Origin: Escherichia coli | Lineage (GTDB): Bacteria; Pseudomonadota; Gammaproteobacteria; Enterobacterales; Enterobacteriaceae | Reading direction: 5' to 3' (one strand) | DNA length: 64,000 nucleotides | Assembly (NCBI RefSeq): GCF_044324875.1 | Contig: NZ_CP172185.1 | Shown here: piece after piece, positions 1 to 64,000 of the stretch | Position numbering within the stretch: position 1 is the first letter of the stretch | How the letters are laid out: each line of letters starts with the position of its first letter | The notes under the pieces: generated by a model | What the model saw: the letters and a program-made list of their open reading frames with translations, nothing else | Told to the model about the DNA's origin: nothing | Databases searched by the model: none | Position numbers and translations under genes: made by a program

Positions 1-775
1 ACGAGTCTGTATCATTAGCGTGATGCAGTCTCTGCAAAGGATCTTGTTGATAAAATTGGCAGAAACGTTGCCACAATGAAGGGAAACGAGGAGCAAAAAG
101 TTCTGGGGCGCTAAAGAAATATTCAGAAAGTACGGCAAAACATTCAGCAGGATCACTGGCAGCATAAGCATCAATGCTCGCCGCATTCACGCCAACTAAT
201 TCGATTTCTTCCTGAATGTTGTTCATTGCAGCATGAAGATCGTGTTCCCAGCCAGCAACCTCACGCAACGGAATAAAGGGAACTCCGCTGGCGCGATCGC
301 CGTTACGGGTGTCCAGCTTATGAGCGACTTCATGAATAATCAGGTTAAAACCAGAAGCATCAAAAGAATCTTGTATATCCAACCAGTTCAAAACGATAGG
401 CCCTTGCTGCCAGCTCTGACCTGACTGAACAATACGTTGGTTATGCACCAGACCGATATCGTCTTCCCATTCATCATCGACCACAAATGGCGCAGGATAA
501 ATTAAGACTTCATGAAAACCATCCAGCCATTCCAGTCCTAACTCCAGAACGGGAAGGCAAAATAGAAGTGCTATCCGGCAGCTTCTTAATGAATCCAGTT
601 CAAAGCCCTGTAAAGGAACAAGCCGCTTTTGCTGTAAAAAACGTTCGGCAAGAGTGACTAATTTGCTTTGTTCCTGTTCCGTCAGACACGTTAAAAGGGG
701 GATCGATAGTGCTTCCTGCCAGGGAAGGGCAGTTTGATGTGCTGATTCTTGTACTTTCCAGGGCCACTTAATCAT
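1..775 (-). CDS. mtfA: MtfA (Mlc titration factor A), N-terminal part; 3' end runs off the window start
   Basis: Minus-strand translation from the ATG at 775..773 reads [58 protein letters not shown], recalled as the MtfA N-terminus. No stop before position 1, so it is absent from the ORF track. Confidence 0.8.
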
Positions 776-868
776 CGTTTTGCTCGCAAACTCGTCACTT
801 GAACAAAATTGCACGGACAGGGACTGTTAAAATGCCAAATTTCCTGGCATCATGGCAACCATCTGAAC

Positions 869-958
869 GGAGAGATGCCGGAGCGGCTGAACGGACCGGT
901 CTCGAAAACCGGAGTGGGGGCAACTCCACCGGGGGTTCAAATCCCCCTCTCTCCGCCA
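869..958 (+). tRNA. serU: tRNA-Ser (anticodon CGA), 90 nt, long variable arm
   Basis: GGAGAGATGCCGGAGCGGCTGAACGGACCGGTCTCGAAAACCGGAGTGGGGGCAACTCCACCGGGGGTTCAAATCCCCCTCTCTCCGCCA. Anticodon stem CCGGT/ACCGG with loop CTCGAAA gives anticodon CGA. The variable arm differs from the attR copy by two compensatory changes. Confidence 0.9.
898..958 (+). repeat. attL core: 61 bp 3' portion of tRNA-Ser, directly repeated at 47168..47228 with 2 mismatches
   Basis: GGTCTCGAAAACCGGAGT[G/A]GGGGCAACTC[C/T]ACCGGGGGTTCAAATCCCCCTCTCTCCGCCA occurs at both ends of the phage-gene block. Integrase gene lies immediately inside. Confidence 0.75.
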
Positions 959-1003
959 AAATTCAATCACTTATACATCATTAAGTCAGTGACAAAAATC
1001 ACA

Positions 1004-1040
1004 CTTGGAATTACTTGGAATATTTTCTTGGAATATTTTC
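1004..1040 (+). promoter_or_regulatory. Three tandem direct repeats CTTGGAAT(A/T)TT next to attL; putative integrase arm-type binding sites
   Basis: CTTGGAATTA, CTTGGAATATTTTC, CTTGGAATATTTTC in tandem, overlapping the int stop codon. An inverted copy (TTATTCCAAG) lies near attR at about 47113..47124. Confidence 0.4.
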
Positions 1041-2036
1041 AGGTAACGGGACATCAAGTGTTGGTGAAACTTTAACCTTCCGGTCATAGATTAGCACTTG
1101 CCCTTCGGTTTTGTGACCAGAGAAAAGTTGCTTATCCCGGCTGCTTCCTTCATAGTCTGAAATTCCTTTCGCCTTCAGATCATGAAAGGTGAAGTCGGTT
1201 AAAATACCTGAAACTTTGCCTGCGCGATTTCTTGCTTCTACCCACATTTCGTTAAAGCCTTTGTACATATATCGGTTGCCGTATTGATTGCTGATCACAT
1301 AGGCGGATTTTGGTAACTGTTTTGCTTTTTCGACCGCTGCCTGTAATCGTGGACTCCATGCTTTTATCTGTTTTTTCCCTGTTTTCCCTTGCTGGATAAA
1401 GATCCCGTCGTTTCCAATCTGCTCCCATTTCAGCGATAACACATCGGAAACCCTCGCTGCACACAGATAGGCAATTTCCATTGCGATAAAAACAGGAAGG
1501 GGTGCCACGCTTAATACTGCCTGGTATTCTTTGTCGGTTACATATCGTTCGCGGTTTTTGGCCTTGAATTTACTTACTCCTGCACATGGGTTAGCCTTCA
1601 CGTACCCTCGCTCATACCCCCAACTGTAAACACGGGACATACTGCTTTTTTCATGGTTGGCTTGCGTTTTACTCTGTTCCCCTCTTTTGTCCATGTATCG
1701 ACGGATGTGTTCTGGTTTTATGGAATCCGCTGGTACCTTACCGAATACGGCAAGCAACTTTTTTTGATGTTGCAGATAATCTTTTTGTGTTCTTGGACTA
1801 AGGTCACTGTAACAGGCGCTGGCGAGGAATTTTTCCCACAAGCGACCGAATGTCATTGCACGATCGCGATTATTTACAGTTTCCTCATACTTTTTCCATA
1901 AAGCAGCTAAACCATCCTTGATGGCGGTTAGTGTTACAGATTCTCTGGATGTTGGTTTCCATACATAACTATATTTATTTGGGTATACATTTGGAGGTAA
2001 TTTTTCGTGTTCAGGATTTTTCCTTCGTCTTCCCAT
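1011..2036 (-). CDS. int: Tyrosine integrase, lambda Int family
   Basis: 341 aa ORF. N-terminus MGRRRKNPEHEKLPPNVY resembles lambda Int MGRRRSHERRDLPPNLY. Adjacent to the tRNA attachment site. Confidence 0.9.
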   Translation of the reverse strand: MGRRRKNPEHEKLPPNVYPNKYSYVWKPTSRESVTLTAIKDGLAALWKKYEETVNNRDRAMTFGRLWEKFLASACYSDLSPRTQKDYLQHQKKLLAVFGKVPADSIKPEHIRRYMDKRGEQSKTQANHEKSSMSRVYSWGYERGYVKANPCAGVSKFKAKNRERYVTDKEYQAVLSVAPLPVFIAMEIAYLCAARVSDVLSLKWEQIGNDGIFIQQGKTGKKQIKAWSPRLQAAVEKAKQLPKSAYVISNQYGNRYMYKGFNEMWVEARNRAGKVSGILTDFTFHDLKAKGISDYEGSSRDKQLFSGHKTEGQVLIYDRKVKVSPTLDVPLPENIPRKYSK

Positions 2037-2239
2037 CAGATCGCACCAAAATTCGGCTCTACCTCGCGTGGTGGTAAAGTTTTATTGCAGGTAAATAGAT
2101 CCCGGCTGACAATCGGTTTGCCACTACGATTGGTATAGAACGGAAGCCCGTTTTCCATTAACCATTTTCGCTGGTGGCTTGCATATTTGCAGCCCGTTAA
2201 TATTAGCAATTCATCTTCGGTTAAAAATAAGCTGCTCAT
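2036..2239 (-). CDS. xis: Excisionase-like protein (Xis)
   Basis: 67 aa ORF whose stop overlaps the int start. Small basic protein with a DNA-binding-like motif. Position is canonical for xis. Confidence 0.65.
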   Translation of the reverse strand: MSSLFLTEDELLILTGCKYASHQRKWLMENGLPFYTNRSGKPIVSRDLFTCNKTLPPREVEPNFGAI

Positions 2240-2255
2240 AGCTATATCTCATAAC

Positions 2256-2283
2256 CGCCGCTAACTATATGCGGTTAGCGGCG
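2256..2283. other. 10 bp perfect inverted repeat (CGCCGCTAAC...GTTAGCGGCG) between exonuclease and xis
   Basis: Stem-loop in the 58 bp gap between the two genes; no U-run, so not a simple terminator. Confidence 0.3.
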
Positions 2284-2297
2284 ATTAGGGTTGAACA

Positions 2298-4751
2298 TTA
2301 AAAATCAGCCTGATTCGGGATCAGTTTTTGTATAGTGGCTGTTACGTATTTTGCCTGGTGAAGAGCGTCATCCAGAGCATTATGGCGCACGCCTTCGAAT
2401 GGAATTACGCTTCTGGCATTGAAGTCTGTGATTTTCCCCATCTCAACGATTGTGCGTACATCACGATCGTTGCTGTAATGCCACGGACAGGGGATGTCCA
2501 GACGTTCGTATGAGGTGCGCAAAATTGCGTTATCGAACGTTGCGCCATTACCCCACACCTGAACGAATTTTTCATCAGAGTGTTCATTGACGAATTGCCG
2601 AAAACGCAAAAGGGCATCTTTCATTTTTACCTGGTCAGTTAAAATGGCAGCTCTGGCTTCGCTGGACTGCTTCAGCCACCATTCGATGGTGCCACCATCA
2701 GGAACAGCCCCTGTATTCATTGCGTCAGTCAGGCTGATAACGATATAAAATACCGGCCCGATTTCCCCTGTTTCCGGGTCGAAGAAAACCGCACCAATAA
2801 CTACTATGGGTGCATTGGTGTTGGCTCCCATTGTTTCAAGGTCGACTGACAGGTGATTCCATACTCTGCTGGTGGATGTGATTTCACGATGACCGTTCAT
2901 CTTAATTAAGGAATTTTCTGTTTCGCCAGTTTTATTATCGCTGGCGTGGCCCTGAGCGCCGCCAGTGTTCTCCTTGTGCGGATGCTCAGTGCCTTCCGTT
3001 TCCTCCGGATTTTTTTCCTGAGATTCAGCCTGATTTTCTCCATTGAATGTTTCCTGGTATGTTGCGTCACCCATTACTGAGCCACAATCAGGGCAGTTGC
3101 CGCCGCTGGTCTGACCGCAGGCGGTGCAGACTTTTTCCGGTTCCTGTTGCGCTACTGGCTCAGGTTGTTTCGTTTCTGGCTCGTTTTGTAACGCATTTTG
3201 GCTGTTTTGTTCCGCTTTCTGGTCGTTCTGTTCCGTTTCTTGCTGGTTCTGGTTCACTGAATCGCGAGTCTGGACTCCCTTAACCCATTTCAGATCATTC
3301 GGGTCGCTAATCCCTTCAACGAACTCACCACGCGAGGCCGCCAGTAATTTGTCTGCATCGACAGGATTTTTGGGCGGAATGTTTTTCCTAGCTTCATGGA
3401 GTTCTGCCCGCAGTTTCTGATATTTCGCATCAACAGAATTCACCTGCGGCTGAGCATCCAGCGGCTGCGTGTCCGGATGATGTTCAGTTGTATCCGGTTC
3501 CACTGTTTCAGTCGTTGGCTGTTCATCTGCCATTGCGCCAGACGGTTGCGGTTTTTCTTCATCATCCTGTTTTCCTTCTTCTGTTACACGCTGCGGCATT
3601 GGGGCAGAGGAACGACCGCAGGCAATATCCACGATTTCCGGATCAGGGTTGGCATGATCGGTTTCGGTCAGCACTTTATTCAAGTATTCGGTGACGCGCT
3701 GGGGCATAGCCTCTATACCAACCGGTGCTTCTTTCACGGAGGCAACCACGATGGCGCGGGAATAATCCATCCCGCCTGGCATGTTCAGAAAAGCCTTAAG
3801 GAAGACGGAGAAACAGGGATCATTTTCTGCGATAATTTCGTTAACACGTCTGGTATGTGAAGGATGCATGTTGTAAATATCCACATCCATCGAACGAGCC
3901 AGTTTTCCTGTAGCAACATCGAATGCCATTGACGCATTATCATGCACAAAACCTTCGCCGCGATCGGTAAGAATACCGCCGCCAGCGTTAGCGCCGGATG
4001 GTGTGCGACTGATGCGAGAAACACGATTTCCTTTCATCCACTCTTTTGTAAGCAGACCACGATCAGTGTAGTCAGCGTCCAGGTATGCTTCGATGAAGGA
4101 GGTCATCAGTCCCAGGTCTGAATTTACGGGGGCGGGAAAAACTTTGTCAGTGTCCCGCACCAGTTTGTACAAATCCCGAATCTCCAGCGGTTCGAGTTGC
4201 GCTGCTTTATTTGAGATGGCCAGCGCGGTAACGGCGGGAAGTTTTTCTTCCTGTGCGTTATGTAATGAGCGCAGTTCATCCCGCGAAACGTGCGTTACTG
4301 GTTTTTCGCCGCCGTGTTGCGCCAGCCAGCGAACAGGCAGAATCTGACCTGAAACCGGCAGAAGCATATTCTCCTCAATCTCAGTCATGTCTTCGCCATT
4401 AACATTGGTGTTGTCAGTGCTGGCTGGTTTGTCCTGCGCGGATGGCGGAGGCGCGATAAATATCATTGTGATGCCATCTTCGCCGCCTTTTTCATACCGG
4501 TTACAGAATTCGGTATCAAACACGCCTTCCGGTGGAAGGTCATCAACAACGGGCAAATGGACGCGAACAGGTTTTTTAAAGTCGTCTTCATCATAATCGT
4601 TATCATCCATTGCGGTAATGCAGCGGGAGATGGCAACAGATAATTTTTTTGCTGTAGTCCAGTAAAAACCACCTTTAATCCCAAGGCGTTTTCTGACTTT
4701 GTCATTTTTAGCTTCGCAATATAGCGCAAAAGTTTCTTTATCAGTGCTCAT
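2298..4751 (-). CDS. Large exonuclease with C-terminal DnaQ-like (DEDD) 3'-5' exonuclease domain; the type often annotated exodeoxyribonuclease VIII in E. coli prophages
   Basis: 817 aa ORF. C-terminal region has DLETMG...H...D motifs typical of DEDDh exonucleases. Central acidic/Gln-rich low-complexity region and an internal CxxC...CxxC zinc ribbon ([16 protein letters not shown]). Confidence 0.75.
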
Positions 4752-4870
4752 TGATAAACCTCATTGCTGTTTTAAGGTTGTGCGAATCCCTGCCATTGCT
4801 GGCATATAAGAATCGACCCTTATGTATTTATTAAGCTGAATGTCGTATTGGGTCAGTTATTTATTACAGC

Positions 4871-5092
4871 TCACCATGCCACCGCCTTTACAGGTAAACC
4901 ATCACGACCGAGGAAGACTTTAATCATGCGGTCAGTAATGCATGTTTTTGTAGTGAAATCACGGATATAAAGTTTTTGCTTTTCGATATTGTTTGCCGAG
5001 GCGATATATGTCCGGCCTTCGTAAATAACGTAATCGCCGGGAGTGACGCACTGGCGTGGTATTTCATCGGTTCCGAAGTGATGAGCAATCAT
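4871..5092 (-). CDS. Hypothetical small early protein (73 aa)
   Basis: ORF in the leftward early operon between the Rha-like gene and the exonuclease; no recognisable motif. Confidence 0.45.
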
Positions 5093-5137
5093 AATAATCT
5101 CCTTAATAATTTGTGATATGAAGGAAATTCCAGAAAA

Positions 5138-5692
5138 CTATTTAATACTCAGCAACTGCTCGACGGTCATATTTTTAATTGCGCCCCGGTTTATGAGAGT
5201 CCATCCCTGCTTTTCCAGATAAAAACGGAAAGTATCCAGAGTACAGACCAGTGCGCCATCAGGAACTGTTTCGGTGAATTTGATGTAGCCGTGTTCGTCG
5301 AAGCGGATAACCAGGGTGCGGCCATCACCCGGGATTATTTTGTCAGCGGGTGTGGTGTTATTCCGGCGCAGTTCTTCCTCCATGCGGTCGAACTCGGCAA
5401 TGTAGGCTTCCTTGAATGCAGCGGCCTTTTTGCCCGTGAAGCCCATCACAAGGAAAACGAAGCCGTTTTTGGTGATTTGGTACATTGGGAGTTTGCGTCC
5501 TGTTGAGTCGGTGTATTCGCTCGCCTTAAAATTAAGGGCAGTGAACTCAGCGGAGCAGTCCAGTAATTTTATTTTTTGGATAACATTGTCGTGACGCTTG
5601 CCAAAGAATTCCGCGATCGCAACAGACGTAGTGACAGCGCGACCATTTTCAATGGTTACGTCAGGGTGAGAAAGGGTAAGGGTAGTAGCCAT
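5138..5692 (-). CDS. Phage regulatory protein, Rha-like (185 aa from internal start)
   Basis: Track ORF 5138..5989; the ATG at 5692 is preceded by GGAGG with 8 nt spacing. Sequence from MATTLTLSHPDV...AIAEFFGKRHDNVIQKIKLL resembles the Rha family. A terminator-like hairpin sits inside the upstream extension. Confidence 0.65.
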   Translation of the reverse strand: MATTLTLSHPDVTIENGRAVTTSVAIAEFFGKRHDNVIQKIKLLDCSAEFTALNFKASEYTDSTGRKLPMYQITKNGFVFLVMGFTGKKAAAFKEAYIAEFDRMEEELRRNNTTPADKIIPGDGRTLVIRFDEHGYIKFTETVPDGALVCTLDTFRFYLEKQGWTLINRGAIKNMTVEQLLSIK

Positions 5693-5860
5693 AATGGCAG
5701 CCTCCACGTTGAGTATTGATAACTCACCACCGAGGCTTTCCACGACCATAATGGTGGTGAGACGTACAGGGGTGGAAATACCGGTCAACGTAGAACCCGG
5801 CCAGCCTTGCGGCTGCCCTGCACGCCCCACCATAATCTGAATGTGGCTGTGCTTCACGCA

Positions 5861-5884
5861 TAAAAAAACCGCCTGAGCGCGGTT
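5861..5884 (-). terminator. Rho-independent terminator-like hairpin on the minus strand
   Basis: Minus-strand AACCGC-GCTCAG-GCGGTT followed by a T-run; lies between dicF and the Rha-like gene. Confidence 0.5.
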
Positions 5885-6167
5885 GTGCGCTACGTTTGAC
5901 TTCGGGTTTCCACGCCCGGCACCCGGTTTATGAGGTGCAGGTGCACTATAATTCCACCCGTACTGGTTTTCAATAGCTACATTCAACATTTTCTCTTACC
6001 TTTCATCACCGAAGTGAACTTTGTTGATGCGGTGCCAGGTGCCTCCAGGTGACGTTAACCAGTTAACAATTAACGCCGGATACAGAGAATCCACCCATAA
6101 CTCTGTTTTTGGTTTTAACTGTTCCACGTGCGATCAGCCGCATTCACCACATCACAAAATTCACTTT

Positions 6168-6225
6168 AAAAAGGGCGGCAGAGCAGTCACGGAGTAAAAC
6201 TGATACCGCAAAACGTCACCAGAAA
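6168..6225 (-). ncRNA. dicF: DicF sRNA homolog (ftsZ-targeting sRNA of Qin-type prophages)
   Basis: Minus strand reads TTTCTGGTGACGTTTTGCGGTATCAGTTTTACTCCGTGACTGCTCTGCCGCCCTTTTT, nearly identical to the recalled K-12 DicF (one difference) and ending in its own terminator. Lies downstream of a DicA-like repressor as in Qin. Confidence 0.7.
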
Positions 6226-6480
6226 ATTGATAACAGATGGCGTTGCAGCGGGGTTGTCACTCAGGCGCATGGTCAACCTGACAACCCGGTGTCCTCAAGG
6301 GGAAGGGAACCCCGCCATGCTTACCGCCGCGCCATTTCGCGGAGTGCCACAACCGGAAGCGGACGGTCGACGAAAATTTAACGACAGGCTATATATGAAC
6401 CAGCTACCTCGCCGTGCGCTTTCGTGTTGTGTGCCTGCTTTTAACCACGTCAGGCGAGGTGGTATCCTCTGAGGGGTCTG

Positions 6481-6837
6481 TTACCCGAGAGGAAATTGGT
6501 TATGAATACAATCAAGTTTTCTTGCCCAGAATGTGGTGGCGAAGTCTTCGACACATCCTTTAAGCCGCAGGGCTCTGACAGTTTCGCGGGAGCCATCTGC
6601 AAAAATTGTGGTCACCTTGTAACTGAAGATGAGTCCTCGCAATTCGATGAGGAAATCGTTGACAATATCTTCGGTGTAATCACCGGAGCCTTTCTGAAGT
6701 AAAGGCACATACCGCTTAGTTACCGCTCTGATAATTCTTACCTGCCCGGCAATGGCGCTGATGTCAATATAAAGCGCCATTGCTGCTTCTTTGCCGATCC
6801 CGGGATGCCTTCCATTCTGATGTTTGACTTCGCCCAC
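6481..6837 (-). CDS. Hypothetical protein (118 aa) in leftward operon orientation; overlaps the antisense zinc-ribbon ORF
   Basis: GTG start at 6837 preceded by AGGA at about 7 nt; first ORF after the 7066..7096 terminator. No recognisable domain. Mutually exclusive with 6502..6702. Confidence 0.3.
   Translation of the reverse strand: MGEVKHQNGRHPGIGKEAAMALYIDISAIAGQVRIIRAVTKRYVPLLQKGSGDYTEDIVNDFLIELRGLIFSYKVTTIFADGSRETVRALRLKGCVEDFATTFWARKLDCIHNQFPLG
6502..6702 (+). CDS. Small zinc-ribbon protein (66 aa), antisense to the early-left operon
   Basis: MNTIKFSCPECGGEVFDTSFKPQGSDSFAGAICKNCGHLVTEDESSQFDEEIVDNIFGVITGAFLK has two CxxC pairs about 25 aa apart and an acidic tail. ATG at 6502 preceded by GAGAGGAAATTGGTT. 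Confidence 0.4.
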   Translation: MNTIKFSCPECGGEVFDTSFKPQGSDSFAGAICKNCGHLVTEDESSQFDEEIVDNIFGVITGAFLK

Positions 6838-7065
6838 TGAGAAATCCTCTGTTTCCCCTTAACGCCGGGGTAGCGGAACAAAAACCTGCTGCATAGTTAA
6901 AGTTAAACCCTGCCGTCATGTTCATACGCCTCGGGCTGGCTACTTAACCCCTGACCACTGCCTGGTAACTCGAAGTATTGCCCTGCGTTCTGTGGGGCGG
7001 GGTGGGTTGGTGAAATTAGTTTATACAAAAATAAACTTAACAGTCAATCTGCAACTTAACTAAAC

Positions 7066-7096
7066 AGTAAAAAATAACACTCTCTTTGAGAGTGTT
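7066..7096 (-). terminator. Rho-independent terminator downstream of the parE-like gene
   Basis: 9 bp stem AACACTCTC/GAGAGTGTT with a 3 nt loop, followed on the minus strand by ATTTTTTAC. Confidence 0.6.
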
Positions 7097-7121
7097 TAAG
7101 GCTGTGTTGATGGGCAGAGGG

Positions 7122-7406
7122 TTATGTTACAGGGAACTGTCGGCGGGTATGGACTACGTTTACTATTTCAATACTTGAGGTTGTCACGCGGTACAGAATT
7201 ATATAATTGGGGTGAGCCACAATCTCACGTAAGCCTGGCACTCTGTCGCTTGGGGGGTATAAATACGGATGTTCGGATAATGGCAGCACACACCCCCTTA
7301 ATCGCTGCCATAAGCGTTCTGCCGCATCTATGTCGAAACGAGCAATGTAACTAGTTATATCATCCAGGTCGGTATCTGCGCTTTCAGGCCATAACACAGG
7401 TAACAT
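7122..7406 (-). CDS. parE: ParE/RelE-superfamily toxin (ParE2-like) of a three-gene TA cassette
   Basis: 94 aa. N-terminal LWPESADTDLDDITSYIARFDIDAAERLWQRL and C-terminal IVAHPNYIILYRV fit the ParE pattern. Start abuts the stop of the upstream antitoxin. Confidence 0.8.
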   Translation of the reverse strand: MLPVLWPESADTDLDDITSYIARFDIDAAERLWQRLRGCVLPLSEHPYLYPPSDRVPGLREIVAHPNYIILYRVTTSSIEIVNVVHTRRQFPVT

Positions 7407-7598
7407 TTACTGTTCACTCCGTTCCTTGCGTATTTTAGCAAAGCGTTCTGCCATTCTGCGCTCAACTTCGTCATGGGGAATTGCTGGGCGCGGATCTGCA
7501 AGGCTTGCAGCTACTTTGGCTCGCAGCCATTCGTTGTAACTGTTTTCTTGTTCAATAGTTTCAAACTCAGAAACCATTGGTGAAAGGGCCGTATTCAT
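7407..7598 (-). CDS. paaA: PaaA2-like antitoxin (63 aa)
   Basis: ATG at 7598 preceded by GGAGG. MNTALSPMVSEFETIEQENSYNEWLRAKVAASLADPRPAIPHDEVERRMAERFAKIRKERSEQ resembles the recalled PaaA2 antitoxin of O157 prophage three-component systems. Confidence 0.7.
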   Translation of the reverse strand: MNTALSPMVSEFETIEQENSYNEWLRAKVAASLADPRPAIPHDEVERRMAERFAKIRKERSEQ

Positions 7599-7627
7599 GG
7601 CACACCTCCGTCTGTGTATGGTGGTCA

Positions 7628-8026
7628 TTATGCCCGATGCCCTTTCCGGGCAGCGAGCCATCTTTCAATTGTGCGATCCATTAACTCTTTTTTGTCTTTC
7701 ATCTCCTGAAGCATTTGCTCTTGATCTTCCTCTGGAAATGCCTCAAATGTTTGAAGTAGCTCCTTTTGCCTAGGAGTTATTTTTATTATATCTTGTATTC
7801 TGTCATTTTTTTCTTCATTTAACGGTAAGAAGAACCAATACTGAGGATATCCTGTTGCTTCAGATAGTTTATCTAGATTAGCTGCTGTAGGGCTTGAGAT
7901 ACCACAAACCCATCTTTGAACGGATTGTTGAGTAATGCCAATTCTGCGCGCAAGTTCTGCCTGGCTCCAGCCTGTTACCAACAAAAGCTTCCTAATTCTA
8001 AGAGCACTAATTTCGAGTACACCCAT
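7628..8026 (-). CDS. paaR: PaaR-like HTH regulator (DicA paralog); start uncertain (track ORF extends to 8101 from TTG)
   Basis: XRE-type HTH (GWSQAELARRIGITQQSVQRWVCG). C-terminal LTPRQKELLQTFEAFPEEDQEQMLQEMKDKKELM is paralogous to the C-terminus of the adjacent repressor. Sits directly upstream of the antitoxin-toxin pair. Confidence 0.6.
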   Translation of the reverse strand: MGVLEISALRIRKLLLVTGWSQAELARRIGITQQSVQRWVCGISSPTAANLDKLSEATGYPQYWFFLPLNEEKNDRIQDIIKITPRQKELLQTFEAFPEEDQEQMLQEMKDKKELMDRTIERWLAARKGHRA

Positions 8027-8060
8027 CTGATATATCTTGTTTTTAAGAGTATGCTTCCCA

Positions 8061-8432
8061 TCAGGCGCGGCGACCTTGCTGCGCCAACCAACGTGCGACA
8101 AAATCTTCCATTGCTTCTTTTTTGTTTCTTAGTTCTTTTATGATCTCTTGCTGTTCATTATCAGGAAATGCACTAAATATTTGTAGCAATTCCAGCTGGT
8201 TAGGGGTTAATGCTATAGCTCTTGATGATGGAGACTCTGTTATGTCTTCTGGCTCAATATCAAGATAACCCCCTGGCATCCCATATGTTTGTTCAATACG
8301 TCTAGCTGCTTTTTCGCCAAACGTAGCCTTACCGCTCATTAACTGAGATAAGTAACTTTTCTCTTTGGGTGGCAAAGTTCTGTCTTTGAACCACTCTTTG
8401 AGGCGTAAACGCCGAATCTCTCTTGTTTCCAT
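8061..8432 (-). CDS. dicA: Prophage immunity repressor, DicA-like (HTH_XRE)
   Basis: 123 aa. HTH (SYLSQLMSGKATFGEKAARRIEQTYG) and C-terminal LTPNQLELLQIFSAFPDNEQQEIIKELRNK resemble recalled Qin DicA. Divergent from the cro-like gene. Confidence 0.75.
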   Translation of the reverse strand: METREIRRLRLKEWFKDRTLPPKEKSYLSQLMSGKATFGEKAARRIEQTYGMPGGYLDIEPEDITESPSSRAIALTPNQLELLQIFSAFPDNEQQEIIKELRNKKEAMEDFVARWLAQQGRRA

Positions 8433-8535
8433 ACATGCATTATCTTTAGTAATTGCGAAATAAGCAAATACTTGACTGGTTTATTTAGTTACGTATAAAC
8501 TTTTGCTTGCACTAAAGTATGTTGAGATCGAAATC
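8433..8535. promoter_or_regulatory. Divergent immunity promoter/operator region between the repressor and cro-like genes
   Basis: Sigma70-like rightward promoter TTGACT (8472..8477), 16 bp spacer, TATAAA (8494..8499). Flanked by partially palindromic TTTAGTAA / ACTAAAG motifs that may be operators. Confidence 0.5.
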
Positions 8536-8823
8536 ATGACTCTAAAGGAATTCATCAAATCATTAAAAACTGGAGAAGCAAAAAAATTTGCTGCCAACCT
8601 TGGTGTGTCTCCGTCCTTCTTGTCTCAAATGGCATCTGGCAGTTCACCAGTGTCTCCTGTTCGTGCGTTAATGATAGAAGCAGAAACTGCAGGGCATGTT
8701 ACAAGAAGAGAGTTGAGGCCGAATGACTGGGATCTTATATGGCCGGAATACACCGGAATTACGCCCCCTTCAAGTCATAAATATGAGCTTAACACCAAAA
8801 AAGTTGATGGGGTTGATTCATGA
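8536..8823 (+). CDS. Cro-like regulator, YdaS/DicC-type HTH
   Basis: Internal ATG at 8536 of track ORF 8503..8823. Motif KFAANLGVSPSFLSQMASGSSPVSPVRALMIEAETAGHV resembles Rac YdaS. First rightward gene. Confidence 0.7.
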   Translation: MTLKEFIKSLKTGEAKKFAANLGVSPSFLSQMASGSSPVSPVRALMIEAETAGHVTRRELRPNDWDLIWPEYTGITPPSSHKYELNTKKVDGVDS

Positions 8824-9245
8824 AAATCAAACATGAGCACATCCGCATGGCGATGAATGCCTGGGCGCATCCGGACGGCGAAAAAGTACCGGCTGCGAAA
8901 ATTACCAAAGCGTATTTCGAACTGGGTATGACGTTCCCGGAACTGTACGACGACAGCCACCCTGAAGCCCTGGCGCGTAATACCCAGAAAATTTTCCGCT
9001 GGGTAGAGAAAGACACCCCTGATGCAGTTGAAAAAATTCAGGCGTTGTTACCAGCGATCGAAAAGGCAATGCCACCTTTGCTGGTGGCCAGAATGCGCAG
9101 CCACAGTTCAGCTTATTTTCGGGAGCTGGTGGAGATGCGGGAACGACTGGTGAGAGACGCTGATGATTTTGTCGCGGTGGCAATAGCTGGCTTCAACCAG
9201 ATCAACCGTGGTGGCCCGGCCGGAAATGCTGTGGCTGTGCATTGA
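8820..9245 (+). CDS. YdaT-like protein (proposed CII-like regulator in Rac-type prophages)
   Basis: 141 aa starting MKIKHEHI, as recalled for Rac YdaT; overlaps the cro-like stop (translational coupling). Confidence 0.7.
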   Translation: MKIKHEHIRMAMNAWAHPDGEKVPAAKITKAYFELGMTFPELYDDSHPEALARNTQKIFRWVEKDTPDAVEKIQALLPAIEKAMPPLLVARMRSHSSAYFRELVEMRERLVRDADDFVAVAIAGFNQINRGGPAGNAVAVH

Positions 9246-9316
9246 TCGGCAATATTCATACCGGATCTCTTTCGGTAATACGTGATTAAAAAGATTCGGT
9301 ATCTGAAGAGGTTAGT

Positions 9317-10387
9317 ATGGCTAATGCCTGGCTCAGATTATGGCATGACATGCCAAATGACCCCAAGTGGCGAACCATTGCCCGGGTGTCAGGTCAGCCA
9401 ATTGCAACAGTGATGGCTGTGTATATCCACCTCCTGGTGAGCGCGTCACGAAATGTCACGCGAGGTCACATTGATGTCACGACCGAGGATTTGGCAAGTG
9501 CGCTCGATGTGACAGAAGAGATGATTGATTCAATTTTGCAGACGATGCAGGGGCGGGTACTTGATGGTGATTTAATCACTGGATGGGAAAAACGCCAGGT
9601 GCTGAAAGAGGACAACGGCAATATTTCGCAAACCGCAAAATCTCCTGCAGAGCGCAAGAGGGCGCAGCGAGAGAGGGAAAGAAAGCGGGAACAAAATGGC
9701 GATTGTCACGGCGCGTCACGAAATGTCACGCACATGTCACGACGAGTCACGACAGATAAAGATACAGATAAAGATACAGATCAAGAAGATCAAAACACTA
9801 TGGTCCATGGCGTGAAAAACGCCACGAACCAGGCTGGGGATGTTCAGACCGTCAATCCTGATCAGCCCGCAGGCACGACACCGGAAGCCGATTCAGCGTA
9901 TGCGCTGAAAGCCGATTCGGGCGCTGTGCAGCAGGCGATGACCGCAGGGTCGGAGCAATCACACCAACTGCAGCAGCCTGAAGCCGATTCCGCGATTCAG
10001 CGGGAAGCCGATCGGGTAGTCCCGGAAAACACCGGGCAGCCTGTGGGACGAGTGGATTATCCGGATGTGTTCGAACAGGTCTGGCGGGAATACCCGTTGC
10101 GTGCCGGGGCAAACCCGAAGAAATCCGCTTTCAGTGCCTGGAAGGCCAGATTACGCGAGGGGGTGCCACCGCAGGTCATGCTGGATGGTGTGAGGCGTTA
10201 CGCGAGGTACCTGGCGGCGACCGGGAAAGCGGGAACGGAATTTGTTCAGCGGGCGACAACGTTTTTTGGACCTGACCGGAATTTTGAAAACCCCTGGTTG
10301 CTCCCGACTGGCGGGACGAACAACCAGCGTTGTGTGAATCATATTTCCGAACCGGATACCGAAATTCCACCAGGTTTCAGGGGGTGA
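9317..10387 (+). CDS. Replication initiator / replisome organiser (O-like, with conserved phage C-terminal domain)
   Basis: 356 aa. N-terminal MANAWLRLWHDMPNDPKWRTIA and C-terminal FEQVWREYPLRAGANPKKSAFSAWKARL are typical of phage replication initiators. Iteron clusters lie inside the gene. Confidence 0.75.
   Translation: MANAWLRLWHDMPNDPKWRTIARVSGQPIATVMAVYIHLLVSASRNVTRGHIDVTTEDLASALDVTEEMIDSILQTMQGRVLDGDLITGWEKRQVLKEDNGNISQTAKSPAERKRAQRERERKREQNGDCHGASRNVTHMSRRVTTDKDTDKDTDQEDQNTMVHGVKNATNQAGDVQTVNPDQPAGTTPEADSAYALKADSGAVQQAMTAGSEQSHQLQQPEADSAIQREADRVVPENTGQPVGRVDYPDVFEQVWREYPLRAGANPKKSAFSAWKARLREGVPPQVMLDGVRRYARYLAATGKAGTEFVQRATTFFGPDRNFENPWLLPTGGTNNQRCVNHISEPDTEIPPGFRG
9440..9795. repeat. 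Putative replication origin: two iteron clusters plus an A/T-rich tandem repeat inside the O-like gene
   Basis: TCACGAAATGTCACGC-GAGGTCACATTGATGTCACGA at about 9444..9490 and GTCACGGCGCGTCACGAAATGTCACGCACATGTCACGACGAGTCACGA at about 9700..9750 (at least 8 GTCACG-type repeats); GATAAAGATACA x2 at about 9757..9790. Confidence 0.5.
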
Positions 10388-10393
10388 AGGATT

Positions 10394-11140
10394 ATGAAAA
10401 ATATAGCGGCAGGAGGTGTTCTTGAACGTATCCGCAAGCTGGCACCACAGCATGTAACCGCGCCGTACCGGACGGCAGAAGAGTGGCGTGAGTGGCAACT
10501 TGCGGAAGGCCAGAAACGTTGCGAGGAGATCAACCGTCAGAATCGTCAGTTACGGGTGGAAAAAATTCTGAATCGCTCCGGTATCCAGCCGTTGCACCGC
10601 AAATGTTCGTTTGCGAATTACTGGGTGCAGAACGACGGCCAGCGATATGCGCTGAGCCAGGCAAAATCCATCGCGGACGTACTGAGAACCGGATGCACAA
10701 ATTTCGTGTTCAGCGGTAAGCCGGGTACCGGAAAAAATCACCTGGCAGCCGCCATCGGTAATCATCTTCTGGCGAAAGGTCGCAGCGTGATTGTGGTCAC
10801 GGTGGCTGATGTGATGCTGGCGCTACACGGCATCTACGATAACAAAAACTCAGGCGAAAAATTTTTGCAGGGTTTGTGTGACGTTGACCTGCTGGTTCTG
10901 GATGAGATTGGCATGCAGCGTGATACGCGCAACGAACAGGTCACACTGAACCAGATCGTCGATCGCAGAACAGCCGCGATGCGCAGTGTCGGGATGCTGA
11001 CGAACCTGAATCATACCGCAATGAGCACCCTGCTTGGCGGGCGCGTGATGGACCGCATGACCATGAACGGTGGGCGCTGGGTGAATTTTAACTGGGAGAG
11101 CTGGCGTGCGAATGTCGGTCAGCCAGGAATTGAAAAGTAA
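10394..11140 (+). CDS. DnaC-like helicase loader (IstB/DnaC AAA+ ATPase)
   Basis: 248 aa with Walker A FSGKPGTGKNHLAAAIG and Walker B LLVLDEIG; directly follows the initiator gene. Confidence 0.85.
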   Translation: MKNIAAGGVLERIRKLAPQHVTAPYRTAEEWREWQLAEGQKRCEEINRQNRQLRVEKILNRSGIQPLHRKCSFANYWVQNDGQRYALSQAKSIADVLRTGCTNFVFSGKPGTGKNHLAAAIGNHLLAKGRSVIVVTVADVMLALHGIYDNKNSGEKFLQGLCDVDLLVLDEIGMQRDTRNEQVTLNQIVDRRTAAMRSVGMLTNLNHTAMSTLLGGRVMDRMTMNGGRWVNFNWESWRANVGQPGIEK

Positions 11141-11163
11141 TTTTATCGGGGAGAAAAAATTTA

Positions 11164-11934
11164 ATGGAAACCGTTTTAGACGCACTGAAAGCAATGGGAA
11201 AAGCCACGTCGGTAGAATTGGCTACGCGACTTGATATCAGTCGTGAAGAAGTTCTGAACGAGCTGTGGGAACTCAAAAGAAATGGCCTCGTTGATAAAAC
11301 TGGTCACATCTGGTTTCTGGCTGGCGAAGGTGAATCCCGGGTAACCGAAGAGCGACCAGTAAAATCTGAAGCACAGGATATGCTGACCGGGGAGGTTGAA
11401 CAAAAAGTTACCGCAGACATGATGATTGAGTTTATCAGTCAGGAGGGGGCTAAAACGTGTGAGGAACTGGCGGGTAAGTTCGGTGTCAGCACTCGCAAGG
11501 TTGCTTCCACACTGGCGGTAGTAACCGCAACGGGGCGGCTGGCACGCGTTAATCGGAACGGTAAATTTAGTTACTGCATGCCGGGCGATAATTTACCGGC
11601 AGAGCCGAAAGCTGCACCGGTAACGAAAACGGCTGGTAAGGCCTTTCCTCAGCCAGCAGGTGTTGCGTTACCAGTACAGGAAGCTGCAACACAGGAAGAA
11701 ATTACAACAGATACTGTGGCGGACATTGTGCAGTCGCTGCCATCGTTTACTGAAACGCGAGCGGATGACCTGGTTTTACCATCGCTGCATATGGCAAACC
11801 GCGAATTGCGTCGGGCGAAAAATCATGTTCAGAAGTGGGAGCGAGTCTGCGCCGCGCTGCGGGAGCTGAACAAGCACCGGGATATTGTTCGACAGATTAC
11901 TGATTCTTCCCGCCGTGTTGTATCGGAAAAGTGA
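11164..11934 (+). CDS. Hypothetical phage protein with N-terminal winged-helix-like region
   Basis: 256 aa; N-terminus ELATRLDISREEVLNELWELKRNGLVDKTG is wHTH-like; Ala/Pro-rich linker. Confidence 0.55.
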   Translation: METVLDALKAMGKATSVELATRLDISREEVLNELWELKRNGLVDKTGHIWFLAGEGESRVTEERPVKSEAQDMLTGEVEQKVTADMMIEFISQEGAKTCEELAGKFGVSTRKVASTLAVVTATGRLARVNRNGKFSYCMPGDNLPAEPKAAPVTKTAGKAFPQPAGVALPVQEAATQEEITTDTVADIVQSLPSFTETRADDLVLPSLHMANRELRRAKNHVQKWERVCAALRELNKHRDIVRQITDSSRRVVSEK

Positions 11935-12344
11935 TTGCCGGAGGCGCTTATGGCAAAAGTATTTACACAAGAAGAGCGGGAAAAATTAAAGGGCAGGTTG
12001 TCGAACTCGTGCGACAGAGCGGGCGCGAGACGTTACGACAACTGGAAGCGAAAACAGGTGCGACAAGATATCTGCTGAGCGTTCTTGCCAGAGAGCTGGT
12101 TGCCAGTGGTGATGTATACAATTCAGGCTACGGATTATTCCCGTCTGAGCAGGCGCGTAAAGACTGGCAAAACGCCCGCAAAAAACTATCAAGGGAAAAG
12201 GTGAAAAAACCGGTTGTGGTTGATCCTGACCTTATCTGGTCATTACCAGACGGAGAAATACGCCGCTACGACAGGCGCCTGAATATAATCTGTCGCGAGT
12301 GCCGGAAGAGCGAAGCTATGCAGCGTGTACTGGCATTTTATTAA
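11931..12344 (+). CDS. Hypothetical phage protein (137 aa), wHTH-like
   Basis: GTG start overlapping the upstream stop (GTGA). ETLRQLEAKTGATRYLLSVLARELVASGDV resembles a winged helix. Confidence 0.5.
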   Translation: MIAGGAYGKSIYTRRAGKIKGQVVELVRQSGRETLRQLEAKTGATRYLLSVLARELVASGDVYNSGYGLFPSEQARKDWQNARKKLSREKVKKPVVVDPDLIWSLPDGEIRRYDRRLNIICRECRKSEAMQRVLAFY

Positions 12345-12549
12345 GGAAATGTTAGGTATTTTAGACGTTACTAGATTAAAGAGCATTAGTTCAGATGTGA
12401 ATTGACATTTTCATGGCGCAGGGTAGAGCTAGTGTGGTTGTCCGCTTTGCGTCAAAACCAGATATTACCAGATTTAGACATATATTCCCGATAGCCCTGC
12501 TCTGATGCTACACTCTGTGCTATTTTCATGACCCCCAATAAAAATATTT

Positions 12550-13215
12550 ATGACTATTGCTGATTTCAAACGGCCTAAATTGGAGCTCCCGAACGGGGCA
12601 AACAAACTACTACTGCACTCTTGCTGTGCTCCATGTTCCGGTGAAGTGATGGAGGCGCTTCAGGCCTCGGGAATCGACTACACCATCTTTTTCTACAACC
12701 CGAACATTCATCCTCAGAAAGAGTATTTAATTCGTAAGGATGAAAATATTCGCTTTGCTGAACAACACGGCGTGCCGTTTATCGATGCTGATTACGACAC
12801 CGACAACTGGTTTGAACGTGCCAAAGGAATGGAATGGGAGCCTGAGAGGGGGATCCGTTGTACCATGTGTTTTGACATGCGTTTTGAGCGGACAGCGTTG
12901 TACGCTGCTGAAAATGGTTTCAGTGTGATCAGCAGTTCACTGGGCATTTCACGCTGGAAAAATATGCAGCAGGTTAACGAGTGTGGGCGGCGAGCTGTTG
13001 CGCATTATCCGGGTATGGTGTACTGGGATTATAACTGGCGCAAGCAGGGCGGCTCGTCCCGTATGATTGAAATCAGCAAGCGCGAAAAATTCTATCAGCA
13101 GGAATATTGTGGCTGTGTGTATTCTCTGCGCGATACCAATCTACACCGCAAATCTCAGGGACGCCCTCTTATAAAAATTGGCCAACTCCACTACGGAAAA
13201 GAAGAGAAGGAGTGA
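12550..13215 (+). CDS. queH: QueH-like protein (DUF208; putative cobalamin-independent epoxyqueuosine reductase)
   Basis: 221 aa with N-terminal [10 protein letters not shown] motif, FYNPNIHP...EY, and C-terminal EYCGCVYS cysteines, matching my recollection of DUF208/QueH. Preceded by about 200 bp non-coding with a TTGACA-like element. Confidence 0.6.
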
Positions 13216-13451
13216 TTTTATGGATCACCTTTCTGATTGATTTCATATTGGCGAGGTGACGGGAGTTAAGTAGAATTGCTGCGGGTGCTTGAGGCTATCT
13301 GCCTCGGGCATGAACACCAACGGCAGATAGAGAAAAGCCCCAGTTAACATTATGCGTCCTGCAAGACGCTTAACATTAATCTGAGGCAGAATCTATGTCT
13401 AGCAAATGTAGGTTAGCCTCTTACGTGCCGAAAGGCAAGGAGAAGCAGGCT

Positions 13452-13607
13452 ATGAAGCAGCAAAAGGCGATGTTAGTCGCCCTGATCGTCATCTGTATTA
13501 CCGTCATTGTGACGGCACTGGTAACGAGGAAAGACCTCTGCGAGGTACGAATCCGAACCGGCCAGACGGAGGTCGCTGTCTTCACAGCTTACGAACCTGA
13601 GGAGTAA
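13452..13607 (+). CDS. hok: Hok/Gef-family membrane toxin (type I toxin-antitoxin)
   Basis: MKQQKAMLVALIVICITVIVTALVTRKDLCEVRIRTGQTEVAVFTAYEPEE (51 aa) closely resembles HokD/RelF. Track ORF 13395..13607 carries an in-frame upstream extension. Upstream leader has inverted repeats. Confidence 0.8.
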   Translation: MKQQKAMLVALIVICITVIVTALVTRKDLCEVRIRTGQTEVAVFTAYEPEE

Positions 13608-13711
13608 GAGACCAGGCGAGGGAGAAATCCCTCGCCACCTCTGATGTGTCAGGCATTCTCAACGCACCCGCACTTAACCCGCTTCGGCTGTTCCTTAGTT
13701 TGTCCTGATTT

Positions 13712-14065
13712 TTATTTATTACTAATACATGATTTAATTCCTTGAATCCTCTTGTTTTTTCCATTGGTAGGATCTAACACACCTCGAAGAGAATAAAAAT
13801 CAATAGTGGTAGAGCCGTCTGCTGACTTATAAATGTCGGCATTATCTGCAACTGCTAATACACTGTAATATTTACCAATTTTTTGAGAAGTGATAGTATA
13901 CAAGAGAGGTACACGTTGCCACTCACTGAGAATGCATTCTTGTATTTCTTGTGGTGGAGAATTTGTTTTAAATGAAATGATAATATCCTGCTCTTCTCTA
14001 TAATTATAAGGGTTTACGCATCCAGAAATTGCGAAAGAAAACAGAAGAATAATGATCCTGTTCAT
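13712..14065 (-). CDS. Predicted lipoprotein (about 117 aa from internal Met), AT-rich
   Basis: Internal start MNRIIILLFSFAISGC gives a signal peptide plus lipobox. Gene is markedly AT-rich compared with neighbours. No known family. Confidence 0.55.
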   Translation of the reverse strand: MNRIIILLFSFAISGCVNPYNYREEQDIIISFKTNSPPQEIQECILSEWQRVPLLYTITSQKIGKYYSVLAVADNADIYKSADGSTTIDFYSLRGVLDPTNGKNKRIQGIKSCISNK

Positions 14066-14127
14066 TTTTTTGCCTCTTTTGAAAATATTACTCAATTATT
14101 TTAGTTGCGGTGTGTTATAAGCATTAA

Positions 14128-14427
14128 CTATAAAATATTAGATTCATAATTTTGTCCGCCGTGGTAAACGCCAGCGATAAAGACTTTATTGCCATCAACG
14201 GCAAAAGCAATAATCGTTCTGTGTCGGAAATGAGTTACCCGCATCCCCTGGCGAATATCATCGCGTTTATTGCCCCGATGCGGGAATGTAGAAAACCCAT
14301 CAAGATAATCAAGAAGCGCATTGGCATAATTGTCAGCAATGACGCTTCTTGCTTTCTCCGTTATATATCTGTGCAGGTTTATTATCTGCTGTTCGGCCTC
14401 GGGGGTAATGATGACTTCATATGTCAT
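14128..14427 (-). CDS. parE: ParE-family toxin (type II TA)
   Basis: 99 aa; MTYEVIITPEAEQQIINLHRYI...FRHRTIIAFAVDGNKVFIAGVYHGGQNYE fits ParE/RelE. Immediately downstream of the ParD-like gene. Confidence 0.8.
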   Translation of the reverse strand: MTYEVIITPEAEQQIINLHRYITEKARSVIADNYANALLDYLDGFSTFPHRGNKRDDIRQGMRVTHFRHRTIIAFAVDGNKVFIAGVYHGGQNYESNIL

Positions 14428-14432
14428 GCAGA

Positions 14433-14690
14433 TTACTTCCCGGATCGAATCGCGGCGCGAACCTGTGAAATGGAGCGTCCGTTGTTTGGATTTTCGCGGA
14501 TAGAATCAAGAGAGGGGGCGGCTGAATGCGTTAACCACGCTTCGATTGCTTTATCGCGCTCATTCAGTGCACGAAGCCCTTCACGAATGACCTCGCTTTC
14601 TGAAGCATAGGCACCGGAAGCCACACGGGCGCGCACCATGTCAGCCATCTCGTTAGTTAATGTAATGCTGAATTGTTGGGTTGTACGCAT
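14433..14690 (-). CDS. parD: ParD-family antitoxin (RHH)
   Basis: Internal ATG at 14690 with upstream GAGG. MRTTQQFSITLTNEMADMVRARVASGAYASESEVIREGLRAL is the typical ParD N-terminus. Confidence 0.75.
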   Translation of the reverse strand: MRTTQQFSITLTNEMADMVRARVASGAYASESEVIREGLRALNERDKAIEAWLTHSAAPSLDSIRENPNNGRSISQVRAAIRSGK

Positions 14691-14825
14691 GGTAAACCTC
14701 ACGGAGTAGGATAGAACACTATTCGATGATAGCACGCTGCCTGTTGACGACAACAGAAATCAGAGACAATATTGCCGCACGCCAGCCTGAACAACTGGCA
14801 CCTGCTGCGCCAGCAGAGAAAACAA

Positions 14826-15098
14826 ATGGCGCACAATACCAAAAATCACAATTCTGATGCCGTTCGTGCCAGCAGGCATGGGCGGCGTTCGCGCGTATTT
14901 AAAACCGACTGGTACCAACACCCTCCATGCACTGAAGAACAGGCCGAATGGCTGATTCAGTGTTACCGCAGACACGGATACGAGATTAAGAAAGCCCTCA
15001 GCCTCGATTATCGTCACTGGATAATCTCCGTCAGGCTTCCTTACTCAGAACGCCCACCGCGTCCGTCCCGCACATACCAGCAACGTATCTGGAGGTAA
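14826..15098 (+). CDS. Hypothetical phage protein (about 90 aa)
   Basis: Internal ATG of track ORF 14772..15098; basic N-terminus; stop overlaps the RBS of the next gene. Confidence 0.45.
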   Translation: MAHNTKNHNSDAVRASRHGRRSRVFKTDWYQHPPCTEEQAEWLIQCYRRHGYEIKKALSLDYRHWIISVRLPYSERPPRPSRTYQQRIWR

Positions 15099-15099
15099 C

Positions 15100-16158
15100 G
15101 TGCGGGTATTACTTCGACCTGTTCTGGTACCGGAACTCGGGCTGGTGGTCCTTAAGCCCGGTCGTGAATCCATGCCGGTATTTCACAATCCTCGAGTGCT
15201 GGTGGAGCCGGAACCGAAAAGTATGTGCGGCCTGCCATCCGGAGTCGTCCCTGCCGTTCGCCAGCCGCTGGCGGAGGATAAATCATTACTGCCATTTTTC
15301 AGCGATGATCGGGTGATTCGTGCTGTTGGCGGCGCTGGGGCACTGTCTGACTGGCTGTTGCGTCATGTCAAATCCTGCCAGTGGCCTCATGGTGACTATC
15401 ATCACAGTGAAATCGTCATACATCGTTACGGTACCGGCGCGATGGTGTTGTGCTGGCACTGCGACAACCAGCTGCGTGACCAGACATCCGAATCACTCGA
15501 GCAACTTGCTCATCAAAACCTGTCAGCATGGATGATTGACGTCATCGGTCACGCAATAAGCGGTACGCAGGAGCGTGAATTATCTCTGGCTGAATTATCC
15601 TGGTGGGCGGTCCGCAATCAGGTGGCGGACGCGCTTCCGGAGGCAGTATTACGTCGTTCTCTGGGGTTACGTGCGGAAAAAATCCGCTCCTTGTACCGCG
15701 AAAGCGACATCGTACCGGGAGAGCAGACCGTCACCAGCATACTGAAGCAGCGCACAAAAAATATTGCGCTACCGCCTCTCGTCCACCAGCAACAGAACCC
15801 ACCACAGGAAGAGACGGTGGTCAGCATTGCCGTTGATCCGGAGTCACCGGCTCAGTATCTCCAGCGCCAGAAACCACAACGGGAAGAGATGCCTGTATAC
15901 ACGCGCTGGGTAAAAACGCAGAAATGCATGACGTGCGGTAATCAGGCAGATGATCCGCATCACATCATTGGTCATGGACTGGGAGGGATGGGAACAAAGG
16001 CTGATGATTTGTTTGTTATTCCGCTGTGCCGTAAATGTCATAACGAACTGCACGCCGGGGTAAAAGATTTTGAAGAAAAACACGGCAGCCAGCTGTTGTT
16101 GCTGATTCGTTTTTTAATGCACGCGAGAAATTCAGGTGTCCTGAAGTGGAAAGCATAA
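15100..16158 (+). CDS. DUF968-like phage protein with C-terminal Cys/His (HNH-like) motif
   Basis: 352 aa; GTG start preceded by GGAGG. C-terminal CMTCGNQADDPHHIIGHGLGG...LCRKCHNELH. Position before rusA/Q. Confidence 0.6.
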   Translation: MRVLLRPVLVPELGLVVLKPGRESMPVFHNPRVLVEPEPKSMCGLPSGVVPAVRQPLAEDKSLLPFFSDDRVIRAVGGAGALSDWLLRHVKSCQWPHGDYHHSEIVIHRYGTGAMVLCWHCDNQLRDQTSESLEQLAHQNLSAWMIDVIGHAISGTQERELSLAELSWWAVRNQVADALPEAVLRRSLGLRAEKIRSLYRESDIVPGEQTVTSILKQRTKNIALPPLVHQQQNPPQEETVVSIAVDPESPAQYLQRQKPQREEMPVYTRWVKTQKCMTCGNQADDPHHIIGHGLGGMGTKADDLFVIPLCRKCHNELHAGVKDFEEKHGSQLLLLIRFLMHARNSGVLKWKA

Positions 16159-16524
16159 ATGACTGAAAGCATAGAATTTGTTTTGCCTTACCCGCCAACG
16201 GTGAACACCTACTGGCGACGTCGTGGCAGCACATATTTTGTATCAAAAGCCGGTGAGCGTTATCGCCGTGATGTGGCGCTCATTGTTCGCCAGCAGCGGC
16301 TGAAGTTAAACCTGTCCGGACGGCTGGCGATAAAGATTATTGCAGAGCCACCGGATAAACGTCGTCGTGACCTGGACAATATCCTGAAAGCACCACTGGA
16401 TGCGCTGACGCATGCCGGACTTCTCATAGACGACGAGCAGTTTGATGAAATCAATATTGTGCGCGGTCAGCGCGTTCCTGGGGGGCGGCTGGGCGTGAAG
16501 ATTTACAAAATTGAGAGTGAGTGA
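16159..16524 (+). CDS. rusA: Holliday junction resolvase RusA
   Basis: 121 aa; PPTVNTYWRRRGSTYFVSKAGERYRRDVA...DKRRRDLDNILKAPLDALTHAGLLIDDEQ matches the RusA family. Confidence 0.85.
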   Translation: MTESIEFVLPYPPTVNTYWRRRGSTYFVSKAGERYRRDVALIVRQQRLKLNLSGRLAIKIIAEPPDKRRRDLDNILKAPLDALTHAGLLIDDEQFDEINIVRGQRVPGGRLGVKIYKIESE

Positions 16525-17111
16525 TCGTAAATATGATATACCCGGAAATTACAGGCAAAAGCGGCGAGCATTTACGTCTAAAAACGCTGGAAGCCGTCTG
16601 GATCCAGGGGAAATTACGGATGTGGGGGCGTTGGTCGTATATCAGTGGAGGGACTAGCGGTAACATGTTTAACCAACTGCTTGTATCCAGCAAAATTACC
16701 AAAACTGCAATCAACGATGCGCTGCGCCGTATGAAAAAGTCAGGCATTACGAAACCAGAGCTCGAAGCTTATTTGCGCGAAATACTCAACAGTAAAAACA
16801 AAAGTAGTCTGGCGTTTTGCTCGGACGATGAAGGCCTGAAGATTGACGGTGTGATCGCCTCGGTGCTGATGAATAATGATTACCGTTCTCTATACGGTGT
16901 GATTGTTGGCCGGTATCGTCTGCGTAAGAGCAAGTTGCAAATGGCCAATGAGCTTCATATTAAACATCCTGACTGGGCGCTCATTACCTGTCGCCGCCGA
17001 GTTGACACATGGATAAGTTTGGCCGAATCGCTCCTGTACGTTCCACTATGTGATGCGTTTGGCACAAATAGCGACAGATTTAAATTGCAAAGTGAGCAAG
17101 AAAGTGCTTGA
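16521..17111 (+). CDS. Late-gene antiterminator Q-like protein
   Basis: 196 aa directly upstream of the tR'-like terminator and lysis genes. LEAVWIQGKLRMWGRW resembles the conserved N-terminal motif of phage 82/DLP12-type Q proteins. Family assignment is tentative. Confidence 0.6.
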   Translation: MIVNMIYPEITGKSGEHLRLKTLEAVWIQGKLRMWGRWSYISGGTSGNMFNQLLVSSKITKTAINDALRRMKKSGITKPELEAYLREILNSKNKSSLAFCSDDEGLKIDGVIASVLMNNDYRSLYGVIVGRYRLRKSKLQMANELHIKHPDWALITCRRRVDTWISLAESLLYVPLCDAFGTNSDRFKLQSEQESA

Positions 17112-17160
17112 ATTGTGATAAGCTCGGGACGAAAAGCGAACTGAGCAACATAATAGTAAG

Positions 17161-17186
17161 AACCCGCCATTGTGCGGGTTTTTTTG
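17161..17186 (+). terminator. Rho-independent terminator (tR'-like) about 50 nt after Q
   Basis: AACCCGC-CATTGTG-CGGGTT followed by TTTTTTT. Confidence 0.6.
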
Positions 17187-17510
17187 TCTGCACAACAGGT
17201 AAGAGCACTGAACCCGCAGACCTCGCGGAACTGGTGAAAGGTGCCGCGCAGTGCTCTTATCGTTGTGGTGAAGCTCAATGGCGAGCTAGCAGATAGGCGA
17301 CAGTGAAAATACTAGTCATGTATCTGACCGCCGCGCGTACTGCAATCGGCAGCGCACCGATGGAAGCCGGTTCGATTCCGGCCGCCACAACCCAAACTGA
17401 GCCGTAGCCACTGGCTGTCCTGAACTCCTCAGTGATAGTTACGCTGCGGCCTTCTTTTTCCCCTTCCTAATACAAGAACTACGCAATCCGTTACTGGCGG
17501 AGGCGTTGCT

Positions 17511-17726
17511 ATGAAATCCATGGATAAGATAACAACGGGTGTCGCCTATGGCACCTCGGCAGGCAGTGCCGGGTACTGGTTTTTACAGTGGCTTGATCAG
17601 GTTAGTCCGTCACAGTGGGCTGCTATTGGTGTGCTGGGGAGTCTGGCACTGGGCTTTCTGACTTATCTGACGAATCTGTATTTCAAAATTAAAGATGATC
17701 GGCGCAAAGTGGCGCGGGGAGAGTAG
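17511..17726 (+). CDS. S: Holin, phage 21 S21 pinholin type
   Basis: 71 aa; [71 protein letters not shown] is near-identical to recalled S21. GGAGG RBS. Confidence 0.9.
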
Positions 17727-17729
17727 GCG

Positions 17730-18041
17730 ATGAATAAAAAATACGAACTGGTTATTAAAGGGATAAGTAGTCACCCGGATAAGGTTGTGGTTACTGTGGC
17801 GCTGGAGAGCGACGGCTATCCGACGCTGTTTTCGCCGCATGTGGTGATTAAGCTTGATCGTGTTGACGGCGCAGCGCTGGAGCTTTATGAAGCAGAGGCG
17901 AAAAAACGAGCGAAGAAGATTTTTATGGATGCTGCTGCCGGGTTATGTGAAGCGTGGTCGTTGCCGGAAAAGCGCCTCCATTCAGAGGCGCGGTATACCA
18001 TAAAAATTAACGGTTCAGATAACTCAATTGCTGGTTTTTAA
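17730..18041 (+). CDS. Hypothetical protein (103 aa) inserted between holin and endolysin
   Basis: Starts 4 nt after the holin stop with GGAGAG upstream; no known motif. Confidence 0.5.
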   Translation: MNKKYELVIKGISSHPDKVVVTVALESDGYPTLFSPHVVIKLDRVDGAALELYEAEAKKRAKKIFMDAAAGLCEAWSLPEKRLHSEARYTIKINGSDNSIAGF

Positions 18042-18277
18042 CCTTTTGTCTCAGTTGGCTTTCCAATATCTTTCATTGGTAGCAGCATTTCGATATTGCT
18101 TTTGATATATGGATTATCTGCATGTTCTGTTAATTGATAAATGATAGCATTTTTTTCATTCTGGTCTAATACAGAAAACATAACTGCAATCATATATTTA
18201 AGAGCCTCAATTTCTCCTGTTGTTGAGTTGGGGGATGAACAGTCCGCTGTAACATTAATAAAAGTTTCTTTTTTCAT
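18038..18277 (-). CDS. Hypothetical AT-rich ORF (79 aa), opposite strand, inside the lysis cassette
   Basis: Convergent with 17730..18041; markedly AT-rich compared with flanks, suggesting a horizontally acquired insert. Confidence 0.4.
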   Translation of the reverse strand: MKKETFINVTADCSSPNSTTGEIEALKYMIAVMFSVLDQNEKNAIIYQLTEHADNPYIKSNIEMLLPMKDIGKPTETKG

Positions 18278-18401
18278 ATCAGATCCTTAGATGGGGTAGC
18301 TCAGCCAACCACCCGAGCCTTAACCGGAACGCCAGTGCCCACTACACTACTGGCGGGCTGAGGCTTTAACATATCCAGGGTTCAGAAAACGATAAATATC
18401 C

Positions 18402-18935
18402 ATGAGCACAAAAATCAGATACGGCCTGTCGGCTGCCGTTCTGGCGTTGATTGCTGCAGGTGCATCCGCTCCCGTCATTCTTGACCAGTTTCTGGACGAA
18501 AAAGAAGGTAATCACACTACGGCATACCGTGATGGCTCCGGTATATGGACCATCTGTCGGGGTGCCACGATGGTGGATGGAAAACCCGTTTTTCCCGGTA
18601 TGAAACTGTCGAAGGAAAAATGCGACCAGGTCAACGCCATCGAACGGGATAAGGCGCTGGCATGGGTGGAGCGCAATATTAAAGTTCCACTGACCGAAGC
18701 ACAGAAAGCGGGTATTGCGTCATTCTGTCCCTATAACATTGGCCCCGGTAAGTGTTTCCCGTCGACGTTTTATAAGCGGCTGAATGCCGGTGATCGTAAG
18801 GGCGCATGCGAGGCGATTCGCTGGTGGATAAAAGATGGTGGGCGCGATTGCCGCATACGTTCAAATAACTGCTATGGACAGGTTATTCGTCGTGACCAGG
18901 AAAGCGCATTAGCCTGTTGGGGAATAGATCAGTGA
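18402..18935 (+). CDS. R: SAR endolysin (lysozyme, R21-like)
   Basis: 177 aa. N-terminal hydrophobic signal-anchor-release segment [21 protein letters not shown] followed by a lysozyme domain ([20 protein letters not shown]). Confidence 0.9.
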
Positions 18936-19399
18936 GCAGAGTCGCCGCGATTATTTATGCTCTGGTTATCTGCACTATCGTCTGCCTGTCGTGGGCGGTC
19001 AATCATTACCGTGATAACGCCATAGCCTACAAAGAACAGCGTGATAAAAAAGTCAGTGAGCTGAAGCAGGCGATCGCCACCATCGCTGACATGCAGCAGC
19101 GTCAGCGTGATGTTGCTGCGCTCGATGCAAAGTACTCGAGAGAATTAGCCAATGCGAAAGCTGAAAATGAAACTCTGCGCGCTGATGTTGCCGCTGGTCG
19201 TAAGCGCCTGCGGGTCAATGTCAGTTGCTCCGAAGCCGTGCGTGAAGCCACCGGACCCACCAGCGTGGATAATGCAACCAGCCCCCGACTGGCAGACACC
19301 GCTGAACGGGATTATTTCACCCTCAGAGAACGGTTGATGACGATGCAGAAGCAACTGGAAGGGGCACAGGAGTATATCCGCACTCAGTGCATTAAGTAG
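18932..19399 (+). CDS. Rz: i-spanin Rz
   Basis: GTG start overlapping the endolysin stop. [40 protein letters not shown] resembles lambda Rz. Confidence 0.85.
19152..19337 (+). CDS. Rz1: o-spanin Rz1, embedded in Rz in another frame
   Basis: 61 aa lipoprotein [20 protein letters not shown] with Pro-rich [27 protein letters not shown], like lambda Rz1. Confidence 0.8.
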
Positions 19400-19441
19400 C
19401 CTTTTTATCGTGGTAAACATTTCGCAGGGTATGAGGTATTT

Positions 19442-19792
19442 ATGCCATCACGAATCCCACGCGCCTGCCGTAAGCGTGGATGTGCAGGTACAACCACAGA
19501 CAGTTCTGGTTACTGCGATAAACATCGTGGCGAAGGATGGGTACAGCATCAACGCGGACTGAGCCGCCACCAGCGTGGCTATGGCTCGAAATGGGATGCC
19601 ATACGTGCGCGCATACTGAAGCGTGATAATCATCTGTGTCAGAACTGCCTGTGCAATGGGAGAGCTGTTGAAGCCAGAACTGTGGACCACATCATTCCGA
19701 AAGCTCATGGTGGCACGGATGCAGACAGTAACCTGCAGAGTCTGTGCTGGCCCTGTCATAAAGCAAAAACAGCGCGCGAACGCATCAATTGA
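19442..19792 (+). CDS. HNH endonuclease (terminase-associated)
   Basis: 116 aa with Cys clusters and HIIPKAHGGTDADSNLQSLCWPCH motif; located just upstream of terS/terL as in HK97-like phages. Confidence 0.8.
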   Translation: MPSRIPRACRKRGCAGTTTDSSGYCDKHRGEGWVQHQRGLSRHQRGYGSKWDAIRARILKRDNHLCQNCLCNGRAVEARTVDHIIPKAHGGTDADSNLQSLCWPCHKAKTARERIN

Positions 19793-19939
19793 TAACAGCT
19801 CCCATCTGCAGGGGAGGGGCGGGTCAAATCTCTGCAACCCAGGCTGCTCAGTACCGCCGCCTTGCCTTTCCTCGCATCGCCGCAGGTTCGAAAACTTTTT
19901 TTTGGAAAGTTATTAAATGATTGATAGGTAAAACCGATT

Positions 19940-20422
19940 ATGTCAGGACCCCCGAAAACCCCGCCACGCCTGCATTTGATACGAGGCAACCCCTCAAAGC
20001 GCCCCGTTAAAGACCCAAAAAAAACCGCTAAAAAGGATGAAAAAGGTCTCCCTAAAATTCCGCAACATTTAGGGTCGCAGGGGAAGTACTGGTTCAGGCG
20101 AATGGCGGAAGAACTGAATGCGGAAGGGATCATTTCTCAGCTTGATGCGCGTGCACTCGAGTTACTGGTGGAAGCCTACACCGAATACCGGCATTACTGC
20201 GAAACACTCGATGTTGAGGGGTATACCTACCGCACGGAAACGCAGAACGGTGATGTGCTGATTAAGGCACACCCGGCTGCTGCGATGAAAGCGGATGCCT
20301 GGAAGCGGATCCGGGCGATGCTTGCAGAATTTGGTATGTCACCGGCAAGCCGGGCGAAAGTAAATACCGCCGGACCGGATGATGTTGATCCGCTGGCGGA
20401 GCTTTTAAAAGCGAGAGACTGA
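19940..20422 (+). CDS. terS: Terminase small subunit
   Basis: 160 aa, basic N-terminus; stop overlaps the terL start. Confidence 0.7.
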   Translation: MSGPPKTPPRLHLIRGNPSKRPVKDPKKTAKKDEKGLPKIPQHLGSQGKYWFRRMAEELNAEGIISQLDARALELLVEAYTEYRHYCETLDVEGYTYRTETQNGDVLIKAHPAAAMKADAWKRIRAMLAEFGMSPASRAKVNTAGPDDVDPLAELLKARD

Positions 20423-22179
20423 TGGCAAAAGTGGCTGACGGGATCCGCTACGCCGAACGTGTTGTTGCAGGAGAAATTGTTGCTGGCGAATTTGTCCGCC
20501 TAGCCTGCCAGCGTTTTCTTGATGATCTGAAGTACGGCGAAGAGCGGGGGATTTATTTCAGTGAACCCCGTGCGCAGCACATCCTGAATTTCTACAAATT
20601 TGTGCCCCATGTGAAAGGGGCGCTGGCAGGCCAGCCCATTGAGTTGATGGACTGGCATGTATTTATCCTCATTAATATTTTTGGTTTTGTCATTCCGCTG
20701 GTGAATGAAGAGACCGGGGAAGTTGTCATGCGCAGCGATGGCAGCGGACGCCCGGTGATGGTGCGCCGGTTCCGGACGGCGTACAACGAAGTCGCCCGTA
20801 AAAACGCAAAATCAACCCTGTCATCGGGTATCGGCCTGTATATGACGGGGGCAGATGGTGAAGGCGGTGCTGAGGTTTATTCAGCCGCAACCACGCGTGA
20901 TCAGGCCAGAATTGTGTTTGAAGACGCCAAAAATATGGTCAGAAAAGCCCGGTCGACACTCGGGCGGTTGTTTGATTTCAACAAGCTGGCGATTTACCAG
21001 GAGCAGAGCGCATCAAAATTTGAGCCGCTTTCCTCGGATGCAAACAATCTGGACGGTCTGAACATCCACTGCGCCATTATTGATGAGCTGCATGCACATA
21101 AAACCCGTGACGTGTGGGACGTTCTGGAAACGGCAACCGGTGCCCGTCTGCAGTCCCTTTTATTTGGTATCACCACGGCAGGGTTTAACAAGGAAGGGAT
21201 TTGTTACGAGCAGCGTGATTACGCCATCAAGGTATTGCGTGGCTATAACAGCGACGTGGAGGGCGCGGTAAAAGACGACTCCTACTTTGCGATTATTTAC
21301 ACCCTCGATGAGGGAGATGATCCGTTTGATGAAACGGTCTGGCAGAAAGCGAATCCCGGCCTGGGCATCTGTAAACGCTGGGATGATCTGCGTCGCCTGG
21401 CGAAAAAAGCGAAAGAACAGGTCTCTGCGCGGGTGAATTTTTTTACCAAACACATGAATGTGTGGGTCACTGCCGAATCAGCCTGGATGGACATGATTAA
21501 GTGGGAGAAGTGCGAATATATTGCTCCACGACATGAGCTGAAAACATATCCCATGTGGGTCGGCGTTGACCTTGCTCATAAGATTGATATCTGTGCAGCG
21601 GCAAAACTCTGGCGAACGGATAACGGGCATGTTCATGCCGATTTTAAATTCTGGCTTCCGGAAGGACGGCTGGAACGATGCTCGCGGCAGCAGGCAGAAC
21701 TTTACCGGAAGTGGGCGGAGATGGATAAGCTGATTCTGACGGATGGTGATGTTATCGATCATGGCCAGATAAAAAGTGACTTACTGGAATGGACTGGTGG
21801 TGAAAACCTCAGGGAACTGGGATTTGACCCGTGGAGCGCGATGCAGTTCAGCCTGGCACTGGCTGAAGAAGGGATACCGCTGGTGGAGGTTCCGCAGACG
21901 GTTCGCAATCTGTCAGAGGCCATGAAGGAAACGGAATCACTGGTCTATGCCGGGCGTTTCCATCACAGCAATCACCCGGTCATGAACTGGATGATGTCTA
22001 ACGTTACGGTGAAACCGGACAAAAACGACAATATCTTCCCGAATAAATGCACGCCGGAAGCCAAAATCGACGGCCCTGTTGCGCTTTTTACAGCCATGAG
22101 CCGCCTTCTGGTAAATGGCGGGGACGTGAATGACTTTCTGTCCACGCTTGATCCTGATGAGGACCTGTTAATTCTGTGA
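20422..22179 (+). CDS. terL: Terminase large subunit
   Basis: 585 aa with ATPase motifs and acidic nuclease residues, recognised as HK97-type TerL. Confidence 0.9.
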   Translation: MAKVADGIRYAERVVAGEIVAGEFVRLACQRFLDDLKYGEERGIYFSEPRAQHILNFYKFVPHVKGALAGQPIELMDWHVFILINIFGFVIPLVNEETGEVVMRSDGSGRPVMVRRFRTAYNEVARKNAKSTLSSGIGLYMTGADGEGGAEVYSAATTRDQARIVFEDAKNMVRKARSTLGRLFDFNKLAIYQEQSASKFEPLSSDANNLDGLNIHCAIIDELHAHKTRDVWDVLETATGARLQSLLFGITTAGFNKEGICYEQRDYAIKVLRGYNSDVEGAVKDDSYFAIIYTLDEGDDPFDETVWQKANPGLGICKRWDDLRRLAKKAKEQVSARVNFFTKHMNVWVTAESAWMDMIKWEKCEYIAPRHELKTYPMWVGVDLAHKIDICAAAKLWRTDNGHVHADFKFWLPEGRLERCSRQQAELYRKWAEMDKLILTDGDVIDHGQIKSDLLEWTGGENLRELGFDPWSAMQFSLALAEEGIPLVEVPQTVRNLSEAMKETESLVYAGRFHHSNHPVMNWMMSNVTVKPDKNDNIFPNKCTPEAKIDGPVALFTAMSRLLVNGGDVNDFLSTLDPDEDLLIL

Positions 22180-22337
22180 AACAGCTTATTACTGATATGA
22201 CCGGGCTGATCGGTTTCGGTCTGCTCACTGCTGGCGTTTATCTGTATGCAGGTCTGCCAGCGTCTCTGATCCTGTCCGGCTGTTTGTTACTGCTTTATGC
22301 ACTGGTGGTGTCCATGAGGAGAAAACATGCTTCTTGA
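22176..22337 (+). CDS. Possible small membrane protein (about 53 aa) between terL and portal
   Basis: GTG overlapping the terL stop. VKQLITDMTGLIGFGLLTAGVYLYAGLPASLILSGCLLLLYALVVSMRRKHAS has two hydrophobic segments. Below the track's 60 aa cutoff. Confidence 0.35.
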   Translation: MKQLITDMTGLIGFGLLTAGVYLYAGLPASLILSGCLLLLYALVVSMRRKHAS

Positions 22338-23553
22338 TGCTCTGTTTCGCAGTGAACCTCTGGAAAATCCCTCGGTTCCGGTAACCGGAGAGACAGCTGA
22401 GACGGATAATATTTTTGCCCGGGATGTGTATGTCAGTCCGGAAACATCCATGAAGCTGGCTGCTGTCTATGCCTGTATTTATGTTATTTCATCCAGTGTG
22501 GCTCAGATGCCCCTGCATGTGATGCGAAAAACGGATGACCAGGTTCATCCGGCACGCGATCACCCGTTGTTCTGGCTCGTTCATGATGAACCGAATGCCT
22601 GGCAGACCAGCTATAAGTGGCGGGAACTGAAGCAGCGTCATGTGCTGGGGTGGGGCAATGGTTATACGTGGGTAAAACGTAATCGTCGTGGCGAGGTTAC
22701 CAGTCTTGAATGCTGTATGCCATGGGAAACCACGTTACTTAACACCGGTGGGCGTCATACCTACGGGGTGTATAACGAAGAGGGCGCATTTGCGGTAAGT
22801 CCGGACGACATGATCCATATCAGGGCACTGGGAAACAATCAGAAAATGGGACTGAGTCCGATCATGCAGCATGCTGAAACCATTGGCATGGGGATGAGCG
22901 GCCAGCAGTATACCAGTGCCTTTTTTAATGGTAACGCGCGTCCTGCCGGTATTATTTCTGTGAAAAATGAACTGAACGAACAGAGCTGGAGCAGGCTTAA
23001 AAATATGTGGCAGCGGGCGGTGACAGGGCTTCGCAGTCAGGAAAATAAAACTATGCTCCTGCCCGCGCAACTGGATTACCGTGCTCTGACAGTTTCACCG
23101 GTGGATGCTCAGATCATTGATATGACCAAACTGAACAGGTCGATGATTGCCGGGATTTTTAATGTCCCGGCGCACATGATTAATGACCTGGAAAAAGCCA
23201 CGTTTTCGAATATTACACAGCAGGCGATTCAGTTTGTTCGCTACACGATGATGCCCTGGGTTGCGAACTGGGAGCAGGAGCTTAACCGCCGCCTGTTTAC
23301 CCGTACAGAACGGGCTGCCGGGTATTACGTTCGTTTCAACCTCACGGGGTTGCTCCGTGGGACCCCACAGGAGCGTGCGCAGTTCTATCACTTTGCCATT
23401 ACAGATGGCTGGATGAGCCGGAATGAAGCCAGGGCATTTGAGGACATGAACCCGGTTGACGGTCTGGATGAAATGCTGGTCAGCGTAAATGCAGCAAATC
23501 CGTTGAATAACTTTAAAGATACGAAAGGCAAAGAGGAAAAGGACGATGAATGA
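22327..23553 (+). CDS. Portal protein (HK97 family)
   Basis: 408 aa ORF after terL; recognised as HK97-type portal by sequence and position. Confidence 0.85.
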   Translation: MLLDALFRSEPLENPSVPVTGETAETDNIFARDVYVSPETSMKLAAVYACIYVISSSVAQMPLHVMRKTDDQVHPARDHPLFWLVHDEPNAWQTSYKWRELKQRHVLGWGNGYTWVKRNRRGEVTSLECCMPWETTLLNTGGRHTYGVYNEEGAFAVSPDDMIHIRALGNNQKMGLSPIMQHAETIGMGMSGQQYTSAFFNGNARPAGIISVKNELNEQSWSRLKNMWQRAVTGLRSQENKTMLLPAQLDYRALTVSPVDAQIIDMTKLNRSMIAGIFNVPAHMINDLEKATFSNITQQAIQFVRYTMMPWVANWEQELNRRLFTRTERAAGYYVRFNLTGLLRGTPQERAQFYHFAITDGWMSRNEARAFEDMNPVDGLDEMLVSVNAANPLNNFKDTKGKEEKDDE

Positions 23554-24148
23554 CCGTGAAATCCGTTGTTACAGCGGTGAGGTGCGTGCTGAGAAGCATG
23601 ACGATAACCCGGCGCACATTATCGGTTATGGATCGGTGTTTGACAGTCGTTCTGAGCTGATATTCGGTTCATTCCGCGAAATCATCCGGCCCGGCGCTTT
23701 TGACGATGTGCTTGGTGATGATGTACGCGCACTGTTTAACCACGATCCTAATTTTATTCTTGGGCGTAGTGCAGCAGGCACGCTGAATCTTTCAGTTGAT
23801 GAACGTGGATTGCGCTATGACATCCAGGCTCCGGAGACACAGACCATTCGTGACCTGGTGCTGACCCCGATGCAACGCGGAGATATTAACCAGTCATCTT
23901 TCGCTTTCCGTGTCGCCCGTGACGGCGAGGAGTGGTATCAGGATGAGGACGGGGTTGTTATTCGCGAGATAACCCGCTTTTCCCGCCTGTTTGATGTCAG
24001 CCCGGTGACATATGCGGCCTATCAGGAGGCAGAATCTGGCGTTCGCTCGATGAAAGCCTGGCAGGAAGCGCGGGCGAGTGGTGCGCTGAAGAAAGCTGTT
24101 AATGAACGAATGGCGCGTGAGCGCCTTTTGACCCTTCTTAATGCATAA
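23546..24148 (+). CDS. Prohead protease (HK97 family)
   Basis: 200 aa between portal and capsid genes; overlaps the portal stop. Confidence 0.8.
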   Translation: MNDREIRCYSGEVRAEKHDDNPAHIIGYGSVFDSRSELIFGSFREIIRPGAFDDVLGDDVRALFNHDPNFILGRSAAGTLNLSVDERGLRYDIQAPETQTIRDLVLTPMQRGDINQSSFAFRVARDGEEWYQDEDGVVIREITRFSRLFDVSPVTYAAYQEAESGVRSMKAWQEARASGALKKAVNERMARERLLTLLNA

Positions 24149-24162
24149 GGATACTACTGACG

Positions 24163-25380
24163 ATGAAACTTCATGAGATGAGGCAAAAACGAAACACCAT
24201 TGCAAAGGATATGCGTGCACTGCATGAAAAAATTGGTGATAACGCATGGACTGATGAGCAACGGGCAGAGTGGAACAGGGCGAAAGCTGAGCTGGATGCG
24301 CTGGATGAGCAAATCGCCCGTGAAGAAGAGTTGCGCCGTCAGGATCAGGCATATGTGGATGAGTCCGGGCCGGAAGAGCGCCAGAATAATGAGGCGGAGA
24401 ACGGGAAAAAGGCGGTGGAAGAGAAGCGTGCTGCGGCATTTAACCGTTTTCTGCGTGCCGGATTTGCAGAACTGAATGCTGAAGAGCGTAATCTGATGCG
24501 TGAACTGCGGGCTCAGGGTGTAACAACGGATTCTCAGGGCGGATATACGGTGCCCACGCAGATGCGTAACAAAATCATTGACGCCATGAAGGCTTATGGC
24601 GGGATTGCCGGTGTGGCACAACTTCTGACCACATCAACCGGGCAGGATATCACCTGGTCAACGTCTGACGGCACGACTGAAGAGGGCGAACTGCTGGCGG
24701 AAAATACAGCCGCAACGGAGCAGGATGTGACGTTCGGGACTGCTATTCTGGGGGCTAAAAAGCTGTCATCAAAAATAATTCGTGTGTCCAATGAGCTGCT
24801 CCAGGACAGTGGGGTGGATATTGAATCTTATCTGGCAAACCGTATTGCCCAGCGTATTGGTCGTGGAGAGGCAAAATATCTGGTTCAGGGGACCGGAACG
24901 GGATCACCGTTACAGCCAAAAGGGCTGGCAGCGTCGGTGACGGGAACCATCCAGACTGCAGCTTCTGCCGCTTTCACCTGGAAAGAAATGAATGCCCTGA
25001 AACATGCCATTGATCCGGCATATCGTGGTGGGCCGAAATACCGCTGGGCATTCAATGATGCCACATTGCAGACTATTGAACAGATGGAGGATGGACAGAA
25101 ACGCCCGTTATGGCTTCCGGATATTGCAGGCGGTACGCCAGCTACTGTGCTGGGGATCCCTTATGTTATTGATCAGGCTATTGACGGGATTGGTACCGGG
25201 AAAAAATTCATTTTCCTGGGGGATTTCAACCGCTTTATCATTCGCCGCGTTACTTATATGGAGCTGAAACGTCTGGTTGAGCGTTATGCTGAGTTTGATC
25301 AGGTAGCATTTCTTGCTTTCCATCGTTTTGACTGTGTGCTGGAAGATGTGGCAGCCATCAAGGCGCTCACTGGCAAATAA
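24163..25380 (+). CDS. Major capsid protein (HK97 fold) with N-terminal delta/scaffold domain
   Basis: 405 aa; coiled-coil-like charged N-terminal 100 aa followed by a capsid domain. Confidence 0.9.
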   Translation: MKLHEMRQKRNTIAKDMRALHEKIGDNAWTDEQRAEWNRAKAELDALDEQIAREEELRRQDQAYVDESGPEERQNNEAENGKKAVEEKRAAAFNRFLRAGFAELNAEERNLMRELRAQGVTTDSQGGYTVPTQMRNKIIDAMKAYGGIAGVAQLLTTSTGQDITWSTSDGTTEEGELLAENTAATEQDVTFGTAILGAKKLSSKIIRVSNELLQDSGVDIESYLANRIAQRIGRGEAKYLVQGTGTGSPLQPKGLAASVTGTIQTAASAAFTWKEMNALKHAIDPAYRGGPKYRWAFNDATLQTIEQMEDGQKRPLWLPDIAGGTPATVLGIPYVIDQAIDGIGTGKKFIFLGDFNRFIIRRVTYMELKRLVERYAEFDQVAFLAFHRFDCVLEDVAAIKALTGK

Positions 25381-25401
25381 CCACACGTTGTTCAGTTACA
25401 G

Positions 25402-25423
25402 ACCGCGCCGACGCGGTTTTTTT
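25402..25423 (+). terminator. Terminator-like hairpin after the major capsid gene
   Basis: ACCGCG-CCGA-CGCGGT followed by TTTTTTT. Confidence 0.5.
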
Positions 25424-25456
25424 ATGCCCGCACAGTGTTGCGGGCAGGAGTTTCTG

Positions 25457-25774
25457 ATGGCAGCAATAGTGGAAAAACTCAGGACGCAGTGCCGTATTGA
25501 TACAGATGATGCAACTGATGATGAGTTACTGATGCTGTATTTCCGGGCTGCCTGTCGTAAGGCAGAAAACTTTATCAACCGTAAGCTCTATGAGGAGACG
25601 GTGCCGGAGGATGATCCTGAAGGGGTGCTTATTGCTGATGATGTTTTGCTGGCGCTCATGTTGCTGGTCGGGCACTGGTACGAAAACCGGGAAAATTCCT
25701 CAGATGTCAGCAAGGCTCCCATACCGTTTGGTTTTTCCTCTCTTCTGGAGCCTTATCGTTTTATTCCTTTGTAG
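25457..25774 (+). CDS. Head-tail connector (gp6-like)
   Basis: Internal ATG at 25457 preceded by GCAGGAG; 106 aa product MAAIVEKLRTQCRIDTDDATDDELLMLY. Confidence 0.7.
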   Translation: MAAIVEKLRTQCRIDTDDATDDELLMLYFRAACRKAENFINRKLYEETVPEDDPEGVLIADDVLLALMLLVGHWYENRENSSDVSKAPIPFGFSSLLEPYRFIPL

Positions 25775-25782
25775 GAGGAGCC

Positions 25783-26121
25783 ATGCAGGCGGGAAGATTA
25801 CGCGATCGTGTGGTTATTCTGAATGCCACCACCGTTCGCTCTCCGTCAGGGCACCCGGTGGAGACGATGACGGAGGGAGCCACCGTATGGGCAGAGGTTA
25901 AAGGGATCAGTGGACGGGAACGTATATCGGGCGGTGCGGAAACCGCTCAGGCTACCGTGAGAGTCTGGATGAGATTCCGGCGCGATGTGACAGCAACTTC
26001 ATGTCTGAAAGTGCTGACTGGTGCATTCAAAGGAGCGATTCTGAGTATAGACGGTCCGCCGATACCGGATGCACGTGCCACCCGGATTGAAATACTCTGC
26101 TCTCAGAAGGGGAATGTGTGA
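25783..26121 (+). CDS. Head closure / head-tail adaptor protein
   Basis: 112 aa ORF in canonical HK97 module order. Confidence 0.65.
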   Translation: MQAGRLRDRVVILNATTVRSPSGHPVETMTEGATVWAEVKGISGRERISGGAETAQATVRVWMRFRRDVTATSCLKVLTGAFKGAILSIDGPPIPDARATRIEILCSQKGNV

Positions 26122-26567
26122 TGGATTTCAGTCTTGATTTTTCCGGCCTGGCAGATATTGCACGGGATCTGGAGACGCTCAGCAGGGCAGAAAACAATAA
26201 GGTACTGCGCGATGCCACCCGTGCCGGTGCTGAAATTATGCGGGATGCGGTTGTTGAACGTGCGCCGGAGCAAACCGGGAAACTGAAGAAAAATGTGGTT
26301 GTTCTCACTCAGCGTTCAAAGCGTCGGGGGGAAATTATCTCGGGTGTCCACATTCGCGGACGGAACCTGCGAACCGGAAACAGTGATAACAGCATGAAAG
26401 CCAGCGATCCCCGGAATGCGTTTTACTGGCGCTTTGTCGAACTGGGCACGGTAAATATGCCCGCACATCCGTTCATTCGTCCGGCGTTTGATACGACTGA
26501 GGAACTGGCGGCACGGGTTGCCATACAGAGAATGAATCAGGCTATTGATGAGGTATTAAGTAAATGA
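26118..26567 (+). CDS. HK97 gp10-like tail-neck protein
   Basis: 149 aa with overlapping start/stop codons in the morphogenesis operon. Confidence 0.65.
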   Translation: MMDFSLDFSGLADIARDLETLSRAENNKVLRDATRAGAEIMRDAVVERAPEQTGKLKKNVVVLTQRSKRRGEIISGVHIRGRNLRTGNSDNSMKASDPRNAFYWRFVELGTVNMPAHPFIRPAFDTTEELAARVAIQRMNQAIDEVLSK

Positions 26568-26908
26568 GGGAGGCCGCACTGTATTCCCGGCTCTCTGAGC
26601 TGGCCGGAGGACAGGTTTACCCTTATGTGGTCCCGCTGACGGAGGGAAAGCCTGCGGTATCTCCGCCGTGGCTGGTGTTTTCTGTGGTGTCTGATACCGC
26701 ATCTGATGTGCTTGATGGTCAGGCTGAATCCAGAATTACCGTGCAGATCGATGTCTGGGCAAGGATACCTGATGACGCAGATAATATCCGTGAGCAGGCG
26801 CTTGATGCGGTAAGGCAACTTGCACCCTCCGTTATTTCTAAAACGCAGGGTTATGATCCTGATTCCCGTCTGAGCAGAGCCACGCTTGAATTTCAGGTAA
26901 TAGCCTGA
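26564..26908 (+). CDS. Tail completion protein (gp11-like)
   Basis: 114 aa, position-based with family-like sequence. Confidence 0.6.
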   Translation: MREAALYSRLSELAGGQVYPYVVPLTEGKPAVSPPWLVFSVVSDTASDVLDGQAESRITVQIDVWARIPDDADNIREQALDAVRQLAPSVISKTQGYDPDSRLSRATLEFQVIA

Positions 26909-26929
26909 GGTCGTTAATGATTTTACCCA

Positions 26930-26950
26930 CCCGCCGCTGGCGGGTTTTTT
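26930..26950 (+). terminator. Strong hairpin plus T-run between tail-completion and major tail genes
   Basis: CCCGCC-GCT-GGCGGG followed by TTTTTT. Confidence 0.5.
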
Positions 26951-26967
26951 ATTTTCAGGAGACGAGT

Positions 26968-27672
26968 ATGCCCTCGAATTTTGAACGTTCGCAACTGACG
27001 AAAATTATGATTTCGTCCGTACCGGTAAGGAAAGAAACACTGGATTCTGCCAGTTTTCTTGAACTGAGCTGTACGATTAAAGAGGTTCAGTTTACCGCCG
27101 GGCAGAAACAGGACATTGACGTCACCACGCTGTGTTCTGTTGAGCAGGAGAATATCAACGGTCTTGGGGCTGCTTCAGAGATTTCCATGTCAGGAAATTT
27201 TTATGTCAATGCTGCCCAGAACGCGTTGCGCAGTGCCTATGACAATGACGCCACGTATGGCTTTAAAGTTATTTTTCCGTCAGGCAACGGATTTACCTTT
27301 ATGGCAGAGGTGCGTCAGCATACCTGGTCTGCAGGTACTAACGGCGTGGTGGCTGCCACATTTTCCCTTCGCCTGAAAGGTAAGCCTGTGCTGACCACAC
27401 AGTTGCTGAAAGTTAAGCTTGACTTAAAAAGTACGCTGAAAGTCTCTACCGGCAATAAACTGGAAATGGTGGTTGAGGCTGCCGGTGGTGTGCCGCCTTA
27501 TTCTTATGTCTGGAAGAAAGGTGGTTCTCCTGTTGCCGGACAGACGGCGGCAACGTTCAGTAAGGCATCCGCAGTATCCGGTGATGCCGGTGCGTATACC
27601 TGCGAGATTTCTGATTCAGCAAGCCCTGTTAACAAGGTGACCTCCACTTCCTGCACTGTTACCGTCAGTTAA
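26968..27672 (+). CDS. Major tail protein with C-terminal Ig-like domain
   Basis: Internal ATG at 26968 with GGAG RBS. C-terminal 90 aa (KVSTGNKLEMVVEAAGGVPPYSYVWKKGGSPVAG...YTCEISD) is Ig-like. Confidence 0.8.
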   Translation: MPSNFERSQLTKIMISSVPVRKETLDSASFLELSCTIKEVQFTAGQKQDIDVTTLCSVEQENINGLGAASEISMSGNFYVNAAQNALRSAYDNDATYGFKVIFPSGNGFTFMAEVRQHTWSAGTNGVVAATFSLRLKGKPVLTTQLLKVKLDLKSTLKVSTGNKLEMVVEAAGGVPPYSYVWKKGGSPVAGQTAATFSKASAVSGDAGAYTCEISDSASPVNKVTSTSCTVTVS

Positions 27673-28058
27673 TGAGGATAGATGTGATGACTAAAAATAT
27701 CCGTAATCTGGCACTGGCAACGATGTCGGGGTTTCGCCATAAAACTGTTGATGTGCCTGAATGGGAAGGGGCAACGGTTGTGTTACGGGAACCTTCTGCA
27801 GAAGCCTGGTTGCGCTGGCAGGAGATCGTTAAAGCAAAAGATGATGAGACACCGTTATCCGTTGCGGAGCGCGCCCGCCGAAATCTGAAAGCGGATGTTG
27901 AACTGTTCATCGATGTTCTGTGTGATACCGGACTGCAACCTGTATTTTCAGAGGATGATCGTGAACAGGTGATTGCCGTGTATGGCCCGGTGCATGCGCG
28001 GCTTCTTCGTCAGTCACTGGAACTGATCAGTGATGCCGGAGAGGTTAAAAAAAAGTAG
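27672..28058 (+). CDS. Tail assembly chaperone (lambda gpG analog)
   Basis: 128 aa ending at a slippery A AAA AAG site. Confidence 0.8.
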   Translation: MRIDVMTKNIRNLALATMSGFRHKTVDVPEWEGATVVLREPSAEAWLRWQEIVKAKDDETPLSVAERARRNLKADVELFIDVLCDTGLQPVFSEDDREQVIAVYGPVHARLLRQSLELISDAGEVKKK

Positions 28059-28360
28059 CGCTTCCGGGGATGCGTTTTCTGATGATGCTGGCGCTCAGGA
28101 TGGGGCGCACATTGTCAGAATTACGCCGGGAAATGTCCGCATCAGAAATCATGATGTGGGCAGAATTTGACAGGTTCAGCCCGCTGGGGGACGAACGGGC
28201 TGATATCCGGGCTGCCCAGATAGTTTCTGCGGTTTACGGTGCGCAGGGTGTCAAAGTACCACTGAATGACGCGCTTCTTCAGTGGGAACAAGAGCTGACA
28301 GAAGGCGCCTCAGATCCATTTGCCGGACTGGAAAACGCGCTTTTAACCGTGTCTCAGTGA
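27672..28360 (+). CDS. Tail assembly chaperone G-T fusion made by programmed -1 frameshift
   Basis: A -1 slip at A AAA AAG (28049..28055) reads through into the frame of ORF 28070..28360 (MRFLMMLALRMGR...), the conserved G/GT arrangement of long-tailed phages. Confidence 0.65.
28049..28055 (+). promoter_or_regulatory. -1 programmed ribosomal frameshift slippery heptamer A AAA AAG
   Basis: Heptamer is in the zero frame of the chaperone gene, 1 codon before its stop; the -1 frame is open into the next ORF. Confidence 0.7.
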
Positions 28361-28368
28361 GTCAACAT

Positions 28369-28390
28369 AACCGCTTCGGCGGTTTTTTTT
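28369..28390 (+). terminator. Hairpin with TTCG tetraloop plus T8, just upstream of the tape measure gene
   Basis: AACCGC-TTCG-GCGG followed by TTTTTTTT. Confidence 0.5.
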
Positions 28391-28400
28391 CGTCCGGAGA

Positions 28401-31400
28401 GTGAGTGTGGCGACATTACGTGAACTGATTATTAAAATCTCGGCAAATTCCCGGTCATTCCAGTCAGAGATCTCCCGGGCTTCGCGTATGGGGCAGGATT
28501 ACTACCGTACCATGCAGAACGGAGGCCGACAGTCCGCTGCTGTATCCCATGAAATGCGGCGTGCACTGGCAGAAGTGACGGATCAGATAAATACAGCTAA
28601 ATCTTCGGCACTGAACATGGCGGGGGCATTTGCCGGGGCTTTTGCTACCGGTCATCTTATTTCTCTCGCCGATGAGTGGAATTCAGTAAATGCCCGTCTG
28701 AAGCAGGCCTCACAGTCCAGTGATGATTTTCAGTCATCACAGCGTGAATTAATGGCGATCAGCCAGAGAACGGGGACGGCTTTTTCTGATAACGCCAGCC
28801 TTTTTGCCCGCTCTGCAGCTTCCATGCGGGAGTATGGTTACAGTTCTGAGGAGGTACTGAAAGTCACCGAGGCGATCTCCACGGGCCTGAAATTATCCGG
28901 TGCCAGTACAGCAGAAGCCAGTTCGGTGATCACGCAGTTCAGTCAGGCTCTGGCGCAGGGAGTGCTGCGCGGTGAAGAGTTTAACTCGGTGAATGAGAGT
29001 GGCGATCGTGTTATTCGTGCTCTGGCTGCGGGAATGGGAGTTGCCCGTAAGGATCTGAAGGCCATGGCGGATAACGGAAAGTTGACCGCCGATAAGGTTG
29101 TTCCTGCACTGATTAGTCAGCTTGGGGCATTACGTGATGAATATGCGGCAATGCCTGATACGGTTTCATCCTCTGCAACCAAAGTTGAAAACGCCTTTAT
29201 GGCCTGGGTTGGTGGTGCGAACGAGGCAAGCGGAGTGACGAAGACGCTCTCCGGTGTGCTGAATGGTATTGCAGGCAATATTGACACCGTGGCAACCGCT
29301 GCCGGTGCTCTGGTTGCCGTCGGGGTAGCCCGATATTTTGGCAATATGGCGTCGTCTGCTGGATCTGCAACTGCCGGATTAATTACTGCAGCCAGAAACG
29401 AAGTGGCTCTTGCTGAAGTGCAACTTCGGGGGACACAGATAGCAACCGCCAGGGCGCGTGCGGCGGTTTATCGTGCGCAACAGGCGGTTGTTGCTGCTCG
29501 CGGTACCGAAAGGCAGGCCGCAGCAGAAGCGAAGCTGACAGCTGCCCAGGCGTCACTTACCCGTAATATTGCGGCCAGAACAGCGGCACAGACAACGCTG
29601 AATAATGTTACGTCAGTGGGGAGTCGTTTATTAAGTGGCGCGCTGGGGCTGGTTGGTGGTGTGCCGGGGCTTGTCATGCTGGGGGCTGCGGCCTGGTACA
29701 CGATGTATCAGAATCAGGAGCAGGCCAGAGAATCTGCACGCCAGTATGCCGCAACAATCGACGAAATTCGCCAGAAAACGTCGGCAATGTCGCTTCCTGA
29801 AGCGTCAGATAATGAGGAAAAGACGCGACAGGCACTGAAGGAGCAAAACAGGTTAATTGACGAGCAGAAAAGTAAGATTAAATCCTTACAGGAAAAAATT
29901 GCTGGCTATCAGTATGTGCTGGCAAATCCGGGTTGGACAACCGATAACGGTTTTATGATTAACCACATGACGTCGGTAAAAACTGTCACAGAAGGGCTTG
30001 CAGAAGCAACAAATCAACTGGCAGTTGAACAGTCTCGCCTCACTCAAATGCAGGGCAAAGCGCAATCCATTCAGGATGTGCTTGCCGGGCTGGAGGAGCG
30101 ACGGGTGGCGTTGATCCGTCAACAGGCAGCGGAACAAAACAAAGCGTATCAGTCCCTGTTGATCATGAATGGGCAGCATACCGAGTTTAATCGCCTTCTC
30201 GGGCTCGGTAATGAATTACTTCAGCAGCGACAGGGGCTGGTGAATGTACCGTTACGGCTACCACAGGCAACCCTGGATGATAAACAGCAGACCGCACTGA
30301 ATAACAGCGAGCGCGAACTGGCTCTGTCCCGCCTGAAGGGGGAAGCCCGTGAGCGTGCCCGCCTGGGTTATGCTGCGGATGATCTCGGCTTTGTGGGAGA
30401 GGCGTATCAGACAGCAAGACTGAATTATATAAATAACTCACTGGATGCATGGCGAAATAACCAGGCAAATAAACCCAAAGCGCATAAAAAGACCGAAGCG
30501 GAAAAAACAGAAGATACTTATAAGCGACTGATTAAACAGCAAAAAGAGCAAATAGCACTGGCAGGGCAGAATACTGAACTGGCTAAGATGAAATATCAGG
30601 TCAGCAAGGGCGAATTATCAACCCTGTCAGAAGCGCAGAAAAAAACGCTTTTGCAGAATGCAGCACTCATCGACCAGAAAAAGATTCGTGAGCAGCTTGC
30701 TGCGTATGAGAGCAGTCTGGCGGACAGTAATGCCAGTGTCAGAGCATCAAATGAGGCTCAGTTACTGGGATATGGTGAAGGCTCACGGATGCGTGAACGA
30801 CTTCAGGAAATGTGGAGCATCCGGCAGGAGTTTGAGCAGAAAAATAACGAGCTACTGAGACAGTATCAGGCCGGAGAAATTGAAGAAGCCCTGTGGAAAC
30901 AGGAAAAATCTCTGAATGAAAAATATCTGGAAGAGCGTCTCAGCGATCAGCAGGATTATTATGCAAAGGCTGATGCTTTACGCAGTAACTGGAATGCCGG
31001 ACTCCAGGAGGGACTGACGAACTGGGCAGACAGTGCCACCGATTATGCTTCGCAGGCGGCAGATGCTGTCGTTTCCACTATGGACGGGCTGGTATCAAAT
31101 ATTTCCGATGCACTGGCCGGAAATGTTGTGGACTGGAGAAACTGGGGGAGTTCAATTCTCCAGGAAGTTTCAAAAATTCTGATGAACGCTGCCATCGTTA
31201 ACGGGCTGAAGTCACTTTCCAAAAGCATGTCCGGTGCCGGAGGATGGCTTGGTACAGTCGGCGACTGGCTTTCCGGTGCAGTGGCAAACGCAAAAGGTGG
31301 TGTTTATACATCGGCAAATCTGAGTGCTTACAGTAACACCATTGTGGATACCCCGACGTATTTTGCTTTTGCGAAAGGTGCCGGGCTGATGGGCGAGGCC

Positions 31401-31646
31401 GGGCCTGAAGCTATCATGCCACTGACTCGGGCAGCGGACGGCTCTCTTGGAGTCAGAGCCATTGGCAATGTGAATGGTGGCGGTGGATTTGTTTATTCTC
31501 CCGTGTATCACATCAGCATTCAGAATCAGGGGAGCAATGGCGAGATAGATGCGCGCTCAGCCAGGGGACTGGTGGATCTGATCGACAGCAGGGTTGTGTC
31601 AGTTATGCAGTCATCGCGTCGGGATGGAGGATTGTTGAGTGGGTGA
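28401..31646 (+). CDS. Tail tape measure protein
   Basis: 1081 aa, Ala/Gln-rich coiled-coil-like, canonical position. Confidence 0.9.
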   Translation: MSVATLRELIIKISANSRSFQSEISRASRMGQDYYRTMQNGGRQSAAVSHEMRRALAEVTDQINTAKSSALNMAGAFAGAFATGHLISLADEWNSVNARLKQASQSSDDFQSSQRELMAISQRTGTAFSDNASLFARSAASMREYGYSSEEVLKVTEAISTGLKLSGASTAEASSVITQFSQALAQGVLRGEEFNSVNESGDRVIRALAAGMGVARKDLKAMADNGKLTADKVVPALISQLGALRDEYAAMPDTVSSSATKVENAFMAWVGGANEASGVTKTLSGVLNGIAGNIDTVATAAGALVAVGVARYFGNMASSAGSATAGLITAARNEVALAEVQLRGTQIATARARAAVYRAQQAVVAARGTERQAAAEAKLTAAQASLTRNIAARTAAQTTLNNVTSVGSRLLSGALGLVGGVPGLVMLGAAAWYTMYQNQEQARESARQYAATIDEIRQKTSAMSLPEASDNEEKTRQALKEQNRLIDEQKSKIKSLQEKIAGYQYVLANPGWTTDNGFMINHMTSVKTVTEGLAEATNQLAVEQSRLTQMQGKAQSIQDVLAGLEERRVALIRQQAAEQNKAYQSLLIMNGQHTEFNRLLGLGNELLQQRQGLVNVPLRLPQATLDDKQQTALNNSERELALSRLKGEARERARLGYAADDLGFVGEAYQTARLNYINNSLDAWRNNQANKPKAHKKTEAEKTEDTYKRLIKQQKEQIALAGQNTELAKMKYQVSKGELSTLSEAQKKTLLQNAALIDQKKIREQLAAYESSLADSNASVRASNEAQLLGYGEGSRMRERLQEMWSIRQEFEQKNNELLRQYQAGEIEEALWKQEKSLNEKYLEERLSDQQDYYAKADALRSNWNAGLQEGLTNWADSATDYASQAADAVVSTMDGLVSNISDALAGNVVDWRNWGSSILQEVSKILMNAAIVNGLKSLSKSMSGAGGWLGTVGDWLSGAVANAKGGVYTSANLSAYSNTIVDTPTYFAFAKGAGLMGEAGPEAIMPLTRAADGSLGVRAIGNVNGGGGFVYSPVYHISIQNQGSNGEIDARSARGLVDLIDSRVVSVMQSSRRDGGLLSG

Positions 31647-31980
31647 ACTTAAAATTTTTAGGTGGCTCCCCAGGGAGGGGATGGAGACGACACGAAAGCC
31701 ATCTGTTATTACGGTAAAGTTCGGTGACGGATATGAACAGCGAAGGGCGGGTGGTCTGAATGCAGATCTGAAAACGTTTAAACCGGTATTTCGTGTCACA
31801 GATGAATATTCCCGCGCAGCACTGGACAGTTTTTTATCCCGTCATGCCGGGGTTCGTGCTTTTTTATGGCGACCACCAAAATACAACAGAACTGTCCGGG
31901 TTGTCTGCAGGGAGTGGAGTATTTCGGATAATGCCATGTATACCGATTTTAGCTGTACCTTTGAAGAGGTTACTCACTGA
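31639..31980 (+). CDS. M: Minor tail protein M
   Basis: 113 aa; RFGDGYEQRRAGGLNADLKTF...FLWRPP resembles lambda gpM. Confidence 0.85.
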   Translation: MGELKIFRWLPREGMETTRKPSVITVKFGDGYEQRRAGGLNADLKTFKPVFRVTDEYSRAALDSFLSRHAGVRAFLWRPPKYNRTVRVVCREWSISDNAMYTDFSCTFEEVTH

Positions 31981-32678
31981 TGCAGGATCTACAGCCGCAA
32001 ACACTTAATGAGTGTACAAAATCGCAGCAATCCGCACTGGTCGTGCTCTGGGAAATCGATCTGACAGAGGTCGGTGGAGAACGTTATTTTTTCTGTAATG
32101 AGCAGAACGAAAAAGGTGAGGCGGTCACCTGGCAGGAGCGGCAGTATCAGCCGTATCCCATTCAGGGGAGCGGATTTGAGATGAACGGCAAAGGAGCCAG
32201 TGCCAGACCAACACTGAAAGTCTCTAATCTGCACGGTATGGTCACCGGTATGGTGGAAGATATGCAGAGTCTGGTCGGCGGAACGGTGGTCAGGCGTAAG
32301 GTTTACGCCCGTTTTCTGGATGCGGTGAACTTCGTCAACGGAAACAGCGACGCCGATCCGGAGCAGGAGGTGATCAGCCGCTGGCGCATCGAGCAGTGCA
32401 GCGAACTGAGCGCGGTGAGTGCCTCCTTTGTACTGGCCACGCCGACGGAAACGGACGGCGCTGTTTTTCCGGGACGTATCATGCTGGCCAACACCTGCAC
32501 CTGGACCTATCGCGGCGATGAGTGCGGTTATAGCGGTCCGGCGGTCGCGGATGAATATGATCAGCCGACGTCCGATATCACGAAGGATAAATGCAGCAAA
32601 TGCCTGAGCGGCTGTAAGTTTCGCAATAACGTCGGCAACTTTGGCGGTTTTCTTTCCATTCACAAACTTTCGCAGTAA
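31980..32678 (+). CDS. L: Minor tail protein L
   Basis: 232 aa; resembles lambda gpL, with C-terminal Cys cluster CSKCLSGC. Confidence 0.85.
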   Translation: MQDLQPQTLNECTKSQQSALVVLWEIDLTEVGGERYFFCNEQNEKGEAVTWQERQYQPYPIQGSGFEMNGKGASARPTLKVSNLHGMVTGMVEDMQSLVGGTVVRRKVYARFLDAVNFVNGNSDADPEQEVISRWRIEQCSELSAVSASFVLATPTETDGAVFPGRIMLANTCTWTYRGDECGYSGPAVADEYDQPTSDITKDKCSKCLSGCKFRNNVGNFGGFLSIHKLSQ

Positions 32679-32682
32679 TTCC

Positions 32683-33426
32683 ATGACAGAGACAGAATCA
32701 GCGATTCTGGCGCACGCCCGGCGATGTGCGCCAGCGGAGTCGTGCGGCTTCGTGGTGAGAACGCCGGAGGGGGAAAGATATTTTCCCTGCGTGAATATCT
32801 CCGGTGAGCCGGAGGATTATTTCCGGATGGCTCCGGAGGACTGGCTGCGGGCAGAAATGCAGGGTGAGATTGTGGCGCTGGTCCACAGCCACCCCGGTGG
32901 TCTGCCCTGGCTGAGTGAGGCCGACCGGCGGCTGCAGGTGCAGAGTGATTTGCCGTGGTGGCTGGTTTGCCGGGGGACGATTCATAAGTTCCGCTGTGTG
33001 CCGCATCTCACCGGGCGGCGTTTTGAGCACGGGGTGACGGACTGTTACACGCTGTTCCGCGATGCCTATCATCTTGCAGGTATCGATTTGCCGGATTTTT
33101 ACCGACATGATGACTGGTGGAAATCAGGTCAGAATCTCTATCTTGACAATATGGAGGCGACTGGTTTTTACCGTGTCGCACTGACAGAGGCGCAGCCCGG
33201 CGACGTGCTGCTGTGCTGTTTTGGTTCATCGGTGCCGAATCATGCCGCCATTTACTGCGGCGACGGCGGGCTGCTGCACCATATTCCTGAACAACTGAGC
33301 AAACGAGAGAGGTATACCGACAAATGGCAGCGACGCACACACTCCCTCTGGCGTCACCGGGCATGGCACGCATCTGCCTTTACGGGGATTTGCAACGATT
33401 TGGCCGCCGCATCGACCTTCGTGTGA
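32683..33426 (+). CDS. K: Tail assembly protein K (NlpC/P60 plus MPN-like)
   Basis: Internal ATG at 32683 of track ORF 32641..33426; lambda gpK-like sequence (HSHPGG...). Confidence 0.8.
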   Translation: MTETESAILAHARRCAPAESCGFVVRTPEGERYFPCVNISGEPEDYFRMAPEDWLRAEMQGEIVALVHSHPGGLPWLSEADRRLQVQSDLPWWLVCRGTIHKFRCVPHLTGRRFEHGVTDCYTLFRDAYHLAGIDLPDFYRHDDWWKSGQNLYLDNMEATGFYRVALTEAQPGDVLLCCFGSSVPNHAAIYCGDGGLLHHIPEQLSKRERYTDKWQRRTHSLWRHRAWHASAFTGICNDLAAASTFV

Positions 33427-33971
33427 AAACGGGAGCCGAAGCCATCCGGGCGCTGGCCACGCAGCTCCCTGCGTTTCGTCAGAAACTGAGCGACGGCTGG
33501 TATCAGGTGCGTATTGCCGGGCGTGATACAGGCGAAAACGAATTATCAGCCCGTCTTAATGAACCGCTGGCAAATGGTGCCGTGATCCACATCGTGCCGC
33601 GTCTGGCGGGAGCCAAACGTGGTGGTGTGTTTCAGGCAGTGCTGGGCGCGGCGCTGATTGCGGTGGCATGGTGGAACCCTGCAGGCTGGCTGGGGGCTGC
33701 GGCTTTATCGGGCATGTATGCGGCAGGGGCCAGTATGGTGCTCGGTGGTGTGGCGCAGATGCTGGCACCGAAAGCCAGAATGCCCGGAGTATCAGCCACG
33801 GATAACGGCAAACAGAACACCTATTTCTCCTCACTGGATAACATGGTTGCCCAGGGGAATGCTCTGCCCGTTCTGTACGGTGAAATGCGCGTGGGGTCAC
33901 GGGTAATTTCGCAGGAGATCAGCACAGCGGATGAGGGGGATGGCGTCCGGGTTGTGGTGATTGGTCGCTGA
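33324..33971 (+). CDS. I: Tail assembly protein I
   Basis: 215 aa starting MAATHTLPLASPGMARICLYGDLQRFGRR; lambda gpI-like. Confidence 0.8.
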   Translation: MAATHTLPLASPGMARICLYGDLQRFGRRIDLRVKTGAEAIRALATQLPAFRQKLSDGWYQVRIAGRDTGENELSARLNEPLANGAVIHIVPRLAGAKRGGVFQAVLGAALIAVAWWNPAGWLGAAALSGMYAAGASMVLGGVAQMLAPKARMPGVSATDNGKQNTYFSSLDNMVAQGNALPVLYGEMRVGSRVISQEISTADEGDGVRVVVIGR

Positions 33972-34031
33972 TGAAAAACGTTTTATGTGAAACCGCCTCC
34001 GGGCGGTTTTGTCGTTTATGGAGCGTGAGGA

Positions 34032-35474
34032 ATGGGTAAAGGCAGCAGTAAGGGGCATACCCCGCGCGAAGCGAAGGACAACCTGAAGTCCACGCAGTTG
34101 CTGAGTGTGATCGATGTCATCAGCGAAGGGCCGATACAAGGACCGGTGGATGGATTAAAAAGCGTGCTGCTGAACGGTACGCCGGTGCTGGACAGTGAGG
34201 GGAATACCAATATATCCGGCGTCACGGTGGTATTCCGGGCCGGTGAGCAGGAGCAGACGCCGCCGGAGGGATTTGAATCCTCCGGCTCCGAGACGGTGCT
34301 GGGTACGGAAGTGAAGTACGACACGCCGATTACCCGGACCATCACGTCGGCAAACATCGACCGTCTGCGCCTGACCTTCGGTGTGCAGGCACTGGTGGAA
34401 ACCACCTCAAAGGGGGACCGGAATCCGTCGGAAGTCCGCCTGCTGGTTCAGATACAGCGTAACGGTCGCTGGTTAACGGAAAAAGACATCACCATTAAGG
34501 GCAAAACCACCTCGCAGTATCTGGCCTCGGTGGTGGTGGGTAACCTGCCGCCGCGCCCGTTCAGTATCCGGATGCGCAGGATGACGCCGGACAGCACCAC
34601 AGACCAGCTGCAGAACAAAACGCTCTGGTCGTCATACACCGAAATCATCGATGTGAAACAGTGCTACCCGAACACGGCACTGGTCGGTGTGCAGGTGGAT
34701 TCGGAGCAGTTCGGCAGCCAGCAGGTGAGCCGTAATTATCATCTTCGCGGGCGCATTCTGCAGGTGCCGTCGAACTATAACCCGCAGACGCGGCAATACA
34801 GCGGTATCTGGGACGGAACGTTTAAACCGGCATACAGCAACAACCCGGCCTGGTGTCTGTGGGATATGCTGACCCATCCGCGCTACGGCATGGGGAAACG
34901 TGTTGGCGCAGCGGATGTGGATAAATGGGCGCTGTATGTCATCGGCCAGTACTGCGACCAGTCAGTGCCGGACGGCTCTGGTGGCACGGAGCCGCGCATC
35001 ACCTGTAATGCCTGGCTGACCACACAGCGTAAGGCGTGGGATGTGCTCAGTGATTTCTGCTCGGCGATGCGCTGTATGCCGGTATGGAACGGGCAGACGC
35101 TGACGTTCGTGCAGGACCGACCGTCGGATAAGGTGTGGACCTATAACCGCAGTAATGTGGTGATGCCGGATGATGGCGCGCCGTTCCGCTACAGCTTCAG
35201 CGCCCTGAAGGACCGCCATAATGCCGTTGAGGTGAACTGGAGTGACCCGGATAACGGCCAGGAGACGGCGACAGAGCTTGTGGAGGACACGCAGGCCATT
35301 GCCCGTTACGGTCGTAACGTCACGAAGATGGATGCCTTTGGCTGTACCAGCCGGGGGCAGGCACACCGCGCCGGGCTGTGGCTGATTAAAACAGAACTGC
35401 TGGAGACGCAGACCGTGGATTTCAGCGTGGGTGCTGAAGGGCTTCGCCATGTACCGGTGCAAAATGGCATCTGA
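34032..35474 (+). pseudogene. J: Host specificity protein J, N-terminal fragment (interrupted by IS21-family insertion at about 35458)
   Basis: MGKGSSKGHTPREAKDNLKSTQLLSVIDVISEGPIQGPVDGLKSVLLNGTPVLD matches lambda J. The reading frame runs into the IS and stops at 35474. Confidence 0.85.
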
Positions 35475-35659
35475 ATCGATCGCAGTTTGGCATTCGAATC
35501 GATCATGATTTGGCATCCATCTCCGATCACAGTTTGGCATCACAATCGATCACGATTTGGCATGCTTCCGATCATTGATTGGCATCCTGCCAGTCACTCC
35601 GGGAATTAACTCTTTTCACCACAGTCTCCATTGCCGTGTTTAAACCAGTGGAGACGTCA

Positions 35660-37225
35660 ATGTCCAGAAAGAGAAAATCCAGGAGCACTATGGAAACCTG
35701 TTTTAAGATCCTTCAGCTCAAGTTCGACAAGAAGCTGACTAACCGTTGTATCGGACTGACGTTACACATCAGCGCCTCAACCGTTTTTGAGGTTCTTGCC
35801 CGCTTCAAAGCCTCTTCTCTGTCATGGCCATTACCTGCTGATATATCCCATGACACGCTGGAGAAACTCATTTTTCCGCCCAAAGACACCTTTGCATCAG
35901 AGCTTGTAATGCCTGACATGTTGTACTTCGATACGGAAATGAGAAAACCAGGTGTGACGCGGCAACTGTTGTGGATGGAATACAAGGCACAGGCGGGTAA
36001 CAAAGCGATGGGATACTCGCACTTCTGCCGTTGCTACCGGGAGTGGAAAAAAACGCGACGTCTCTCCATGCGCCAGGAGCATCGTGCCGGCGAAAAGCTT
36101 TTTATCGACTTCTGTGGTCCTACGGTTCCTGTTATTAATCCGGACACCGGTGAGATACGCCGCGTGGCAATCTTCGTGGCCGTAATGGGGGCGTCCAACT
36201 ATACCTACGTTGAAGCGTGCGAAGGTCAGGACATGATGTCATGGTTAAATGCCCACAGCCGTTGCCTGACCTTCCTGGGCGGCGTACCGAAGCTGCTCAT
36301 CCCCGATAACCTCAGAAGCGCAGTGAAAAAGGCCGATCGATATGAGCCTGTCATCAACGACAGTTATCAGGCACTGGCTGAGCACTATGGCACGGTTATC
36401 ATCCCGGCCCGACCACGCAAACCTAAAGATAAACCAAAAGCAGAAAACGGCGTCCTCATCGTTGAACGATGGCTTCTTGCCCGCATCCGTAATGAAACCT
36501 TCCACACGCTCAGGGCGCTGAATGCGCGCCTTAGGGAGTTACTGACAGACATGAATAACCGGCCAATGAAGGGGTACGGCAATCAAACCCGTGCAGAACG
36601 CTTCCGCATACTGGATGCGCCAGCACTCTCTCCGCTGCCTCTGGCACCTTATGAATACACGGAATACAAAGCTGTGAAGGTTGGCCCTGACTACCACGTT
36701 GAATATGCCCGTCACTGGTACTCCGTTCCACACGAACTGGTCGGTCAGCGTCTGTCACTGAAGGCGGGGCAGTCGGTGGTACAGCTCTGGCACAAGGGGC
36801 AGTGTGTGGCGCAACATCCGCGCAGCACACATGAATATAAACACACAACCAATCCGCTTCACATGCCAGAGCGCCACCGGCAGCACGGGACATGGACACC
36901 GGAACGCCTGATCGAGCAGGGAAAACGTACGGGCCCGTCCACAGGCCGGGTGGTTGAATCCATGCTGAAGGCAAAACCCCATCCGGAACTGGCTTATCGT
37001 GCAGTTCTGGGGCTGCTGGCACTTCAGAAAAAATACGGCCCGGAACGGCTGGAAAAGGCCTGTTACGTTGCCCTGCACTATAACGCCCCTGACAGACGCT
37101 TTATCGACAATCTGCTGCGTCACCATCGGGAGAACCTGGAGCTTCCATTATCCCGCCAGGGCGAACAACATCCGGCATATGCTTCAGAGCATGAAAACCT
37201 GCGTGGTCCGGGCTACTACCACTGA
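35660..37225 (+). CDS. istA: IS21-family transposase IstA
   Basis: Internal ATG at 35660 with GGAG RBS; about 521 aa with N-terminal HTH and DDE-type core. Confidence 0.85.
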   Translation: MSRKRKSRSTMETCFKILQLKFDKKLTNRCIGLTLHISASTVFEVLARFKASSLSWPLPADISHDTLEKLIFPPKDTFASELVMPDMLYFDTEMRKPGVTRQLLWMEYKAQAGNKAMGYSHFCRCYREWKKTRRLSMRQEHRAGEKLFIDFCGPTVPVINPDTGEIRRVAIFVAVMGASNYTYVEACEGQDMMSWLNAHSRCLTFLGGVPKLLIPDNLRSAVKKADRYEPVINDSYQALAEHYGTVIIPARPRKPKDKPKAENGVLIVERWLLARIRNETFHTLRALNARLRELLTDMNNRPMKGYGNQTRAERFRILDAPALSPLPLAPYEYTEYKAVKVGPDYHVEYARHWYSVPHELVGQRLSLKAGQSVVQLWHKGQCVAQHPRSTHEYKHTTNPLHMPERHRQHGTWTPERLIEQGKRTGPSTGRVVESMLKAKPHPELAYRAVLGLLALQKKYGPERLEKACYVALHYNAPDRRFIDNLLRHHRENLELPLSRQGEQHPAYASEHENLRGPGYYH

Positions 37226-37241
37226 CAGAAGGAACAACAGT

Positions 37242-37997
37242 ATGAGTGATAACCTGTTAAACAAACTGACCCAACTGAAACTCCCGGCGATGGCCGGGAG
37301 CCTGATACGGCAGCGGGAAACGCCTCAGACCTACGACGAACTGTCGTTCGAGGAAAGGCTGACGCTGCTGGTTGATGACGAGCTTCTGAGCAGGGAAAAC
37401 AGCCGTGTGGCACGGTTGAGAAAAAATGCCGGCCTGAAATACCAGGCAACACCGGAAGGGCTGCGCTATCCGGCCTCAAGAGGTCTGCGGGCTGAACAGA
37501 TGAGAGAACTGCTGAACGGCCACTACATAACCCACAGGAAAAACCTGCTGATAACCGGTCCGACAGGATGTGGCAAGAGCTGGATAGCCAATGCGCTGGG
37601 CGAACAGGCATGTCGACAGAAACACAGCGTCCGGTACTGTAGAACCGGGCGATTACTGGAACAACTGGCTCAGGGACGTGTTGATGGCAGCTGGCTGAAA
37701 TATCTGAAACAGTTGCAAAAAATACAGGTTCTAATCCTGGACGATCTGGGGCTGGAACAGTTAAGTAACGCCCAGTGTAATGACCTTCTGGAGCTCATAG
37801 AGGATCGTTACGGACAAAGCAGCACGATAGTGGTAAGCCAGTTCCCGGTAGATAAATGGCATGGTCTGATGGAGAACCCAACAACAGCAGATGCCATCCT
37901 GGACAGACTGGTACATAACTCACACCGAGTGGTCCTTCAGGGAGAGTCACTGAGGAAAAATCCCCCGGTAGTGGAAAGCAGCGAAAAAACGCGTTAA
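37242..37997 (+). CDS. istB: IS21-family ATP-binding helper IstB
   Basis: MSDNLLNKLTQLKLPAMAGSL...LITGPTGCGKSWIANALG (Walker A)...LILDDLG (Walker B). Confidence 0.85.
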   Translation: MSDNLLNKLTQLKLPAMAGSLIRQRETPQTYDELSFEERLTLLVDDELLSRENSRVARLRKNAGLKYQATPEGLRYPASRGLRAEQMRELLNGHYITHRKNLLITGPTGCGKSWIANALGEQACRQKHSVRYCRTGRLLEQLAQGRVDGSWLKYLKQLQKIQVLILDDLGLEQLSNAQCNDLLELIEDRYGQSSTIVVSQFPVDKWHGLMENPTTADAILDRLVHNSHRVVLQGESLRKNPPVVESSEKTR

Positions 37998-38096
37998 AAA
38001 GCGGTAGAAAAAGTTAAGTTCCCGGTTGATCGAATGGATGCGAATCGCTGATCGGACTTCGATGCCAATCCGTGATCGAATAGAGCGGAATACGCA

Positions 38097-40219
38097 TACC
38101 GGGCGATGTCATTGAAATCTGTGATGATGACTATGCCGGTATCAGCACCGGTGGTCGTGTGCTGGCGGTGAACAGCCAGACCCGGACGCTGACGCTCGAC
38201 CGTGAAATCACGCTGCCATCCTCCGGTACCACGCTGATAAGCCTGGTTGACGGAAGTGGCAATCCGGTCAGCGTGGAGGTTCAGTCCGTCACCGACGGCG
38301 TGAAGGTAAAAGTGAGCCGGGTTCCTGACGGCGTTGCCGAGTACAGCGTGTGGGGGCTGAAGCTGCCGACGCTGCGCCAGCGCCTGTTCCGCTGCGTGAG
38401 TATCCGTGAGAACGACGACGGCACGTATGCCATCACTGCCGTGCAGCATGTACCGGAAAAAGAGGGCATCGTGGATAACGGGGCACACTTTGACGGTGAC
38501 CAGAGCGGCACGGTGAATGGTGTCACGCCGCCAGCAGTGCAGCACCTGACTGTCGAAGTCACCGCAGACAGCGGGGAGTATCAGGTACTGGCCCGCTGGG
38601 ACACGCCGAAGGTGGTGAAAGGCGTGAGTTTCATGCTTCGCCTGACCGTGGCAGCGGATGACGGCAGTGAGCGGCTGGTCAGCACGGCCCGGACGACGGA
38701 AACCACATACCGCTTCAGGCAGCTGGCGCCGGGGAACTACAGGCTGACAGTCCGGGCAGTAAATGCCCGGGGGCAGCAGGGAGACCCGGCGTCGGTATCG
38801 TTCCGGATTGCCGCACCGGCAGCGCCGTCGCGGATTGAGCTGACGCCGGGCTATTTTCAGATAACCGCCACGCCGCATCTTGCCGTTTATGATCCGACGG
38901 TGCAGTTTGAGTTCTGGTTCTCGGAAAAGCGGATTACCGATATCAGGCAGGTTGAAACCACAGCCCGTTATCTTGGTACCGGAAGTCAGTGGCTTGTCTC
39001 CGGCCAGAATATTAAACCTGGCCATGATTATTACTTTTATATCCGCAGTGTTAACACTGTCGGTAAATCGGCATTCGTGGAGGCAGTCGGTCGGGCGAGT
39101 AATGATCCTGCCGGTTACCTTAATTTTTTCAGGGGGGCGATAAATAAAACGCATCTGGGACGGGAGATCAATGAACGCATTGATGCCTCTGCACGGCGCA
39201 CTGAAGTTGAGCAACTGGAGAATGCGATTAACCGCGAAATGACGCAGCTGGAGAATGCGATTAACCGCGAAATGACGCAGCTGGAGAAAGATGTGAGGCA
39301 GCGTGCGGAGCGTGATATCGCAGAGGTGACGAAAAAAATCACGGCGTCTGAAAACAGCATAACGGAACTGGTGGCGAAAAAGAGCGGTGAACAGTCGCTG
39401 GCCATTGCGAAAGTCGACAGGAAAGTTGACAGCGTGAGCAGTGAAATCCGGCAGACAGTAAGCAGGAGCACGGAGGAGAACAGCCGACAGATAGCGCAGG
39501 TCAGGCAGTATGTTGATGATAAAAGTGCGCAAATAAGTACTGTTGTGGCGAAAAAGAGCGGTGAACAGTCAATGGCCATTGCGGAAGTTGACAGAAAAGT
39601 TGACAGGATGGGCAGCGAAATCCGGCAGACAGTAAGCAGGAGCACGGAGGAGAACAGCCGACAGATAGCGCAGATCAGACAGTATGTTGATGATAAGGGA
39701 AGTCAGATCAAACAGAGCACGGATAAAAAACTGGGATCCTGGAATGCCAGCATTGAGCAGATACAGAAAGTTCAGGAGGACACGCGCCGGAACCTGAACA
39801 GCATGTGGGCTGTGAAGCTGCAGCAGACACGGGATGGACGTCTCTATATTGCAGGTATTGGTGCCGGAATCGAAAATACGTCTGACGGAATTCAGAGTCA
39901 GATCCTGATGCAGGCAGATCGTATTGCGATGATTAACCCGGAAAATGGCAATACAACACCTTTGTTTGTGGCTCAGGGTGATCAGCTGTTCATGAATGAT
40001 GTTTTCATGAAAAAACTGACCGTGGATTTTGCCAGAGTGACGGGAGATATCCGGTCAGATAATTTTCATTCCGGTAGTCCGGGGTGGCGTTTATCAAGAA
40101 ACGGCAGCCTTGAAATTAACTCAGGAAGGCCCGGCGCAGGCCGCCTGTTTTTCAATGGCGAGCGAATCGACGTATATGACGATAACAATGTGTTAAGAGT
40201 ACGACTGGGGAGACTGTAA
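38097..40219 (+). pseudogene. J: Host specificity protein J, C-terminal fragment (distal tip diverges from lambda and carries tandem duplications)
   Basis: Continues the lambda-J-like sequence [43 protein letters not shown]. Track ORF 38159..40219. Confidence 0.85.
39214..39718 (+). repeat. Tandem duplications inside the J distal region: 2 x 33 bp and 2 x about 174 bp
   Basis: CTGGAGAATGCGATTAACCGCGAAATGACGCAG twice ([11 protein letters not shown] x2). A larger unit starting GTGGCGAAAAAGAGCGGTGAACAGTC repeats at about 39371 and 39545 with about 90 percent identity. Confidence 0.7.
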
Positions 40220-40479
40220 TGTTCGGAGTCCGGGTATGGCGCAAAGGGCGCCTTGTGACACATGAAATAAACCCAACAGGGGTGCTGGATGTGATCACTG
40301 AAGGGACGGGGCAGCGTTCTTATACTCCTTTGCAGGGCTGGCGTCTGGAAGTCTGTTCACCGGCCATTCTGATTAACGGTCAGGGAAGTCATACCAGTGC
40401 CAGTGTATCCGGCTGGACAGTGCACTATGCCAACACAAGCTGGCTAAGACCCGTGCTGGTCATGATAAGGGGGATCTGA
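40219..40479 (+). CDS. Hypothetical protein (86 aa), translationally coupled to J
   Basis: Start overlaps the J stop (TAATG); no known motif. Confidence 0.5.
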   Translation: MFGVRVWRKGRLVTHEINPTGVLDVITEGTGQRSYTPLQGWRLEVCSPAILINGQGSHTSASVSGWTVHYANTSWLRPVLVMIRGI

Positions 40480-41141
40480 TGTTTGCACTTAAATTAACTG
40501 ATGAGCGGGGGAGAGAATGGATATCACCTGTTGCGCCGCCACTGAACCTTGTGCGCCGTTTTCATTTCACACTGAGTGCGCGTGATGCGGTGATGCAGTT
40601 TATCGACACCGGGGTGCCGACGAATTATCGTTGCGTGATTTTTATTAAACAGATAAGCGGTAATCAGTCCTTCCATGGTGAAATGGTTCAGCTTAACGGT
40701 ACCTGGCAGTATGACATTTTCAGCGCTGGTACAGGGCAGGAGCCGGGCATGGAACAGGACAGCACATATGTTGTTTATGTTTTTGCCAACATGGTGAATG
40801 TATGGCCGCAATGGGGAATACAGTTGTGCGACAGTCATGGCAGGGTGGTCTGGAACACGGAAATGCTGCCACTGGAAGTAAAAATGACGCGAATATGGGA
40901 AAAGGATGTACCGATCAGTGTGGGACATGATGTGGCCGTAATGCCGGGGTGTACCCAGTGGACGACAGTTCAGGAAGGGGAGAGTTATTACTGGTATACC
41001 GCCAGTTTTAATGCCAGAAACTCACAGTTATGGCGTCAGTCAACTTTTGCTGAAGATAACGTAGCGGCGCCCAATGATAATTCAGGTGTTGTTAATAACC
41101 TCTGTTATTACATAAATGCAGAAATTTATGATGCGTACTGA
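40479..41141 (+). CDS. Hypothetical protein (220 aa) downstream of J
   Basis: Start overlaps the previous stop (TGATG); Trp/Tyr-rich; no family recognised. Confidence 0.5.
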   Translation: MFALKLTDERGREWISPVAPPLNLVRRFHFTLSARDAVMQFIDTGVPTNYRCVIFIKQISGNQSFHGEMVQLNGTWQYDIFSAGTGQEPGMEQDSTYVVYVFANMVNVWPQWGIQLCDSHGRVVWNTEMLPLEVKMTRIWEKDVPISVGHDVAVMPGCTQWTTVQEGESYYWYTASFNARNSQLWRQSTFAEDNVAAPNDNSGVVNNLCYYINAEIYDAY

Positions 41142-41162
41142 TAGTTATGTTGAGGGCATGTA

Positions 41163-41408
41163 ATGAAAATAATCGTCTGCACTTTTTTGCTGTTTCTTGT
41201 ATCAGGTTGCGCGGGGTACCGTTCCGTTACGGAGAGAGTCCGGTGCACCGGTGTGCTGAGTCCCGGGGTTTTACAGCGAGCTTATACGGTAGATCTTACA
41301 GGGAAAATAGAAACGAAAAGCGGCACTGTGTATAAAGTATCAGCTCCGAGATTTTATGGTCAGTGGGTGAGTGAAGATATGTTTACGAAAGTTTCGTGCG
41401 TGAAGTAA
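41163..41408 (+). CDS. Small predicted lipoprotein (81 aa); possible Cor-like superinfection-exclusion protein
   Basis: MKIIVCTFLLFLVSGC lipobox; located between J and the side tail fibre, where cor-type genes sit in some lambdoid phages. Function is inferred from position only. Confidence 0.5.
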   Translation: MKIIVCTFLLFLVSGCAGYRSVTERVRCTGVLSPGVLQRAYTVDLTGKIETKSGTVYKVSAPRFYGQWVSEDMFTKVSCVK

Positions 41409-41483
41409 TCATAAAAACACCCGATTGTAAATGAATGACGACGCCCGCAATTTTGCGGGATTATTTTTATTTGTGGAGCGAGT

Positions 41484-42812
41484 ATGGCGGCTGTAAAAAT
41501 TTCAGGCGTGCTCAGGGACGGAACCGGAAAACCGGTACCGGGATGCATTATTGAGCTGAAAGCGAAGAGAACCAGCGAGACAGTCATCGCCACGACAGTG
41601 GCTTATGGCATGCCGGAAGAGACGGGGAGTTACAGTATGGATGTGGAGCCAGGAATATACAGGGTGACACTCAATACAGAAGGTTACCGTCCTTCGTATG
41701 TGGGAGATATCGTGGTCAGGGAGGATTCTTCACCGGGAACACTGAATAAATTTCTGATGGAGATGGAAGATGCTCCTTATTATCCGAAGGCGTTGTCAGA
41801 GCTGGAGGCTGTGGTGCAGTCCATACTGCACAGAGCAGAGTCCGCGGCATCTGAGGCGGAGGAAGCCCGGAAGCGAGCAGCATCTGCCCGGGGACCACGA
41901 GGAGAGAAAGGGGATACCGGCGCTCGTGGTGAAAGAGGCATTACCGGGCCACAGGGGCCAAAAGGTGAAACAGGAGCACGTGGCCCGGCAGGACCACAGG
42001 GACCAAAAGGTGAAACAGGTGAACGCGGTCCGGCAGGTCCACAGGGACCAAAGGGCGATACAGGTGAACGCGGCCCGGCAGGTCCACAGGGACCAAAAGG
42101 TGAAACAGGTGCACGTGGTCCGGAAGGTCCACAGGGAGCAAAAGGTGAAACAGGTGAACGCGGCCCGGCAGGTCCACAGGGAGCAAAGGGCGAAACAGGT
42201 GCACGTGGTCCGGAAGGCCCTCAGGGTCTGAAGGGAGAAAAGGGTGAGCGAGGAGAAAAAGGCCCTAAGGGGGATAAAGGAGATCCGGGAGGTCCACAGG
42301 GACCAAAAGGTGAAACAGGTGAACGTGGCCCGGCAGGTCCACAGGGACCAAAAGGTGAAACAGGTGAACGTGGCCCGGCAGGTCCACAGGGACCAAAGGG
42401 CGATACAGGTGAACGCGGTCCGGCAGGTCCACAGGGGCCAAGAGGGTATACAGGTGAACGCGGGCCGACAGGTCTACAGGGGCCAAGAGGGTATACAGGT
42501 GAACGCGGGCCGGCAGGTCCACAGGGGCCAAGAGGAGAAGCGGGGCGGCCAGCGAGCGTCGGAAGTGTTTATTCCGTGGGGTCTTATGTTCTGGGGATCA
42601 TAGAACGAAATCATGAGATAACAAATACCCGTCAAATACCCGGGTATCGTATCAGACAGGCCGTTATTGTGTCGTCGTCATCGGATAAACTTACAGATAT
42701 CCGCTTTTTATTTGGCAATCCTATGCTTGGTACATGGATGTTATGCACAACTAACATGGCGGTGAATAATATCAGTGGGACGATTTGGGGCCTGTTTCAG
42801 AGAATACTGTGA
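41484..42812 (+). CDS. stf: Side tail fibre protein with collagen-like Gly-X-Y repeats
   Basis: N-terminal tail-fibre domain ([63 protein letters not shown]) followed by about 70 G-X-Y triplets. Confidence 0.85.
41884..42546 (+). repeat. Collagen-like triplet repeat array (tandem about 45 bp units) within the tail fibre gene
   Basis: Repeated GGTCCACAGGGACCAAAAGGTGAAACAGGTGAACGCGGCCCGGCA-type units encoding [15 protein letters not shown]; explains the many antisense ORFs in the track here. Confidence 0.8.
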
Positions 42813-42827
42813 CAGGGGGAGAAATGA

Positions 42828-42950
42828 ATGAAGGTCGATAAAATCACGTCACCAGTGTGGGCTGACAGGGGTCATACGACCATAAACTGTATAGTGAAGT
42901 TTTCAGACGCGGAAACAGAATGTGTATTTACAGCAAGTGCGGATGATCCG
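42828..42950 (+). pseudogene. tfa: Tail fibre assembly protein, N-terminal 41 codons (interrupted by IS66-family insertion)
   Basis: ATG at 42828 with GGGGGAG RBS; MKVDKITSPVWADRGHTTINCIVKFSDAETECVFTASADDP then a stop inside the IS end. Confidence 0.6.
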
Positions 42951-43032
42951 TAACCGGCTCATTTAAACCGTCTGGTCTGTTTCCTCCGGCTCTACAAAAA
43001 TAATGTCCATCATTTTTAATGGACACTATCGT

Positions 43033-43680
43033 ATGAAACACCGGACCTGGATCACTGAAGCTTTACGTCTTCACTTTGAAGAACATTTACCCCGGGTTGT
43101 GGCCGGGCGTCGCCTGGGTGTACCAAAATCAACAGTTTGTAGTATGTTCGTGCGCTTTCGGAGAGCTGGCCTTTCGTGGCCTTTGCCCGCAGGCATGTCG
43201 GAGCAGGAACTTGATGCCTGCCTTTACGGACAATTTTCCACGGTACCAGTCGTACGTCCTGAAAGCACCGTTATATCCGAAGCCCCCGTGGTAAAAAAAC
43301 GTCCCCGGCGGCCCAACTTCCCTTATGAGTTTAAAATCGCCTTAGTGGAGCAGTCACTGCAGCCCGGAGCCTGTGTGGCGCAGATCGCCCGGGAAAACGG
43401 AATCAACGATAACCTGCTCTTCAACTGGCGCCATCAATACCGGAAAGGTGGCCTGCTGCCTTCCGGAAAAAATATGCCGGCACTGCTTCCCGTGACGTTA
43501 ACGCCGGAGCCGGATAATAAAATCCCGGCCCCCGCACAGGAACCAGAGCAGATAAATACACCGTCCGACAGTCTGTGTTGTGAGCTGGTTCTGCCGGCCG
43601 GAACTCTCAGGCTTAAAGGTAAACTGACGCCGGCGTTATTACAGACACTTATCCGCGAAATAAAAGGGAGCAGCCACTGA
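43033..43680 (+). CDS. tnpA: IS66-family accessory protein TnpA (orf1)
   Basis: Internal Met of track ORF 43003..43680; HTH-like N-terminus. Confidence 0.7.
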   Translation: MKHRTWITEALRLHFEEHLPRVVAGRRLGVPKSTVCSMFVRFRRAGLSWPLPAGMSEQELDACLYGQFSTVPVVRPESTVISEAPVVKKRPRRPNFPYEFKIALVEQSLQPGACVAQIARENGINDNLLFNWRHQYRKGGLLPSGKNMPALLPVTLTPEPDNKIPAPAQEPEQINTPSDSLCCELVLPAGTLRLKGKLTPALLQTLIREIKGSSH

Positions 43681-44027
43681 TGATATCTCTCCCTGCAGGT
43701 TCGCGTATCTGGCTGGTTGCAGGTATCACCGATATGCGAAATGGCTTTAACGGCCTGGCATCAAAAGTTCAGAACGTCCTGAAGGATGACCCGTTCTCCG
43801 GACACCTGTTCATCTTCCGCGGACGCCGGGGTGACCAGATAAAAGTGTTGTGGGCTGACAGTGACGGACTGTGCCTCTTCACCAAACGCCTGGAGCGGGG
43901 CCGCTTCGTCTGGCCAGTCACCCGTGACGGCAAGGTGCACCTTACTCCGGCTCAGTTATCCATGCTTCTTGAAGGTATCAACTGGAAGCACCCGAAACGA
44001 ACGGAACGCGCTGGAATCCGCATATAA
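43680..44027 (+). CDS. tnpB: IS66-family TnpB (orf2)
   Basis: 115 aa; MISLPAGSRIWLVAGITDMRNGFNGLASKVQNVLKDDPFSGHLFIFRGRRGDQIKVLWAD is the typical IS66 Orf2. Confidence 0.85.
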   Translation: MISLPAGSRIWLVAGITDMRNGFNGLASKVQNVLKDDPFSGHLFIFRGRRGDQIKVLWADSDGLCLFTKRLERGRFVWPVTRDGKVHLTPAQLSMLLEGINWKHPKRTERAGIRI

Positions 44028-44046
44028 CCCGTTGTAAAGTGAGGAT

Positions 44047-45618
44047 ATGGACACCTCACTTGCTCATGAGAACGCCCGCCTGCGGGCACTGTTGCAGACG
44101 CAACAGGACACCATCCGCCAGATGGCTGAATACAACCGCCTGCTCTCACAGCGGGTGGCGGCTTATGCTTCCGAAATCAACCGGCTGAAGGCGCTGGTTG
44201 CGAAACTGCAACGTATGCAGTTCGGTAAAAGCTCAGAAAAACTTCGTGCAAAAACCGAACGGCAGATACAGGAAGCACAGGAGCGAATCAGCGCACTTCA
44301 GGAAGAAATGGCGGAAACGCTGGGTGAGCAATATGACCCGGTACTGCCATCCGCCCTGCGCCAGTCTTCAGCCCGTAAACCGTTACCGGCCTCACTTCCC
44401 CGTGAAACCCGGGTTATCCGGCCGGAAGAGGAATGCTGTCCTGCCTGTGGTGGTGAACTCAGTTCTCTGGGATGTGATGTGTCAGAGCAACTGGAGCTTA
44501 TCAGCAGCGCCTTTAAGGTTATCGAAACACAACGTCCGAAACAGGCCTGTTGCCGGTGCGACCATATCGTGCAGGCACCAGTACCTTCAAAACCCATTGC
44601 ACGCAGTTATGCCGGAGCGGGGCTTCTGGCCCATGTTGTCACCGGGAAATATGCAGACCATCTGCCGTTATACCGCCAGTCAGAAATATACCGTCGTCAG
44701 GGAGTGGAGCTGAGCCGTGCCACACTGGGGCGCTGGACAGGTGCTGTTGCTGAACTGCTGGAGCCGCTGTATGACGTCCTGCGCCAGTATGTGCTGATGC
44801 CCGGTAAAGTCCATGCTGATGATATCCCCGTCCCGGTCCAGGAGCCGGGCAGCGGTAAAACCCGGACAGCCCGGCTGTGGGTCTACGTCCGTGATGACCG
44901 TAACGCCGGTTCACAGATGCCCCCGGCGGTCTGGTTCGCGTACAGTCCGGACCGGAAAGGTATCCATCCACAAAATCACCTGGCCGGTTACAGCGGTGTG
45001 CTTCAGGCCGATGCTTACGGTGGTTACCGGGCGTTATACGAATCCGGCAGAATAACGGAAGCCGCGTGTATGGCTCATGCCCGGAGAAAAATCCACGATG
45101 TGCATGCAAGAGCGCCCACCTACATCACCACGGAAGCCCTGCAGCGTATCGGTGAACTGTATGCCATCGAGGCAGAGGTCCGGGGCTGTTCAGCAGAACA
45201 GCGTCTGGCGGCAAGAAAAGCCAGAGCCGCGCCACTGATGCAGTCACTGTATGACTGGATACAGCAACAGATGAAAACACTGTCGCGTCACTCAGATACG
45301 GCAAAAGCGTTCGCATACCTGCTGAAACAGTGGGATGCACTGAACGTGTACTGCAGTAATGGCTGGGTGGAAATCGACAACAACATCGCAGAGAACGCCT
45401 TACGGGGAGTGGCCGTAGGCCGGAAAAACTGGATGTTCGCGGGTTCCGACAGCGGTGGTGAACATGCGGCGGTGTTGTACTCGCTGATCGGCACATGCCG
45501 TCTGAACAATGTGGAGCCAGAAAAGTGGCTGCGTTACGTCATTGAACATATCCAGGACTGGCCGGCAAACCGGGTACGCGATCTGTTGCCCTGGAAAGTT
45601 GATCTGAGCTCTCAGTAA
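44047..45618 (+). CDS. tnpC: IS66-family transposase TnpC (orf3)
   Basis: 523 aa with N-terminal coiled coil, Cys cluster CPACGG...CCRCDH, and DDE-type core. Confidence 0.85.
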
Positions 45619-45648
45619 ATATCAATACGGTTCTGACGAGTCGCTTAC

Positions 45649-46110
45649 GATGATCCTGAGTCTTACGGTCGTGAAATATTTGAAGCCTGCATAAGAGGTG
45701 ATGCAGGGCCGGTAGGTGAGTACCGGGCAAATGATGATATGGCTGTGGAAGAAGCACGCAGGATGAAAAACGCGGAGATAAATGCCTGGCGTGATGCGAT
45801 GGAGGCGTCAGGGTATGTTTTTGAGCACAGAGGACGGAAATGGGATTATGGAAAGGAAACCATGACACGTCTTGGAATGTCGGCATCAGCGGCCAGAGGC
45901 GGTGTGTTGCCGGAAGGATTTTTCTGGACGGACGCAGAGAATAATGATGTACCGATGACGGCAGATGAACTGATATCCCTGAGTGATGCTGCTGGTAAAG
46001 CGATGTTCAGGAAAGGCCTTGAAATACATATAAGGCAAAGGGAGATGAAAAAGGCAATAGCAGAACTGAGTGACAGTGAAACCATTCTGGCGTACAGGGT
46101 TGGATGGTGA
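45649..46110 (+). pseudogene. tfa: Tail fibre assembly protein, C-terminal fragment
   Basis: In frame with the N-terminal fragment once the IS and one TSD copy are removed (..ADDPESYGREIFEACIRGDAGPVGEY..); track ORF 45739..46110. Confidence 0.6.
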
Positions 46111-46127
46111 AACTGATAAAAAAACCC

Positions 46128-46160
46128 CTCTGAAAATTCTGTCAGAGGGGGGCAAGGATC
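46128..46160. terminator. 9 bp perfect hairpin CCCCTCTGA/TCAGAGGGG with flanking A-run (T-run on minus strand)
   Basis: Located just after tfa; geometry favours minus-strand termination. Confidence 0.4.
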
Positions 46161-46336
46161 TATATTTATTATGCGGTAATGCTTTCACTCCGGTAATTAA
46201 TTTCAGTGATTAACTGCTTTCGATCAATAAAGGAATTGCAAAAAGGTGATCTTGTTCACGACATTGTGGATGATAATATGCCTGATGTCTGAATCCGGAA
46301 ACAGTGATCTGGCGGGTTTCATGTGAAGTTGACGGA

Positions 46337-46368
46337 TAAAAAATCCGCACGACCAGACAGACGTGCGG
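46337..46368 (-). terminator. Rho-independent terminator downstream of the ykgJ-like gene
   Basis: CCGCACG-loop-CGTGCGG hairpin, followed on the minus strand by a T-run. Confidence 0.5.
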
Positions 46369-46475
46369 TTTACGAAATTCGTAACAAGAGGCTTTTCTAG
46401 GGATCACGTGGTGCGTGCCACGTGAAATTTTTGTAGCGCAAAATGTGTAATGTGTAAATACAAGGAAGGAAAAAG

Positions 46476-46805
46476 TTAAATCGGTGGAAGTCCATACCGG
46501 GAACGTGCACGGTTACATGCTTCGTTTTCAATACCATTTTCACCAGACATGGCAAATTCCCGGCACGTTGATGAACGGTTTTCGTAGATGGTACAGCTCG
46601 CTTCTTTACCTGGTGTTCCTGCAAGGGCAATACATCTGGGGTTTTTCTGGTTTGTACCGATCATGCATCGGTGCAAAGGCGATACTTGTTCAGTAAGTCT
46701 GGCTGGAATGGTGCCGCCAGCATCGTCGGCTTCGGCCCAGTAAAAAGAGACGCGGAAAAATGCACAACAGGCACCACACGTTATGCATGGATTTGGATTG
46801 CTCAT
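46476..46805 (-). CDS. YkgJ-family (UPF0153) Cys-rich putative metal-binding protein; cargo gene at the prophage right end
   Basis: [31 protein letters not shown]...[16 protein letters not shown] closely resembles recalled E. coli YkgJ (CxxCGxCC motif). Confidence 0.75.
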
Positions 46806-47167
46806 AATTCACCACAGCTATAAATTATAAAGAAAACCGCAGCATGTCGTATGCAAGAACGTGCTGCAGCTGGCTGGTTAACTTTCGATAGTGCGAGTAT
46901 TGAATGATTTCCAGCCGTTACCGATTTTATATAACTGCAGTGGAATTATTCAACACAGGCAAAACGGAATAAGCTGAGAAAAAAGCGTACTTTCCCAATC
47001 TGGGGCAAATCACGTCTGAATGACACCTGACAACAGATGGTGGCCTCAAGAAGGCTTGGAATATTCTTCTTTAATGTTATGTAAATTATTGATTTTTCGT
47101 GTACGATTTTAAGACATTTATTCCAAGAAAAATTTTTAACTCTTTGATTTTTCGACTCTGTATCATC

Positions 47168-47228
47168 GGTCTCGAAAACCGGAGTAGGGGCAACTCTACC
47201 GGGGGTTCAAATCCCCCTCTCTCCGCCA
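47168..47228 (+). repeat. attR: partial 3' copy of tRNA-Ser with the host-type variable arm
   Basis: GGTCTCGAAAACCGGAGTAGGGGCAACTCTACCGGGGGTTCAAATCCCCCTCTCTCCGCCA; lacks the tRNA 5' half. Confidence 0.75.
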
Positions 47229-47775
47229 CTTTATCAATGACTTATCTCCCGACTTCCCGCCTTGCTTTTCCTAAACAGAACAATCGTAGAATATTCTTGA
47301 AGGGTTAGATCGTCACTGTTTTCTGTTCGATACTGTGACATTCAGCACTTGATTCGCTATGGATCTGACAGGAAGGTTTCGAGCGAAAATCTGCAATTAT
47401 TCAGTCGTTTTCTTATCGGTCACCATTATTCTTTTAGACATTGATCCTACAAAGCTGCCGCAAAGTTGGTGGTGGGAACTGAAGTTGCGTAGAGAAGTGG
47501 TCAATAATTGAGCAAAAAAAGGAACGCGGCCGTCAGATTAAAGCCGCGGGACAAAGTCCATAATTTCCAAGAGTTGTTGAATTTCCCAGCTTTTTTGAAA
47601 GCCTTCGTATCATACTAACAAGTAAAAAAGGTTTAAATACCAAAATTAACCTATATTTCTGGTTAGCTTTACCATGACAGATGACTTGCTCCTGGAGACA
47701 TTGGCGCAGCCAGTCTGTATTGGTGAGTTGTGTATTTATTGTTCGCCGTTTTCTCAGTTTTTTCTACAGACATAA

Positions 47776-47815
47776 TAAAAAAGACACGTCTCAAGCATGA
47801 GCGTGTCTGAGTTTG
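47776..47815 (-). terminator. Rho-independent terminator downstream of zinT
   Basis: AGACACG...CGTGTCT hairpin, followed on the minus strand by TTTTTTATT. Confidence 0.5.
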
Positions 47816-47895
47816 TCTTATTTATTTGTCTTGGTAAATTATTGTCGTTACTACCAGGCACTGTTCTGTTAAATAATTGAATCAGCGAAAAAAAA

Positions 47896-48546
47896 TCAAT
47901 GAGACATCATTTCCTCGACCACTTCTTCGCTACTCAACTGATAGGGATAATACGTTGGCCAGTTTTCCATTTCATTTAATAAAGATTGCTGTGAATCATT
48001 ACCCATAAAAATGTGAAAATGAGATGATTTTCGTGGTGCAATTATATGATCGCTAAATTGAATATATTTAGGGGCTTTGCTTTCAGGATCTTTACATTCG
48101 AATAAATAACGAACGCCTTTCTTACCTGATTTATAGGTGAGTATTTTGTATCCATCGTAATCATATTTACAGGATGTTGTTTCATTATTTCTATGGAATT
48201 CAACAATGCCGTCCTCAATGCCAATCATCTCGATATCTGTCACATAACCTTTGCGATAATAATCTTTAATTTCAGCAAATGTTTTGGTTTTATCTGCATC
48301 CGCTTTCTTCTGAAAGACGGGGTCAAGTTTGCCACTTTGCAGTAAAGGATAAACGGATTGCCATACTCCATCCCAGTCACTTAGCGTTCGGTTTTGTACA
48401 TTGGCATCATCAAAAACACCATTAGCAGCTTTTTGTTCGACCTCTGTTAAGGGTTTGCCGTGTGAGTGATGACCATGCGAAAAGGCAGGAGCGCTAACAA
48501 TAAAGACACCTAAAGCAACAGCCAGTTTATGAAGACGAATCGCCAA
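47896..48546 (-). CDS. zinT: Zinc/cadmium-binding periplasmic protein ZinT (YodA)
   Basis: 216 aa with signal peptide and His-rich [12 protein letters not shown]; recognised as ZinT. Confidence 0.9.
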
Positions 48547-48802
48547 AACAGTTTCCTCCAGAGTTAATGTATATAATGTGTAATGTTATATTGTAACATA
48601 TAACAAAATGCAACAACTCTTAGGAAACGAGTGCAAAGTTACCTCAGGTATATTTTCCTATCTTATTGAAATGACATAAATTATGTCGATGATTTGAGGT
48701 TGATGACAAACGAAACATAACCTGATGTGATCTGCGTAGGCCGGATAGGGCGCTCGCGCCGCATCCGGCAGGGATAACGCGTACTTTGTCGGTAATATGA
48801 AG

Positions 48803-49438
48803 TTATAGAGATAATTTGTTGTGAACCTGCTTGCGTAACCGGTTGAAAAGGGAAAGCAACTTCTTATACCGTAAGGCTAAAAGCAGTACCGCCAGCCCAG
48901 CGTAGATGAGTGGCTGCGGTGAAATAATCTTCACTGACCACAGATAATGTATTGGGGCCAGGATCGCGACAAGATAGACGAAATTATGCAACTGTTGCCA
49001 GTGCTTGCCGAGTTTTCGCTGCATCGCCTGGGTTGAAGTAAACGCTAAAGCAAGCAAAATAACCCAGCTGATAATTCCTAACGTTAAATAAGGCCGGGTA
49101 ATTAACTCCTTACCTAATAACGCCAGATTATTCACGCCCAGCTCCAGTAATGCGTAACTGGTTAAATGCAGTGTCGCCCAGGCAAAGCACCATAAGCCTA
49201 ACAGGCGGCGAGTGCGTATCAATAACGGCTGTTTTGCGTAGCGTGCCAGAGGTGTGATTAACAAGGTCGCCAGCAAAAATTTCAGTGCAGTGCGACCAGT
49301 AAAATGCTGAATATCTTTCACTGGATCGGCACCCAGTCCACCGTGATTGATCGCCCAGACCAGCCAGAGAAACGGCAACAATCCGGCAAGATGCAGGCAA
49401 ACTTTCATCCATGTCACCTGTTTTGCTGTCAGACGCAT
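48803..49438 (-). CDS. msrQ: Methionine sulfoxide reductase haem-binding subunit MsrQ (YedZ)
   Basis: 211 aa polytopic membrane protein immediately downstream of msrP. Confidence 0.9.
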
Positions 49439-50449
<1,011 letters not shown>

Positions 50450-50551
50450 TCACACTTTTTTGTCGTTAGCCAGCAAGAGCCGTTTACTGTTAATCTGTCA
50501 GGGAGTGTCCTCCCTAACAGTAGCAGAGATCTGCTTTTACATATTTATGCA

Positions 50552-50965
50552 TTAACTGCCACGATAGGTTGAATACCCATATTGGCTAAGTAATAAAGGC
50601 ACATGATAATGCTCGTTCACTTTATTAATATGAAATTCAACGGGGATCTCAGGGAAGAAACTTTCAAGATTTTGTTTCTTGAAATAGTCCCCGGTTTTAA
50701 ATACGACACGGTAATCGCCCGTAGTTGCAGTTTGCTCGGGCCACAGTGCCTTAATTCGTCCATCCTTATCTGTTTTGGCGGTATTAAGTTGTAACCAGCC
50801 GTTGTCCGCTTTCTTTTCAAGAGTGACTGTCACGTCGGCAGCGGGTTTTCCTGTTTGCTGGTTCAAAATGTGCACGCTAAGAATGTTTTGTTGTGCAGCA
50901 TAGACCAAAGAAGGTAATGAAAATGCAGCCGTTACTACGGAGAGTACTAAATAACGCTTTAACAT
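50552..50965 (-). CDS. hiuH: 5-hydroxyisourate hydrolase (transthyretin-like) HiuH
   Basis: 137 aa with signal peptide and C-terminal YRGS motif. Confidence 0.85.
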
Positions 50966-51097
50966 GTTTATATCCTTGTCATGTGAATGAGTTTTGAGGA
51001 TAGCGAAAAAGCGTCCAGGGTAACCTTACAGCAGCATTACAATTTTGTAATGAACCAGGCTGTTTCTATAACATATGATTTATGGCATATTATTTTC

Positions 51098-51769
51098 ATG
51101 AAGATTTTACTTATTGAAGATAATCAAAGGACCCAGGAGTGGGTAACGCAGGGGCTTTCCGAAGCGGGTTATGTCATTGATGCCGTTTCTGATGGCAGAG
51201 ATGGGCTTTATCTTGCGCTGAAGGATGATTATGCATTGATCATTCTGGATATTATGCTTCCGGGTATGGATGGCTGGCAGATCTTACAAACGTTAAGAAC
51301 AGCAAAGCAAACCCCTGTTATTTGCCTTACTGCAAGGGATTCTGTCGATGACAGAGTCAGAGGGCTGGACAGTGGAGCAAATGATTATCTGGTAAAACCT
51401 TTTTCATTTTCTGAGTTGCTGGCAAGGGTTCGGGCACAATTAAGGCAACATCATGCTTTGAATTCAACATTAGAAATCAGTGGCTTAAGAATGGACTCTG
51501 TTAGTCAAAGTGTGAGCAGGGACAATATCAGTATTACACTGACGCGCAAGGAGTTTCAGTTACTTTGGCTACTGGCCTCCAGAGCTGGCGAAATTATACC
51601 CAGAACGGTTATTGCGAGTGAAATTTGGGGAATCAACTTTGATAGTGATACCAATACGGTGGACGTCGCCATTCGCAGGCTCCGCGCAAAAGTTGATGAT
51701 CCTTTTCCTGAAAAGCTAATCGCCACAATCCGGGGGATGGGCTATTCATTCGTAGCGGTAAAAAAATAA
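51098..51769 (+). CDS. hprR: Two-component response regulator HprR (YedW), OmpR family
   Basis: Internal ATG at 51098 (MKILLIEDNQRTQEW) of track ORF 50987..51769; receiver plus winged-helix domains. Confidence 0.85.
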   Translation: MKILLIEDNQRTQEWVTQGLSEAGYVIDAVSDGRDGLYLALKDDYALIILDIMLPGMDGWQILQTLRTAKQTPVICLTARDSVDDRVRGLDSGANDYLVKPFSFSELLARVRAQLRQHHALNSTLEISGLRMDSVSQSVSRDNISITLTRKEFQLLWLLASRAGEIIPRTVIASEIWGINFDSDTNTVDVAIRRLRAKVDDPFPEKLIATIRGMGYSFVAVKK

Positions 51770-53127
51770 TGAAAAGATTATCTATAACCGTCCGTTTAAC
51801 CTTGCTTTTTATATTGGTGCTGTCTGTTGCTGGCGCTGGAATTGTCTGGACTCTCTATAATGGCCTGGCAAGTGAGTTGAAATGGCGCGATGATACAACA
51901 CTCATTAACCGGACAGCGCAGATCAAGCAGTTGTTAATTGATGGGGTAAATCCAGATACGTTACCTGTGTACTTTAACCGGATGATGGATGTTAGTCAGG
52001 ATATCTTGATCATTCATGGTGATAGCATCAACAAAATTGTTAACCGGACGAATGTCAGTGATGACATGTTAAATAACATACCTGCTACTGAGACAATCAG
52101 CGCAGCTGGCATTTACAGAAGCATTATTAATGATACAGAGATAGATGCTTTACGAATTAATATTGATGAAGTTTCGCCATCATTAACGGTTACTGTGGCT
52201 AAATTGGCTTCAGCCAGACATAACATGCTTGAACAGTATAAAATTAATAGCATTATAATTTGCATTGTCGCCATTATACTTTGTTCAGTATTAAGTCCGC
52301 TGTTAATCAGAACGGGGTTACGAGAGATCAAAAAGTTGAGTGGTGTAACGGAAGCGCTGAATTATAACGATAACCGGGAGCCTGTTGAGGTTAGCGCATT
52401 ACCGAGAGAACTAAAACCTCTTGGGCAGGCGTTGAATAAAATGCACCAAGCCTTAGTCAAAGATTTTGAACGCCTAAGTCAATTTGCTGACGATCTCGCT
52501 CATGAACTTAGAACGCCAATTAATGCATTACTGGGTCAGAATCAGGTTACGCTCAGTCAAACCAGAAGTATCGCTGAATATCAAAAAACAATTGCCGGAA
52601 ACATTGAAGAGCTGGAAAATATTTCGCGGTTAACAGAGAACATACTGTTTCTTGCCAGGGCAGATAAAAATAATGTTTTGGTGAAACTGGACTCGCTTTC
52701 TCTCAATAAGGAAGTCGAAAATTTGTTGGACTATCTTGAATACCTTTCAGACGAGAAAGAGATTTGCTTTAAGGTCGAGTGCAATCAGCAAATCTTTGCG
52801 GATAAAATTTTACTACAACGAATGTTATCGAATCTTATTGTTAACGCTATTCGATATTCGCCAGAAAAATCGCGCATTCTTATAACCAGTTTTCTTGATA
52901 CCAACGGCTCTCTTAATATTGATATCGCCAGCCCTGGTACGAAAATTAATGAGCATGAAAAACTCTTCCGTAGATTTTGGCGCGGAGATAATTCGCGTCA
53001 TTCCGTAGGTCAGGGACTTGGTCTTTCTTTAGTCAAAGCGATTGCCGAATTGCATGGGGGAAGTGCTACGTATCACTATCTCAATAAGCTTAATGTGTTC
53101 CGGATTACGTTACCGCAAAGAAATTAA
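51769..53127 (+). CDS. hprS: Sensor histidine kinase HprS (YedV)
   Basis: 452 aa with two TM segments, H-box (LAHELRTPINAL) and ATPase motifs. Confidence 0.9.
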   Translation: MKRLSITVRLTLLFILVLSVAGAGIVWTLYNGLASELKWRDDTTLINRTAQIKQLLIDGVNPDTLPVYFNRMMDVSQDILIIHGDSINKIVNRTNVSDDMLNNIPATETISAAGIYRSIINDTEIDALRINIDEVSPSLTVTVAKLASARHNMLEQYKINSIIICIVAIILCSVLSPLLIRTGLREIKKLSGVTEALNYNDNREPVEVSALPRELKPLGQALNKMHQALVKDFERLSQFADDLAHELRTPINALLGQNQVTLSQTRSIAEYQKTIAGNIEELENISRLTENILFLARADKNNVLVKLDSLSLNKEVENLLDYLEYLSDEKEICFKVECNQQIFADKILLQRMLSNLIVNAIRYSPEKSRILITSFLDTNGSLNIDIASPGTKINEHEKLFRRFWRGDNSRHSVGQGLGLSLVKAIAELHGGSATYHYLNKLNVFRITLPQRN

Positions 53128-53233
53128 CATAGGGCTTCAGTACGCCATAAATTAACCGTGAAAAACGCAGCCACGTCGTGAGTATTAACGTGGCTGCGAT
53201 TGATTATGCGCTTACATTACAATGTAACAGGGA

Positions 53234-54085
53234 TTAACTCGAGTAAGCGGCCAGCATTTCCTGCGCCGCCAGTTTACCCAACGCATTCGCTGCGAAAGGA
53301 CTGTCGCCGGTGAGAACTTTACGGTCCTTATGTACTCGCCCGGTGATGTCGTCATTAATAATGTTCATGCCCATTTTCTTCAGCTCTTCGCCGAAGTACC
53401 AGGTGAGATGACCCGGCATATAGCCTATCTCTGGCGTTTGTTTGTCTGCGGCGTCTGGGAATGCGCAAATGGAATAACCATTCAGTGGGTTATCGCCGTG
53501 GCGAAGTGCCAGAAAAGCCGCCGGACCGTGGCAAAGGGATATAACAAAACGGTCATTTTTGATTGCCCACTGTAAAGCGGCAGCCACGTCCTGGCTTTCT
53601 GGTAAACCAATAAGTGCGCCATGACCACCAGGAACAAAGATTGCTGCATATTCGCTGTCAGCGTTGAGGCTGGCGACAACATCCGCGAGTTTATTCGGAT
53701 TGCGGAACAACGATTTATGCTGCTCAAAGAATGGCATTACTTTTTCATCTTTGTGTGGCATAGCCCAGTATTCAAACTTGGTCATCAGACCGGAAATGGT
53801 CGCCACTTCGAATTCGAAACCTGCAGCATGGAGATGATACAACGGCAGCAACGTTTCAATCGGATGGTTACCGGTCGAAAACAGTTTGCCGTTATCGGTC
53901 GGCAAATAACGTTCGTCCGCGGCGATCACCAGAATTTTATGTTTACCACGATAAGGTTTTGGGTAGTCCACGCCATCAAGATCAGAGACAGGACTAGTAT
54001 ATTGGCTAAGCGAATATTCTGAAGGGAAGAATGCATTATCTTCAGCAATATCGACCTGCGGATTTTTACTTGTTTGAACAGTCAT
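53234..54085 (-). CDS. hchA: Hsp31 chaperone / glyoxalase III HchA
   Basis: 283 aa; MTVQTSKNPQVDIAEDNAFFPSEYSLSQYTSPVSDLDGVDYPKPYRGKHKILVIAADERYL recognised as HchA. Confidence 0.9.
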   Translation of the reverse strand: MTVQTSKNPQVDIAEDNAFFPSEYSLSQYTSPVSDLDGVDYPKPYRGKHKILVIAADERYLPTDNGKLFSTGNHPIETLLPLYHLHAAGFEFEVATISGLMTKFEYWAMPHKDEKVMPFFEQHKSLFRNPNKLADVVASLNADSEYAAIFVPGGHGALIGLPESQDVAAALQWAIKNDRFVISLCHGPAAFLALRHGDNPLNGYSICAFPDAADKQTPEIGYMPGHLTWYFGEELKKMGMNIINDDITGRVHKDRKVLTGDSPFAANALGKLAAQEMLAAYSS

Positions 54086-54676
54086 AGTGTATTCCTTATT
54101 GTTGCTTAGTTAGGGTAGTCACTATATTTGCGACTGAGCTGGTCGCTATTTTTAACCAGGCTGGAAAATTGAGTCAATATATCGAAAGCGGTAGTCGGCG
54201 GGTGTAAGTATGTAATGATGATGCTGCACTGGTGTTGAATATTATTCACGCCAAATTTTCCTTATTGAGCAACGTCGTCGCAAGTGGCCTCAATGATTTT
54301 AGACCATTATCAGAGGTCCGGGGCGGCAGGGAGAGATTTAGTGCTGTGGAATATTGTGGTGCTGATGAATATTTATATCCCGGATTGGTAGAGAAAAAGC
54401 TTTTTCCATGCACTTTTTTTGCAAATATTTCTGTATGGGAGGCGGTTTTGTTGCAGATTAATTCATAAAGAAATGCATTTGGGTGTTGGCTGGAAGAGTC
54501 GCGGGTAGATGTTATTGTGCCAGCAGGGGCAGGGTAAGGTACTGTATCGATATGCTTTGGCAATTGCATGTGCCGCAGAGGGAGATGAAATGCCAATAAA
54601 AAAGCCTGAGTTCGATGAGGGACGAACTCAGGCTAGTGTTAACTTTTACAGTAACACGCCGCGGCGCGTTGGCTGA

Positions 54677-55870
54677 TTAGAACTGGTAGACTAAGCCCAC
54701 AGCAACGATATCATCGGTAGCGATGCCGTTTGCTTTGTAGAAGTCGTCGTCGTTGTCCAGCAGGTTGATTTTGTAATCAACGTAGGTGGACATGTTTTTG
54801 TTGAAGTAGTAAGTCGCACCAATATCAACGTATTTAACCAGATCTTTATTGGTGTAACGTGGGTCGCCGTTGCCGTCATGAGCCCAACCACCTAAATCCT
54901 TACCTTTAGATTGCAGGTAAGCGATGGACGGGCGTAGGCCGAAGTCGAACTGATACTGAGCAACAACTTCAAAGTTTTGGGTTTTGTTCGCAATACCACC
55001 TCTGTCAATGTCGTTATTGTCTTTTCCGCTGCCATATGCAGTCATATTACGTGTTTCTGCATACATTGCCGCTAAATAGACATTATTCGCATCATATTTA
55101 GCACCGACTGTCCATGCTTCAGCTGTTTCACCACCAGCATATTTATTCGAGCGTTGCTCACCTAAACCAGTAGCACGTTGGTTATCAGTACGGTCAGAGT
55201 TTGAATATGCAGCCCCGAGGCTTAACCCGAAGTCAAAGTCATAGGAAGTGGACATACCGAAACCGTCACCATTTTCTTTAGACAGTTTACGATTATTACC
55301 ATTACCAGAACCTTCTTGATCCCAAAGCCCACCCGATCCTTCATTATTACCCTGATATTGCAGAGCAAAGTTCAGGCCATCGACCTGACCAAAGAAGCCA
55401 TTGTTACGGTAGGTTGCAACACCATTAGCACGACCGTTCAGGAAGTTGTCGGCACCAGCATAGGTATCGCCACCAAATTCTGGCAGCATATCGGTCCATG
55501 CTTCGATGTCATATACGACACCGTAGTTACGACCATAGTCGAAAGTACCATTCTGACCAAAGCCTAAACCTGCAAATGCCAGACGCGTTGCGGTATTACC
55601 TTTGTCGCTTTCAGGACCGTTTGCGCCAATGTTAAATTCCCACTGACCATAACCAGTGAATTGGTCAGCGATCTGAGTTTCACCTTTGAAACCGATACGG
55701 GCATATGACATGTCGCCATCGCTGCCAGCATCATCAGAGAAGTAGTGCAGGCCCGCTACTTTTCCGTACAAATCCAGTTTATTACCATCTTTATTATAGA
55801 CTTCAGCCGCATTTGCTGCGCCAGCAACTAATAACGCCGGGACCAGCATTGCCAGAACTTTTCTTTTCAT
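54677..55870 (-). CDS. yedS: OmpC-family outer membrane porin YedS, apparently intact
   Basis: Internal start [37 protein letters not shown] (signal peptide) of track ORF 54677..55900; C-terminal porin motif ending F. Confidence 0.8.
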
Positions 55871-56498
55871 TATGTATTCCCTTGTGATTATAATCTTCAT
55901 GAATATATCAATAAGTGCCGTTATCCAAAAAAAAGCACATTTGGATACTATTCTATGAAGTTCATTTTATTTTAAAGATTACATGTAACAAATATATTTA
56001 AAAGATTTCAAAATGTTTCTAATCTATTTAATATAATTCAGAATTATGAATTCTAAATATAAATATTCATGAAAATTATAAATGTATATCAATATGTTAT
56101 GAGTTGAGCGGAAACATAGGGGGTATCAATGATTGTTGCGCCAAACGGCTGGTGTGATCACGCGCACATTAATGAAGGCATAAAAAAAGCCGGCATCATG
56201 CCGGCCCAAAAAAAATAAACAAGACGATAAAAGGCTAATAACGGAAGCATCATGACACAGAATAATAAAAAGGTATAATTGTAATCAGTGCTAATATATT
56301 GATTGAATGAATTAATAAAGCCGATATCAAAGATAAATAAAATCGCTCAAAACGATTTTTCCTGTATTCACTGCCGTTGCGCAAAAATTATCTATTTGTT
56401 CAAAAAATGATTGAGTCTTGACTGGCTCATCCAATGTGGAAAAATGTGACTTTTATCACATAATAGTACTAAGTCTGAATTTTCCGGGTTATCTCAAA

Positions 56499-56801
56499 AT
56501 GGAATACGGTTCGACAAAGATGGAAGAGAGACTCTCTCGCAGCCCTGGCGGCAAATTGGCTTTGTGGGCTTTCTATACATGGTGTGGCTATTTCGTCTGG
56601 GCAATGGCGCGTTACATCTGGGTGATGAGCCGGATCCCTGATGCCCCGGTGTCGGGATTTGAAAGCGATTTAGGCTCTACCGCGGGAAAGTGGTTAGGGG
56701 CACTGGTTGGCTTTTTATTTATGGCTCTGGTCGGGGCATTGTTAGGCAGCATTGCCTGGTACACCCGACCTCGTCCCGCACGTAGCAGACGCTATGAATA
56801 A
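56499..56801 (+). CDS. yedR: Inner membrane protein YedR
   Basis: Internal ATG (MEYGSTKMEERL...) of track ORF 56418..56801; two hydrophobic segments. Start is uncertain. Confidence 0.6.
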   Translation: MEYGSTKMEERLSRSPGGKLALWAFYTWCGYFVWAMARYIWVMSRIPDAPVSGFESDLGSTAGKWLGALVGFLFMALVGALLGSIAWYTRPRPARSRRYE

Positions 56802-56840
56802 AAACTGCTAAGGTTGCGATTCTTTGGCAACGGAGCGCGT

Positions 56841-57535
56841 ATGGACTTACAACACTGGCAGGCACAGTTCGAAAACTGGTTGAAAAACCATCATCAGCAC
56901 CAGGACGCGGCCCATGACGTATGTCATTTTCGCCGCGTCTGGGCTACGGCACAGAAGCTGGCGGCAGATGACGATGTCGATTGCTGGTGATTTTAACCGC
57001 CTGTTATTTTCACGATATTGTGAGCCTGGCGAAAAATCATCCGCAACGGCAGCGTTCTTCAATCCTGGCGGCAGAAGAGACGCGTCGCCTGCTCCGTGAA
57101 GAGTTCGTGCAATTTCCGGCGGAGAAAATTGAGGCCGTTTGTCATGCCATTGCCGCGCACAGTTTCAGCGCGCAAATCGCCCCCTTAACAACGGAAGCTA
57201 AAATCGTCCAGGATGCGGATCGGCTGGAAGCCCTGGGGGCGATTGGCCTGGCGCGCGTGTTTGCCGTTTCAGGGGCATTGGGCGTGGCGCTGTTTGATGG
57301 TGAAGATCCGTTCGCACAGCATCGCCCGCTTGATGATAAACGCTACGCGCTGGATCATTTCCAGACTAAGTTGCTGAAGCTACCGCAAACCATGCAAACC
57401 GCAAGAGGCAAGCAGCTGGCGCAGCACAACGCGCAATTTTTAGTCGAGTTTATGGCGAAGCTCAGTGCCGAACTGGCGGGGGAGAATGAAGGTGTCGATC
57501 ACAAGGTGATAGATGCGTTTTCACCCGCGGGCTGA
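56841..57535 (+). pseudogene. yedJ: HD-domain phosphohydrolase YedJ with apparent frameshift near 56980
   Basis: ATG at 56841 encodes the HD motif ([47 protein letters not shown]) then hits TGA at 56988. The rest of the HD domain continues in the +2 frame (track ORF 56981..57535). Frames overlap by 1 nt, consistent with a single-base deletion or sequencing error. Confidence 0.65.
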
Positions 57536-57601
57536 GCGCGTGGCCCTAAATGGCTGTAATTATGTTAACCTGTCGGCCATCTCAGATGGCCGGTTAAATC
57601 T

Positions 57602-59020
57602 ATGCAGGAAAATATATCAGTAACCGATTCATACAGCACCGGGAATGCCGCACAGGCAATGCTGGAGAAACTGCTGCAAATTTATGATGTTAAAACGCTG
57701 GTGGCGCAGCTTAATGGTGTGGGTGAGAATCACTGGAGCGCGGCAATTTTAAAACGTGCACTGGCGAATGACTCGGCATGGCACCGTTTAAGTGAGAAAG
57801 AGTTCGCCCATCTGCAAACGTTGTTACCCAAACCACCGGCACATCATCCGCATTATGCGTTTCGCTTTATCGATCTATTCGCCGGAATTGGCGGCATTCG
57901 TCGCGGTTTTGAATCGATTGGCGGACAGTGCGTCTTTACCAGCGAATGGAACAAACATGCGGTTCGCACTTATAAAGCCAACCATTATTGCGATCCGGCG
58001 ACGCATCATTTTAATGAAGATATCCGCGACATCACCCTCAGCCATAAAGAAGGCGTGAGTGATGAGGCGGCGGCGGAACATATTCGTCAACACATTCCTG
58101 AACACGATGTATTACTGGCGGGTTTTCCTTGTCAGCCATTTTCGCTGGCTGGCGTATCGAAAAAGAACTCGCTCGGGCGGGCGCACGGTTTTGCCTGCGA
58201 TACCCAGGGCACGCTGTTCTTTGATGTGGTGCGCATTATCGACGCGCGTCGTCCGGCGATGTTTGTGCTCGAAAACGTCAAAAACCTGAAAAGTCACGAT
58301 AAAGGAAAAACGTTCCGCATCATCATGCAGACGCTGGAGGAACTGGGCTATGACGTGGCTGATGCAGAAGATAACGGGCCGGACGATCCGAAAATCATCG
58401 ATGGTAAACATTTCCTGCCGCAGCACCGTGAACGCATCGTGCTGGTGGGGTTTCGTCGCGATCTGAATCTGAAAGCCGATTTTACTCTGCGTGATATCAG
58501 CAAATGTTTCCCTGCACAGCGAGTGACGCTGGCGCAGCTGCTGGACCCGATGGTCGAGGCGAAATATATCCTGACGCCGGTGCTGTGGAAGTACCTCTAT
58601 CGTTATGCGAAAAAACATCAGGCACGCGGTAACGGCTTCGGTTATGGAATGGTTTATCCGAACAATCCGCAAAGCGTCACGCGTACGCTGTCTGCTCGTT
58701 ATTACAAAGATGGCGCGGAAATTTTAATCGATCGCGGTTGGGATATGGCCACGGGTGAGAAAGACTTTGACGATCCGCTGAATCAGCAACATCGTCCACG
58801 TCGGTTAACGCCTCGGGAATGCGCGCGCTTAATGGGTTTTGAAGCGCCGGGAGAAGCGAAATTCCGCATTCCGGTTTCGGACACTCAGGCCTATCGCCAG
58901 TTCGGTAACTCGGTGGTCGTACCGGTCTTTGCCGCGGTGGCAAAACTGCTTGAGCCAAAAATCAAACAGGCGGTGGCGTTGCGTCAGCAAGAGGCACAAC
59001 ATGGCCGACGTTCACGATAA
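57602..59020 (+). CDS. dcm: DNA-cytosine methyltransferase Dcm
   Basis: 472 aa with C5-MTase motifs FAGIGG and [11 protein letters not shown]. Confidence 0.9.
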
Positions 59021-59471
59021 GGCCACTCGCAGCAAAAATATGCGCGCGATTGCCACGCGTGATACGGCGATTGAGAAGCGCCTCGCCAGTCTGTTAACCG
59101 GGCTGGGCCTGGCGTTTCGCGTTCAGGACGCCAGTCTGCCCGGACGCCCGGATTTTGTCGTTGATGAATATCGCTGCGTGATATTTACCCACGGCTGCTT
59201 CTGGCACCATCATCACTGCTATTTGTTTAAAGTGCCTGCGACTCGAACCGAGTTCTGGCTGGAGAAGATAGGTAAAAATGTTGAACGCGATCGCCGCGAT
59301 ATCAGTCGCTTGCAGGAACTCGGCTGGCGCGTATTGATTGTCTGGGAGTGTGCGTTACGTGGGCGCGAGAAGCTGACGGATGAAGCGCTTAGCGAGCGTC
59401 TGGAAGAGTGGATCTGCGGCGAAGGTGCCAGCGCGCAGATCGACACGCAGGGGATTCATTTACTCGCTTGA
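59001..59471 (+). CDS. vsr: Very-short-patch repair endonuclease Vsr
   Basis: ATG at 59001 overlapping the dcm 3' end; [32 protein letters not shown]...[12 protein letters not shown]. Confidence 0.9.
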
Positions 59472-60380
59472 TGCGTCCTGAATAACGGGCGCAACTACGG
59501 GTTTTGCCGGGAAGAGATATTTTCCCAACGTGACCAGTAACACCGCGAAGACAATCACGCCGAGCGCCAGCCATTCAATCTTCGACAGCGTCTCTCCGCC
59601 CAGTCCCGTACCCAGCAAGACCGCGACCACCGGGTTAACGTAGGCGTAGCTGGTGGCGAGAGCCGGACTGACGTTGCGGATTAAATACATATAAGCGTTA
59701 ATGGCGATAATTGAACCAAACAGCGCCAGATAGCCGACCGCAAGGAAGCCTGAAAGGGAAGGGAGCGCCGTCAGTTTTTCACCCGCAATCATCGACGCGA
59801 TCATTAACACCACGCCTGCTGCCAGCATCTCAATCGCACCCGCCATCATCCCTACAGGTAAGGTAATGCGCGAGCCATAAACCGAGCCAAACGCCCAGCT
59901 AATCGAGCCGATTAAAATCAGAATCGCGCCCCACGGATTGCCGCTTAAATTTCCACCGCTATAGAGCATGATGATTCCGGCAAGCCCAATGGCGATACCC
60001 ACCCATTCCAGTTTGCGCGTTTTAATGCCAAACAGGCGGCTGAAGCACAGGGTAAAGAGGGGCACGGTTGCAACCACTACGGCGGCGATGCCGGAAGGAA
60101 CATTTTGATGTTCGGCAACCGTCACCATGCCATTACCGACAGCCAGCAATAACAGGCCAATCAGCGCGGCATTGAGCAGCGGACGTAGCGGGGGGAGTTT
60201 GTGTCCGCGCAGTAGCAAAAATGCCAGCAATAAAATACCGGCTGCCAGGAATCGAACGCCCGCCATCATTAACGGCGGCCAGCTTTCCACGCCAATCCGA
60301 ATGACAAAATAGGTTGAGCCCCAAATGATATACAACGCAAACAACGCGCCAAAAAGCGGTAACAACTGGCGGAAACGCAT
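59460..60380 (-). CDS. yedA: EamA/DMT-family transporter YedA
   Basis: 306 aa polytopic membrane protein with the duplicated EamA pattern. Confidence 0.85.
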   Translation of the reverse strand: MRFRQLLPLFGALFALYIIWGSTYFVIRIGVESWPPLMMAGVRFLAAGILLLAFLLLRGHKLPPLRPLLNAALIGLLLLAVGNGMVTVAEHQNVPSGIAAVVVATVPLFTLCFSRLFGIKTRKLEWVGIAIGLAGIIMLYSGGNLSGNPWGAILILIGSISWAFGSVYGSRITLPVGMMAGAIEMLAAGVVLMIASMIAGEKLTALPSLSGFLAVGYLALFGSIIAINAYMYLIRNVSPALATSYAYVNPVVAVLLGTGLGGETLSKIEWLALGVIVFAVLLVTLGKYLFPAKPVVAPVIQDASSE

Positions 60381-60552
60381 AATCCCTCACGGTGGAAATA
60401 AAAAGGTGGTTCATAGTAAACGTGAAAATCATTCTGCTGGCGAGAGATATAATTGCACTTGATTGTTAAAAAAATGTTGACCTGTGAAGCAAGTATCAGA
60501 GCTACCGTTTTTGCTTCATACTTACACCCTTCAACAATAAAAATGAGAGGGA

Positions 60553-61470
60553 ATGCTTTTGGCCGGGAGTAGTTTACTGACGTTGCTCGATGATATCGCC
60601 ACACTGCTGGACGATATCTCCGTGATGGGCAAACTGGCGGCGAAGAAAACCGCCGGTGTATTAGGGGATGACTTATCGCTCAATGCGCAACAAGTTTCAG
60701 GCGTGCGGGCCAACCGGGAACTTCCCGTGGTCTGGGGCGTGGCGAAAGGATCGCTGATCAATAAAGTGATTCTGGTGCCGCTGGCGCTGATCATCAGTGC
60801 GTTTATCCCGTGGGCGATTACGCCACTGTTGATGATTGGCGGCGCGTTTCTCTGCTTTGAAGGGGTAGAGAAAGTGCTGCATATGCTGGAGGCGCGTAAA
60901 CATAAAGAAGATCCGGCGCAGAGTCAGCAGCGTCTGGAGAAGCTGGCGGCGCAGGATCCGCTGAAGTTTGAAAAAGACAAAATAAAAGGGGCGATTCGTA
61001 CCGATTTTATATTGTCTGCGGAAATCGTCGCCATCACGCTGGGGATTGTGGCAGAAGCGCCGTTGCTTAATCAGGTGCTGGTGCTTTCAGGCATCGCGCT
61101 GGTAGTGACCGTGGGCGTCTATGGTCTGGTAGGGGTTATCGTTAAGATTGATGACCTGGGGTATTGGCTGGCGGAAAAATCCAGCGCGCTGATGCAGGCA
61201 TTAGGTAAAGGGTTATTGATCATTGCGCCCTGGTTGATGAAGGCGTTATCGATTGTCGGCACGCTGGCGATGTTCCTCGTCGGCGGCGGGATTGTGGTAC
61301 ATGGTATTGCGCCGCTGCATCACGCCATTGAACATTTCGCCGGGCAGCAAAGTGCAGTGGTGGCGATGATATTACCGACTGTTTTAAATCTGATTCTTGG
61401 TTTTATCATCGGCGGCATCGTGGTGCTGGGAGTGAAAGCCGTAGCGAAAATGCGCGGTCAGGCACATTAA
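60553..61470 (+). CDS. yedI: DUF808 inner membrane protein YedI
   Basis: 305 aa membrane protein; start is an alternative codon per track. Confidence 0.8.
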
Positions 61471-61548
61471 TACTCGCACTGGCTATTATGCAAAATTCGC
61501 CATCTTAAACTAAGGTGAACAAGTTTCACTCGAAAAAAGGAGGCGAGT

Positions 61549-61731
61549 ATGAGCTTTATGGTTAGTGAGGAAGTTACGGTTAAAGAGGGCGGCCCGCGGA
61601 TGATTGTCACCGGATACTCCAGCGGTATGGTTGAGTGTCGTTGGTATGACGGTTACGGGGTCAAGCGGGAAGCTTTTCATGAAACCGAGCTTGTTCCAGG
61701 GGAGGGGAGTCGTCCTGCGGAAGAAGTTTGA
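61549..61731 (+). CDS. yodC: Small protein YodC
   Basis: 60 aa; GGAGG RBS upstream; MSFMVSEEVTVKEGGPRMIVTGYSSGMVECRWYDGYGVKREAFHETELV. Confidence 0.7.
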   Translation: MSFMVSEEVTVKEGGPRMIVTGYSSGMVECRWYDGYGVKREAFHETELVPGEGSRPAEEV

Positions 61732-61901
61732 AAGGGTATCATTAACACCAGGCCGGATCACATCCGGCCTGGTGTGCCAATGCCTGCAATGAATGATAGT
61801 CGCGTCTTATCATGCCACCATTATAAAATTATCGCTGTTTTGCGGTACGTTATCGCCGGGTTATGCCAGAATCATAAAAAAGCAGGTTGGGAGTCGTCAG
61901 G

Positions 61902-64000
<2,099 letters not shown>

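Follow-up and report, generated by a model that had tools for sequence, protein, structure and literature searches.

A lambda-like mosaic prophage in the serine tRNA gene serU of Escherichia coli, interrupted by two insertion sequences

In one E. coli chromosome (contig NZ_CP172185.1), an intact serine tRNA gene lies at one end of a block of phage genes and a partial copy of the same gene lies at the other. This raises the questions of how the block entered, where in the tRNA gene the recombination took place, and whether the element can still leave as a phage. We analysed a 64-kb stretch of the contig, hereafter the window, with positions counted from its first base. A lambda-like prophage with 46.2 kb of phage DNA sits in serU, and we consider it very probable that this is a temperate lambda-like mosaic which was integrated at serU by its Int and was later hit by two insertion sequences.

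ARAGORN calls a single tRNA in the window, and a repeat search returns the 3′ two-thirds of that gene as a 62-nt direct repeat (897-958 vs 47167-47228, 97% identity):

869-958, + strand: tRNA-Ser(CGA), serU, a host-phage hybrid (ARAGORN; Rfam tRNA, 57 bits)
897-958: attL core, 62 bp, common to attR (repeat; alignment with empty sites; four-way att table)
47167-47228: attR core, an orphaned serU 3′ part whose variable arm is the host-type A..T (repeat; empty-site alignment; att table)

Only phage or IS DNA lies between the repeats, and the intact tRNA is regenerated at one end. We built a synthetic empty site by joining positions 1-958 to 47229-49228, and it was matched as one uninterrupted piece (mtfA / serU tRNA-Ser / zinT) in 3756 of 5426 complete E. 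coli genomes. The best match was strain EFF60 (99.8%), and mtfA, tRNA-Ser and zinT are annotated at the empty site in both EFF60 and BW25113. Because the synthetic site matches as one piece in these genomes, the 62-nt repeat is not a chance match. Related genomes thus contain an uninterrupted attB with precisely joined flanks; a tyrosine integrase and an RDF adjoin one att site of the prophage, and the attP form (P arm-core-P′ arm) exists in seven IMG/VR contigs. An initial annotation, made from the window alone, had placed a lambdoid prophage in serU between two tRNA-derived repeats, which it took to be the true attL and attR, and had suggested alignment with a prophage-free serU locus. That alignment confirms the junctions, and the tRNA repeat, the empty site and the lambdoid gene order bear out the placement; the repeats had been given as 61 bp and are one base longer.

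The two copies of the repeat differ at two positions, 916 (G in the left copy, A in the right) and 927 (C and T). These positions oppose each other in the variable-arm stem, pairing as G-C in the left copy and as A-U in the right one: a compensatory pair, with both alleles folding to the same tRNA cloverleaf. In alignments, A..T is the host allele, present in the empty sites and attR, and G..C is found in attL. IMG/VR was scanned with a pattern of P arm, core and P′ arm that had N at both variable positions, and all seven independent attP-form contigs that it returned have G..C. Across 18 att sites (attL and attR of the window and 16 sites from retrieved loci) the allele tracks the right-hand arm without exception, with G..C in 5/5 attL and A..T in 4/4 attR and 2/2 attB. 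Because the allele follows the right-hand arm in these sites, the crossover as read from the alleles is bounded to 897-915, a 19-bp interval that contains the anticodon stem-loop. On the same reading serU is a hybrid, with host DNA as its 5′ part up to the crossover and phage DNA, including the G-C pair 916/927, as its 3′ part; the exact 7-bp overlap would be the anticodon loop. The initial annotation had already proposed a phage-derived variable arm with two compensatory changes in the int-proximal tRNA, a host-type arm in the right orphan copy and a crossover in the anticodon-arm part of the core, and the attP contigs, the empty sites and the co-segregation of allele and arm agree with it on all of these points.

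We propose that the phage entered by Int-mediated site-specific recombination between its attP, which would hold a copy of the tRNA's last 62 bases, and the host serU tRNA-Ser(CGA) gene, giving a prophage that spans 959-47166. Strand exchange in the anticodon stem-loop (897-915) would fuse the host 5′ part to the phage 3′ part, rebuilding an intact tRNA beside int (attL) and leaving the displaced host 3′ part orphaned at the far end (attR). The attL and attR copies would differ because the phage copy departs from the host gene by one compensatory variable-arm pair. Two insertion sequences would have been acquired after integration, an IS21-family element inserted in J and one of the IS66 family in the gene that follows the side tail fibre.

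The recombination genes and candidate Int sites next to the att cores are as follows:

1011-2036, − strand: integrase, 341 aa, lambda-Int family (PDB lambda Int 1z1b, E 9.5e-13; phrog_1)
2036-2239, − strand: excisionase-like protein (DUF4224), 67 aa (phrog_1266 excisionase, E 3e-21; PGAP name in TUM1886)
1004-1037, + strand: P′ arm, in which CTTGGAATATT (1014, 1027) and a variant (1004) are candidate arm-type Int sites
47055-47065, + strand: P arm with a candidate arm-type Int site, the last of the window's three CTTGGAATATT copies

The int gene begins 53 bp from the att core. Its product has an N-terminus of the arm-binding type (MGRRR...LPPN), is 100% identical to the copies in strains TUM1886 and IHE3034, and is 98-99% identical to the Int genes that adjoin attP in the seven IMG/VR contigs. 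A search of the whole 64-kb window for the 11-mer CTTGGAATATT, with up to one mismatch allowed, gives three copies only, each adjoining an att core, which suggests that the repeated motifs are arm-type Int sites; the P′ arm overlaps the int stop codon. Of the R-K-H-R-H-Y catalytic set of the lambda Int family, Int has R195, K218, H285, H308 and Y317, with K288 in place of the second Arg (lambda R311). The fold and family assignment hold despite K288, with a PF00589 match on homologues. The Lys could lower Int activity, but we reject the idea that it inactivates the enzyme: the same Lys is present in all of 20 homologues, and Cre with the R292K change is active (PMC2943603). PGAP calls the identical int ‘frameshifted’ in TUM1886 and IHE3034, the two RefSeq genomes examined. 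Truncation or a frameshift of int is rejected too, since homologues down to 56% identity retain the ORF and its C-terminus; the alternative int reading frame arises inside a 13-bp tandem arm-site repeat. Excision is probably still possible: int and xis are intact, and elsewhere near-identical Int genes adjoin attP forms.

Gene order between the att sites is lambdoid by PHROG and NCBIfam matches: int-xis, recombination, divergent repressor-cro, replication, Q, lysis, packaging-head and tail. The early region contains:

2298-4751, − strand: RecE-like exonuclease, Rac-like (69% to Rac RecE; phrog_607 / phrog_294 for the exonuclease-Kil pair)
4871-5092, − strand: Kil, Rac-like (88% to KilR; PHROG match as for the pair above)
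5138-5989, − strand: Rha/anti-repressor-like regulator (TIGR02681 phage_pRha, 121.6 bits; phrog_995)
5750-5837: C4 RNA motif, in the 5′ part of the Rha-like gene (Rfam, 78.6 bits)
5862-5938: isrK RNA motif, in the 5′ part of the Rha-like gene (Rfam, 67.1 bits)
6173-6224, − strand: DicF small RNA (Rfam RF00039, 67.3 bits; gathering score 48)
7122-7406, − strand: RelE/ParE-like toxin (weak RelE_StbE match)
7407-7661, − strand: RelB-family antitoxin (NF050103, 84.6 bits)
7628-8101, − strand: DicA-like HTH repressor-like protein (phrog_5736)
8061-8432, − strand: HTH repressor-like protein, tandem paralogue of the preceding (phrog_5736)
8503-8823, + strand: Cro/YdaS-like regulator (phrog_35 / phrog_163 for the YdaS-YdaT pair)
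8820-9245, + strand: YdaT-family protein (31% to Rac YdaT; PHROG match as for the pair above)
9317-10387, + strand: replication initiator (replication module 9317-12344 matches phrog_3729, full length, and phrog_50)
10394-11140, + strand: DnaC-like loader (same module; PRK12377, 485.6 bits; 83% to Rac YdaV)
Within 9317-12344, after the DnaC-like loader, + strand: DUF1627 protein and DUF977 protein

The translations of the tandem repressors share a C-terminal domain. The initial annotation had named DicA here; the two proteins are not DicA orthologues, scoring 58.9 and 30.9 bits against NCBIfam DicA (NF007257), under its cut-off of 101, and tblastn matched neither of them to Qin DicA or Rac RacR.

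Cargo, antitermination and lysis genes follow, with one further cargo gene near attR:

12550-13215, + strand: QueH (PGAP name in TUM1886)
13283-13457: sok RNA (Rfam, 114.9 bits)
13395-13607, + strand: hok (95% to Qin HokD)
13712-14095, − strand: lipoprotein
14128-14753, − strand: ParE-like/ParD pair (ParD TIGR02606, 52.8 bits)
15100-16158, + strand: YdfU/DUF968 protein (77% to Qin YdfU; block 15100-17111 matches phrog_96, phrog_34 and phrog_753)
16159-16524, + strand: RusA (PHROG match)
16521-17111, + strand: Q-like antiterminator (PHROG match)
17511-19399, + strand: lysis cassette of class II holin, YdfR-like protein, endolysin and Rz spanin (PHROG holin, endolysin and spanin)
46476-46805, − strand: YkgJ-family cysteine-cluster protein (PGAP name of a 98.6%-identical TUM1886 region)

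The early genes are thus Rac-like and the hok, ydfU, holin and lysozyme genes Qin-like. The holin is a 71-aa protein of the class II type, 83% identical to Qin EssQ, with a homologue named ‘class II holin’ by PGAP, and the endolysin, whose N-terminus is hydrophobic, shares 94% identity with the Qin RrrQ allele. The phage-21 lysis of the initial annotation is half right: the class II holin of 71 aa stands, and the endolysin is a RrrQ allele of the Qin type. We treat a possible likeness to phage 21-type lysis (pinholin plus SAR endolysin) as a lead only. A PADLOC scan found no defence system in the cargo ORFs, and no recognised virulence or defence gene is among the prophage cargo (QueH, hok/sok and two toxin-antitoxin pairs).

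The structural genes fill most of the right half of the element:

19442-25380, + strand: packaging and head genes, comprising HNH endonuclease, TerS, TerL, portal, prohead protease and major capsid protein (PHROG matches)
25457-31646, + strand: neck, major tail protein, G/T chaperones and tape measure, HK97-like (PHROG; 50-79% to HK97 gp7-gp14)
31639-33971, + strand: tail-tip genes M, L, K and I, lambda-like (PHROG; L 92%, K 77%, I 77% and M 43% to lambda)
34032-35457, + strand: J 5′ fragment, tail-tip gene (96% to lambda J; phrog_31 central tail fiber J; collinear with TUM1886 J to 35457)
38099-40219, + strand: J 3′ fragment (collinear with TUM1886 J)
40219-42812, + strand: two small ORFs (86 and 220 aa) and the side tail fibre, 41484-42812 (phrog_425, phrog_366)
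42828-46110, + strand: DUF4376 gene next after the side tail fibre, interrupted by the IS66-family element (phrog_11571 for the C-terminal part)

By profile match the head belongs to the HK97 family (major capsid protein TIGR01554, 349.1 bits against a cut-off of 27.5; prohead protease TIGR01543, 94.5 bits against 59), although identity to phage HK97 itself is only 24-28%. The tape measure is 46% identical to that of HK97, the lambda-like part of the tail is limited to L, K, I and J (77-96%), and the side tail fibre has 45-bp collagen-like repeats. The initial annotation's HK97 head is right at the level of the family; its lambda tail shrinks to these four genes, as the neck, tail tube and chaperones are HK97-like. 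Its view of the modules as chimeric also stands, with a different make-up: Rac-like early genes, Qin-like hok, ydfU and lysis genes, and an HK97-like neck and tail tube, all of them kinds of module that are frequent in E. coli prophages.

The closest relative is the serU prophage of E. coli TUM1886 (NZ_CP128970.1, ~2,100,168-2,140,500), with 98-99% identity over 67-71% of the element. It occupies the same site, has the identical 341-aa Int and an attL with the G..C allele, and matches at 98-99% over int-exo-kil-rha, lysis-head-tail and the right end. It differs in lacking both insertion sequences, with an intact J of 1180 aa, and in having its own immunity region (ydfABC and other repressors), replication genes and Q, plus an extra DNA methyltransferase. 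Among 5426 complete E. coli genomes, no record covers at least 80% of either half of the element, so that this exact mosaic is absent there. Related serU prophages occur in IHE3034, HM670 and other ExPEC.

serU is a lambdoid prophage site in STEC (PMC7067040, PMC8767318). The serU prophages of O145:H28, O121:H19 and O157:H7 strains and the SerU-LTIIb phage (KU052038) share the chromosomal site and an attR made of P arm, 62-bp core with A..T and host flank, but their cargo is a T3SS effector or the LT-II toxin, in contrast to the QueH, hok/sok and two toxin-antitoxin pairs found here. In common with the lambda system, Int aligns over its full length with lambda Int, arm-binding N-terminus included, xis lies upstream of int, candidate arm sites flank the core, and the tail-tip genes L-J are similar (77-96%). 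Unlike lambda, whose attB is gal-bio intergenic, this element uses a tRNA gene and a 62-bp core that rebuilds it; its Int is only 22% identical to that of lambda and has Lys for Arg311, and its head, neck and tail tube are not lambda-like. The K-12 cryptic prophages Rac (Kil 88%, RecE 69%, YdaV 83%) and Qin (HokD 95%, YdfU 77%, EssQ 83%, RrrQ 94%) also resemble it, including in DicF RNA, but have other integrases and sites (ttcA, ydfJ) and different repressors, and this prophage keeps full head and tail modules. HK97 shares the order HNH-TerS-TerL-portal-protease-MCP and a neck, major tail protein and chaperones at 50-79%, yet identity is only 28% for TerL, the portal and the protease and, over a partial alignment, 24% for the MCP; the tail tip and the int/att, immunity and lysis modules bear no relation to those of HK97.

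When the phage collection was queried with a synthetic attP, no true attP was returned; ev099, mEp332 and PhiR70_1 gave attR-type remnants that include host flank. The ‘phage’ records vB_Eco*-R* were rejected as sources of free phage or attP, being prophage predictions with host flanks (mtfA, tRNA-Asn), and because of these flanks they add attL examples only. PhiR49_2 is uninformative for att: its heads and tails are similar, but it has another integrase.

Two genes of the tail region are interrupted by insertion sequences:

35458-38098, + strand: IS21-family element, 2641 bp, istA and istB, in J (NF033546, 284 bits; NF038214 IstB, 257 bits)
42950-45648: IS66-family element, 2699 bp, tnpA, tnpB and tnpC, in the DUF4376 gene (NF038385, NF033819 and NF033517, all above cut-off)

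Both have the hallmarks of their families: istA and istB, multiple terminal inverted repeats and a short, 4-bp TSD (CCGG) in the one, and a tnpA-tnpB-tnpC set, GTAAGCG-type ends (GTAACCG and GTAAGCG) and an 8-bp TSD, GATGATCC, in the other. A group II intron was rejected as the 2.6-kb insert in J, with no Rfam intron match and clear IstA/IstB matches. The IS21-family element splits J into a 480-aa 5′ ORF (475 J codons) and a 3′ fragment, and its in-silico excision together with one TSD copy restores a J ORF of 1180 aa; excision of the IS66-family element restores a 191-aa ORF for the DUF4376 gene.

Three other readings of the locus can be weighed against these observations. The G..C pair could have arisen in the host tRNA after integration, by two mutations or gene conversion, instead of arriving with the phage, and the allele would therefore be silent on the crossover point. 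Only two positions differ, and compensatory mutation within a lineage is possible in principle. However, the 7/7 attP contigs already have G..C though the search pattern left both positions free, the alleles sort by attL, attR and attB as described, and the exact 90-nt G..C tRNA is present in 1178 E. coli records of diverse lineages, including O157:H7, the G-C for A-U pair being found in ~22% of complete E. coli genomes. This makes a host origin extremely unlikely, and we retain a phage-borne pair. The 46 kb could also be two elements stacked at serU, a prophage and a separate island at the right end, as in HM670, where an ICE-like island with its own integrase lies between the prophage and zinT. 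Yet the window has one integrase and one pair of att cores, with neither a third serU core nor a second integrase found within 959-47166; the right-end genes (side tail fibre, DUF4376 gene, ykgJ) run collinear, as far as attR, with the one prophage of TUM1886, and the two insertion sequences are the sole additional DNA. A stacked arrangement is scarcely credible beside a single prophage.

It might finally be argued that the prophage is complete, fully inducible and a source of infectious phage: all modules are present, int and xis are intact, and all but two of the checked genes are uninterrupted ORFs with full-length family matches. The two exceptions, J and the DUF4376 gene, mean that the essential morphogenesis genes are not all intact, and they overturn the initial annotation's ‘complete phage gene set’. 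J is essential in lambda for tail-tip assembly and adsorption, and a complete phage is highly improbable here. We favour a defective prophage, one that is probably no longer viable because two insertion sequences break its tail genes and that, to judge from the interrupted ORFs, would be unable to make infectious particles.

The prophage is of an ordinary lambda-like type at a well-known phage landing site in E. coli, and its importance beyond annotation is small. We advise annotating it as defective (J::IS21-family, DUF4376::IS66-family), and point out that the intact integrase of this serU family carries the ‘frameshifted’ label in RefSeq (PGAP) for the two genomes named above. The locus neatly illustrates how a phage that targets a tRNA gene restores that gene, and how the crossover can be mapped from a polymorphism in the core. 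If the phage allele alters tRNA stability, serylation or sensitivity to tRNA nucleases, the G-C substitution would be a selected trait; that lysogeny by this family rewrites the host tRNA-Ser(CGA) with a selected phage-encoded pair, as opposed to neutral hitch-hiking, seems to us very unlikely. The phage-type serU allele offers a simple marker of current occupancy by this serU-targeting Int family.

The only tRNA gene in the window is a tRNA-Ser with anticodon CGA (869-958), found by ARAGORN with Rfam in agreement. In a repeat finder run on the window, 897-958 and 47167-47228 came out as a direct repeat of 62 nt, which exceeds the 61 bp given in the initial annotation by one base and has two mismatches: G versus A at 916 and C versus T at 927. 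These two positions are base-pairing partners in the stem of the variable arm, and the G..C and A..T versions form the same cloverleaf. The tRNA, the repeats and the compensatory variable-arm pair that had been read from the sequence therefore stand.

A synthetic empty site, made by joining window 1-958 to 47229-49228, was searched in 5426 complete E. coli genomes. It occurs as one place in 3756 of them, with genes annotated as mtfA, tRNA-Ser and zinT; the best match, EFF60, is a single piece at 99.8%. In the rest the match is interrupted at query 897/898, which is the same core, or at 945. As had been proposed, the repeats are the borders of strain-variable DNA.

The DNA around these borders shows further features. 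The cytochrome b gene yodB, which in K-12 and in TUM1886 (NZ_CP128970.1, the E. coli genome with the closest related serU prophage) separates serU from zinT, is missing from window 47229-47900 and from EFF60, a host-backbone indel immediately adjoining attR. Further into the host flank, a porin gene (54677-55900, minus strand) lies in the only stretch there that does not align with TUM1886 (54692-55760), and the sRNA rseX is found at 56182-56271 (minus strand, 95 bits). Over the first ~16 bases past the CCA end, the phage P' arm (959-975, AAAT-TCAATCACTTAT) remains similar to the host right-hand flank B' (47229-47245, CTTTATCAATGACTTAT), which suggests a serU-like locus as the origin of the tRNA fragment in the phage.

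The two alleles allow the crossover to be located. A..T occurs in the empty sites of EFF60 and K-12 BW25113 and in the right-hand copy of the window, and G..C in the window's left, full-length tRNA and in TUM1886. IMG/VR was scanned for attP with a pattern consisting of the P-arm end, the core with both variable positions free, and the P'-arm start: all seven matching contigs carry G..C, and all seven encode an Int 98-99% identical to that of the window. A table of all core copies found in the fetched loci, with the window's own attL and attR added, gives A..T for attB (2) and attR (4) and G..C for attL (5) and attP (7), so that in every case the allele tracks the arm on the right (P' or B') and not the one on the left. 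Strand exchange must therefore occur left of 916 and right of 896, the point where attP and attB diverge. The 19-bp interval defined by this segregation contains the anticodon stem-loop (stem CCGGT/ACCGG, loop CTCGAAA at 901-907), which bears out the earlier placement of the crossover in the anticodon-arm part of the core. By analogy with other tRNA-targeting lambda-type integrases, the 7-bp overlap may be the anticodon loop itself. Of 5425 records, 1178, O157:H7 among them, have the exact G..C tRNA as their best match; this frequency of the hybrid tRNA is an indirect argument for its function.

The integrase responsible is encoded by a 341-aa ORF (1011-2036, minus strand), which lies next to a gene for a 67-aa excisionase-like protein. 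It can be aligned with lambda Int over the full length, and the alignment takes in the arm-binding N-terminus (MGRRR...LPPN). PGAP labels the identical int gene as frameshifted, i.e. a pseudogene, in TUM1886 (2986-4036 of its locus, L003) and in IHE3034 (2486-3536 of locus L005), which corresponds to window 986-2036; the alternative frame originates within a 13-bp tandem repeat at the int 3' end. This reading is countered by the protein itself: Int is 100% identical across the three genomes and its C-terminus (...NIPxKYSK) is kept in homologues down to 56% identity, and we therefore treat int as intact. The same tandem repeat contains the 11-mer CTTGGAATATT, of which the window has only three copies at up to one mismatch: two in the P' arm (1014 and 1027) and one in the P arm (47055). 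These are candidate arm-type Int sites. Int has a lysine, K288 (motif FHDLKAK), at the position of the catalytic Arg311 of lambda Int. Since this Lys is invariant in 20 of 20 aligned homologues (identity down to 56%), from E. albertii, Salmonella, Dickeya, Sodalis, Gilliamella and others, K288 is a subfamily trait and not a lesion. Lysine at this position is naturally rare yet known, and Cre R292K is active (PMC2943603). The nearest Int homologue clusters (89-99% identity) come from Logan assemblies only, without an NCBI protein record.

PHROGs and NCBIfam recovered the full lambdoid gene order in the prophage:

Left end: int-xis; RecE-like exonuclease; Kil; Rha/Ant-like regulator whose 5' part contains C4 and isrK RNA motifs
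Next: DicF; RelE/RelB-like pair
Immunity: two paralogous HTH repressors opposite a Cro/YdaS-like gene and a YdaT-family gene
Replication: initiator; DnaC-like loader
Cargo: QueH; hok/sok; lipoprotein; ParDE-like pair
Then: YdfU, RusA, Q
Lysis: holin; YdfR-like protein; endolysin; Rz
Packaging and head: HNH, TerS, TerL, portal, protease, MCP
Tail: neck, tail tube, G/T chaperones, tape measure
Tail tip and right end: M, L, K, I, J; two small ORFs; side tail fibre; DUF4376 gene; YkgJ-like gene

Comparing the genes directly with those of Rac, Qin, HK97 and lambda refines the module scheme first put forward (Qin/Rac immunity and replication, HK97 head, lambda tail). Kil (88%), the RecE-like exonuclease (69%) and the DnaC-like loader (83%) match Rac, and HokD (95%), YdfU (77%), holin (83%) and lysozyme (94%) match Qin. 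The MCP and protease both pass HK97-family models but are distant from phage HK97 itself (24% and 28%, partial alignments), as are TerL and portal (28% each). The tail is lambda-like only at its tip (L 92%, K and I 77%, J fragments 96% and 89%), whereas the neck, major tail protein and chaperones are 50-79% and the tape measure 46% identical to HK97. The proposed DicA does not hold: the best repressor scores 58.9 bits against a DicA model cut-off of 101, and in the Qin/Rac comparison neither repressor matches dicA or racR.

The two repressor-like genes (7628-8432, minus strand) have a common C-terminal domain of ~50 aa and differing N-terminal HTH regions. Neither contains a LexA-type peptidase domain, so induction presumably proceeds through an anti-repressor. 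Rfam motifs for C4 antisense RNA (78.6 bits) and for isrK (67.1 bits) lie back to back at 5750-5938 (minus strand), within the 5' portion of the Rha/anti-repressor-like ORF at 5138-5989, an arrangement like the RNA-controlled anti-repressor modules of P1 immI and Gifsy isrK type. The cargo gene queH (12550-13215, plus strand), between the replication genes and hok/sok, encodes epoxyqueuosine reductase, a tRNA-modification enzyme, and is found also in the TUM1886 and IHE3034 prophages. The side tail fibre has 45-bp collagen-like tandem units (41811-42634, 13 overlapping registers); its ORF of 442 aa is one unit shorter than that of TUM1886 (457 aa). The 3' part of J has a 152-nt tandem duplication (39371-39696, 93% identical, 174-bp spacing) which probably encodes repeated tail-tip protein domains.

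When aligned with the prophage that TUM1886 carries at this site, the window shows two insertions. One (35458-38098, 2641 bp) is an IS21-family element with IstA and IstB, repeated terminal inverted repeats and CCGG on each side; it splits J, and removing it together with one copy of CCGG restores an ORF of 1180 aa. The other (42950-45648, 2699 bp) is an IS66-family element with TnpA, TnpB and TnpC, GTAA(C/G)CG ends and a duplication of 8 bp, GATGATCC. This element splits the DUF4376 gene after the side tail fibre, and its deletion gives back an ORF of 191 aa. The claim of a complete phage gene set is therefore incorrect. IS DNA makes up ~5.3 kb of the 46.2-kb element, which, judged from its sequence, is probably unable to produce infectious particles; its functions for excision and lysis look intact.

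The site is not used by this phage alone. In HM670, one of the genomes interrupted at 945, an ICE-like island whose integrase is a different one is stacked against the serU copy at its 3' end. The island (4616-6000 of the HM670 locus, L023) carries Tra and type IV pilus genes besides that integrase (406 aa) and adjoins the zinT flank, and the serU-core match begins at core position 945. At least two integrase types thus use serU, elements can be stacked there, and, together with the break positions of the empty site, this makes serU a shared landing site. It has been reported as such in the STEC literature (PMC7067040, PMC8767318), and GenBank contains a phage record named "SerU-LTIIb". At ~2.4 kb from their own integrase, the isolated lambdoid phages ev099 (2590-2850 of locus L009), mEp332 (2590-2850 of locus L010) and PhiR70_1 contain an attR-type junction made up of the P arm, the serU core (A..T) and E. 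coli sequence from downstream of serU, apparently the trace of an imprecise excision from serU long ago.

The nearest relative, the TUM1886 serU prophage, is 98-99% identical over 67-71% of the element, and a large group of ExPEC prophages has the same int at ~94% DNA identity. None of the 5426 complete E. coli genomes searched has just these immunity, replication and Q modules together with the two IS elements. This type of prophage is already well known and holds nothing surprising for a specialist in phage or E. coli genomics.

Follow-up and report, generated by a model that had tools for sequence, protein, structure and literature searches.

Five repeats on the attachment arms of a serU-integrated Escherichia coli prophage as probable arm-type sites of its lambda-like tyrosine integrase

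The DNA analysed here is a window of 64 kb (64,000 nucleotides) from Escherichia coli, at whose upstream end lies mtfA, followed by an intact serU. A second copy of the final 61 bases of serU (898-958), with 2 differences, is found at 47168-47228, and this duplication at both ends identifies the interval as a 46-kb prophage. serU is intact in the lysogen because the phage supplies the 3' part of the gene. The features discussed in this work are listed below by their positions in the window; arm-type and IHF sites are assigned by prediction.

869..958, plus strand: serU, tRNA-Ser(CGA), identified with ARAGORN and by the attB/attP/attL/attR comparison
898..958, plus strand: attL copy of the core, 61 bp, common to attR
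961..973, plus strand: candidate IHF site H', ATTCAATCACTTA, with one mismatch to the consensus WATCAANNNNTTR
1004..1013, plus strand: probable arm-type site P'1, CTTGGAATTA, overlapping the int stop codon
1014..1023, plus strand: probable arm-type site P'2, CTTGGAATAT, within the last codons of int
1027..1036, plus strand: probable arm-type site P'3, CTTGGAATAT, within the last codons of int
1011..2036, minus strand: int, a 341-aa tyrosine integrase with a predicted lambda-like N-terminal arm-binding domain (about residues 1-60); stop codon at 1011-1013
2036..2239, minus strand: 67-aa DUF4224 protein in the xis position, adjoining int upstream; DUF4224 is its only Pfam assignment
47055..47064, plus strand: probable arm-type site P1, CTTGGAATAT, at the outer edge of the conserved attP
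47082..47094, minus strand: candidate IHF site H1, AATCAATAATTTA, a perfect match to WATCAANNNNTTR in the conserved TGATTTTTC block
47118..47127, minus strand: probable arm-type site P2, inverted, reading CTTGGAATAA on the minus strand; its ATTTATTCCAA block is invariant
47137..47149, minus strand: candidate IHF site H2, AATCAAAGAGTTA, a perfect match to WATCAANNNNTTR in the conserved TTGATTTT block
47168..47228, plus strand: attR copy of the core, which is the displaced host 3' part of serU

The word CTTGGAAT is found in 6 copies in the 64-kb window, 2.6 being expected; the two serU core copies are flanked by 5 of these, which fall within about 120 bp of att-arm DNA. Three direct repeats had been proposed at attL by an earlier sequence-only reading, and they are found there in tandem on the plus strand (1004-1011, 1014-1021 and 1027-1034), successive copies starting 10 and 13 bp apart. 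Their sequences are CTTGGAATTA, CTTGGAATATTTT and CTTGGAATATTTT; the consensus given by that reading, CTTGGAAT(A/T)TT, thus holds for the second and third copies, whereas the tail of the first departs from it. The triplet starts 45 bp past the end of the tRNA and not immediately beside the attL core, as had been stated. The inverted copy near attR, TTATTCCAAG, is indeed present, but at 47118-47127 (8-mer 47120-47127, minus strand) instead of 47113-47124, and it ends 40 bp, not about 45, before the attR core at 47168. A direct copy, CTTGGAATATTC, at 47055-47062 on the plus strand had been overlooked, which makes the sites five and not four. The sixth copy of CTTGGAAT, at 45871, is located about 1.3 kb inside attR, off the att arms, and this lone copy is consistent with chance.

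We reconstructed attP (280 bp) by joining the P arm taken from attR to the core and P' arm taken from attL. The order of elements in the joined site was P1 (-112, direct), an IHF consensus, P2 (-48, inverted), a second IHF consensus, the crossover in the anticodon loop, the 3' half of the tRNA, and P'1-P'3 (+107, +117 and +130). Both attP arms carry copies of one word that differs from the core sequence, and in the prophage these copies are divided between attL and attR. When this sequence was shuffled preserving dinucleotides, an 8-mer with 5 copies appeared in 0 of 2000 shuffles and a 7-mer with 5 copies in 2 of 2000; taken together, the copy number and the shuffle controls exclude chance for the att-arm repeats. 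Two near-matches, GTGGAATT (about 46940) and CGGAATAA (about 46964), were considered as extra sites upstream of P1 and rejected, being absent from the other E. coli P-arm types.

The position of the crossover was mapped by comparing four sequences: the empty site of BL21, an attP-type junction found among E. coli viral contigs (L010), and the attL and attR of the window. The two differences between the core copies (913 and 924 versus 47183 and 47194) are compensatory: together they make up a pair of the tRNA variable arm that is G..C in the phage and attL and A..T in the host (BL21 empty site) and attR. This distribution, with the phage pair at attL and that of the host at attR, places the crossover 5' of 915, and strand exchange would be located within 898-915, in the anticodon stem-loop. 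Since the phage G..C replaces the host A..T, lysogens express a slightly different, still paired tRNA-Ser. The serU-located integrase module was present in 1091 of 5426 complete E. coli genomes, about one fifth, including O157:H7, O55:H7 and O111 strains. It was also possible to see a perfect IHF consensus, TATCAATGACTTA, at 47232-47244 (plus strand), in the host DNA right after the displaced serU end and likewise in the BL21 empty site. It resembles the phage ATTCAATCACTTA at the same position of attL (961-973), a likeness by which empty-site genomes align for about 16 bp past the tRNA, and it could be a remnant of past phage traffic through serU. Several other E. coli phages, SerU-LTIIb, ev099, PhiR70_1 and mEp332, matched the query in the serU part only (about 78 bp, 91% identity), without the int region that follows, and presumably carry a different integrase at the same tRNA.

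Int residues 1-313 aligned to residues 1-338 of lambda Int (phmmer, E 9.5e-13), with the start MGRRR..LPPN.Y. The AlphaFold2 model of Int, obtained from an alignment of 18 sequences (mean pLDDT 87.6), placed ahead of the core-binding and catalytic domains an N-domain with strands at 17-19, 23-26 and 34-38 followed by a helix at 39-59 (pLDDT about 85). The top Foldseek matches of this model were full-length lambda Int chains (353 aligned columns, E 4.7e-16). The curated threshold of Pfam Arm-DNA-bind_1 (PF09003) was not reached in a search with five N-domains of the family, which gave 15.7 bits (E 0.016) and 14.2 bits (E up to 0.045) against a cut-off of 22, and 3 of the 5 had no match at all; by sequence, therefore, the N-domain is a distant relative of the lambda domain. 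That it is related to the lambda arm-binding domain is supported by the predicted fold and the full-length alignment. With regard to catalysis, residues R195, K218, H285, H308 and Y317 align with their lambda counterparts, and K288 (TFHDLKAKG; codons 280-288 at 1173-1199, K288 at 1173-1175, minus strand) aligns with the catalytic R311 of lambda (TFHELRSLS). The same Lys is found without exception in 18 members of the family, whose identities go down to 46%. Activity of the family is evident from the excision of ST64B (PMC12455584) and from other members deposited as complete genomes of phages that had been isolated or induced. This natural Arg-to-Lys change at a catalytic position may merit attention.

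An overlap of the repeats with the int stop had also been reported by the earlier reading; it holds for copy 1, which touches the stop codon (1011-1013), while copies 2 and 3, which encode ..ENIPRKYSK, lie inside the last 9 int codons. The 13-bp distance from P'2 to P'3 puts the two in different reading frames (NIPR versus KYSK). The Int tail that follows the conserved SPTLD is unrelated among relatives, and in ST64B and KpF5 int ends about 36 bp before the P' sites. The frame shift between copies and the non-conserved tail indicate that the repeat is selected as DNA, and the lack of conservation of the C-terminal tail makes the overlap with the int stop incidental. Homologues of the DUF4224 protein are annotated as excisionase in ST64B, ZF40, mEp390 and Fostie, and we presume that it is the recombination directionality factor. 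Beyond its gene there is a gene for an 817-aa exonuclease (2298-4751, minus strand), a protein with a long, acidic, Q/E/P-rich low-complexity middle and a length that varies between relatives, which are annotated as exodeoxyribonuclease VIII or 3'-5' exonuclease.

Of the 7 matches to the IHF consensus in the 64-kb window, 3 fall within 163 bp at this att region, and those of H1 and H2 lie between the arm sites and the core. An IHF consensus at -85/-86 is also present in BUCT708, Evi and mEp390, and sequences similar to H' occupy the same position in ST64B, KpF5 and Chris1. We aligned the P arms of three E. coli types, namely that of the window, the L094/L010 type and the O55:H7 type (L095). 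From P1 to the core these arms have little similarity, and upstream of P1 they are unrelated, the homology of the E. coli variants ending just upstream of that site. The blocks that remain invariant across the three are GCTTGGAATATTCT (P1), TGATTTTTC, ATTTATTCCAA (P2) and TTGATTTT, and the T-rich blocks TGATTTTTC and TTGATTTT are the cores of the perfect minus-strand IHF matches. On the P' side, where 44 E. coli loci represent 14 haplotypes, 2 of 24 columns were variable in the 8-mers versus 22 of 90 outside them, a difference that agrees, weakly, in direction with constraint.

The comparison was extended to distant relatives (46-65% integrase identity), represented by complete phage genomes with an intact attP. 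Positions were measured from the first base of core homology, which is 3 bases before the anticodon loop in every case, and the register of the words between lineages is ambiguous by 1-2 bp. The relatives compared include ST64B, KpF5, Chris1, BUCT708, Evi, ZF40 and mEp390, with the words GAGAAAA, TTGGTATA, TTAGAATA, TTCCTAATA and TTCGCCAT; the positions found are the following.

Window: word TTGGAAT; P1 at -112, direct; P2 at -48, inverted; P' at +107, +117, +130
ST64B, KpF5, P7641: word GAGAAAA; P1 at -110; P2 at -48, inverted; P' at +108, +118, +131
Chris1: word TGGTATA (TTGGTATA); P1 at -111; P2 at -48, inverted; P' at +108, +119, +132
BUCT708: word TAGAAT (TTAGAATA); P1 at -110; P2 at -47, inverted; P' at +108, +119, +132
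Evi: word TGGTATA; P1 at -111; P2 not found; P' at +107, +118, +130
mEp390: word TCGCCAT; P1 at -111; P2 at -47, inverted; tandem P' copies further out
ZF40: word CCTAATA (TTCCTAATA); P1 at -108; P2 at -47, inverted; tandem P' copies further out
Fostie: word TCATAAT; P1 not found; P2 at -47, inverted; tandem P' copies further out

At least 9 diverged relatives keep the site positions to within 1-2 bp, with the exceptions of P2 in Evi, P1 in Fostie and the P' copies of the phages with a tRNA-Leu core. The latter (mEp390, ZF40 and Fostie) have a tRNA-Leu-like core and tandem P' copies behind a hairpin. The inverted copy at -47/-48 was found in 8 of the 9 attP-bearing relatives compared, Evi having none there. 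The same P' triplet was seen in two prophage junctions, L080 (GTAGAATA) and L082 (GTTGGTATA, tRNA-Ser(TGA)). At least 6 different words are therefore found at the same attP coordinates. The check proposed by the sequence-only reading, conservation of the repeats in related prophages, came out strongly in favour of arm sites: what the relatives keep is the five-copy positions relative to the tRNA core, the word changing with the integrase lineage. A geometry fixed to 1-2 bp with a varying word is what one would expect if the repeats bind a protein and evolve together with it.

Several other aspects of these loci were recorded. In Evi (L089, about 1820-2340) the whole attP cassette, comprising the P arm, a tRNA-Ser(TGA)-like core, a hairpin and the TTGGTATA triplet, is inverted relative to int, so that int abuts the P arm and not the P' triplet. 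ZF40, mEp390, Fostie, BUCT708 and L082 have other tRNA targets, either a tRNA-Leu(TAA)-like core or tRNA-Ser(TGA), with the P-arm sites at unchanged distances from the anticodon loop, which suggests target switching by core exchange within a fixed attP scaffold. ST64B shows a 10-bp inverted repeat, CGTGATTTTC ... GAAAATCACG, between the tRNA end and the P' triplet (L003, 778-810), possibly a serU terminator that the phage supplies or a further site for a protein; its counterpart in the window, at 987-1003, is a weak inverted repeat, GTGAC AAAAA TCAC. Among the 80 loci of the viral-contig scan, most either differed very little from the window or extended no further than the int stop, and five were set aside because another gene followed int and the tRNA was out of reach. 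vB_EcoM-606R7 and 689R5 were discarded as sources of attP, since they are near-identical prophage cut-outs with host flanks (mtfA, tRNA-Asn).

The words of the lineages were compared with the N-terminal domain of each integrase. Between the window and ST64B, Int residues 1-60 are 35% identical versus 64% for the rest of the protein. The word TTGG(A/T)ATA goes with the strand motif YSYVWKP or YSYIFKP in the window, Chris1, Evi and L082; TAGAATA goes with YSYYYKP in BUCT708 and L080, whose N-domains are 70% identical; and GAGAAAA goes with SGYYWKP in ST64B and KpF5. In these alignments the repeat word is shown to track the fast-diverging N-terminal 60 residues of Int.

Taking into account these observations, the five copies of CTTGGAAT(A) are very probably the arm-type binding sites of a heterobivalent tyrosine integrase, belonging to one attP of about 250 bp. 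The proposal of integrase arm sites already made by the sequence-only reading gains support from the conserved positions, the E. coli footprint and the lambda-like N-terminal domain of Int. In the mechanism that we propose, the small N-terminal domain of Int would dock on P1, P2 and P'1-3, while its C-terminal domains would bind the core, in the anticodon stem-loop of serU, and cleave it, with IHF-type bends folding the arms onto the core. The resulting intasome would integrate into serU and, together with the DUF4224 Xis-like protein, which would bias the reaction toward excision, would excise. Integration would split the set of sites, P'1-3 staying with int at attL and P1 and P2 going to attR. 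Int binding to the sites, the role of IHF and the role of each site in integration versus excision are what we infer from this arrangement. In the literature on serU/ST64B arm sites and DUF4224 we found no mapping, binding or genetic data for this integrase family.

The protein that recognizes the repeats could instead be the DUF4224 directionality factor, given that tandem direct repeats on att arms are frequent targets of Xis proteins, that the gene is immediately upstream of int and that this protein also diverges between lineages. Because of the linkage between int and xis, covariation by itself leaves some doubt in assigning the sites to Int. However, directionality-factor sites are normally on one arm only, and here they are on both arms (2+3) in mixed orientation. 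Moreover, the word does not follow Xis: the Xis proteins of BUCT708 and ZF40 are 65% identical and those of L080 and ZF40 68%, yet the words are TTAGAATA or GTAGAATA versus TTCCTAATA, and the Int N-domains of these same pairs, unlike Xis, are only 37-42% identical. In Chris1 and Evi a simple scan, which may have its limitations, gave no Xis-like ORF, and the sites are kept. We consider recognition by Xis rather than Int improbable.

Similarly small is the probability we give to a host-factor site or a transcriptional element, such as a terminator or regulator for serU or int, with no role in an intasome. The location of P'1-3, shortly after serU and at the int 3' end, would suit such a role, and a weak hairpin spanning the repeats can form in the RNA of 955-1045 (-14.9 kcal/mol, z -1.9). 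Nevertheless, neither a terminator-like nor a promoter-like site was found in 800-1200 of the window, and a local transcriptional role leaves the attR copies, 46 kb off, unexplained. The word does not match the consensus of IHF, nor that generally described for Fis, and a host-factor site would keep its sequence across phage lineages of the same or close hosts. Regarding a functionless origin by chance or slippage, or a coding repeat in the Int tail, what speaks for it is that the DNA is AT-rich and that, within the int ORF, a 13-bp unit is exactly duplicated in tandem as copies 2 and 3. Against it, chance was excluded by the shuffling controls, further copies lie in non-coding DNA at the other prophage end, and the copies are in different frames of a tail that is not conserved as protein. 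The positions are moreover conserved, with differing words, in relatives with integrases down to 46% identity; conserved positions, footprint and shuffles together effectively refute this origin, to which we give hardly any weight.

If the repeats are the arm sites of Int, the defined attP provides exact prophage borders for annotation and concrete oligonucleotides for binding and excision studies, and explains why unrelated phage backbones have just a cassette of about 250 bp in common. The comparison across the family is also a compact natural data set on how arm-site specificity evolves with the Int N-domain. We would only tentatively go further and see in the family a set of naturally occurring arm specificities, orthogonal to one another and placed on a single unchanging attP scaffold, in which 2-3 strand residues of the N-domain (...Y-S-Y-(V/Y)-(W/Y)-K-P...) covary with single bases of the word; the strand residues VW go with TTGGAATA and YY with TTAGAATA. 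Should this covariation reflect direct base contacts, it would offer a readable recognition code for arm-binding domains and a ready set of non-cross-reacting integrases for genome engineering.

In lambda, attP contains the arm-type sites P1, P2 and P'1-P'3, the IHF sites H1, H2 and H', and sites for Xis and Fis. By comparison, the serU attP also has five arm-type sites, two on one arm and three in tandem next to the 3' end of int, a repeat word unrelated to the core, and IHF-consensus boxes between the arm sites and the core; the N-terminal domains of both integrases are homologous and start with MGRRR..LPPN. The lambda-family layout noted in the sequence-only reading is therefore right in the 2+3 count and in the tandem triplet next to int, but it is no simple mirror. 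The word is CTTGGAATA and not the lambda consensus C/AAGTCACTAT, and the triplet is about 100-135 bp from the crossover instead of about 50-85 bp, since the intervening DNA includes the entire 3' half of the tRNA. Relative to P', the serU attP has P1 in direct and P2 in inverted orientation, whereas both P-arm sites of lambda are inverted. Unlike in lambda, the core is in a tRNA anticodon loop, the presumed directionality factor is a DUF4224 protein by its Pfam assignment, and Int has a Lys (K288) at the position of the catalytic Arg311. The serU attP is an ordinary, well-supported lambda-style case, with nothing conceptual beyond the lambda paradigm.

The IntS-TorI module of KplE1/HK620/Sf6 at argW is likewise an enterobacterial prophage module targeting a tRNA, and its experimentally mapped arm-type sites overlap the integrase gene region (PMC2951348). 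The KplE1 arm sites overlap the intS promoter, leading to autoregulation (PMC2951348), whereas those of the window reach no further into int than its non-conserved 3' tail; the two modules also have different integrase lineages, repeat words and tRNA targets. ST64B shares with the window the integrase family (59% identity), the serU target and the five-site geometry, and differs in its word, GAGAAAA, and in an int that ends before the P' sites. Its attP was used as a recombination substrate in a 2025 study in which the arm sites were not dissected (PMC12455584).

Follow-up and report, generated by a model that had tools for sequence, protein, structure and literature searches.

A Rac-like Escherichia coli prophage encodes a RecE-family N-terminal region joined through a repeat-bearing acidic linker to a predicted DEDDh exonuclease domain

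The early-left operon of a Rac-like prophage lies within the stretch of E. coli DNA that we analysed (64,000 nucleotides of contig NZ_CP172185.1, assembly GCF_044324875.1; hereafter the window), with the gene order kil - exo - xis - int. According to the list of open reading frames of the window, the exo gene is complete and encodes 817 amino acids plus a stop. Its product is 99.9% identical to WP_077581043.1 of E. coli AR_0085, which RefSeq names "exonuclease", and belongs to a 90%-identity protein cluster of 973 member sequences. A full-length homologue was found in 1017 of 5426 complete E. coli genomes (about a fifth), and the Pfam pair PF06630 plus PF16473 is precomputed in all 120 homologous protein clusters listed. 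This is an ordinary, very common and already annotated E. coli prophage gene. We rejected a fusion artefact or a pseudogene, since the reading frame is unbroken and its conservation extends to more than 1000 genomes. The features discussed below are the following.

2298..4751, minus strand: open reading frame joining a RecE N-terminal region to a DEDDh exonuclease, 99.9% identical to the annotated gene
3588..4751, minus strand: folded RecE-family N-terminal region (aa 1-388), from the AlphaFold model
4185..4583, minus strand: Pfam PF06630 Exonuc_VIII match (aa 57-189; E 1e-26, 94.5 bits against a cutoff of 25)
2859..3587, minus strand: acidic, Q/N-rich linker (aa 389-631), predicted disordered from pLDDT and composition
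3132..3257, minus strand: six degenerate 21-nt / 7-aa tandem units (aa 499-540), in in-frame register
3084..3128, minus strand: four-cysteine motif, a putative mini zinc ribbon (aa 542-556; C542-x2-C545-x7-C553-x2-C556)
2301..2858, minus strand: predicted DEDDh 3'-5' exonuclease domain, Rv2179c/DexA-like (aa 632-817; PF16473, AlphaFold2, Foldseek)
2835..2843, minus strand: Exo I motif D637-x-E639, in 122 of 122 aligned sequences (DexA D7 and E9)
2532..2534, minus strand: Exo II aspartate D740, in 120 of 122 sequences (DexA D119; residue list in PMC12153337)
2367..2384, minus strand: Exo III motif H790-x4-D795, in 121 of 122 sequences (DexA H186 and D191)

At the prophage end, an exo - xis - int order lacking any annealase gene was seen in the window and in three E. 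coli prophages at other integration sites, and likewise for two homologues of 35% identity. In the window and these five other contexts xis and then int follow directly on the exo gene, and recT adjoins it in none of the six. A scan for promoters and terminators around the gene returned 8 sites compared to 5.4 expected from shuffles, which is no better than the shuffles, and the promoter scan revealed no promoter-like site in the 119-nt gap between kil and exo.

A sequence-only reading of the window had proposed a large early exonuclease with a DEDD domain, and this was borne out: the gene lies in the early operon and the domain at the C-terminus of its product. PF16473 matched aa 632-805 over profile positions 1-175 of 177 (E 3e-66; 222.9 bits against a cutoff of 27). 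All five catalytic residues are present, and the DEDDh domain is predicted to be catalytically intact. For the Exo I glutamate of DexA our alignment gives E9, while the legend in PMC12153337 prints E12. When AlphaFold2 was run with a clean C-terminal alignment, aa 628-817 were modelled with pLDDT above 90; the full-length run gave only 30-58 over the DEDD domain because non-homologous C-termini were mixed in its alignment. Foldseek with the C-terminal model retrieved 113 PDB matches at E<=1e-3, with T4 DexA first and REXO2/Orn and RNase T next. The DexA structure 8kel was the top match (E 2.7e-12; TM 0.69-0.73; identity 22-24%) and also the only PDB sequence match found with phmmer (E 1e-7). 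T4 DexA (PDB 8KEL/8KEN) and its E. coli homologue EcD share the DEDDh fold and the same catalytic residues, but both are standalone proteins of about 200-227 aa, whereas in the window the domain forms the C-terminal part of a protein of 817 aa. Standalone PF16473 exonucleases also occur in lambdoid phages, such as mEp460 and mEp235, and are 54-60% identical to the window domain. PF16473 was founded on Rv2179c, an enzyme described as an exoribonuclease, and for this reason a preference for DNA or RNA cannot be read from the sequence. A literature search returned no paper for PF16473 and nothing relevant for Rv2179c with phage.

The similarity to DexA raised the possibility that this prophage gene encodes an HREX-type defence nuclease, with a DEDDh domain that would degrade the 5hmC DNA of superinfecting T-even phages as EcD does. 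T4 DexA being the closest solved structure fits such a role. So do two findings reported in PMC12153337, namely protection against T4 by an E. coli DexA homologue that is a standalone protein, and the wide but overlooked distribution of DexA-like proteins among gamma-proteobacteria. However, the DexA residues linked to 5hmC recognition, W152 and D169 (PMC12153337), lie opposite S760 and F/D, respectively, and are not clearly conserved; in the MAFFT pairwise alignment W757 is three residues from the W152-equivalent S760, in a loop whose alignment is uncertain at 22-24% identity. The position of the gene in the early-left operon, just before xis and int, also argues against a defence function, since it should be repressed in the lysogen, and the upstream gap offers no promoter-like site of its own. 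PADLOC gave no match, and EcD stands alone while some 630 residues of RecE-type sequence precede the window domain in one polypeptide. We regard a defence nuclease as improbable.

The remainder of the protein is related to RecE of the K-12 Rac prophage. BLASTP aligned aa 58-616 to K-12 RecE residues 50-591 with 70% identity over 559 columns and found no similarity between the residues beyond 616 and RecE 592-866; the point at which similarity ends is where the nuclease domain of RecE starts (review PMC11611040). The NCBIfam RecE equivalog NF007259 likewise aligned to aa 1-616 only, covering model positions 1-602 of 877. That residues 1-616 are a RecE N-terminal region is the main fact about the gene, and the sequence-only reading had missed it. 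The window protein and K-12 RecE have in common the PF06630 region, an acidic linker with heptad repeats and the CxxC-x7-CxxC motif (CNACGQTGGDNCPDC in RecE), and the two genes sit at corresponding positions in the early-left operons of Rac-like prophages. RecE alone carries the C-terminal PD-(D/E)XK (lambda-Exo-like) 5'-3' nuclease domain (about residues 564/606-866), which is absent from the window protein, where the DEDDh 3'-5' domain occupies that span. The neighbourhoods differ too: recT, ralR and rcbA come after K-12 recE, none of the three comes after the window gene, and recT overlaps the end of recE in K-12 whereas xis is found directly after exo in the window.

Some sources label homologues of the protein "exodeoxyribonuclease VIII", which would make it a genuine RecE, a 5'-3' double-stranded DNA exonuclease acting with RecT in recombination. 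The PF06630 match and the 1028 bits obtained with NF007259 agree with that label, but the whole-protein score (1027.9 bits) falls under the equivalog cutoff of 1269, the alignment stops at model position 602, the BLASTP similarity does not reach RecE residues 592-866, the C-terminus is a DEDDh domain instead, and recT is adjacent in 0 of 6 contexts. A true RecE is already refuted at the sequence level and we give it next to no credence. The comparison instead indicates that the protein is a RecE paralogue in which the 5'-3' nuclease domain appears to have been replaced by one of opposite polarity. Among representatives at 50% identity, 14 combine the N-terminal core with the DEDD domain and about 19 combine it with the RecE nuclease; others have C-termini that were left unassigned. 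Residues 1-388 were confidently predicted as a folded region containing a conserved polar cluster (R231, T250, G258, T262, R264, E278 and R332), and a structure search with this model returned no convincing solved relative.

Residues 389-631, between the two folded parts, form the linker, which has a net charge of -26, a pI of 4.5, 17% Q+N and 14% hydrophobic residues. The AlphaFold2 pLDDT was below 50 throughout this region except in weak helices at 439-456 and 466-473, which is consistent with the long acidic, Gln/Glu-rich linker that had been proposed. The Q/N/E-rich composition is concentrated in aa 499-540 (40% Q+N and 21% D+E, compared to 11% and 16% in the whole protein). The sequence-only reading had also placed a CTGTT(T/C)TG-rich repeat region at about 3140..3260, upstream of the DEDD domain. 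There is indeed an in-frame repeat at 3132..3257, coding for units at aa 499-540 ahead of the domain that begins at aa 632, but its motif had been misdescribed: an exact search found the literal 8-mer once in the region, at 3202, and it was discarded as the repeat unit for this reason. The real period is a degenerate 21-nt unit, and Tandem Repeats Finder reported 3165..3248 with period 21, 4 copies, 74% matches and a score of 84.

The expectation that linker length varies by repeat among homologues was confirmed. Homologues carry 4, 5, 6 or 7 whole heptad units, and in 72 loci the repeat measured 42, 35, 28, 49 and 44 aa in 63, 4, 3, 1 and 1 cases, respectively, the six-unit form accounting for about 90%. 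One locus (L028) shows a perfect 21-nt duplication, and K-12 recE, with two units fewer than the window protein, shows a 42-nt deletion (a gap) relative to the window gene. These observations could suggest a contingency locus, in which fast slipped-strand mispairing would vary phase or length and tune function; in keeping with that, the indels have several independent origins, and each spans either an integral number of 21-nt units or 6-nt NQ/ET units. The units, however, are only about 74% alike, which makes them a poor substrate for frequent slippage, 63 of the 72 loci share the modal length, and the full heptad-unit segment (aa 506-521) is present in 118 of 120 cluster representatives, whole units being missing from the other two. 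Moreover, every variant stays in frame, from which it follows that the repeat does no on/off switching. We rejected a rapidly switching contingency repeat, which is very improbable on these data; with about 90% of homologues sharing the six-unit form, the linker repeat is not a hypervariable locus. The 21-nt units would rather be gained or lost whole, by slippage or unequal exchange, and rarely enough for one length to dominate.

Immediately beyond the repeat are four cysteines, for which a zinc ribbon with CxxC-x10-CxxC spacing had been proposed. The spacer is 7 residues, not 10. The ribbon itself was upheld insofar as the motif is conserved within the linker, but the domain search that placed the nuclease fold at aa 632-805 found no Pfam zinc-ribbon profile at the curated cutoff (YhfH 20.4 bits against 27, Zn_Ribbon_TF 18 against 29, DZR 18 against 27.3), and AlphaFold2, run metal-free and with a shallow alignment for this segment, gave the motif a pLDDT of 30-47 (about 45) and no secondary structure. 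C542, C553 and C556 are conserved in 122 of 122 close sequences, and position 545 is Cys in 110 and Tyr in 12; the C545Y change belongs to one lineage.

Alternatively, the cysteine cluster could have arisen by chance or be a remnant within a disordered linker, serving no structural purpose; the low model confidence, the lack of any ribbon family at cutoff and the C545Y change in 12 of 122 cluster representatives lend this view some weight. So does its distribution in long distant relatives, only 7 of 84 of which have the motif; it is missing from most of them, DEDD-bearing ones included. On the other hand, a motif of this kind arose in only 32 of 200,000 shuffles of the protein, and across 122 sequences three of the cysteines never vary, while the linker on either side gains substitutions and indels. 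The pattern C-x2-C-G-x3-G-G-x-C-P-D-C is kept even where intervening and surrounding residues have diverged, for example in CDTCGQDGGGKCPDC, CTGCGAVGGGHCPDC and CNVCGETGGGTCPDC. The sub-threshold matches of the segment are exclusively to zinc-ribbon families, and the NCBIfam model ribbon_DG_selen matched the protein with E 0.094. Short zinc ribbons such as DZR (PF12773), Zn_ribbon_3 (PF13248) and the TFIIB Zn_Ribbon_TF (PF08271) share with the motif two CxxC(G) knuckles, a short loop and a hydrophobic residue after them, and the sub-threshold alignments span most of each small profile; the window motif nevertheless scored 13-20 bits compared to curated cutoffs of 27-29, with no confident predicted fold. 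On balance, a structurally idle cluster seems unlikely, and from the motif we infer that the four cysteines may bind zinc. Both the putative ribbon and the linker are inherited from RecE and are not peculiar to this protein, given that residues 1-616 are the RecE N-terminal region. Overall, the sequence-only reading was largely right, its observation being partly confirmed and its interpretation supported in substance.

The explanation that best accounts for the locus, and one that we hold to be highly probable, is that this Rac-like lambdoid prophage encodes, as one of its early proteins, a domain-swapped RecE paralogue made of three parts, without RecT. Its parts would be a folded RecE-family N-terminal region (residues 1-388), an acidic disordered tether of roughly 240 residues (389-631) bearing six degenerate heptads and a CxxC-x7-CxxC mini zinc ribbon, and a DEDDh 3'-5' exonuclease (632-817) that belongs to the DexA/Rv2179c family and is catalytically intact. 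Such an enzyme would digest the 3' ends of nucleic acids, most likely DNA as T4 DexA does, and the shared N-terminal region could, via the flexible tether, bring the nuclease to its substrate or partner. Expressed from the pL transcript, as gene order alone suggests, the protein would act in lytic development and independently of single-strand-annealing recombination.

Fu et al. (2012), as cited in the review PMC11611040, found that linear-linear recombination is boosted by the N-terminal region of RecE. We speculate from the architecture that this region is a targeting platform. A stronger proposal would be that aa 1-388 are a dedicated delivery or regulatory module for interchangeable nuclease heads carried on a disordered acidic tether, either PD-(D/E)XK 5'-3' with RecT or DEDDh 3'-5' without an annealase, and that the DEDDh form has a distinct role at DNA ends or in phage-host conflict; we consider this doubtful. 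Under that proposal, the polar cluster formed by R231, T250, G258, T262, R264, E278 and R332 would be the functional site of aa 1-388.

As it stands the finding is of little weight, for it concerns an annotated gene with a precomputed Pfam pair and a full-length homologue in about a fifth of genomes. It bears on annotation hygiene, since these proteins are sometimes named "exodeoxyribonuclease VIII" despite having no RecE nuclease domain and the opposite polarity. For recombineering, it draws attention to a conserved four-cysteine motif and a tether of repeat-variable length within the RecE N-terminal region. The window gene also offers a possible connection to the DexA-like (HREX) exonucleases that were recently described from E. 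coli. Finally, because the N-terminal region is reused with a different nuclease, it may have a nuclease-independent function that is worth testing.

The gene at 2298..4751 on the minus strand is a single intact ORF of 817 aa. Pfam searches found two domains: Exonuc_VIII (PF06630; aa 57-189, E = 1e-26) and, over its full profile, the Rv2179c-like 3'-5' exoribonuclease domain (PF16473; aa 632-805, E = 3e-66). The NCBIfam RecE equivalog model NF007259 aligned aa 1-616 to positions 1-602 of 877, with a score of 1028 bits, lower than the cutoff of 1269. By BLASTP, aa 58-616 matched residues 50-591 of K-12 RecE, the Rac prophage exodeoxyribonuclease VIII, at 70% identity, and no similarity to RecE was found past aa 616. 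The RecE nuclease domain comprises residues 564-866, the N-terminal part being termed a 'domain of unknown function' (2023 review, PMC11611040); similarity thus ends where this nuclease begins. Since the NF007259 and BLASTP alignments both stop there, the protein consists of the N-terminal ~600 residues of RecE joined to a different nuclease. Assignment as a RecE equivalog was rejected on the sub-cutoff score, the absence of the RecE nuclease domain and the absence of recT, the RecE N-terminal region being common to both proteins.

We identified the catalytic residues of the second nuclease as D637 and E639 (Exo I), D740 (Exo II), and H790 and D795 (Exo III), which are kept in 120-122 of 122 close sequences. 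AlphaFold2, run on an alignment limited to this domain, modelled aa 628-817 with pLDDT >90. The best solved structural relative was T4 DexA (8kel; Foldseek E = 2.7e-12, TM 0.69-0.73), followed by REXO2/oligoribonuclease and RNase T, and DexA was also the sole PDB match by sequence (E = 1e-7). The C-terminal DEDD domain proposed in the sequence-only reading is confirmed, because profile, residues and fold agree, and the gene is a DEDDh/PF16473 family member by every feature that could be tested.

In an AlphaFold2 model built from 120 sequences, aa 1-388 had pLDDT near 90, and aa 388-648 fell below 50 save for weak helices (439-456, 466-473). The net charge of the linker (aa 389-631) is -26 and its pI 4.5; Q+N make up 17% of its residues, and hydrophobic residues just 14%. 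Together, sequence and models show a protein predicted to be a catalytically intact DEDDh exonuclease tethered via a long disordered acidic linker to a RecE-type N-terminal region. Two features lie in the linker:

3084..3128, four-cysteine motif C542-T-A-C545-GQTSGGN-C553-P-D-C556 (CxxC-x7-CxxC)
3132..3257, six degenerate heptads (aa 499-540), read in frame

Tandem Repeats Finder reported a 21-nt period at 3165..3248, with 4 copies and 74% matches; the repeat previously described, CTGTT(T/C)TG, occurs only once in the region. Linker length varies among homologues by whole units. K-12 recE is short by exactly 42 nt, or two units, and the segment aa 506-521 is full in 118 of the 120 closest protein clusters, the others lacking 7 and 14 residues; one or two additional NQ dipeptides occur at aa 499-501 in 10 of the 120. 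Across 72 loci with DNA, the repeat segment measured 42 aa in 63, 35 in 4, 28 in 3, 49 in 1 and 44 in 1, different units being deleted in different lineages, and in one locus (L028) a 21-nt unit is perfectly duplicated in tandem (QNSPNAL QNSPNAL). Such unit-sized indels are the expected outcome of replication slippage or unequal exchange, and therefore support the earlier conjecture of slippage. Because a single length prevails, similarity between units is only ~74% and no variant breaks the reading frame, this is a slow polymorphism, and a role for the repeat as a switch was rejected.

The four cysteines had been described as CxxC-x10-CxxC; the motif is present, with a spacing of x7. It holds 4 of the protein's 10 cysteines within 15 residues, and such a motif turned up in 32 of 200000 shuffled versions of the protein. 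K-12 RecE has the same motif (CNACGQTGGDNCPDC). C542, C553 and C556 never vary in the 122 close sequences; C545 is retained in 110 of them and replaced by Tyr in 12. The Tyr lineage comprises otherwise intact homologues (cluster representatives P0015, P0019, P0020, P0023-P0026, P0028, P0029, P0031, P0038 and P0039), P0020 being found on 50 contigs. Diverged members keep C-x2-C-G-x3-G-G-x-C-P-D-C while other positions differ (e.g., CDTCGQDGGGKCPDC, CTGCGAVGGGHCPDC, CNVCGETGGGTCPDC). Scanned alone, the segment matched only zinc-ribbon families (YhfH, TFIIB Zn ribbon, DZR, Zn_ribbon_3). Counting against a functional ribbon, all these Pfam matches were under curated cutoffs, AlphaFold2 confidence across the motif was 30-47, within the N-terminal family the motif occurs in just 7 of 84 long representatives at 50% identity, and several distant DEDD-bearing members lack it. 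The domain search thus located the nuclease C-terminally and returned ribbon profiles at sub-cutoff level. We read the motif as real and selected, a putative mini zinc ribbon of the short DZR/Zn_ribbon_3 type, and as an accessory feature of the enterobacterial RecE-type linker that the nuclease does not require. The original observation is partly confirmed, because motif spacing and repeat description were wrong, and its interpretation is supported.

The identical protein is already in RefSeq under an appropriate generic name. In E. coli AR_0085, whose DNA is 99.9% identical, it is annotated 'exonuclease' (WP_077581043.1) in a Rac-like prophage adjoining mtfA/tRNA-Ser. Some match was present in 4720 of 5426 complete E. 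coli genomes, and 1017 have a homologue spanning 80% or more of the gene. At 90% identity, the protein falls in a cluster of 973 member sequences. All of the best 120 homologous clusters listed carry the precomputed pair PF06630 + PF16473, under names such as 'exonuclease' and '3'-5' exoribonuclease'. A literature search found no paper on this architecture. The two halves are named inconsistently, as seen in E. coli tcmA_3 (L006, 4001..6382): of its split homologue, the 5' part is a pseudogene fragment labelled 'RecE family exodeoxyribonuclease', and the 3' part an ORF labelled 'exonuclease'.

The gene is flanked by the following features:

4871..5092, Kil-like gene, upstream
2256..2283, minus strand, perfect 10-bp GC-rich hairpin (CGCCGCTAAC, 8 nt loop, GTTAGCGGCG) in the exonuclease-xis gap
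2036..2239, DUF4224 excisionase-like gene (67 aa), downstream
1011..2036, minus strand, tyrosine integrase (341 aa), downstream, tRNA-Ser adjoining

The integrase ORF is intact in the window and annotated as frameshifted in AR_0085 (L001, 14716..15766). In the early-left operon of this prophage, a Rha-family regulator gene separates a truncated dicB remnant from kil (window 5138..5989, minus strand; L001 10638..10703). The related prophage L005 differs in that its Rha-family gene and exonuclease are separated by a complete dicB and a DUF1482 gene; the stretch immediately upstream of the exonuclease is thus mosaic. The hairpin occupies part of the 58 nt that separate the exonuclease stop (2298) from the xis-like start (2239), and its wider fold reaches -23 kcal/mol (z-score -3.9 versus shuffles). 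As no U-tract follows, it is not a canonical intrinsic terminator; it may act between exo and xis-int as an element for RNA processing or stability.

The exonuclease would take nucleotides off 3' ends, most likely those of DNA, like DexA, and would probably be made during lytic growth from the pL transcript. The N-terminal region may provide targeting or partner binding; as cited in PMC11611040, this region of RecE boosts linear-linear recombination (Fu et al. 2012). A prophage defence role is suggested by EcD, an E. coli DexA homologue that protects against T4 by cutting 5hmC DNA (PMC12153337), but it is improbable here, as the alignment shows no clear conservation of the DexA residues tied to 5hmC recognition, a promoter scan around the gene found no promoter-like site of its own, and PADLOC returned no match.

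The family is narrow, since an exhaustive HMMER search with aa 1-631 against 1.84 billion representatives gave just 231 proteins with E<=1e-3. Of the long representatives, 14 have the N-terminal core (aa 1-120 and 121-390) attached to a DEDD domain and ~19 have it attached to the RecE PD-(D/E)XK nuclease; in others the C-terminus lacks a Pfam match. In one representative, P0123 (703 aa; PF06630 at aa 2-178, homology to query aa 58-553), the region is fused directly to RecT (PF03837, aa 528-678) with no nuclease domain between. We compared the window with three further E. coli prophages, which occupy other integration sites (ompW, potC), and with two homologues of just 35% identity. In all of these contexts the DEDD form occupies the last early-left operon slot, directly before xis-int, and none has an annealase gene beside it, in contrast to K-12, where recT follows recE. 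The 817-aa exonuclease would accordingly not be expected to work as part of a two-component exonuclease/annealase recombinase. The constant slot and the absence of an annealase across contexts indicate that the nuclease swap is old, stable and linked with loss of the annealase.

Follow-up and report, generated by a model that had tools for sequence, protein, structure and literature searches.

The window analysed here is a stretch of 64,000 nucleotides from Escherichia coli (contig NZ_CP172185.1), and the cassette with which this report is concerned lies on its minus strand in the early operon of a lambdoid (Rac/Qin-like) prophage, downstream of dicF and with kil and exo located downstream of rha. 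RefSeq lists here a 283 aa Rha family phage regulatory protein, and the RNA genes described below are missing. The corresponding long ORF (5138..5989, minus strand), which is referred to here as eta-like, is composed of an N-terminal extension carrying the 'Ash' designation and of the Rha part, according to the RefSeq annotation and Pfam. A shorter rha gene of 184 aa (5138..5692, minus strand) is nested within it and occupies the position of P4 kil. The product of the short gene matches Pfam PF09669 (Phage_pRha) with 109.3 bits against a cut-off of 29.9 (E 1.5e-31, residues 21-106) as well as phrog_995/518, which comprise Rha-like regulators and antirepressors. The long ORF, a GGAGG-ATG at 5705/5692, a hairpin followed by a U-run, and dicF had all been described in a first-pass annotation of this DNA, and all are present on the minus strand at the positions it gave.

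A permissive Rfam scan of window positions 4500-8500 returned three full-length matches above the gathering score, DicF, isrK and C4, all of them on the minus strand. The DicF sRNA (6173-6224, minus strand; RF00039, 67.3 bits against a gathering score of 48) is the upstream neighbour of the module and lies outside it. The spacer from dicF to the module contains a 43-codon GTG ORF (5996..6127, minus strand) that shares its frame with the long ORF; it is ended by a TAA at 5996-5998, which is followed after 6 nt by ATG 5989 of the long ORF. The 43-codon ORF matches phrog_24763, a family of unknown function, with an E value of 1.6e-15. NCBI PGAP annotates a DicB N-terminal pseudogene at this ORF in near-identical genomes, and a BLASTP comparison of the 43 aa product (5996-6127) with complete DicB revealed no similarity. 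A candidate STnc100 RNA at 6020-6161 (minus strand), overlapping the same ORF in the dicF-dicB spacer, reached 28 bits where the gathering score is 47 and was discarded. Homology to ordinary dicF loci, of which thousands of E. coli genomes provide examples, runs out near 6015. The isrK-C4-rha cassette resembles an insertion at the start of dicB (window 5990-6170; L001 3950-4015; L002 2370-2453 and 1286-1474). In strain E30 rha is followed by a complete dicB, whereas in the window rha is followed directly by kil.

Two further features were noted in the surroundings. Slightly more than 1 kb upstream of the cassette, in the sense of the minus strand, lies a three-gene module (7122-8101, minus strand) encoding a HTH regulator (7628-8101), a PaaA2-type antitoxin (7407-7661) and a ParE toxin (7122-7406), which we take to resemble the paaR2-paaA2-parE2 system of O157 prophages. 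Past dicF, on the opposite strand, a 68 aa ORF (6496-6702, plus strand) contains two CxxC pairs and gives sub-threshold zinc-ribbon-like Pfam matches.

IsrK, C4 and the start of rha

IsrK, the seqA-like sRNA of the module, spans 5862..5938 (minus strand) and matches Rfam RF01394 over its full length (67.1 bits against a gathering score of 50, E 2e-13, positions 1-77 of 77); a weak, sub-threshold match to the c4-a1b1 family overlaps it. The RNA contains an a1 site (5906-5914, minus strand) and a b1 site (5890-5899, minus strand). Inside the long ORF there is a putative sigma-70-like promoter, TTGAAA-17-TATAGT (5945..5973, minus strand), here called P_isrK and equivalent to P4 PLE. It is known from its consensus match only, which extends to 10 of 12 positions; its -10 element stops 7 nt short of the 5' end of IsrK, and the position of the promoter is kept in relatives even though their flanks are unrelated. 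IsrK ends in an intrinsic terminator (5860..5884, minus strand) with a 6-bp stem, a 6-nt loop and U7, the hairpin AACCGC-GCUCAG-GCGGUU being located at 5884-5867 and the U7 continuing down to 5860. A generic terminator scan showed no enrichment in the region (3 found, 2.4 expected from shuffles) and is not used as evidence. The hairpin at 5884-5860 is nonetheless beyond chance because it forms the 3' terminus of the isrK match, which covers the whole Rfam model, and the internal terminator that the first-pass annotation had noticed is thus real and is that of IsrK. In each of the seven annotated relatives (7/7), Gifsy-1 among them, the Rha/Ant gene is preceded by the isrK-C4 tandem, which is present in P4 too.

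C4, an antisense RNA of the P4 CI type, spans 5750..5837 (minus strand) and matches Rfam RF01695 with 78.6 bits against a gathering score of 45 (E 6e-15, positions 1-87 of 87). Its minimum free energy fold is that of the family consensus, a long closing stem with two internal hairpins (-47.3 kcal/mol, z -5.0), and among 27 distinct relatives compensatory double changes occur in 9 of the 22 C4 pairs, with almost none broken. The b' loop is located in hairpin 2 (5785-5796, minus strand) and is followed by the a' junction (5772-5779, minus strand). The a' and b' sequences are complementary to two sets of sites, a1/b1 in IsrK and a2/b2 at the rha ribosome binding site (RBS). The second set forms a seqC-like target region (5701..5744, minus strand) made up of a2 (5736-5744) and b2 (5701-5712), the latter containing the rha Shine-Dalgarno sequence GGAGG (5701-5705). 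Furthermore, the 57-nt leader folds into a hairpin that pairs the GGAGG and so hides the Shine-Dalgarno sequence (z -3.45).

The complementarity between C4 and its two partners was followed across 71 non-redundant modules from IMG/VR, which contain 48 distinct C4 loop variants. The C4 loop pairs with the RBS region of its own module at a mean of -32.4 kcal/mol, compared with -21.5 +/- 4.9 kcal/mol for non-cognate combinations, and with its own IsrK at a mean of -33.9 kcal/mol, compared with -26.2 +/- 4.3 kcal/mol. Cognate duplexes are therefore about 8-11 kcal/mol better than non-cognate ones, and the loop, the IsrK sites and the RBS sites co-vary. The duplex of the window's C4 with its own RBS target (-34.9 kcal/mol) ranks first among the 71 targets, and that of the window's IsrK with the C4 loop has a value of -32.4 kcal/mol. 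Some viral contigs harbour two tandem isrK-C4-Rha-type modules that lie 656 nt apart (L035 4805-4887 and 5461-5543; L056 5925-6007 and 6581-6663); the a/b loop specificities of the two modules differ, and the nested gene of the first module is short, at about 120 codons.

The GGAGG at 5701-5705 is located 8 nt before the ATG at 5690-5692, and this start region is 88.9% identical to the start of P4 kil over 45 nt, with N-termini reading MATTLTLSHPD in the window's rha and MATTLTPSHPE in P4 kil. Because the b2 site with which C4 pairs includes its Shine-Dalgarno sequence, and because both the RBS and the N-terminus are homologous to those of P4 kil, ATG 5692 can be recognised from the sequence as a genuine start that would be controlled by an antisense RNA. 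This bears out its earlier designation as the rha start. The Pfam Rha match begins 21 residues after the ATG. Another AUG in frame with rha is located in the 5' end of C4 (5831..5833, minus strand) and corresponds to the first start codon of Gifsy-1 orf45 (PMC4825925). An ATG ORF of 45 codons at 5724-5861 (minus strand), directly after the IsrK U-run and overlapping C4, is orf45-like by length only. It was rejected as the equivalent of orf45: the published ORF begins with the AUG in the 5' end of C4 and runs in a different frame, and the ORF at 5724-5861 matches no Pfam family.

The reading frame across the RNA genes

The 99 codons upstream of ATG 5692 were compared among 36 distinct relatives of one clade, all with a Rha N-terminus of the MAT.. 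or MTTL.. type and with a mean identity of 70% over a 252-nt region. Frame 0 of the extension contains no stop codons at all where 25.8 are expected, and zero stops were reached in none of 2000 column shuffles, a count that assumes column independence and ignores relatedness. The two control frames are as expected, with 74 stops against 75.4 expected in frame 1 and 138 against 128.9 expected in frame 2, and the stops are spread over 13 codon columns in frame 1 and 17 in frame 2 but over none in frame 0. Indels in the extension measure 3 nt. Codon usage was scored as sense-codon log-odds trained on 36 long ORFs of the window; frame 0 obtained 0.141, which corresponds to the 19th percentile of true genes and is above every off-frame window, compared with -0.19 and -0.18 for frames 1 and 2. 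The first-pass annotation, according to which the extension reads like non-coding sequence, had put forward codon usage as a check, and here the outcome went against it, since the score of frame 0 is gene-like and within the range of real genes.

Most relatives have an ATGA overlap in which the long ORF's first ATG shares bases with the stop codon of an upstream ORF; these upstream ORFs are open for 184-563 codons and belong to several unrelated genomic contexts. The window differs in this respect, as its upstream ORF has only 43 codons and its in-frame TAA is separated from ATG 5989 by 6 nt without any ATGA overlap; coupling to the upstream ORF thus appears to be weaker in the window than in its relatives.

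Frame-specific protein constraint is absent from the extension, with pN/pS values of 0.88, 0.84 and 0.93 in the three frames, whereas the same test applied to rha as a control yielded 0.60 in frame and 1.05 and 1.03 out of frame. Variability in the extension likewise lacks a 3-base periodicity (0.226, 0.230 and 0.224 at the three codon positions). AlphaFold assigned a pLDDT of about 24 and no secondary structure to residues 1-109, which is weak evidence given an alignment of 16 sequences, and in the same run the Rha domain served as a control and reached 68-82. The long form of Rha, if it is made, bears an unconstrained N-terminus, since pN/pS is equal across frames and no fold is predicted.

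The equal pN/pS values, the missing fold and the occupation of the extension by a promoter, a terminator and two structured RNAs would all be accommodated if the 99 codons were purely non-coding RNA genes, if only the 184 aa Rha were made and if the long ORF were an annotation artefact that is open by chance inheritance. The frame is in addition closed in Gifsy-1 and other clades, and stops also occur in this frame in L115, a relative whose Rha is of the same type. Such an artefact is nevertheless considered unlikely, as it leaves unaccounted for the complete lack of stops next to two control frames that behave as expected, the restriction of indels to 3 nt, codon usage that is gene-like in frame 0 only, and the recurrence of ATGA overlaps in several unrelated contexts. 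The homologous P4 eta is, moreover, described as translated in the passages of PMC10111431 that deal with it. In modules with these RNAs but different genes downstream, this frame contains 1-6 stops, and the ORF from the C4 AUG extends over 3-45 codons; RNA constraints alone therefore do not hold the frame open.

A more restricted form of translation would start at the AUG in C4 (5833-5831) and proceed in frame into rha, as a coupling of the Gifsy-1 type, with the part further upstream open incidentally. This is the very AUG at which orf45 of Gifsy-1 begins, and anrP expression depends on the translation of orf45 (PMC4825925); most of the stop deficit indeed falls into this part of the ORF, with 18.6 stops expected and 0 observed from the C4 AUG onward. 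However, the IsrK part is stop-free too (7.3 expected, 0 observed), the ORF extends through the promoter to the ATGA overlaps in most relatives, and P4 eta starts upstream of PLE. A coupling confined to the C4 AUG is for these reasons quite improbable.

Taken together, the frame comparisons make it most likely that the long ORF is maintained and conditionally translated, rather than being the over-extension of rha that the first-pass annotation had proposed. That proposal holds insofar as the internal start at ATG 5692 is real, and the 99 codons were rightly described as non-coding to the extent that RNA genes dominate them and no frame-specific protein constraint is detectable, but they are not plain spacer and their frame is kept open. 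In a few modules (IMG/VR loci L082, L067 and L081) the Ash frame is stop-free up to the downstream gene, the assigned start of which lies in another frame, and it runs 300-400 nt past that start; the downstream start or frame may be mis-assigned in these clades.

The 'Ash' domain and a model of nested genes

PF10554 (Phage_ASH) matches residues 14-108 of the long ORF with 53.5 bits against a cut-off of 26, PHROG profiles also take in the extension, and two-domain Rha/Ash proteins are listed in the literature (PMC8951638). On these grounds Ash could be a genuine folded domain that is fused to Rha, the RNA-family matches being incidental. We find this hardly credible, as the extension shows neither frame-specific purifying selection nor 3-base periodicity and is predicted without structure next to a Rha domain that is well predicted from the same alignment, while its conservation is explained by the compensatory base-pair changes in C4 and the co-varying sets of loops and targets. 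PF10554 matches the extensions of both the window and P4, and in the P4 sequence (L008) it falls on the historical 'cI gene product (AA 1-137)' ORF (995-1411), which overlies the CI RNA. A survey of P4 satellites took PF10554 as a marker of epsilon (PMC8628076). The equation of P4 epsilon with 'Ash' made there was rejected, as epsilon (L008 1404-1691) matches PF25738 'Derepression' and not PF10554, and judging from these matches the PF10554 marker of that survey would actually detect the seqA-CI RNA region. The Pfam 'Ash domain' is a translation of these RNA genes. The first-pass annotation had regarded conserved protein sequence across 5693-5989 among homologues as an argument against a non-coding extension; PF10554 formally represents such conservation, but since this is explained by RNA constraints it does not discriminate between the two.

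It is considered likely that the stretch represents an RNA immunity cassette of the P4/Gifsy-1 type which is embedded in a pair of nested genes in the same frame. In the uninduced state the internal constitutive promoter (5973-5945) would produce IsrK, with transcription mostly ending at the terminator (5884-5860), and transcripts that read through would contain C4 (5837-5750). On the model of P4 CI and Salmonella STnc1160, C4 would be processed to a stable antisense RNA whose a'/b' sequences pair with a2/b2 over the rha Shine-Dalgarno sequence and block initiation at ATG 5692; this pairing would probably also allow premature termination. Free IsrK is envisaged to titrate C4 via a1/b1 and thereby to switch rha on, as has been shown for Gifsy-1. 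Upon induction, transcription would enter from the upstream early operon through dicF, although the DicF terminator may limit it, and ribosomes would start at ATG 5989. Their in-frame passage across IsrK, C4 and the target sites should keep the RNA structures and pairings from forming, and the outcome would be a long Rha that is insensitive to C4, together with expression of the downstream kil and exo, as reported for P4 eta. In this scheme Rha itself would act as an antirepressor. The openness of the ORF, its codon usage and the Pfam match say that the extension is coding, whereas the substitution patterns say RNA, and only the nested-gene model reconciles the coding-like with the RNA-like signals.

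A wider proposal, on which we regard the balance as even, is that in a large clade of Rha/Ant genes of lambdoid prophages 'Ash' is not a protein domain but an RNA immunity cassette, kept free of stops solely so that ribosomes from upstream can run through and disable it. If true, this would amount to a translate-through override of antisense-RNA immunity and would generalise P4 eta well beyond satellites, and PF10554 and the matching PHROG families would be the shadows that RNA genes cast in protein space. The implications for annotation are immediate. IsrK, C4 and the putative RNA-controlled internal start are invisible in RefSeq, elements of this kind being missed by genome annotation, and 'Ash domain' calls in studies of Stx phages and satellites are read as protein function. 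Antirepressors of the Rha/Ant type under such control can trigger prophage induction, which has been shown for Gifsy-1 AnrP. Since the sets of loops and targets form many specificities (48 loop variants in the sample), the module is a probable determinant of cross-immunity among prophages and satellites that share an E. coli host, Stx phages included.

Comparison with P4, Gifsy-1 and P1/P7

The immunity region of P4 shares with the window the order PLE - seqA - CI RNA - seqC and the same Rfam families, isrK corresponding to seqA and C4 to CI, which are the published P4 counterparts (PMC3632133; PMC4825925). In both cases a long ORF covers the promoter, both RNAs and the target site, and a short gene is nested in the same frame, with a homologous RBS and N-terminus (MATTLT.SHP) in kil and rha. 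P4 ORF199/eta (L008 812-1411) begins with an ATG that overlaps the vis stop (ATGA), contains seqA/isrK (887-964) and CI/C4 (1072-1159), and nests the 65 aa kil with its ATG at 1215. According to the passages of PMC10111431 that cite Forti 1999, CI is encoded within eta, transcripts from the internal constitutive promoter are terminated via CI/seqA interactions, and Kil is translated on read-through. Translation of full-length Eta is described in the same passages as confined to transcription from the upstream late promoter, as coupled to the alpA homologue and as preventing termination (PMC10111431, citing Forti 1999). The two systems differ in that the nested gene of P4 encodes the 65 aa Kil and that of the window a 184 aa Rha-domain regulator, and in that P4 is a satellite whereas the window carries the early operon of a lambdoid prophage downstream of dicF. 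The start of eta overlaps the upstream stop while that of the window's long ORF follows an in-frame stop after 6 nt, and the a/b specificity sequences of P4 are unlike those of the window.

The isrK - orf45 (STnc1160) - anrP region of Gifsy-1 (Hershko-Shalev et al. 2016, PMC4825925) resembles the window in having an IsrK with its own promoter and a leaky terminator, followed by a C4-like RNA to which IsrK is complementary and by a downstream gene of the Rha/antirepressor type. Both also possess an ORF that begins with an AUG in the 5' end of C4, and in Gifsy-1 this ORF is translated. IsrK supplied in trans raises AnrP translation more than 100-fold in Gifsy-1 (PMC4825925). The same authors remarked that orf45 is conserved as nucleotides and not as amino acids, with which the lack of frame-specific constraint in the extension agrees (PMC4825925). 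In Gifsy-1, however, orf45 is a separate ORF of 45 codons whose stop overlaps the anrP AUG (AUGA) and whose frame is closed upstream, whereas in the window the frame is fused to rha and is open through IsrK and the promoter. The genomic position differs as well, the Gifsy-1 module being located beside antQ and that of the window beside dicF, kil and exo.

The immI region of P1/P7 (c4 - icd - ant) shares with the window a C4 RNA of the Rfam family RF01695. The a'/b' loops of P1 c4 reportedly face two sets of targets, a1/b1 and a2/b2, the loops setting the specificity, and the target is said to overlap a RBS upstream of the antirepressor gene. This a2/b2 site is reported to be located at the RBS of icd, a small gene in its own right whose translation is said to be needed for ant transcription. 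The window differs from P1 in that the Shine-Dalgarno sequence within b2 belongs to rha itself and not to icd, and no separate icd-like ORF is found between C4 and ATG 5692 in the rha frame. We know of no long ORF that spans c4 in P1. With a modest degree of scientific novelty, the locus is a further case of the type known from seqA-CI-seqC within eta/kil of P4 and from isrK-orf45-anrP of Gifsy-1.

Follow-up and report, generated by a model that had tools for sequence, protein, structure and literature searches.

DicF without dicB in a lambdoid prophage at serU of Escherichia coli

The stretch of Escherichia coli DNA analysed here (64,000 nucleotides, called the window in what follows) carries on its minus strand, at 6168..6225, a dicF gene composed of the 53-nt DicF sRNA (6225..6173) and a U5 tail that runs to 6168, as recognised by Rfam family RF00039, by alignment to K-12 and by its fold. 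Judging from this sequence and its surroundings, we consider it quite likely, with a probability of about 0.8, that the gene is functional and conditionally expressed, and that it belongs to a PL-type leftward early operon of an IS-damaged prophage inserted at serU in an E. coli/Shigella chromosome. In place of dicB, we found a Gifsy-1-type module made of IsrK, a C4-like RNA and a Rha-family antirepressor, followed by Kil. The presence of DicF without dicB in this serU prophage is real but ordinary, since DicF copies without dicB recur in hundreds of E. coli genomes, and the arrangement was already known.

When both strands of the whole window were scanned with all Rfam families, the DicF covariance model RF00039 matched the minus strand at 6224..6173 with 67.3 bits (gathering score 48) and an E value of 1.2e-12, and the match covers the model at full length (positions 1-52 of 52). 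Alignment to K-12 dicF showed 52 of the 53 nt to be equal, the sole change being G16U, at window position 6210; the copies of AR_0085, PEC422 and LH50-c were aligned as well. The 14 nt located 5' of the DicF start, among them the site where RNase E cuts, are the same in the window and in K-12, as are the seed regions of the RNA, and the terminator hairpin is kept with its U5 tail (6+5 pairs remain). Both the covariance-model search and the alignment to K-12 had been proposed in a preliminary description of this DNA, which placed a near-exact DicF with its own terminator on the minus strand at 6168..6225; its identification, its coordinates and its terminator are all borne out by these results. 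A chance resemblance, or a call on the wrong strand, is ruled out for all practical purposes by the E value of the match and by 428 nt of homology, in the same orientation, to the dicF region of Qin.

The gene lies in a lambdoid prophage of about 46.3 kb, whose ends are marked by two att repeats of 62 bp (897..958 and 47167..47228). The first of these, attL, is the 3' part (62 nt) of the serU gene for tRNA-Ser(CGA), which ARAGORN places at 869..958 on the plus strand. The second, attR, is a copy of the serU 3' end in the same orientation, detected as a blastn repeat and 96.8% identical, so that the assignment to a serU prophage made in the preliminary description is correct. The chromosomal flank (57000..63900) shares 99.6% identity with E. 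coli. Also outside the prophage is rseX, a host sRNA gene (56182..56271, minus strand; Rfam 95.1 bits), which fits the E. coli serU-yed neighbourhood. Within the prophage, the late region contains genes for a Q-like antiterminator, an endolysin, the terminase, the portal, the capsid and the tape-measure protein. An IS21-family element (istA/istB 35579..37997; region 35475..38158) splits the tail-fibre gene J, which makes the prophage defective for tail assembly. An IS66-family element, with TnpA and a 523-aa transposase, is present at 43003..45618, near the right end of the prophage. Given this IS damage, selection on the lytic programme of the prophage may be relaxed, but its regulatory arm looks intact. 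Two other loci were recorded in passing. A toxin-antisense locus of the hok/sok type occupies 13283..13607 (plus strand) in a nin-like region, with an Rfam sok match of 114.9 bits and a Hok-like ORF. Downstream of J, a 442-aa ORF (41484..42812, plus strand) contains collagen-like Gly-X-Y repeats, with matches to collagen-like adhesin models that stay below the cut-offs; it is probably a side tail fibre.

The question arises as to what the single substitution in DicF does. With G16U, the terminator stem loses its outermost G-C pair, a pair that Rfam flags as non-canonical. Because the outer pair is lost, the minimum free energy (MFE) of the hairpin is weaker in the window (-12.6 kcal/mol) than in K-12 (-15.9 kcal/mol), a loss of about 3.3 kcal/mol. 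The substitution was found in 0 of 120 DicF copies from IMG/VR, all of which have G at position 16, in a sample of viral contigs chosen for an exact DicF. In complete E. coli genomes, no identical full-length copy of the 86-nt DicF segment was present among the matches listed; identity reaches 98.8% in the best three of these, and in AR_0085 and PEC422, the two for which an alignment was made, nt 16 is the sole difference from the window. G16U thus looks like a private and recent substitution, and it is possibly mildly deleterious.

A decaying and inert copy could account for such an allele: the weakened hairpin, which serves both termination and Hfq binding, would give no stable RNA, in a defective prophage under relaxed selection. 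The private character of G16U, the drop in MFE and the presence of an IS21 element in J and of an IS66-family element all agree with this scenario. However, only one change is found in 58 nt, the remaining pairs of the hairpin and the U5 tail are kept, and the seed regions are those of K-12. Moreover, intact ORFs are present for the regulatory region, for int, xis and kil, and for the antirepressor module. We therefore regard decay as unlikely, and retain a functional dicF as the preferred reading.

Much of what DicF would do in this prophage can be drawn from K-12, where the dicBF operon is silent under repressor control. In that strain, the 5' end of DicF is generated by RNase E and the 3' end of the 53-nt form by its own intrinsic terminator; a 72-nt form arises by RNase III processing of read-through RNA. 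DicF binds Hfq and, through its 3' region, base-pairs to the ftsZ ribosome-binding site (RBS), which blocks the synthesis of FtsZ; further targets that it represses are xylR, by pairing of its 5' region, and pykA, by pairing of its 3' region (PMC5069750). In the window, the single-stranded 5' part that pairs with xylR and the 3' part that pairs with ftsZ and pykA are the same as in the validated K-12 RNA, except for nt 16. Since all other nucleotides are identical, the K-12 mechanism may be carried over, and the window DicF would be processed and would act like the K-12 RNA. As regards ftsZ, the prediction is based on identity with K-12 DicF, because the RNAduplex computation against the K-12 ftsZ leader does not discriminate (-38.0 kcal/mol, against a mean of -31.2 and a standard deviation of 4.3 for shuffled sequences).

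The homology to Qin extends on both sides of the sRNA. A cassette of 428 nt on the minus strand (6442..6015) corresponds to K-12 Qin L002:3663-4092, with 93.75% identity over 432 columns in blastn; it consists of about 217 nt of conserved precursor on the 5' side, DicF itself, and about 157 nt on the 3' side. Homology to Qin is confined to this segment of the window and does not reach the dicB ATG, ending about 30 nt short of it. When the K-12 proteins were searched by tblastn in the 64-kb window, the best E values were 0.93 for DicB, 0.40 for YdfD and 0.11 for DicC, and no match with E < 0.07 was obtained for YdfA, YdfB or YdfC. The statement in the preliminary description that there is no recognisable dicB is in line with these values, and none of the 62 active codons of dicB is present.

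In K-12, the dicB reading frame stays open on the 5' side of the ATG; going by the title of Cam et al. 1988, the inhibitor is reportedly translated from an internal start that is in phase. Of this in-phase upstream extension, about 32 codons are kept in the window (6127..~6030), after which the sequence diverges to a stop. This retention explains the PGAP label 'DicB, missing C-terminus' borne by the equivalent stretch in LH50-c and AR_0085. We considered whether the PGAP 'DicB pseudogene' might be a true remnant of dicB and rejected it, as the stretch contains the upstream in-phase extension only and nothing of the active gene. Counterparts of this 'DicB pseudogene' are located at 6016..6127 (minus strand) in the window, at 6012..6086 in L001 and at 2884..2949 in L004.

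Upstream of DicF, two tandem and paralogous DicA-like HTH regulators (phrog_5736), which are candidate prophage repressors, are encoded on the minus strand at 7628..8432. The first (8432..8061) is 33% identical to DicA and the second (8101..7628) 30% identical, and tblastn with DicA gave E values of 2.5e-6 for the match at 33% identity and 1.3e-12 for the match at 30%. With the NCBIfam DicA model NF007257, they score 30.9 and 58.9 bits, respectively, below the cut-off of 101. Both have the fold and the length of DicA, and neither has a cleavage domain of the LexA type. On these comparisons, the two tandem proteins are not DicA orthologues. The preliminary description had considered that the DicA-like repressor was conserved; this does not hold, given an identity of 30-33%, scores below the cut-off of the DicA model, and the missing ydfABC genes.

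A RelB/RelE pair, a terminator and a PL-like promoter separate the HTH regulators from DicF. The toxin-antitoxin pair (7122..7661, minus strand) is formed by a RelB-family antitoxin (7661..7407) and a RelE/ParE-family toxin (7406..7122), and its homologues are annotated likewise; it scores 84.6 bits with NCBIfam model NF050103 (cut-off 50), and 21.6 bits with TIGR02385, which is below the cut-off of 27.9. The terminator scan placed an intrinsic terminator after relE at 7076..7096 (minus strand), with a 9-bp stem and a T run, and this terminator precedes the candidate early-left promoter, TTGACT-18-TAAACT, found by promoter scan at 7018..7047 (minus strand). On the plus strand, a PR-like promoter (8472..8501) and a Cro/HTH-like first rightward gene (8503..8823) occupy 8472..8823, as judged from the promoter scan, an inverted repeat and PHROG. 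The HTH pair, the RelB/RelE pair and the terminator are all located between these divergent PR-like and PL-like promoters. The promoters at 7018..7047 and 8472..8501 are 77% inverted copies of each other, both reading TTGACT...GTATAAACT, which suggests that they have shared operator sequences. Consensus scans and homology lead us to infer that 7018..7047 is the PL promoter of this prophage.

The PL-like promoter is followed by a leader (6852..7011) that is 97.5% identical to the stretch just 5' of the ydfA-family gene of AR_0085 (annotated DUF1391), and a 28-nt core of this leader is also found just 5' of ydfA in K-12. As this leader is shared with the stretch upstream of ydfA, DicF occupies the same operon position in these prophages. 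Between the leader and the DicF cassette, the blastn block boundaries delimit a 409-nt cassette (6443..6851) that replaces ydfABC. It contains an ECs_2282-family zinc-ribbon ORF at 6496..6702 on the plus strand (NF047912, 57 bits against a cut-off of 37) and, antisense over it, a phrog_21318 ORF at 6780..6481 on the minus strand (E 2e-61). In ten homologues of the overlapping ORFs (6481..6780), non-synonymous changes exceeded synonymous ones in both frames, so that neither frame is favoured.

The locus can now be compared with the dicBF region of Qin. Common to both are the DicF sequence apart from one nucleotide, the 428-nt cassette, the terminator with its U5 tail, and a leftward early operon position downstream of the immunity region. 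In contrast, Qin has ydfA, ydfB and ydfC 5' of dicF, where the window has the ECs_2282 cassette; Qin continues with the 62-codon dicB and ydfD, whereas in the window another sequence takes over about 30 nt ahead of the dicB ATG. The window repressors are about 30% identical to DicA of Qin, the G16U change breaks one stem pair, and the prophage is integrated at serU while Qin has its own site. The locus is not a dicBF operon of the Qin type: ydfABC, dicB with ydfD, and DicA with DicC are all lacking.

Directly after the end of the Qin homology, the promoter scan found a sigma-70-like promoter, TTGAAA-17-TATAGT, at 5945..5973 (minus strand), which is a candidate promoter for IsrK by its consensus match (10/12). 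It is followed on the same strand by the IsrK sRNA at 5862..5938 (RF01394, 67.1 bits against a gathering score of 50), with its own terminator at 5884..5867, and by a C4-like antisense RNA at 5750..5837 (RF01695, 78.6 bits against a gathering score of 45), which corresponds to the orf45 region of Gifsy-1. Three sRNA genes, DicF, IsrK and the C4-like one, are thus arranged in tandem inside about 480 nt. The next gene, at 5138..5692 (minus strand), encodes a Rha-family, AnrP-like antirepressor (TIGR02681, 122.6 bits against a cut-off of 45.95; PHROG 995, 518, 373 and 63), and is annotated as a long ORF from 5989. A Rha-like gene downstream of DicF had been noticed in the preliminary description, rightly as far as the next protein gene is concerned, but the IsrK and C4-like RNAs in between had been missed.

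This module resembles the isrK-orf45-anrP locus of Gifsy-1 (PMC4825925), in which IsrK, with its own promoter and terminator, also precedes the structured orf45/C4-like region and a Rha-family antirepressor. It differs from it in two respects. First, it is placed directly downstream of a DicF cassette, unlike in Gifsy-1. Second, no stop codon separates the orf45-equivalent AUG at 5833 from the in-frame antirepressor AUG at 5692, so that the two frames are fused, whereas they are joined by an overlapping AUGA stop/start in Gifsy-1; the same fusion between orf45 and the antirepressor is described in S. dysenteriae (PMC4825925). A C4-family antisense RNA upstream of an antirepressor gene is also the arrangement of the c4-icd-ant immI operon of P1/P7. 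However, no icd gene was identified in the window, the phage is lambdoid, and IsrK is present upstream.

The leftward operon continues with kil (4871..5092, minus strand), a Rac-type kil gene encoding an FtsZ inhibitor, about 1.1 kb downstream of DicF. Its product matches NF008465 at 149.9 bits (cut-off 92) over positions 1-73 of 73, and PHROG 294 with E 9e-34. With Kil, the operon still encodes a protein that inhibits FtsZ alongside DicF; 'DicF without dicB' is therefore not to be read as a prophage without a protein division inhibitor, as Kil replaces DicB as the partner. Kil of Rac (kilR) and DicB of Qin are alike in being small FtsZ-directed inhibitors encoded in an early-left operon with recombination and excision genes, but they have no sequence relation, and it is Kil, not DicB, that accompanies DicF in the window. 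Farther downstream, and co-oriented with kil, are an exonuclease VIII-like (RecE-like) gene at 2298..4751 (PHROG 607, E 4.5e-250; NF007259, 1027.9 bits, below the cut-off of 1269), and, at 1011..2239, an excisionase-like gene (2036..2239) and the integrase gene (1011..2036), all on the minus strand. The last two were taken from the ORF list, and were assigned from weak tyrosine-recombinase matches and from their LH50-c homologues, which are annotated integrase and excisionase.

The following sequence of events can be proposed for a functional and conditionally expressed dicF. A repressor would hold the PL-like promoter (7047..7018) shut and thereby keep dicF silent. Upon derepression, a long leftward transcript would cross the leader and the ECs_2282 cassette and enter the DicF cassette of 428 nt. 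Read-through would then extend to IsrK, the orf45/C4 region, the antirepressor gene, kil, exo, xis and int, and the same induction would also produce Kil, a protein FtsZ inhibitor in the role that DicB has in Qin.

Alternatively, the DicF hairpin may act mainly in cis; as a site of leaky termination or of processing, it would set the flow of PL transcription towards IsrK, the antirepressor, kil and int, the trans role on ftsZ being secondary. In every context seen, an intrinsic terminator is found between promoter-proximal and distal genes, and these distal genes need read-through (dicB in Qin; kil, xis and int in the window); the terminator-like structure of DicF has also been pointed out in a review (PMC12197685). 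However, genetic work on the K-12 RNA, which is nearly the same, has shown that it represses ftsZ, xylR and pykA in trans by pairing directly with them (PMC5069750), and the single-stranded 5' part and the loop, which a pure terminator would not need, are identical across copies. A mainly cis role appears highly improbable to us, and an sRNA that would act in trans, as in K-12, is preferred.

A more elaborate scheme would link DicF, IsrK and the C4-like RNA in one coupled switch. The DicF terminator, made leakier by G16U, would let PL transcription pass into the isrK-orf45-antirepressor mRNA, and the antirepressor would inactivate the DicA-like repressors, which are non-cleavable, and reinforce PL. 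Such positive feedback would result in a two-pronged block of FtsZ by DicF and Kil. We hold this scheme to be decidedly doubtful.

To place the locus among others, the DicF cassette was searched in complete E. coli genomes. It is present in 4,662-4,729 of the 5,426 genomes, in about 11,500 places, with a median of 2 per genome and a maximum of 10. The K-12-type stretch with DicF and dicB occurs in 3,982 genomes, and the DicF-IsrK-C4 junction, at a coverage of at least 80%, in 317 of the 5,426. No complete genome matched the 3-kb region from end to end; an origin outside E. coli was considered on this account, and rejected in view of the 99.6% identity of the chromosomal flank to E. coli. The IMG/VR sample, composed of 120 viral contigs with an exact DicF, includes 105 contigs with enough downstream sequence to be classified: DicF is followed by dicB in 95 of them, by IsrK-Rha-Kil without dicB in five, directly by kil in four, and by another arrangement in one. 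DicF copies without dicB therefore represent about 10% of the classifiable contigs.

Single genomes illustrate how the neighbours of the cassette are exchanged. The order is ydfABC-DicF-IsrK-Rha-kil in AR_0085, ydfABC-DicF-dicB in PEC422, and ECs_2282-DicF-IsrK-Rha-kil, at the ompW site, in LH50-c. The combination seen in the window, with the ECs_2282 cassette 5' of DicF and IsrK-Rha-kil 3' of it, is thus shared with LH50-c and related E. coli. As far as these sequence comparisons go, the DicF cassette is a mosaic module with interchangeable neighbours and free recombination. The idea that DicF is a portable module, put forward in the preliminary description, agrees with such mosaic neighbours, but it is not new, the same junction being present in 317 genomes. 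Faubladier & Bouche (1994), a paper cited by Balasubramanian et al., reportedly makes the same point in its title, that of dicF in several prophages. The occurrence of dicF in several prophage contexts has been described by Balasubramanian et al. (PMC5069750), and lambdoid prophages of pathogenic E. coli, CP-933O/M/P and those of Sakai, carry additional dicF copies (PMC5069750).

The serU prophage adds one more DicF copy to its host, and could add to the DicF dosage effects described for pathogenic E. coli. It otherwise matters little beyond correct annotation, although it offers a clean example of DicF cassette shuffling among lambdoid prophages. In genome annotation, DicF, IsrK and C4 are commonly left unmarked, and a long 'Rha' ORF and a 'DicB pseudogene' are called instead. 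Among sequenced phages, the DicF cassette is found for instance in Evi, the PPompW phages, mEp460 and Tritos.
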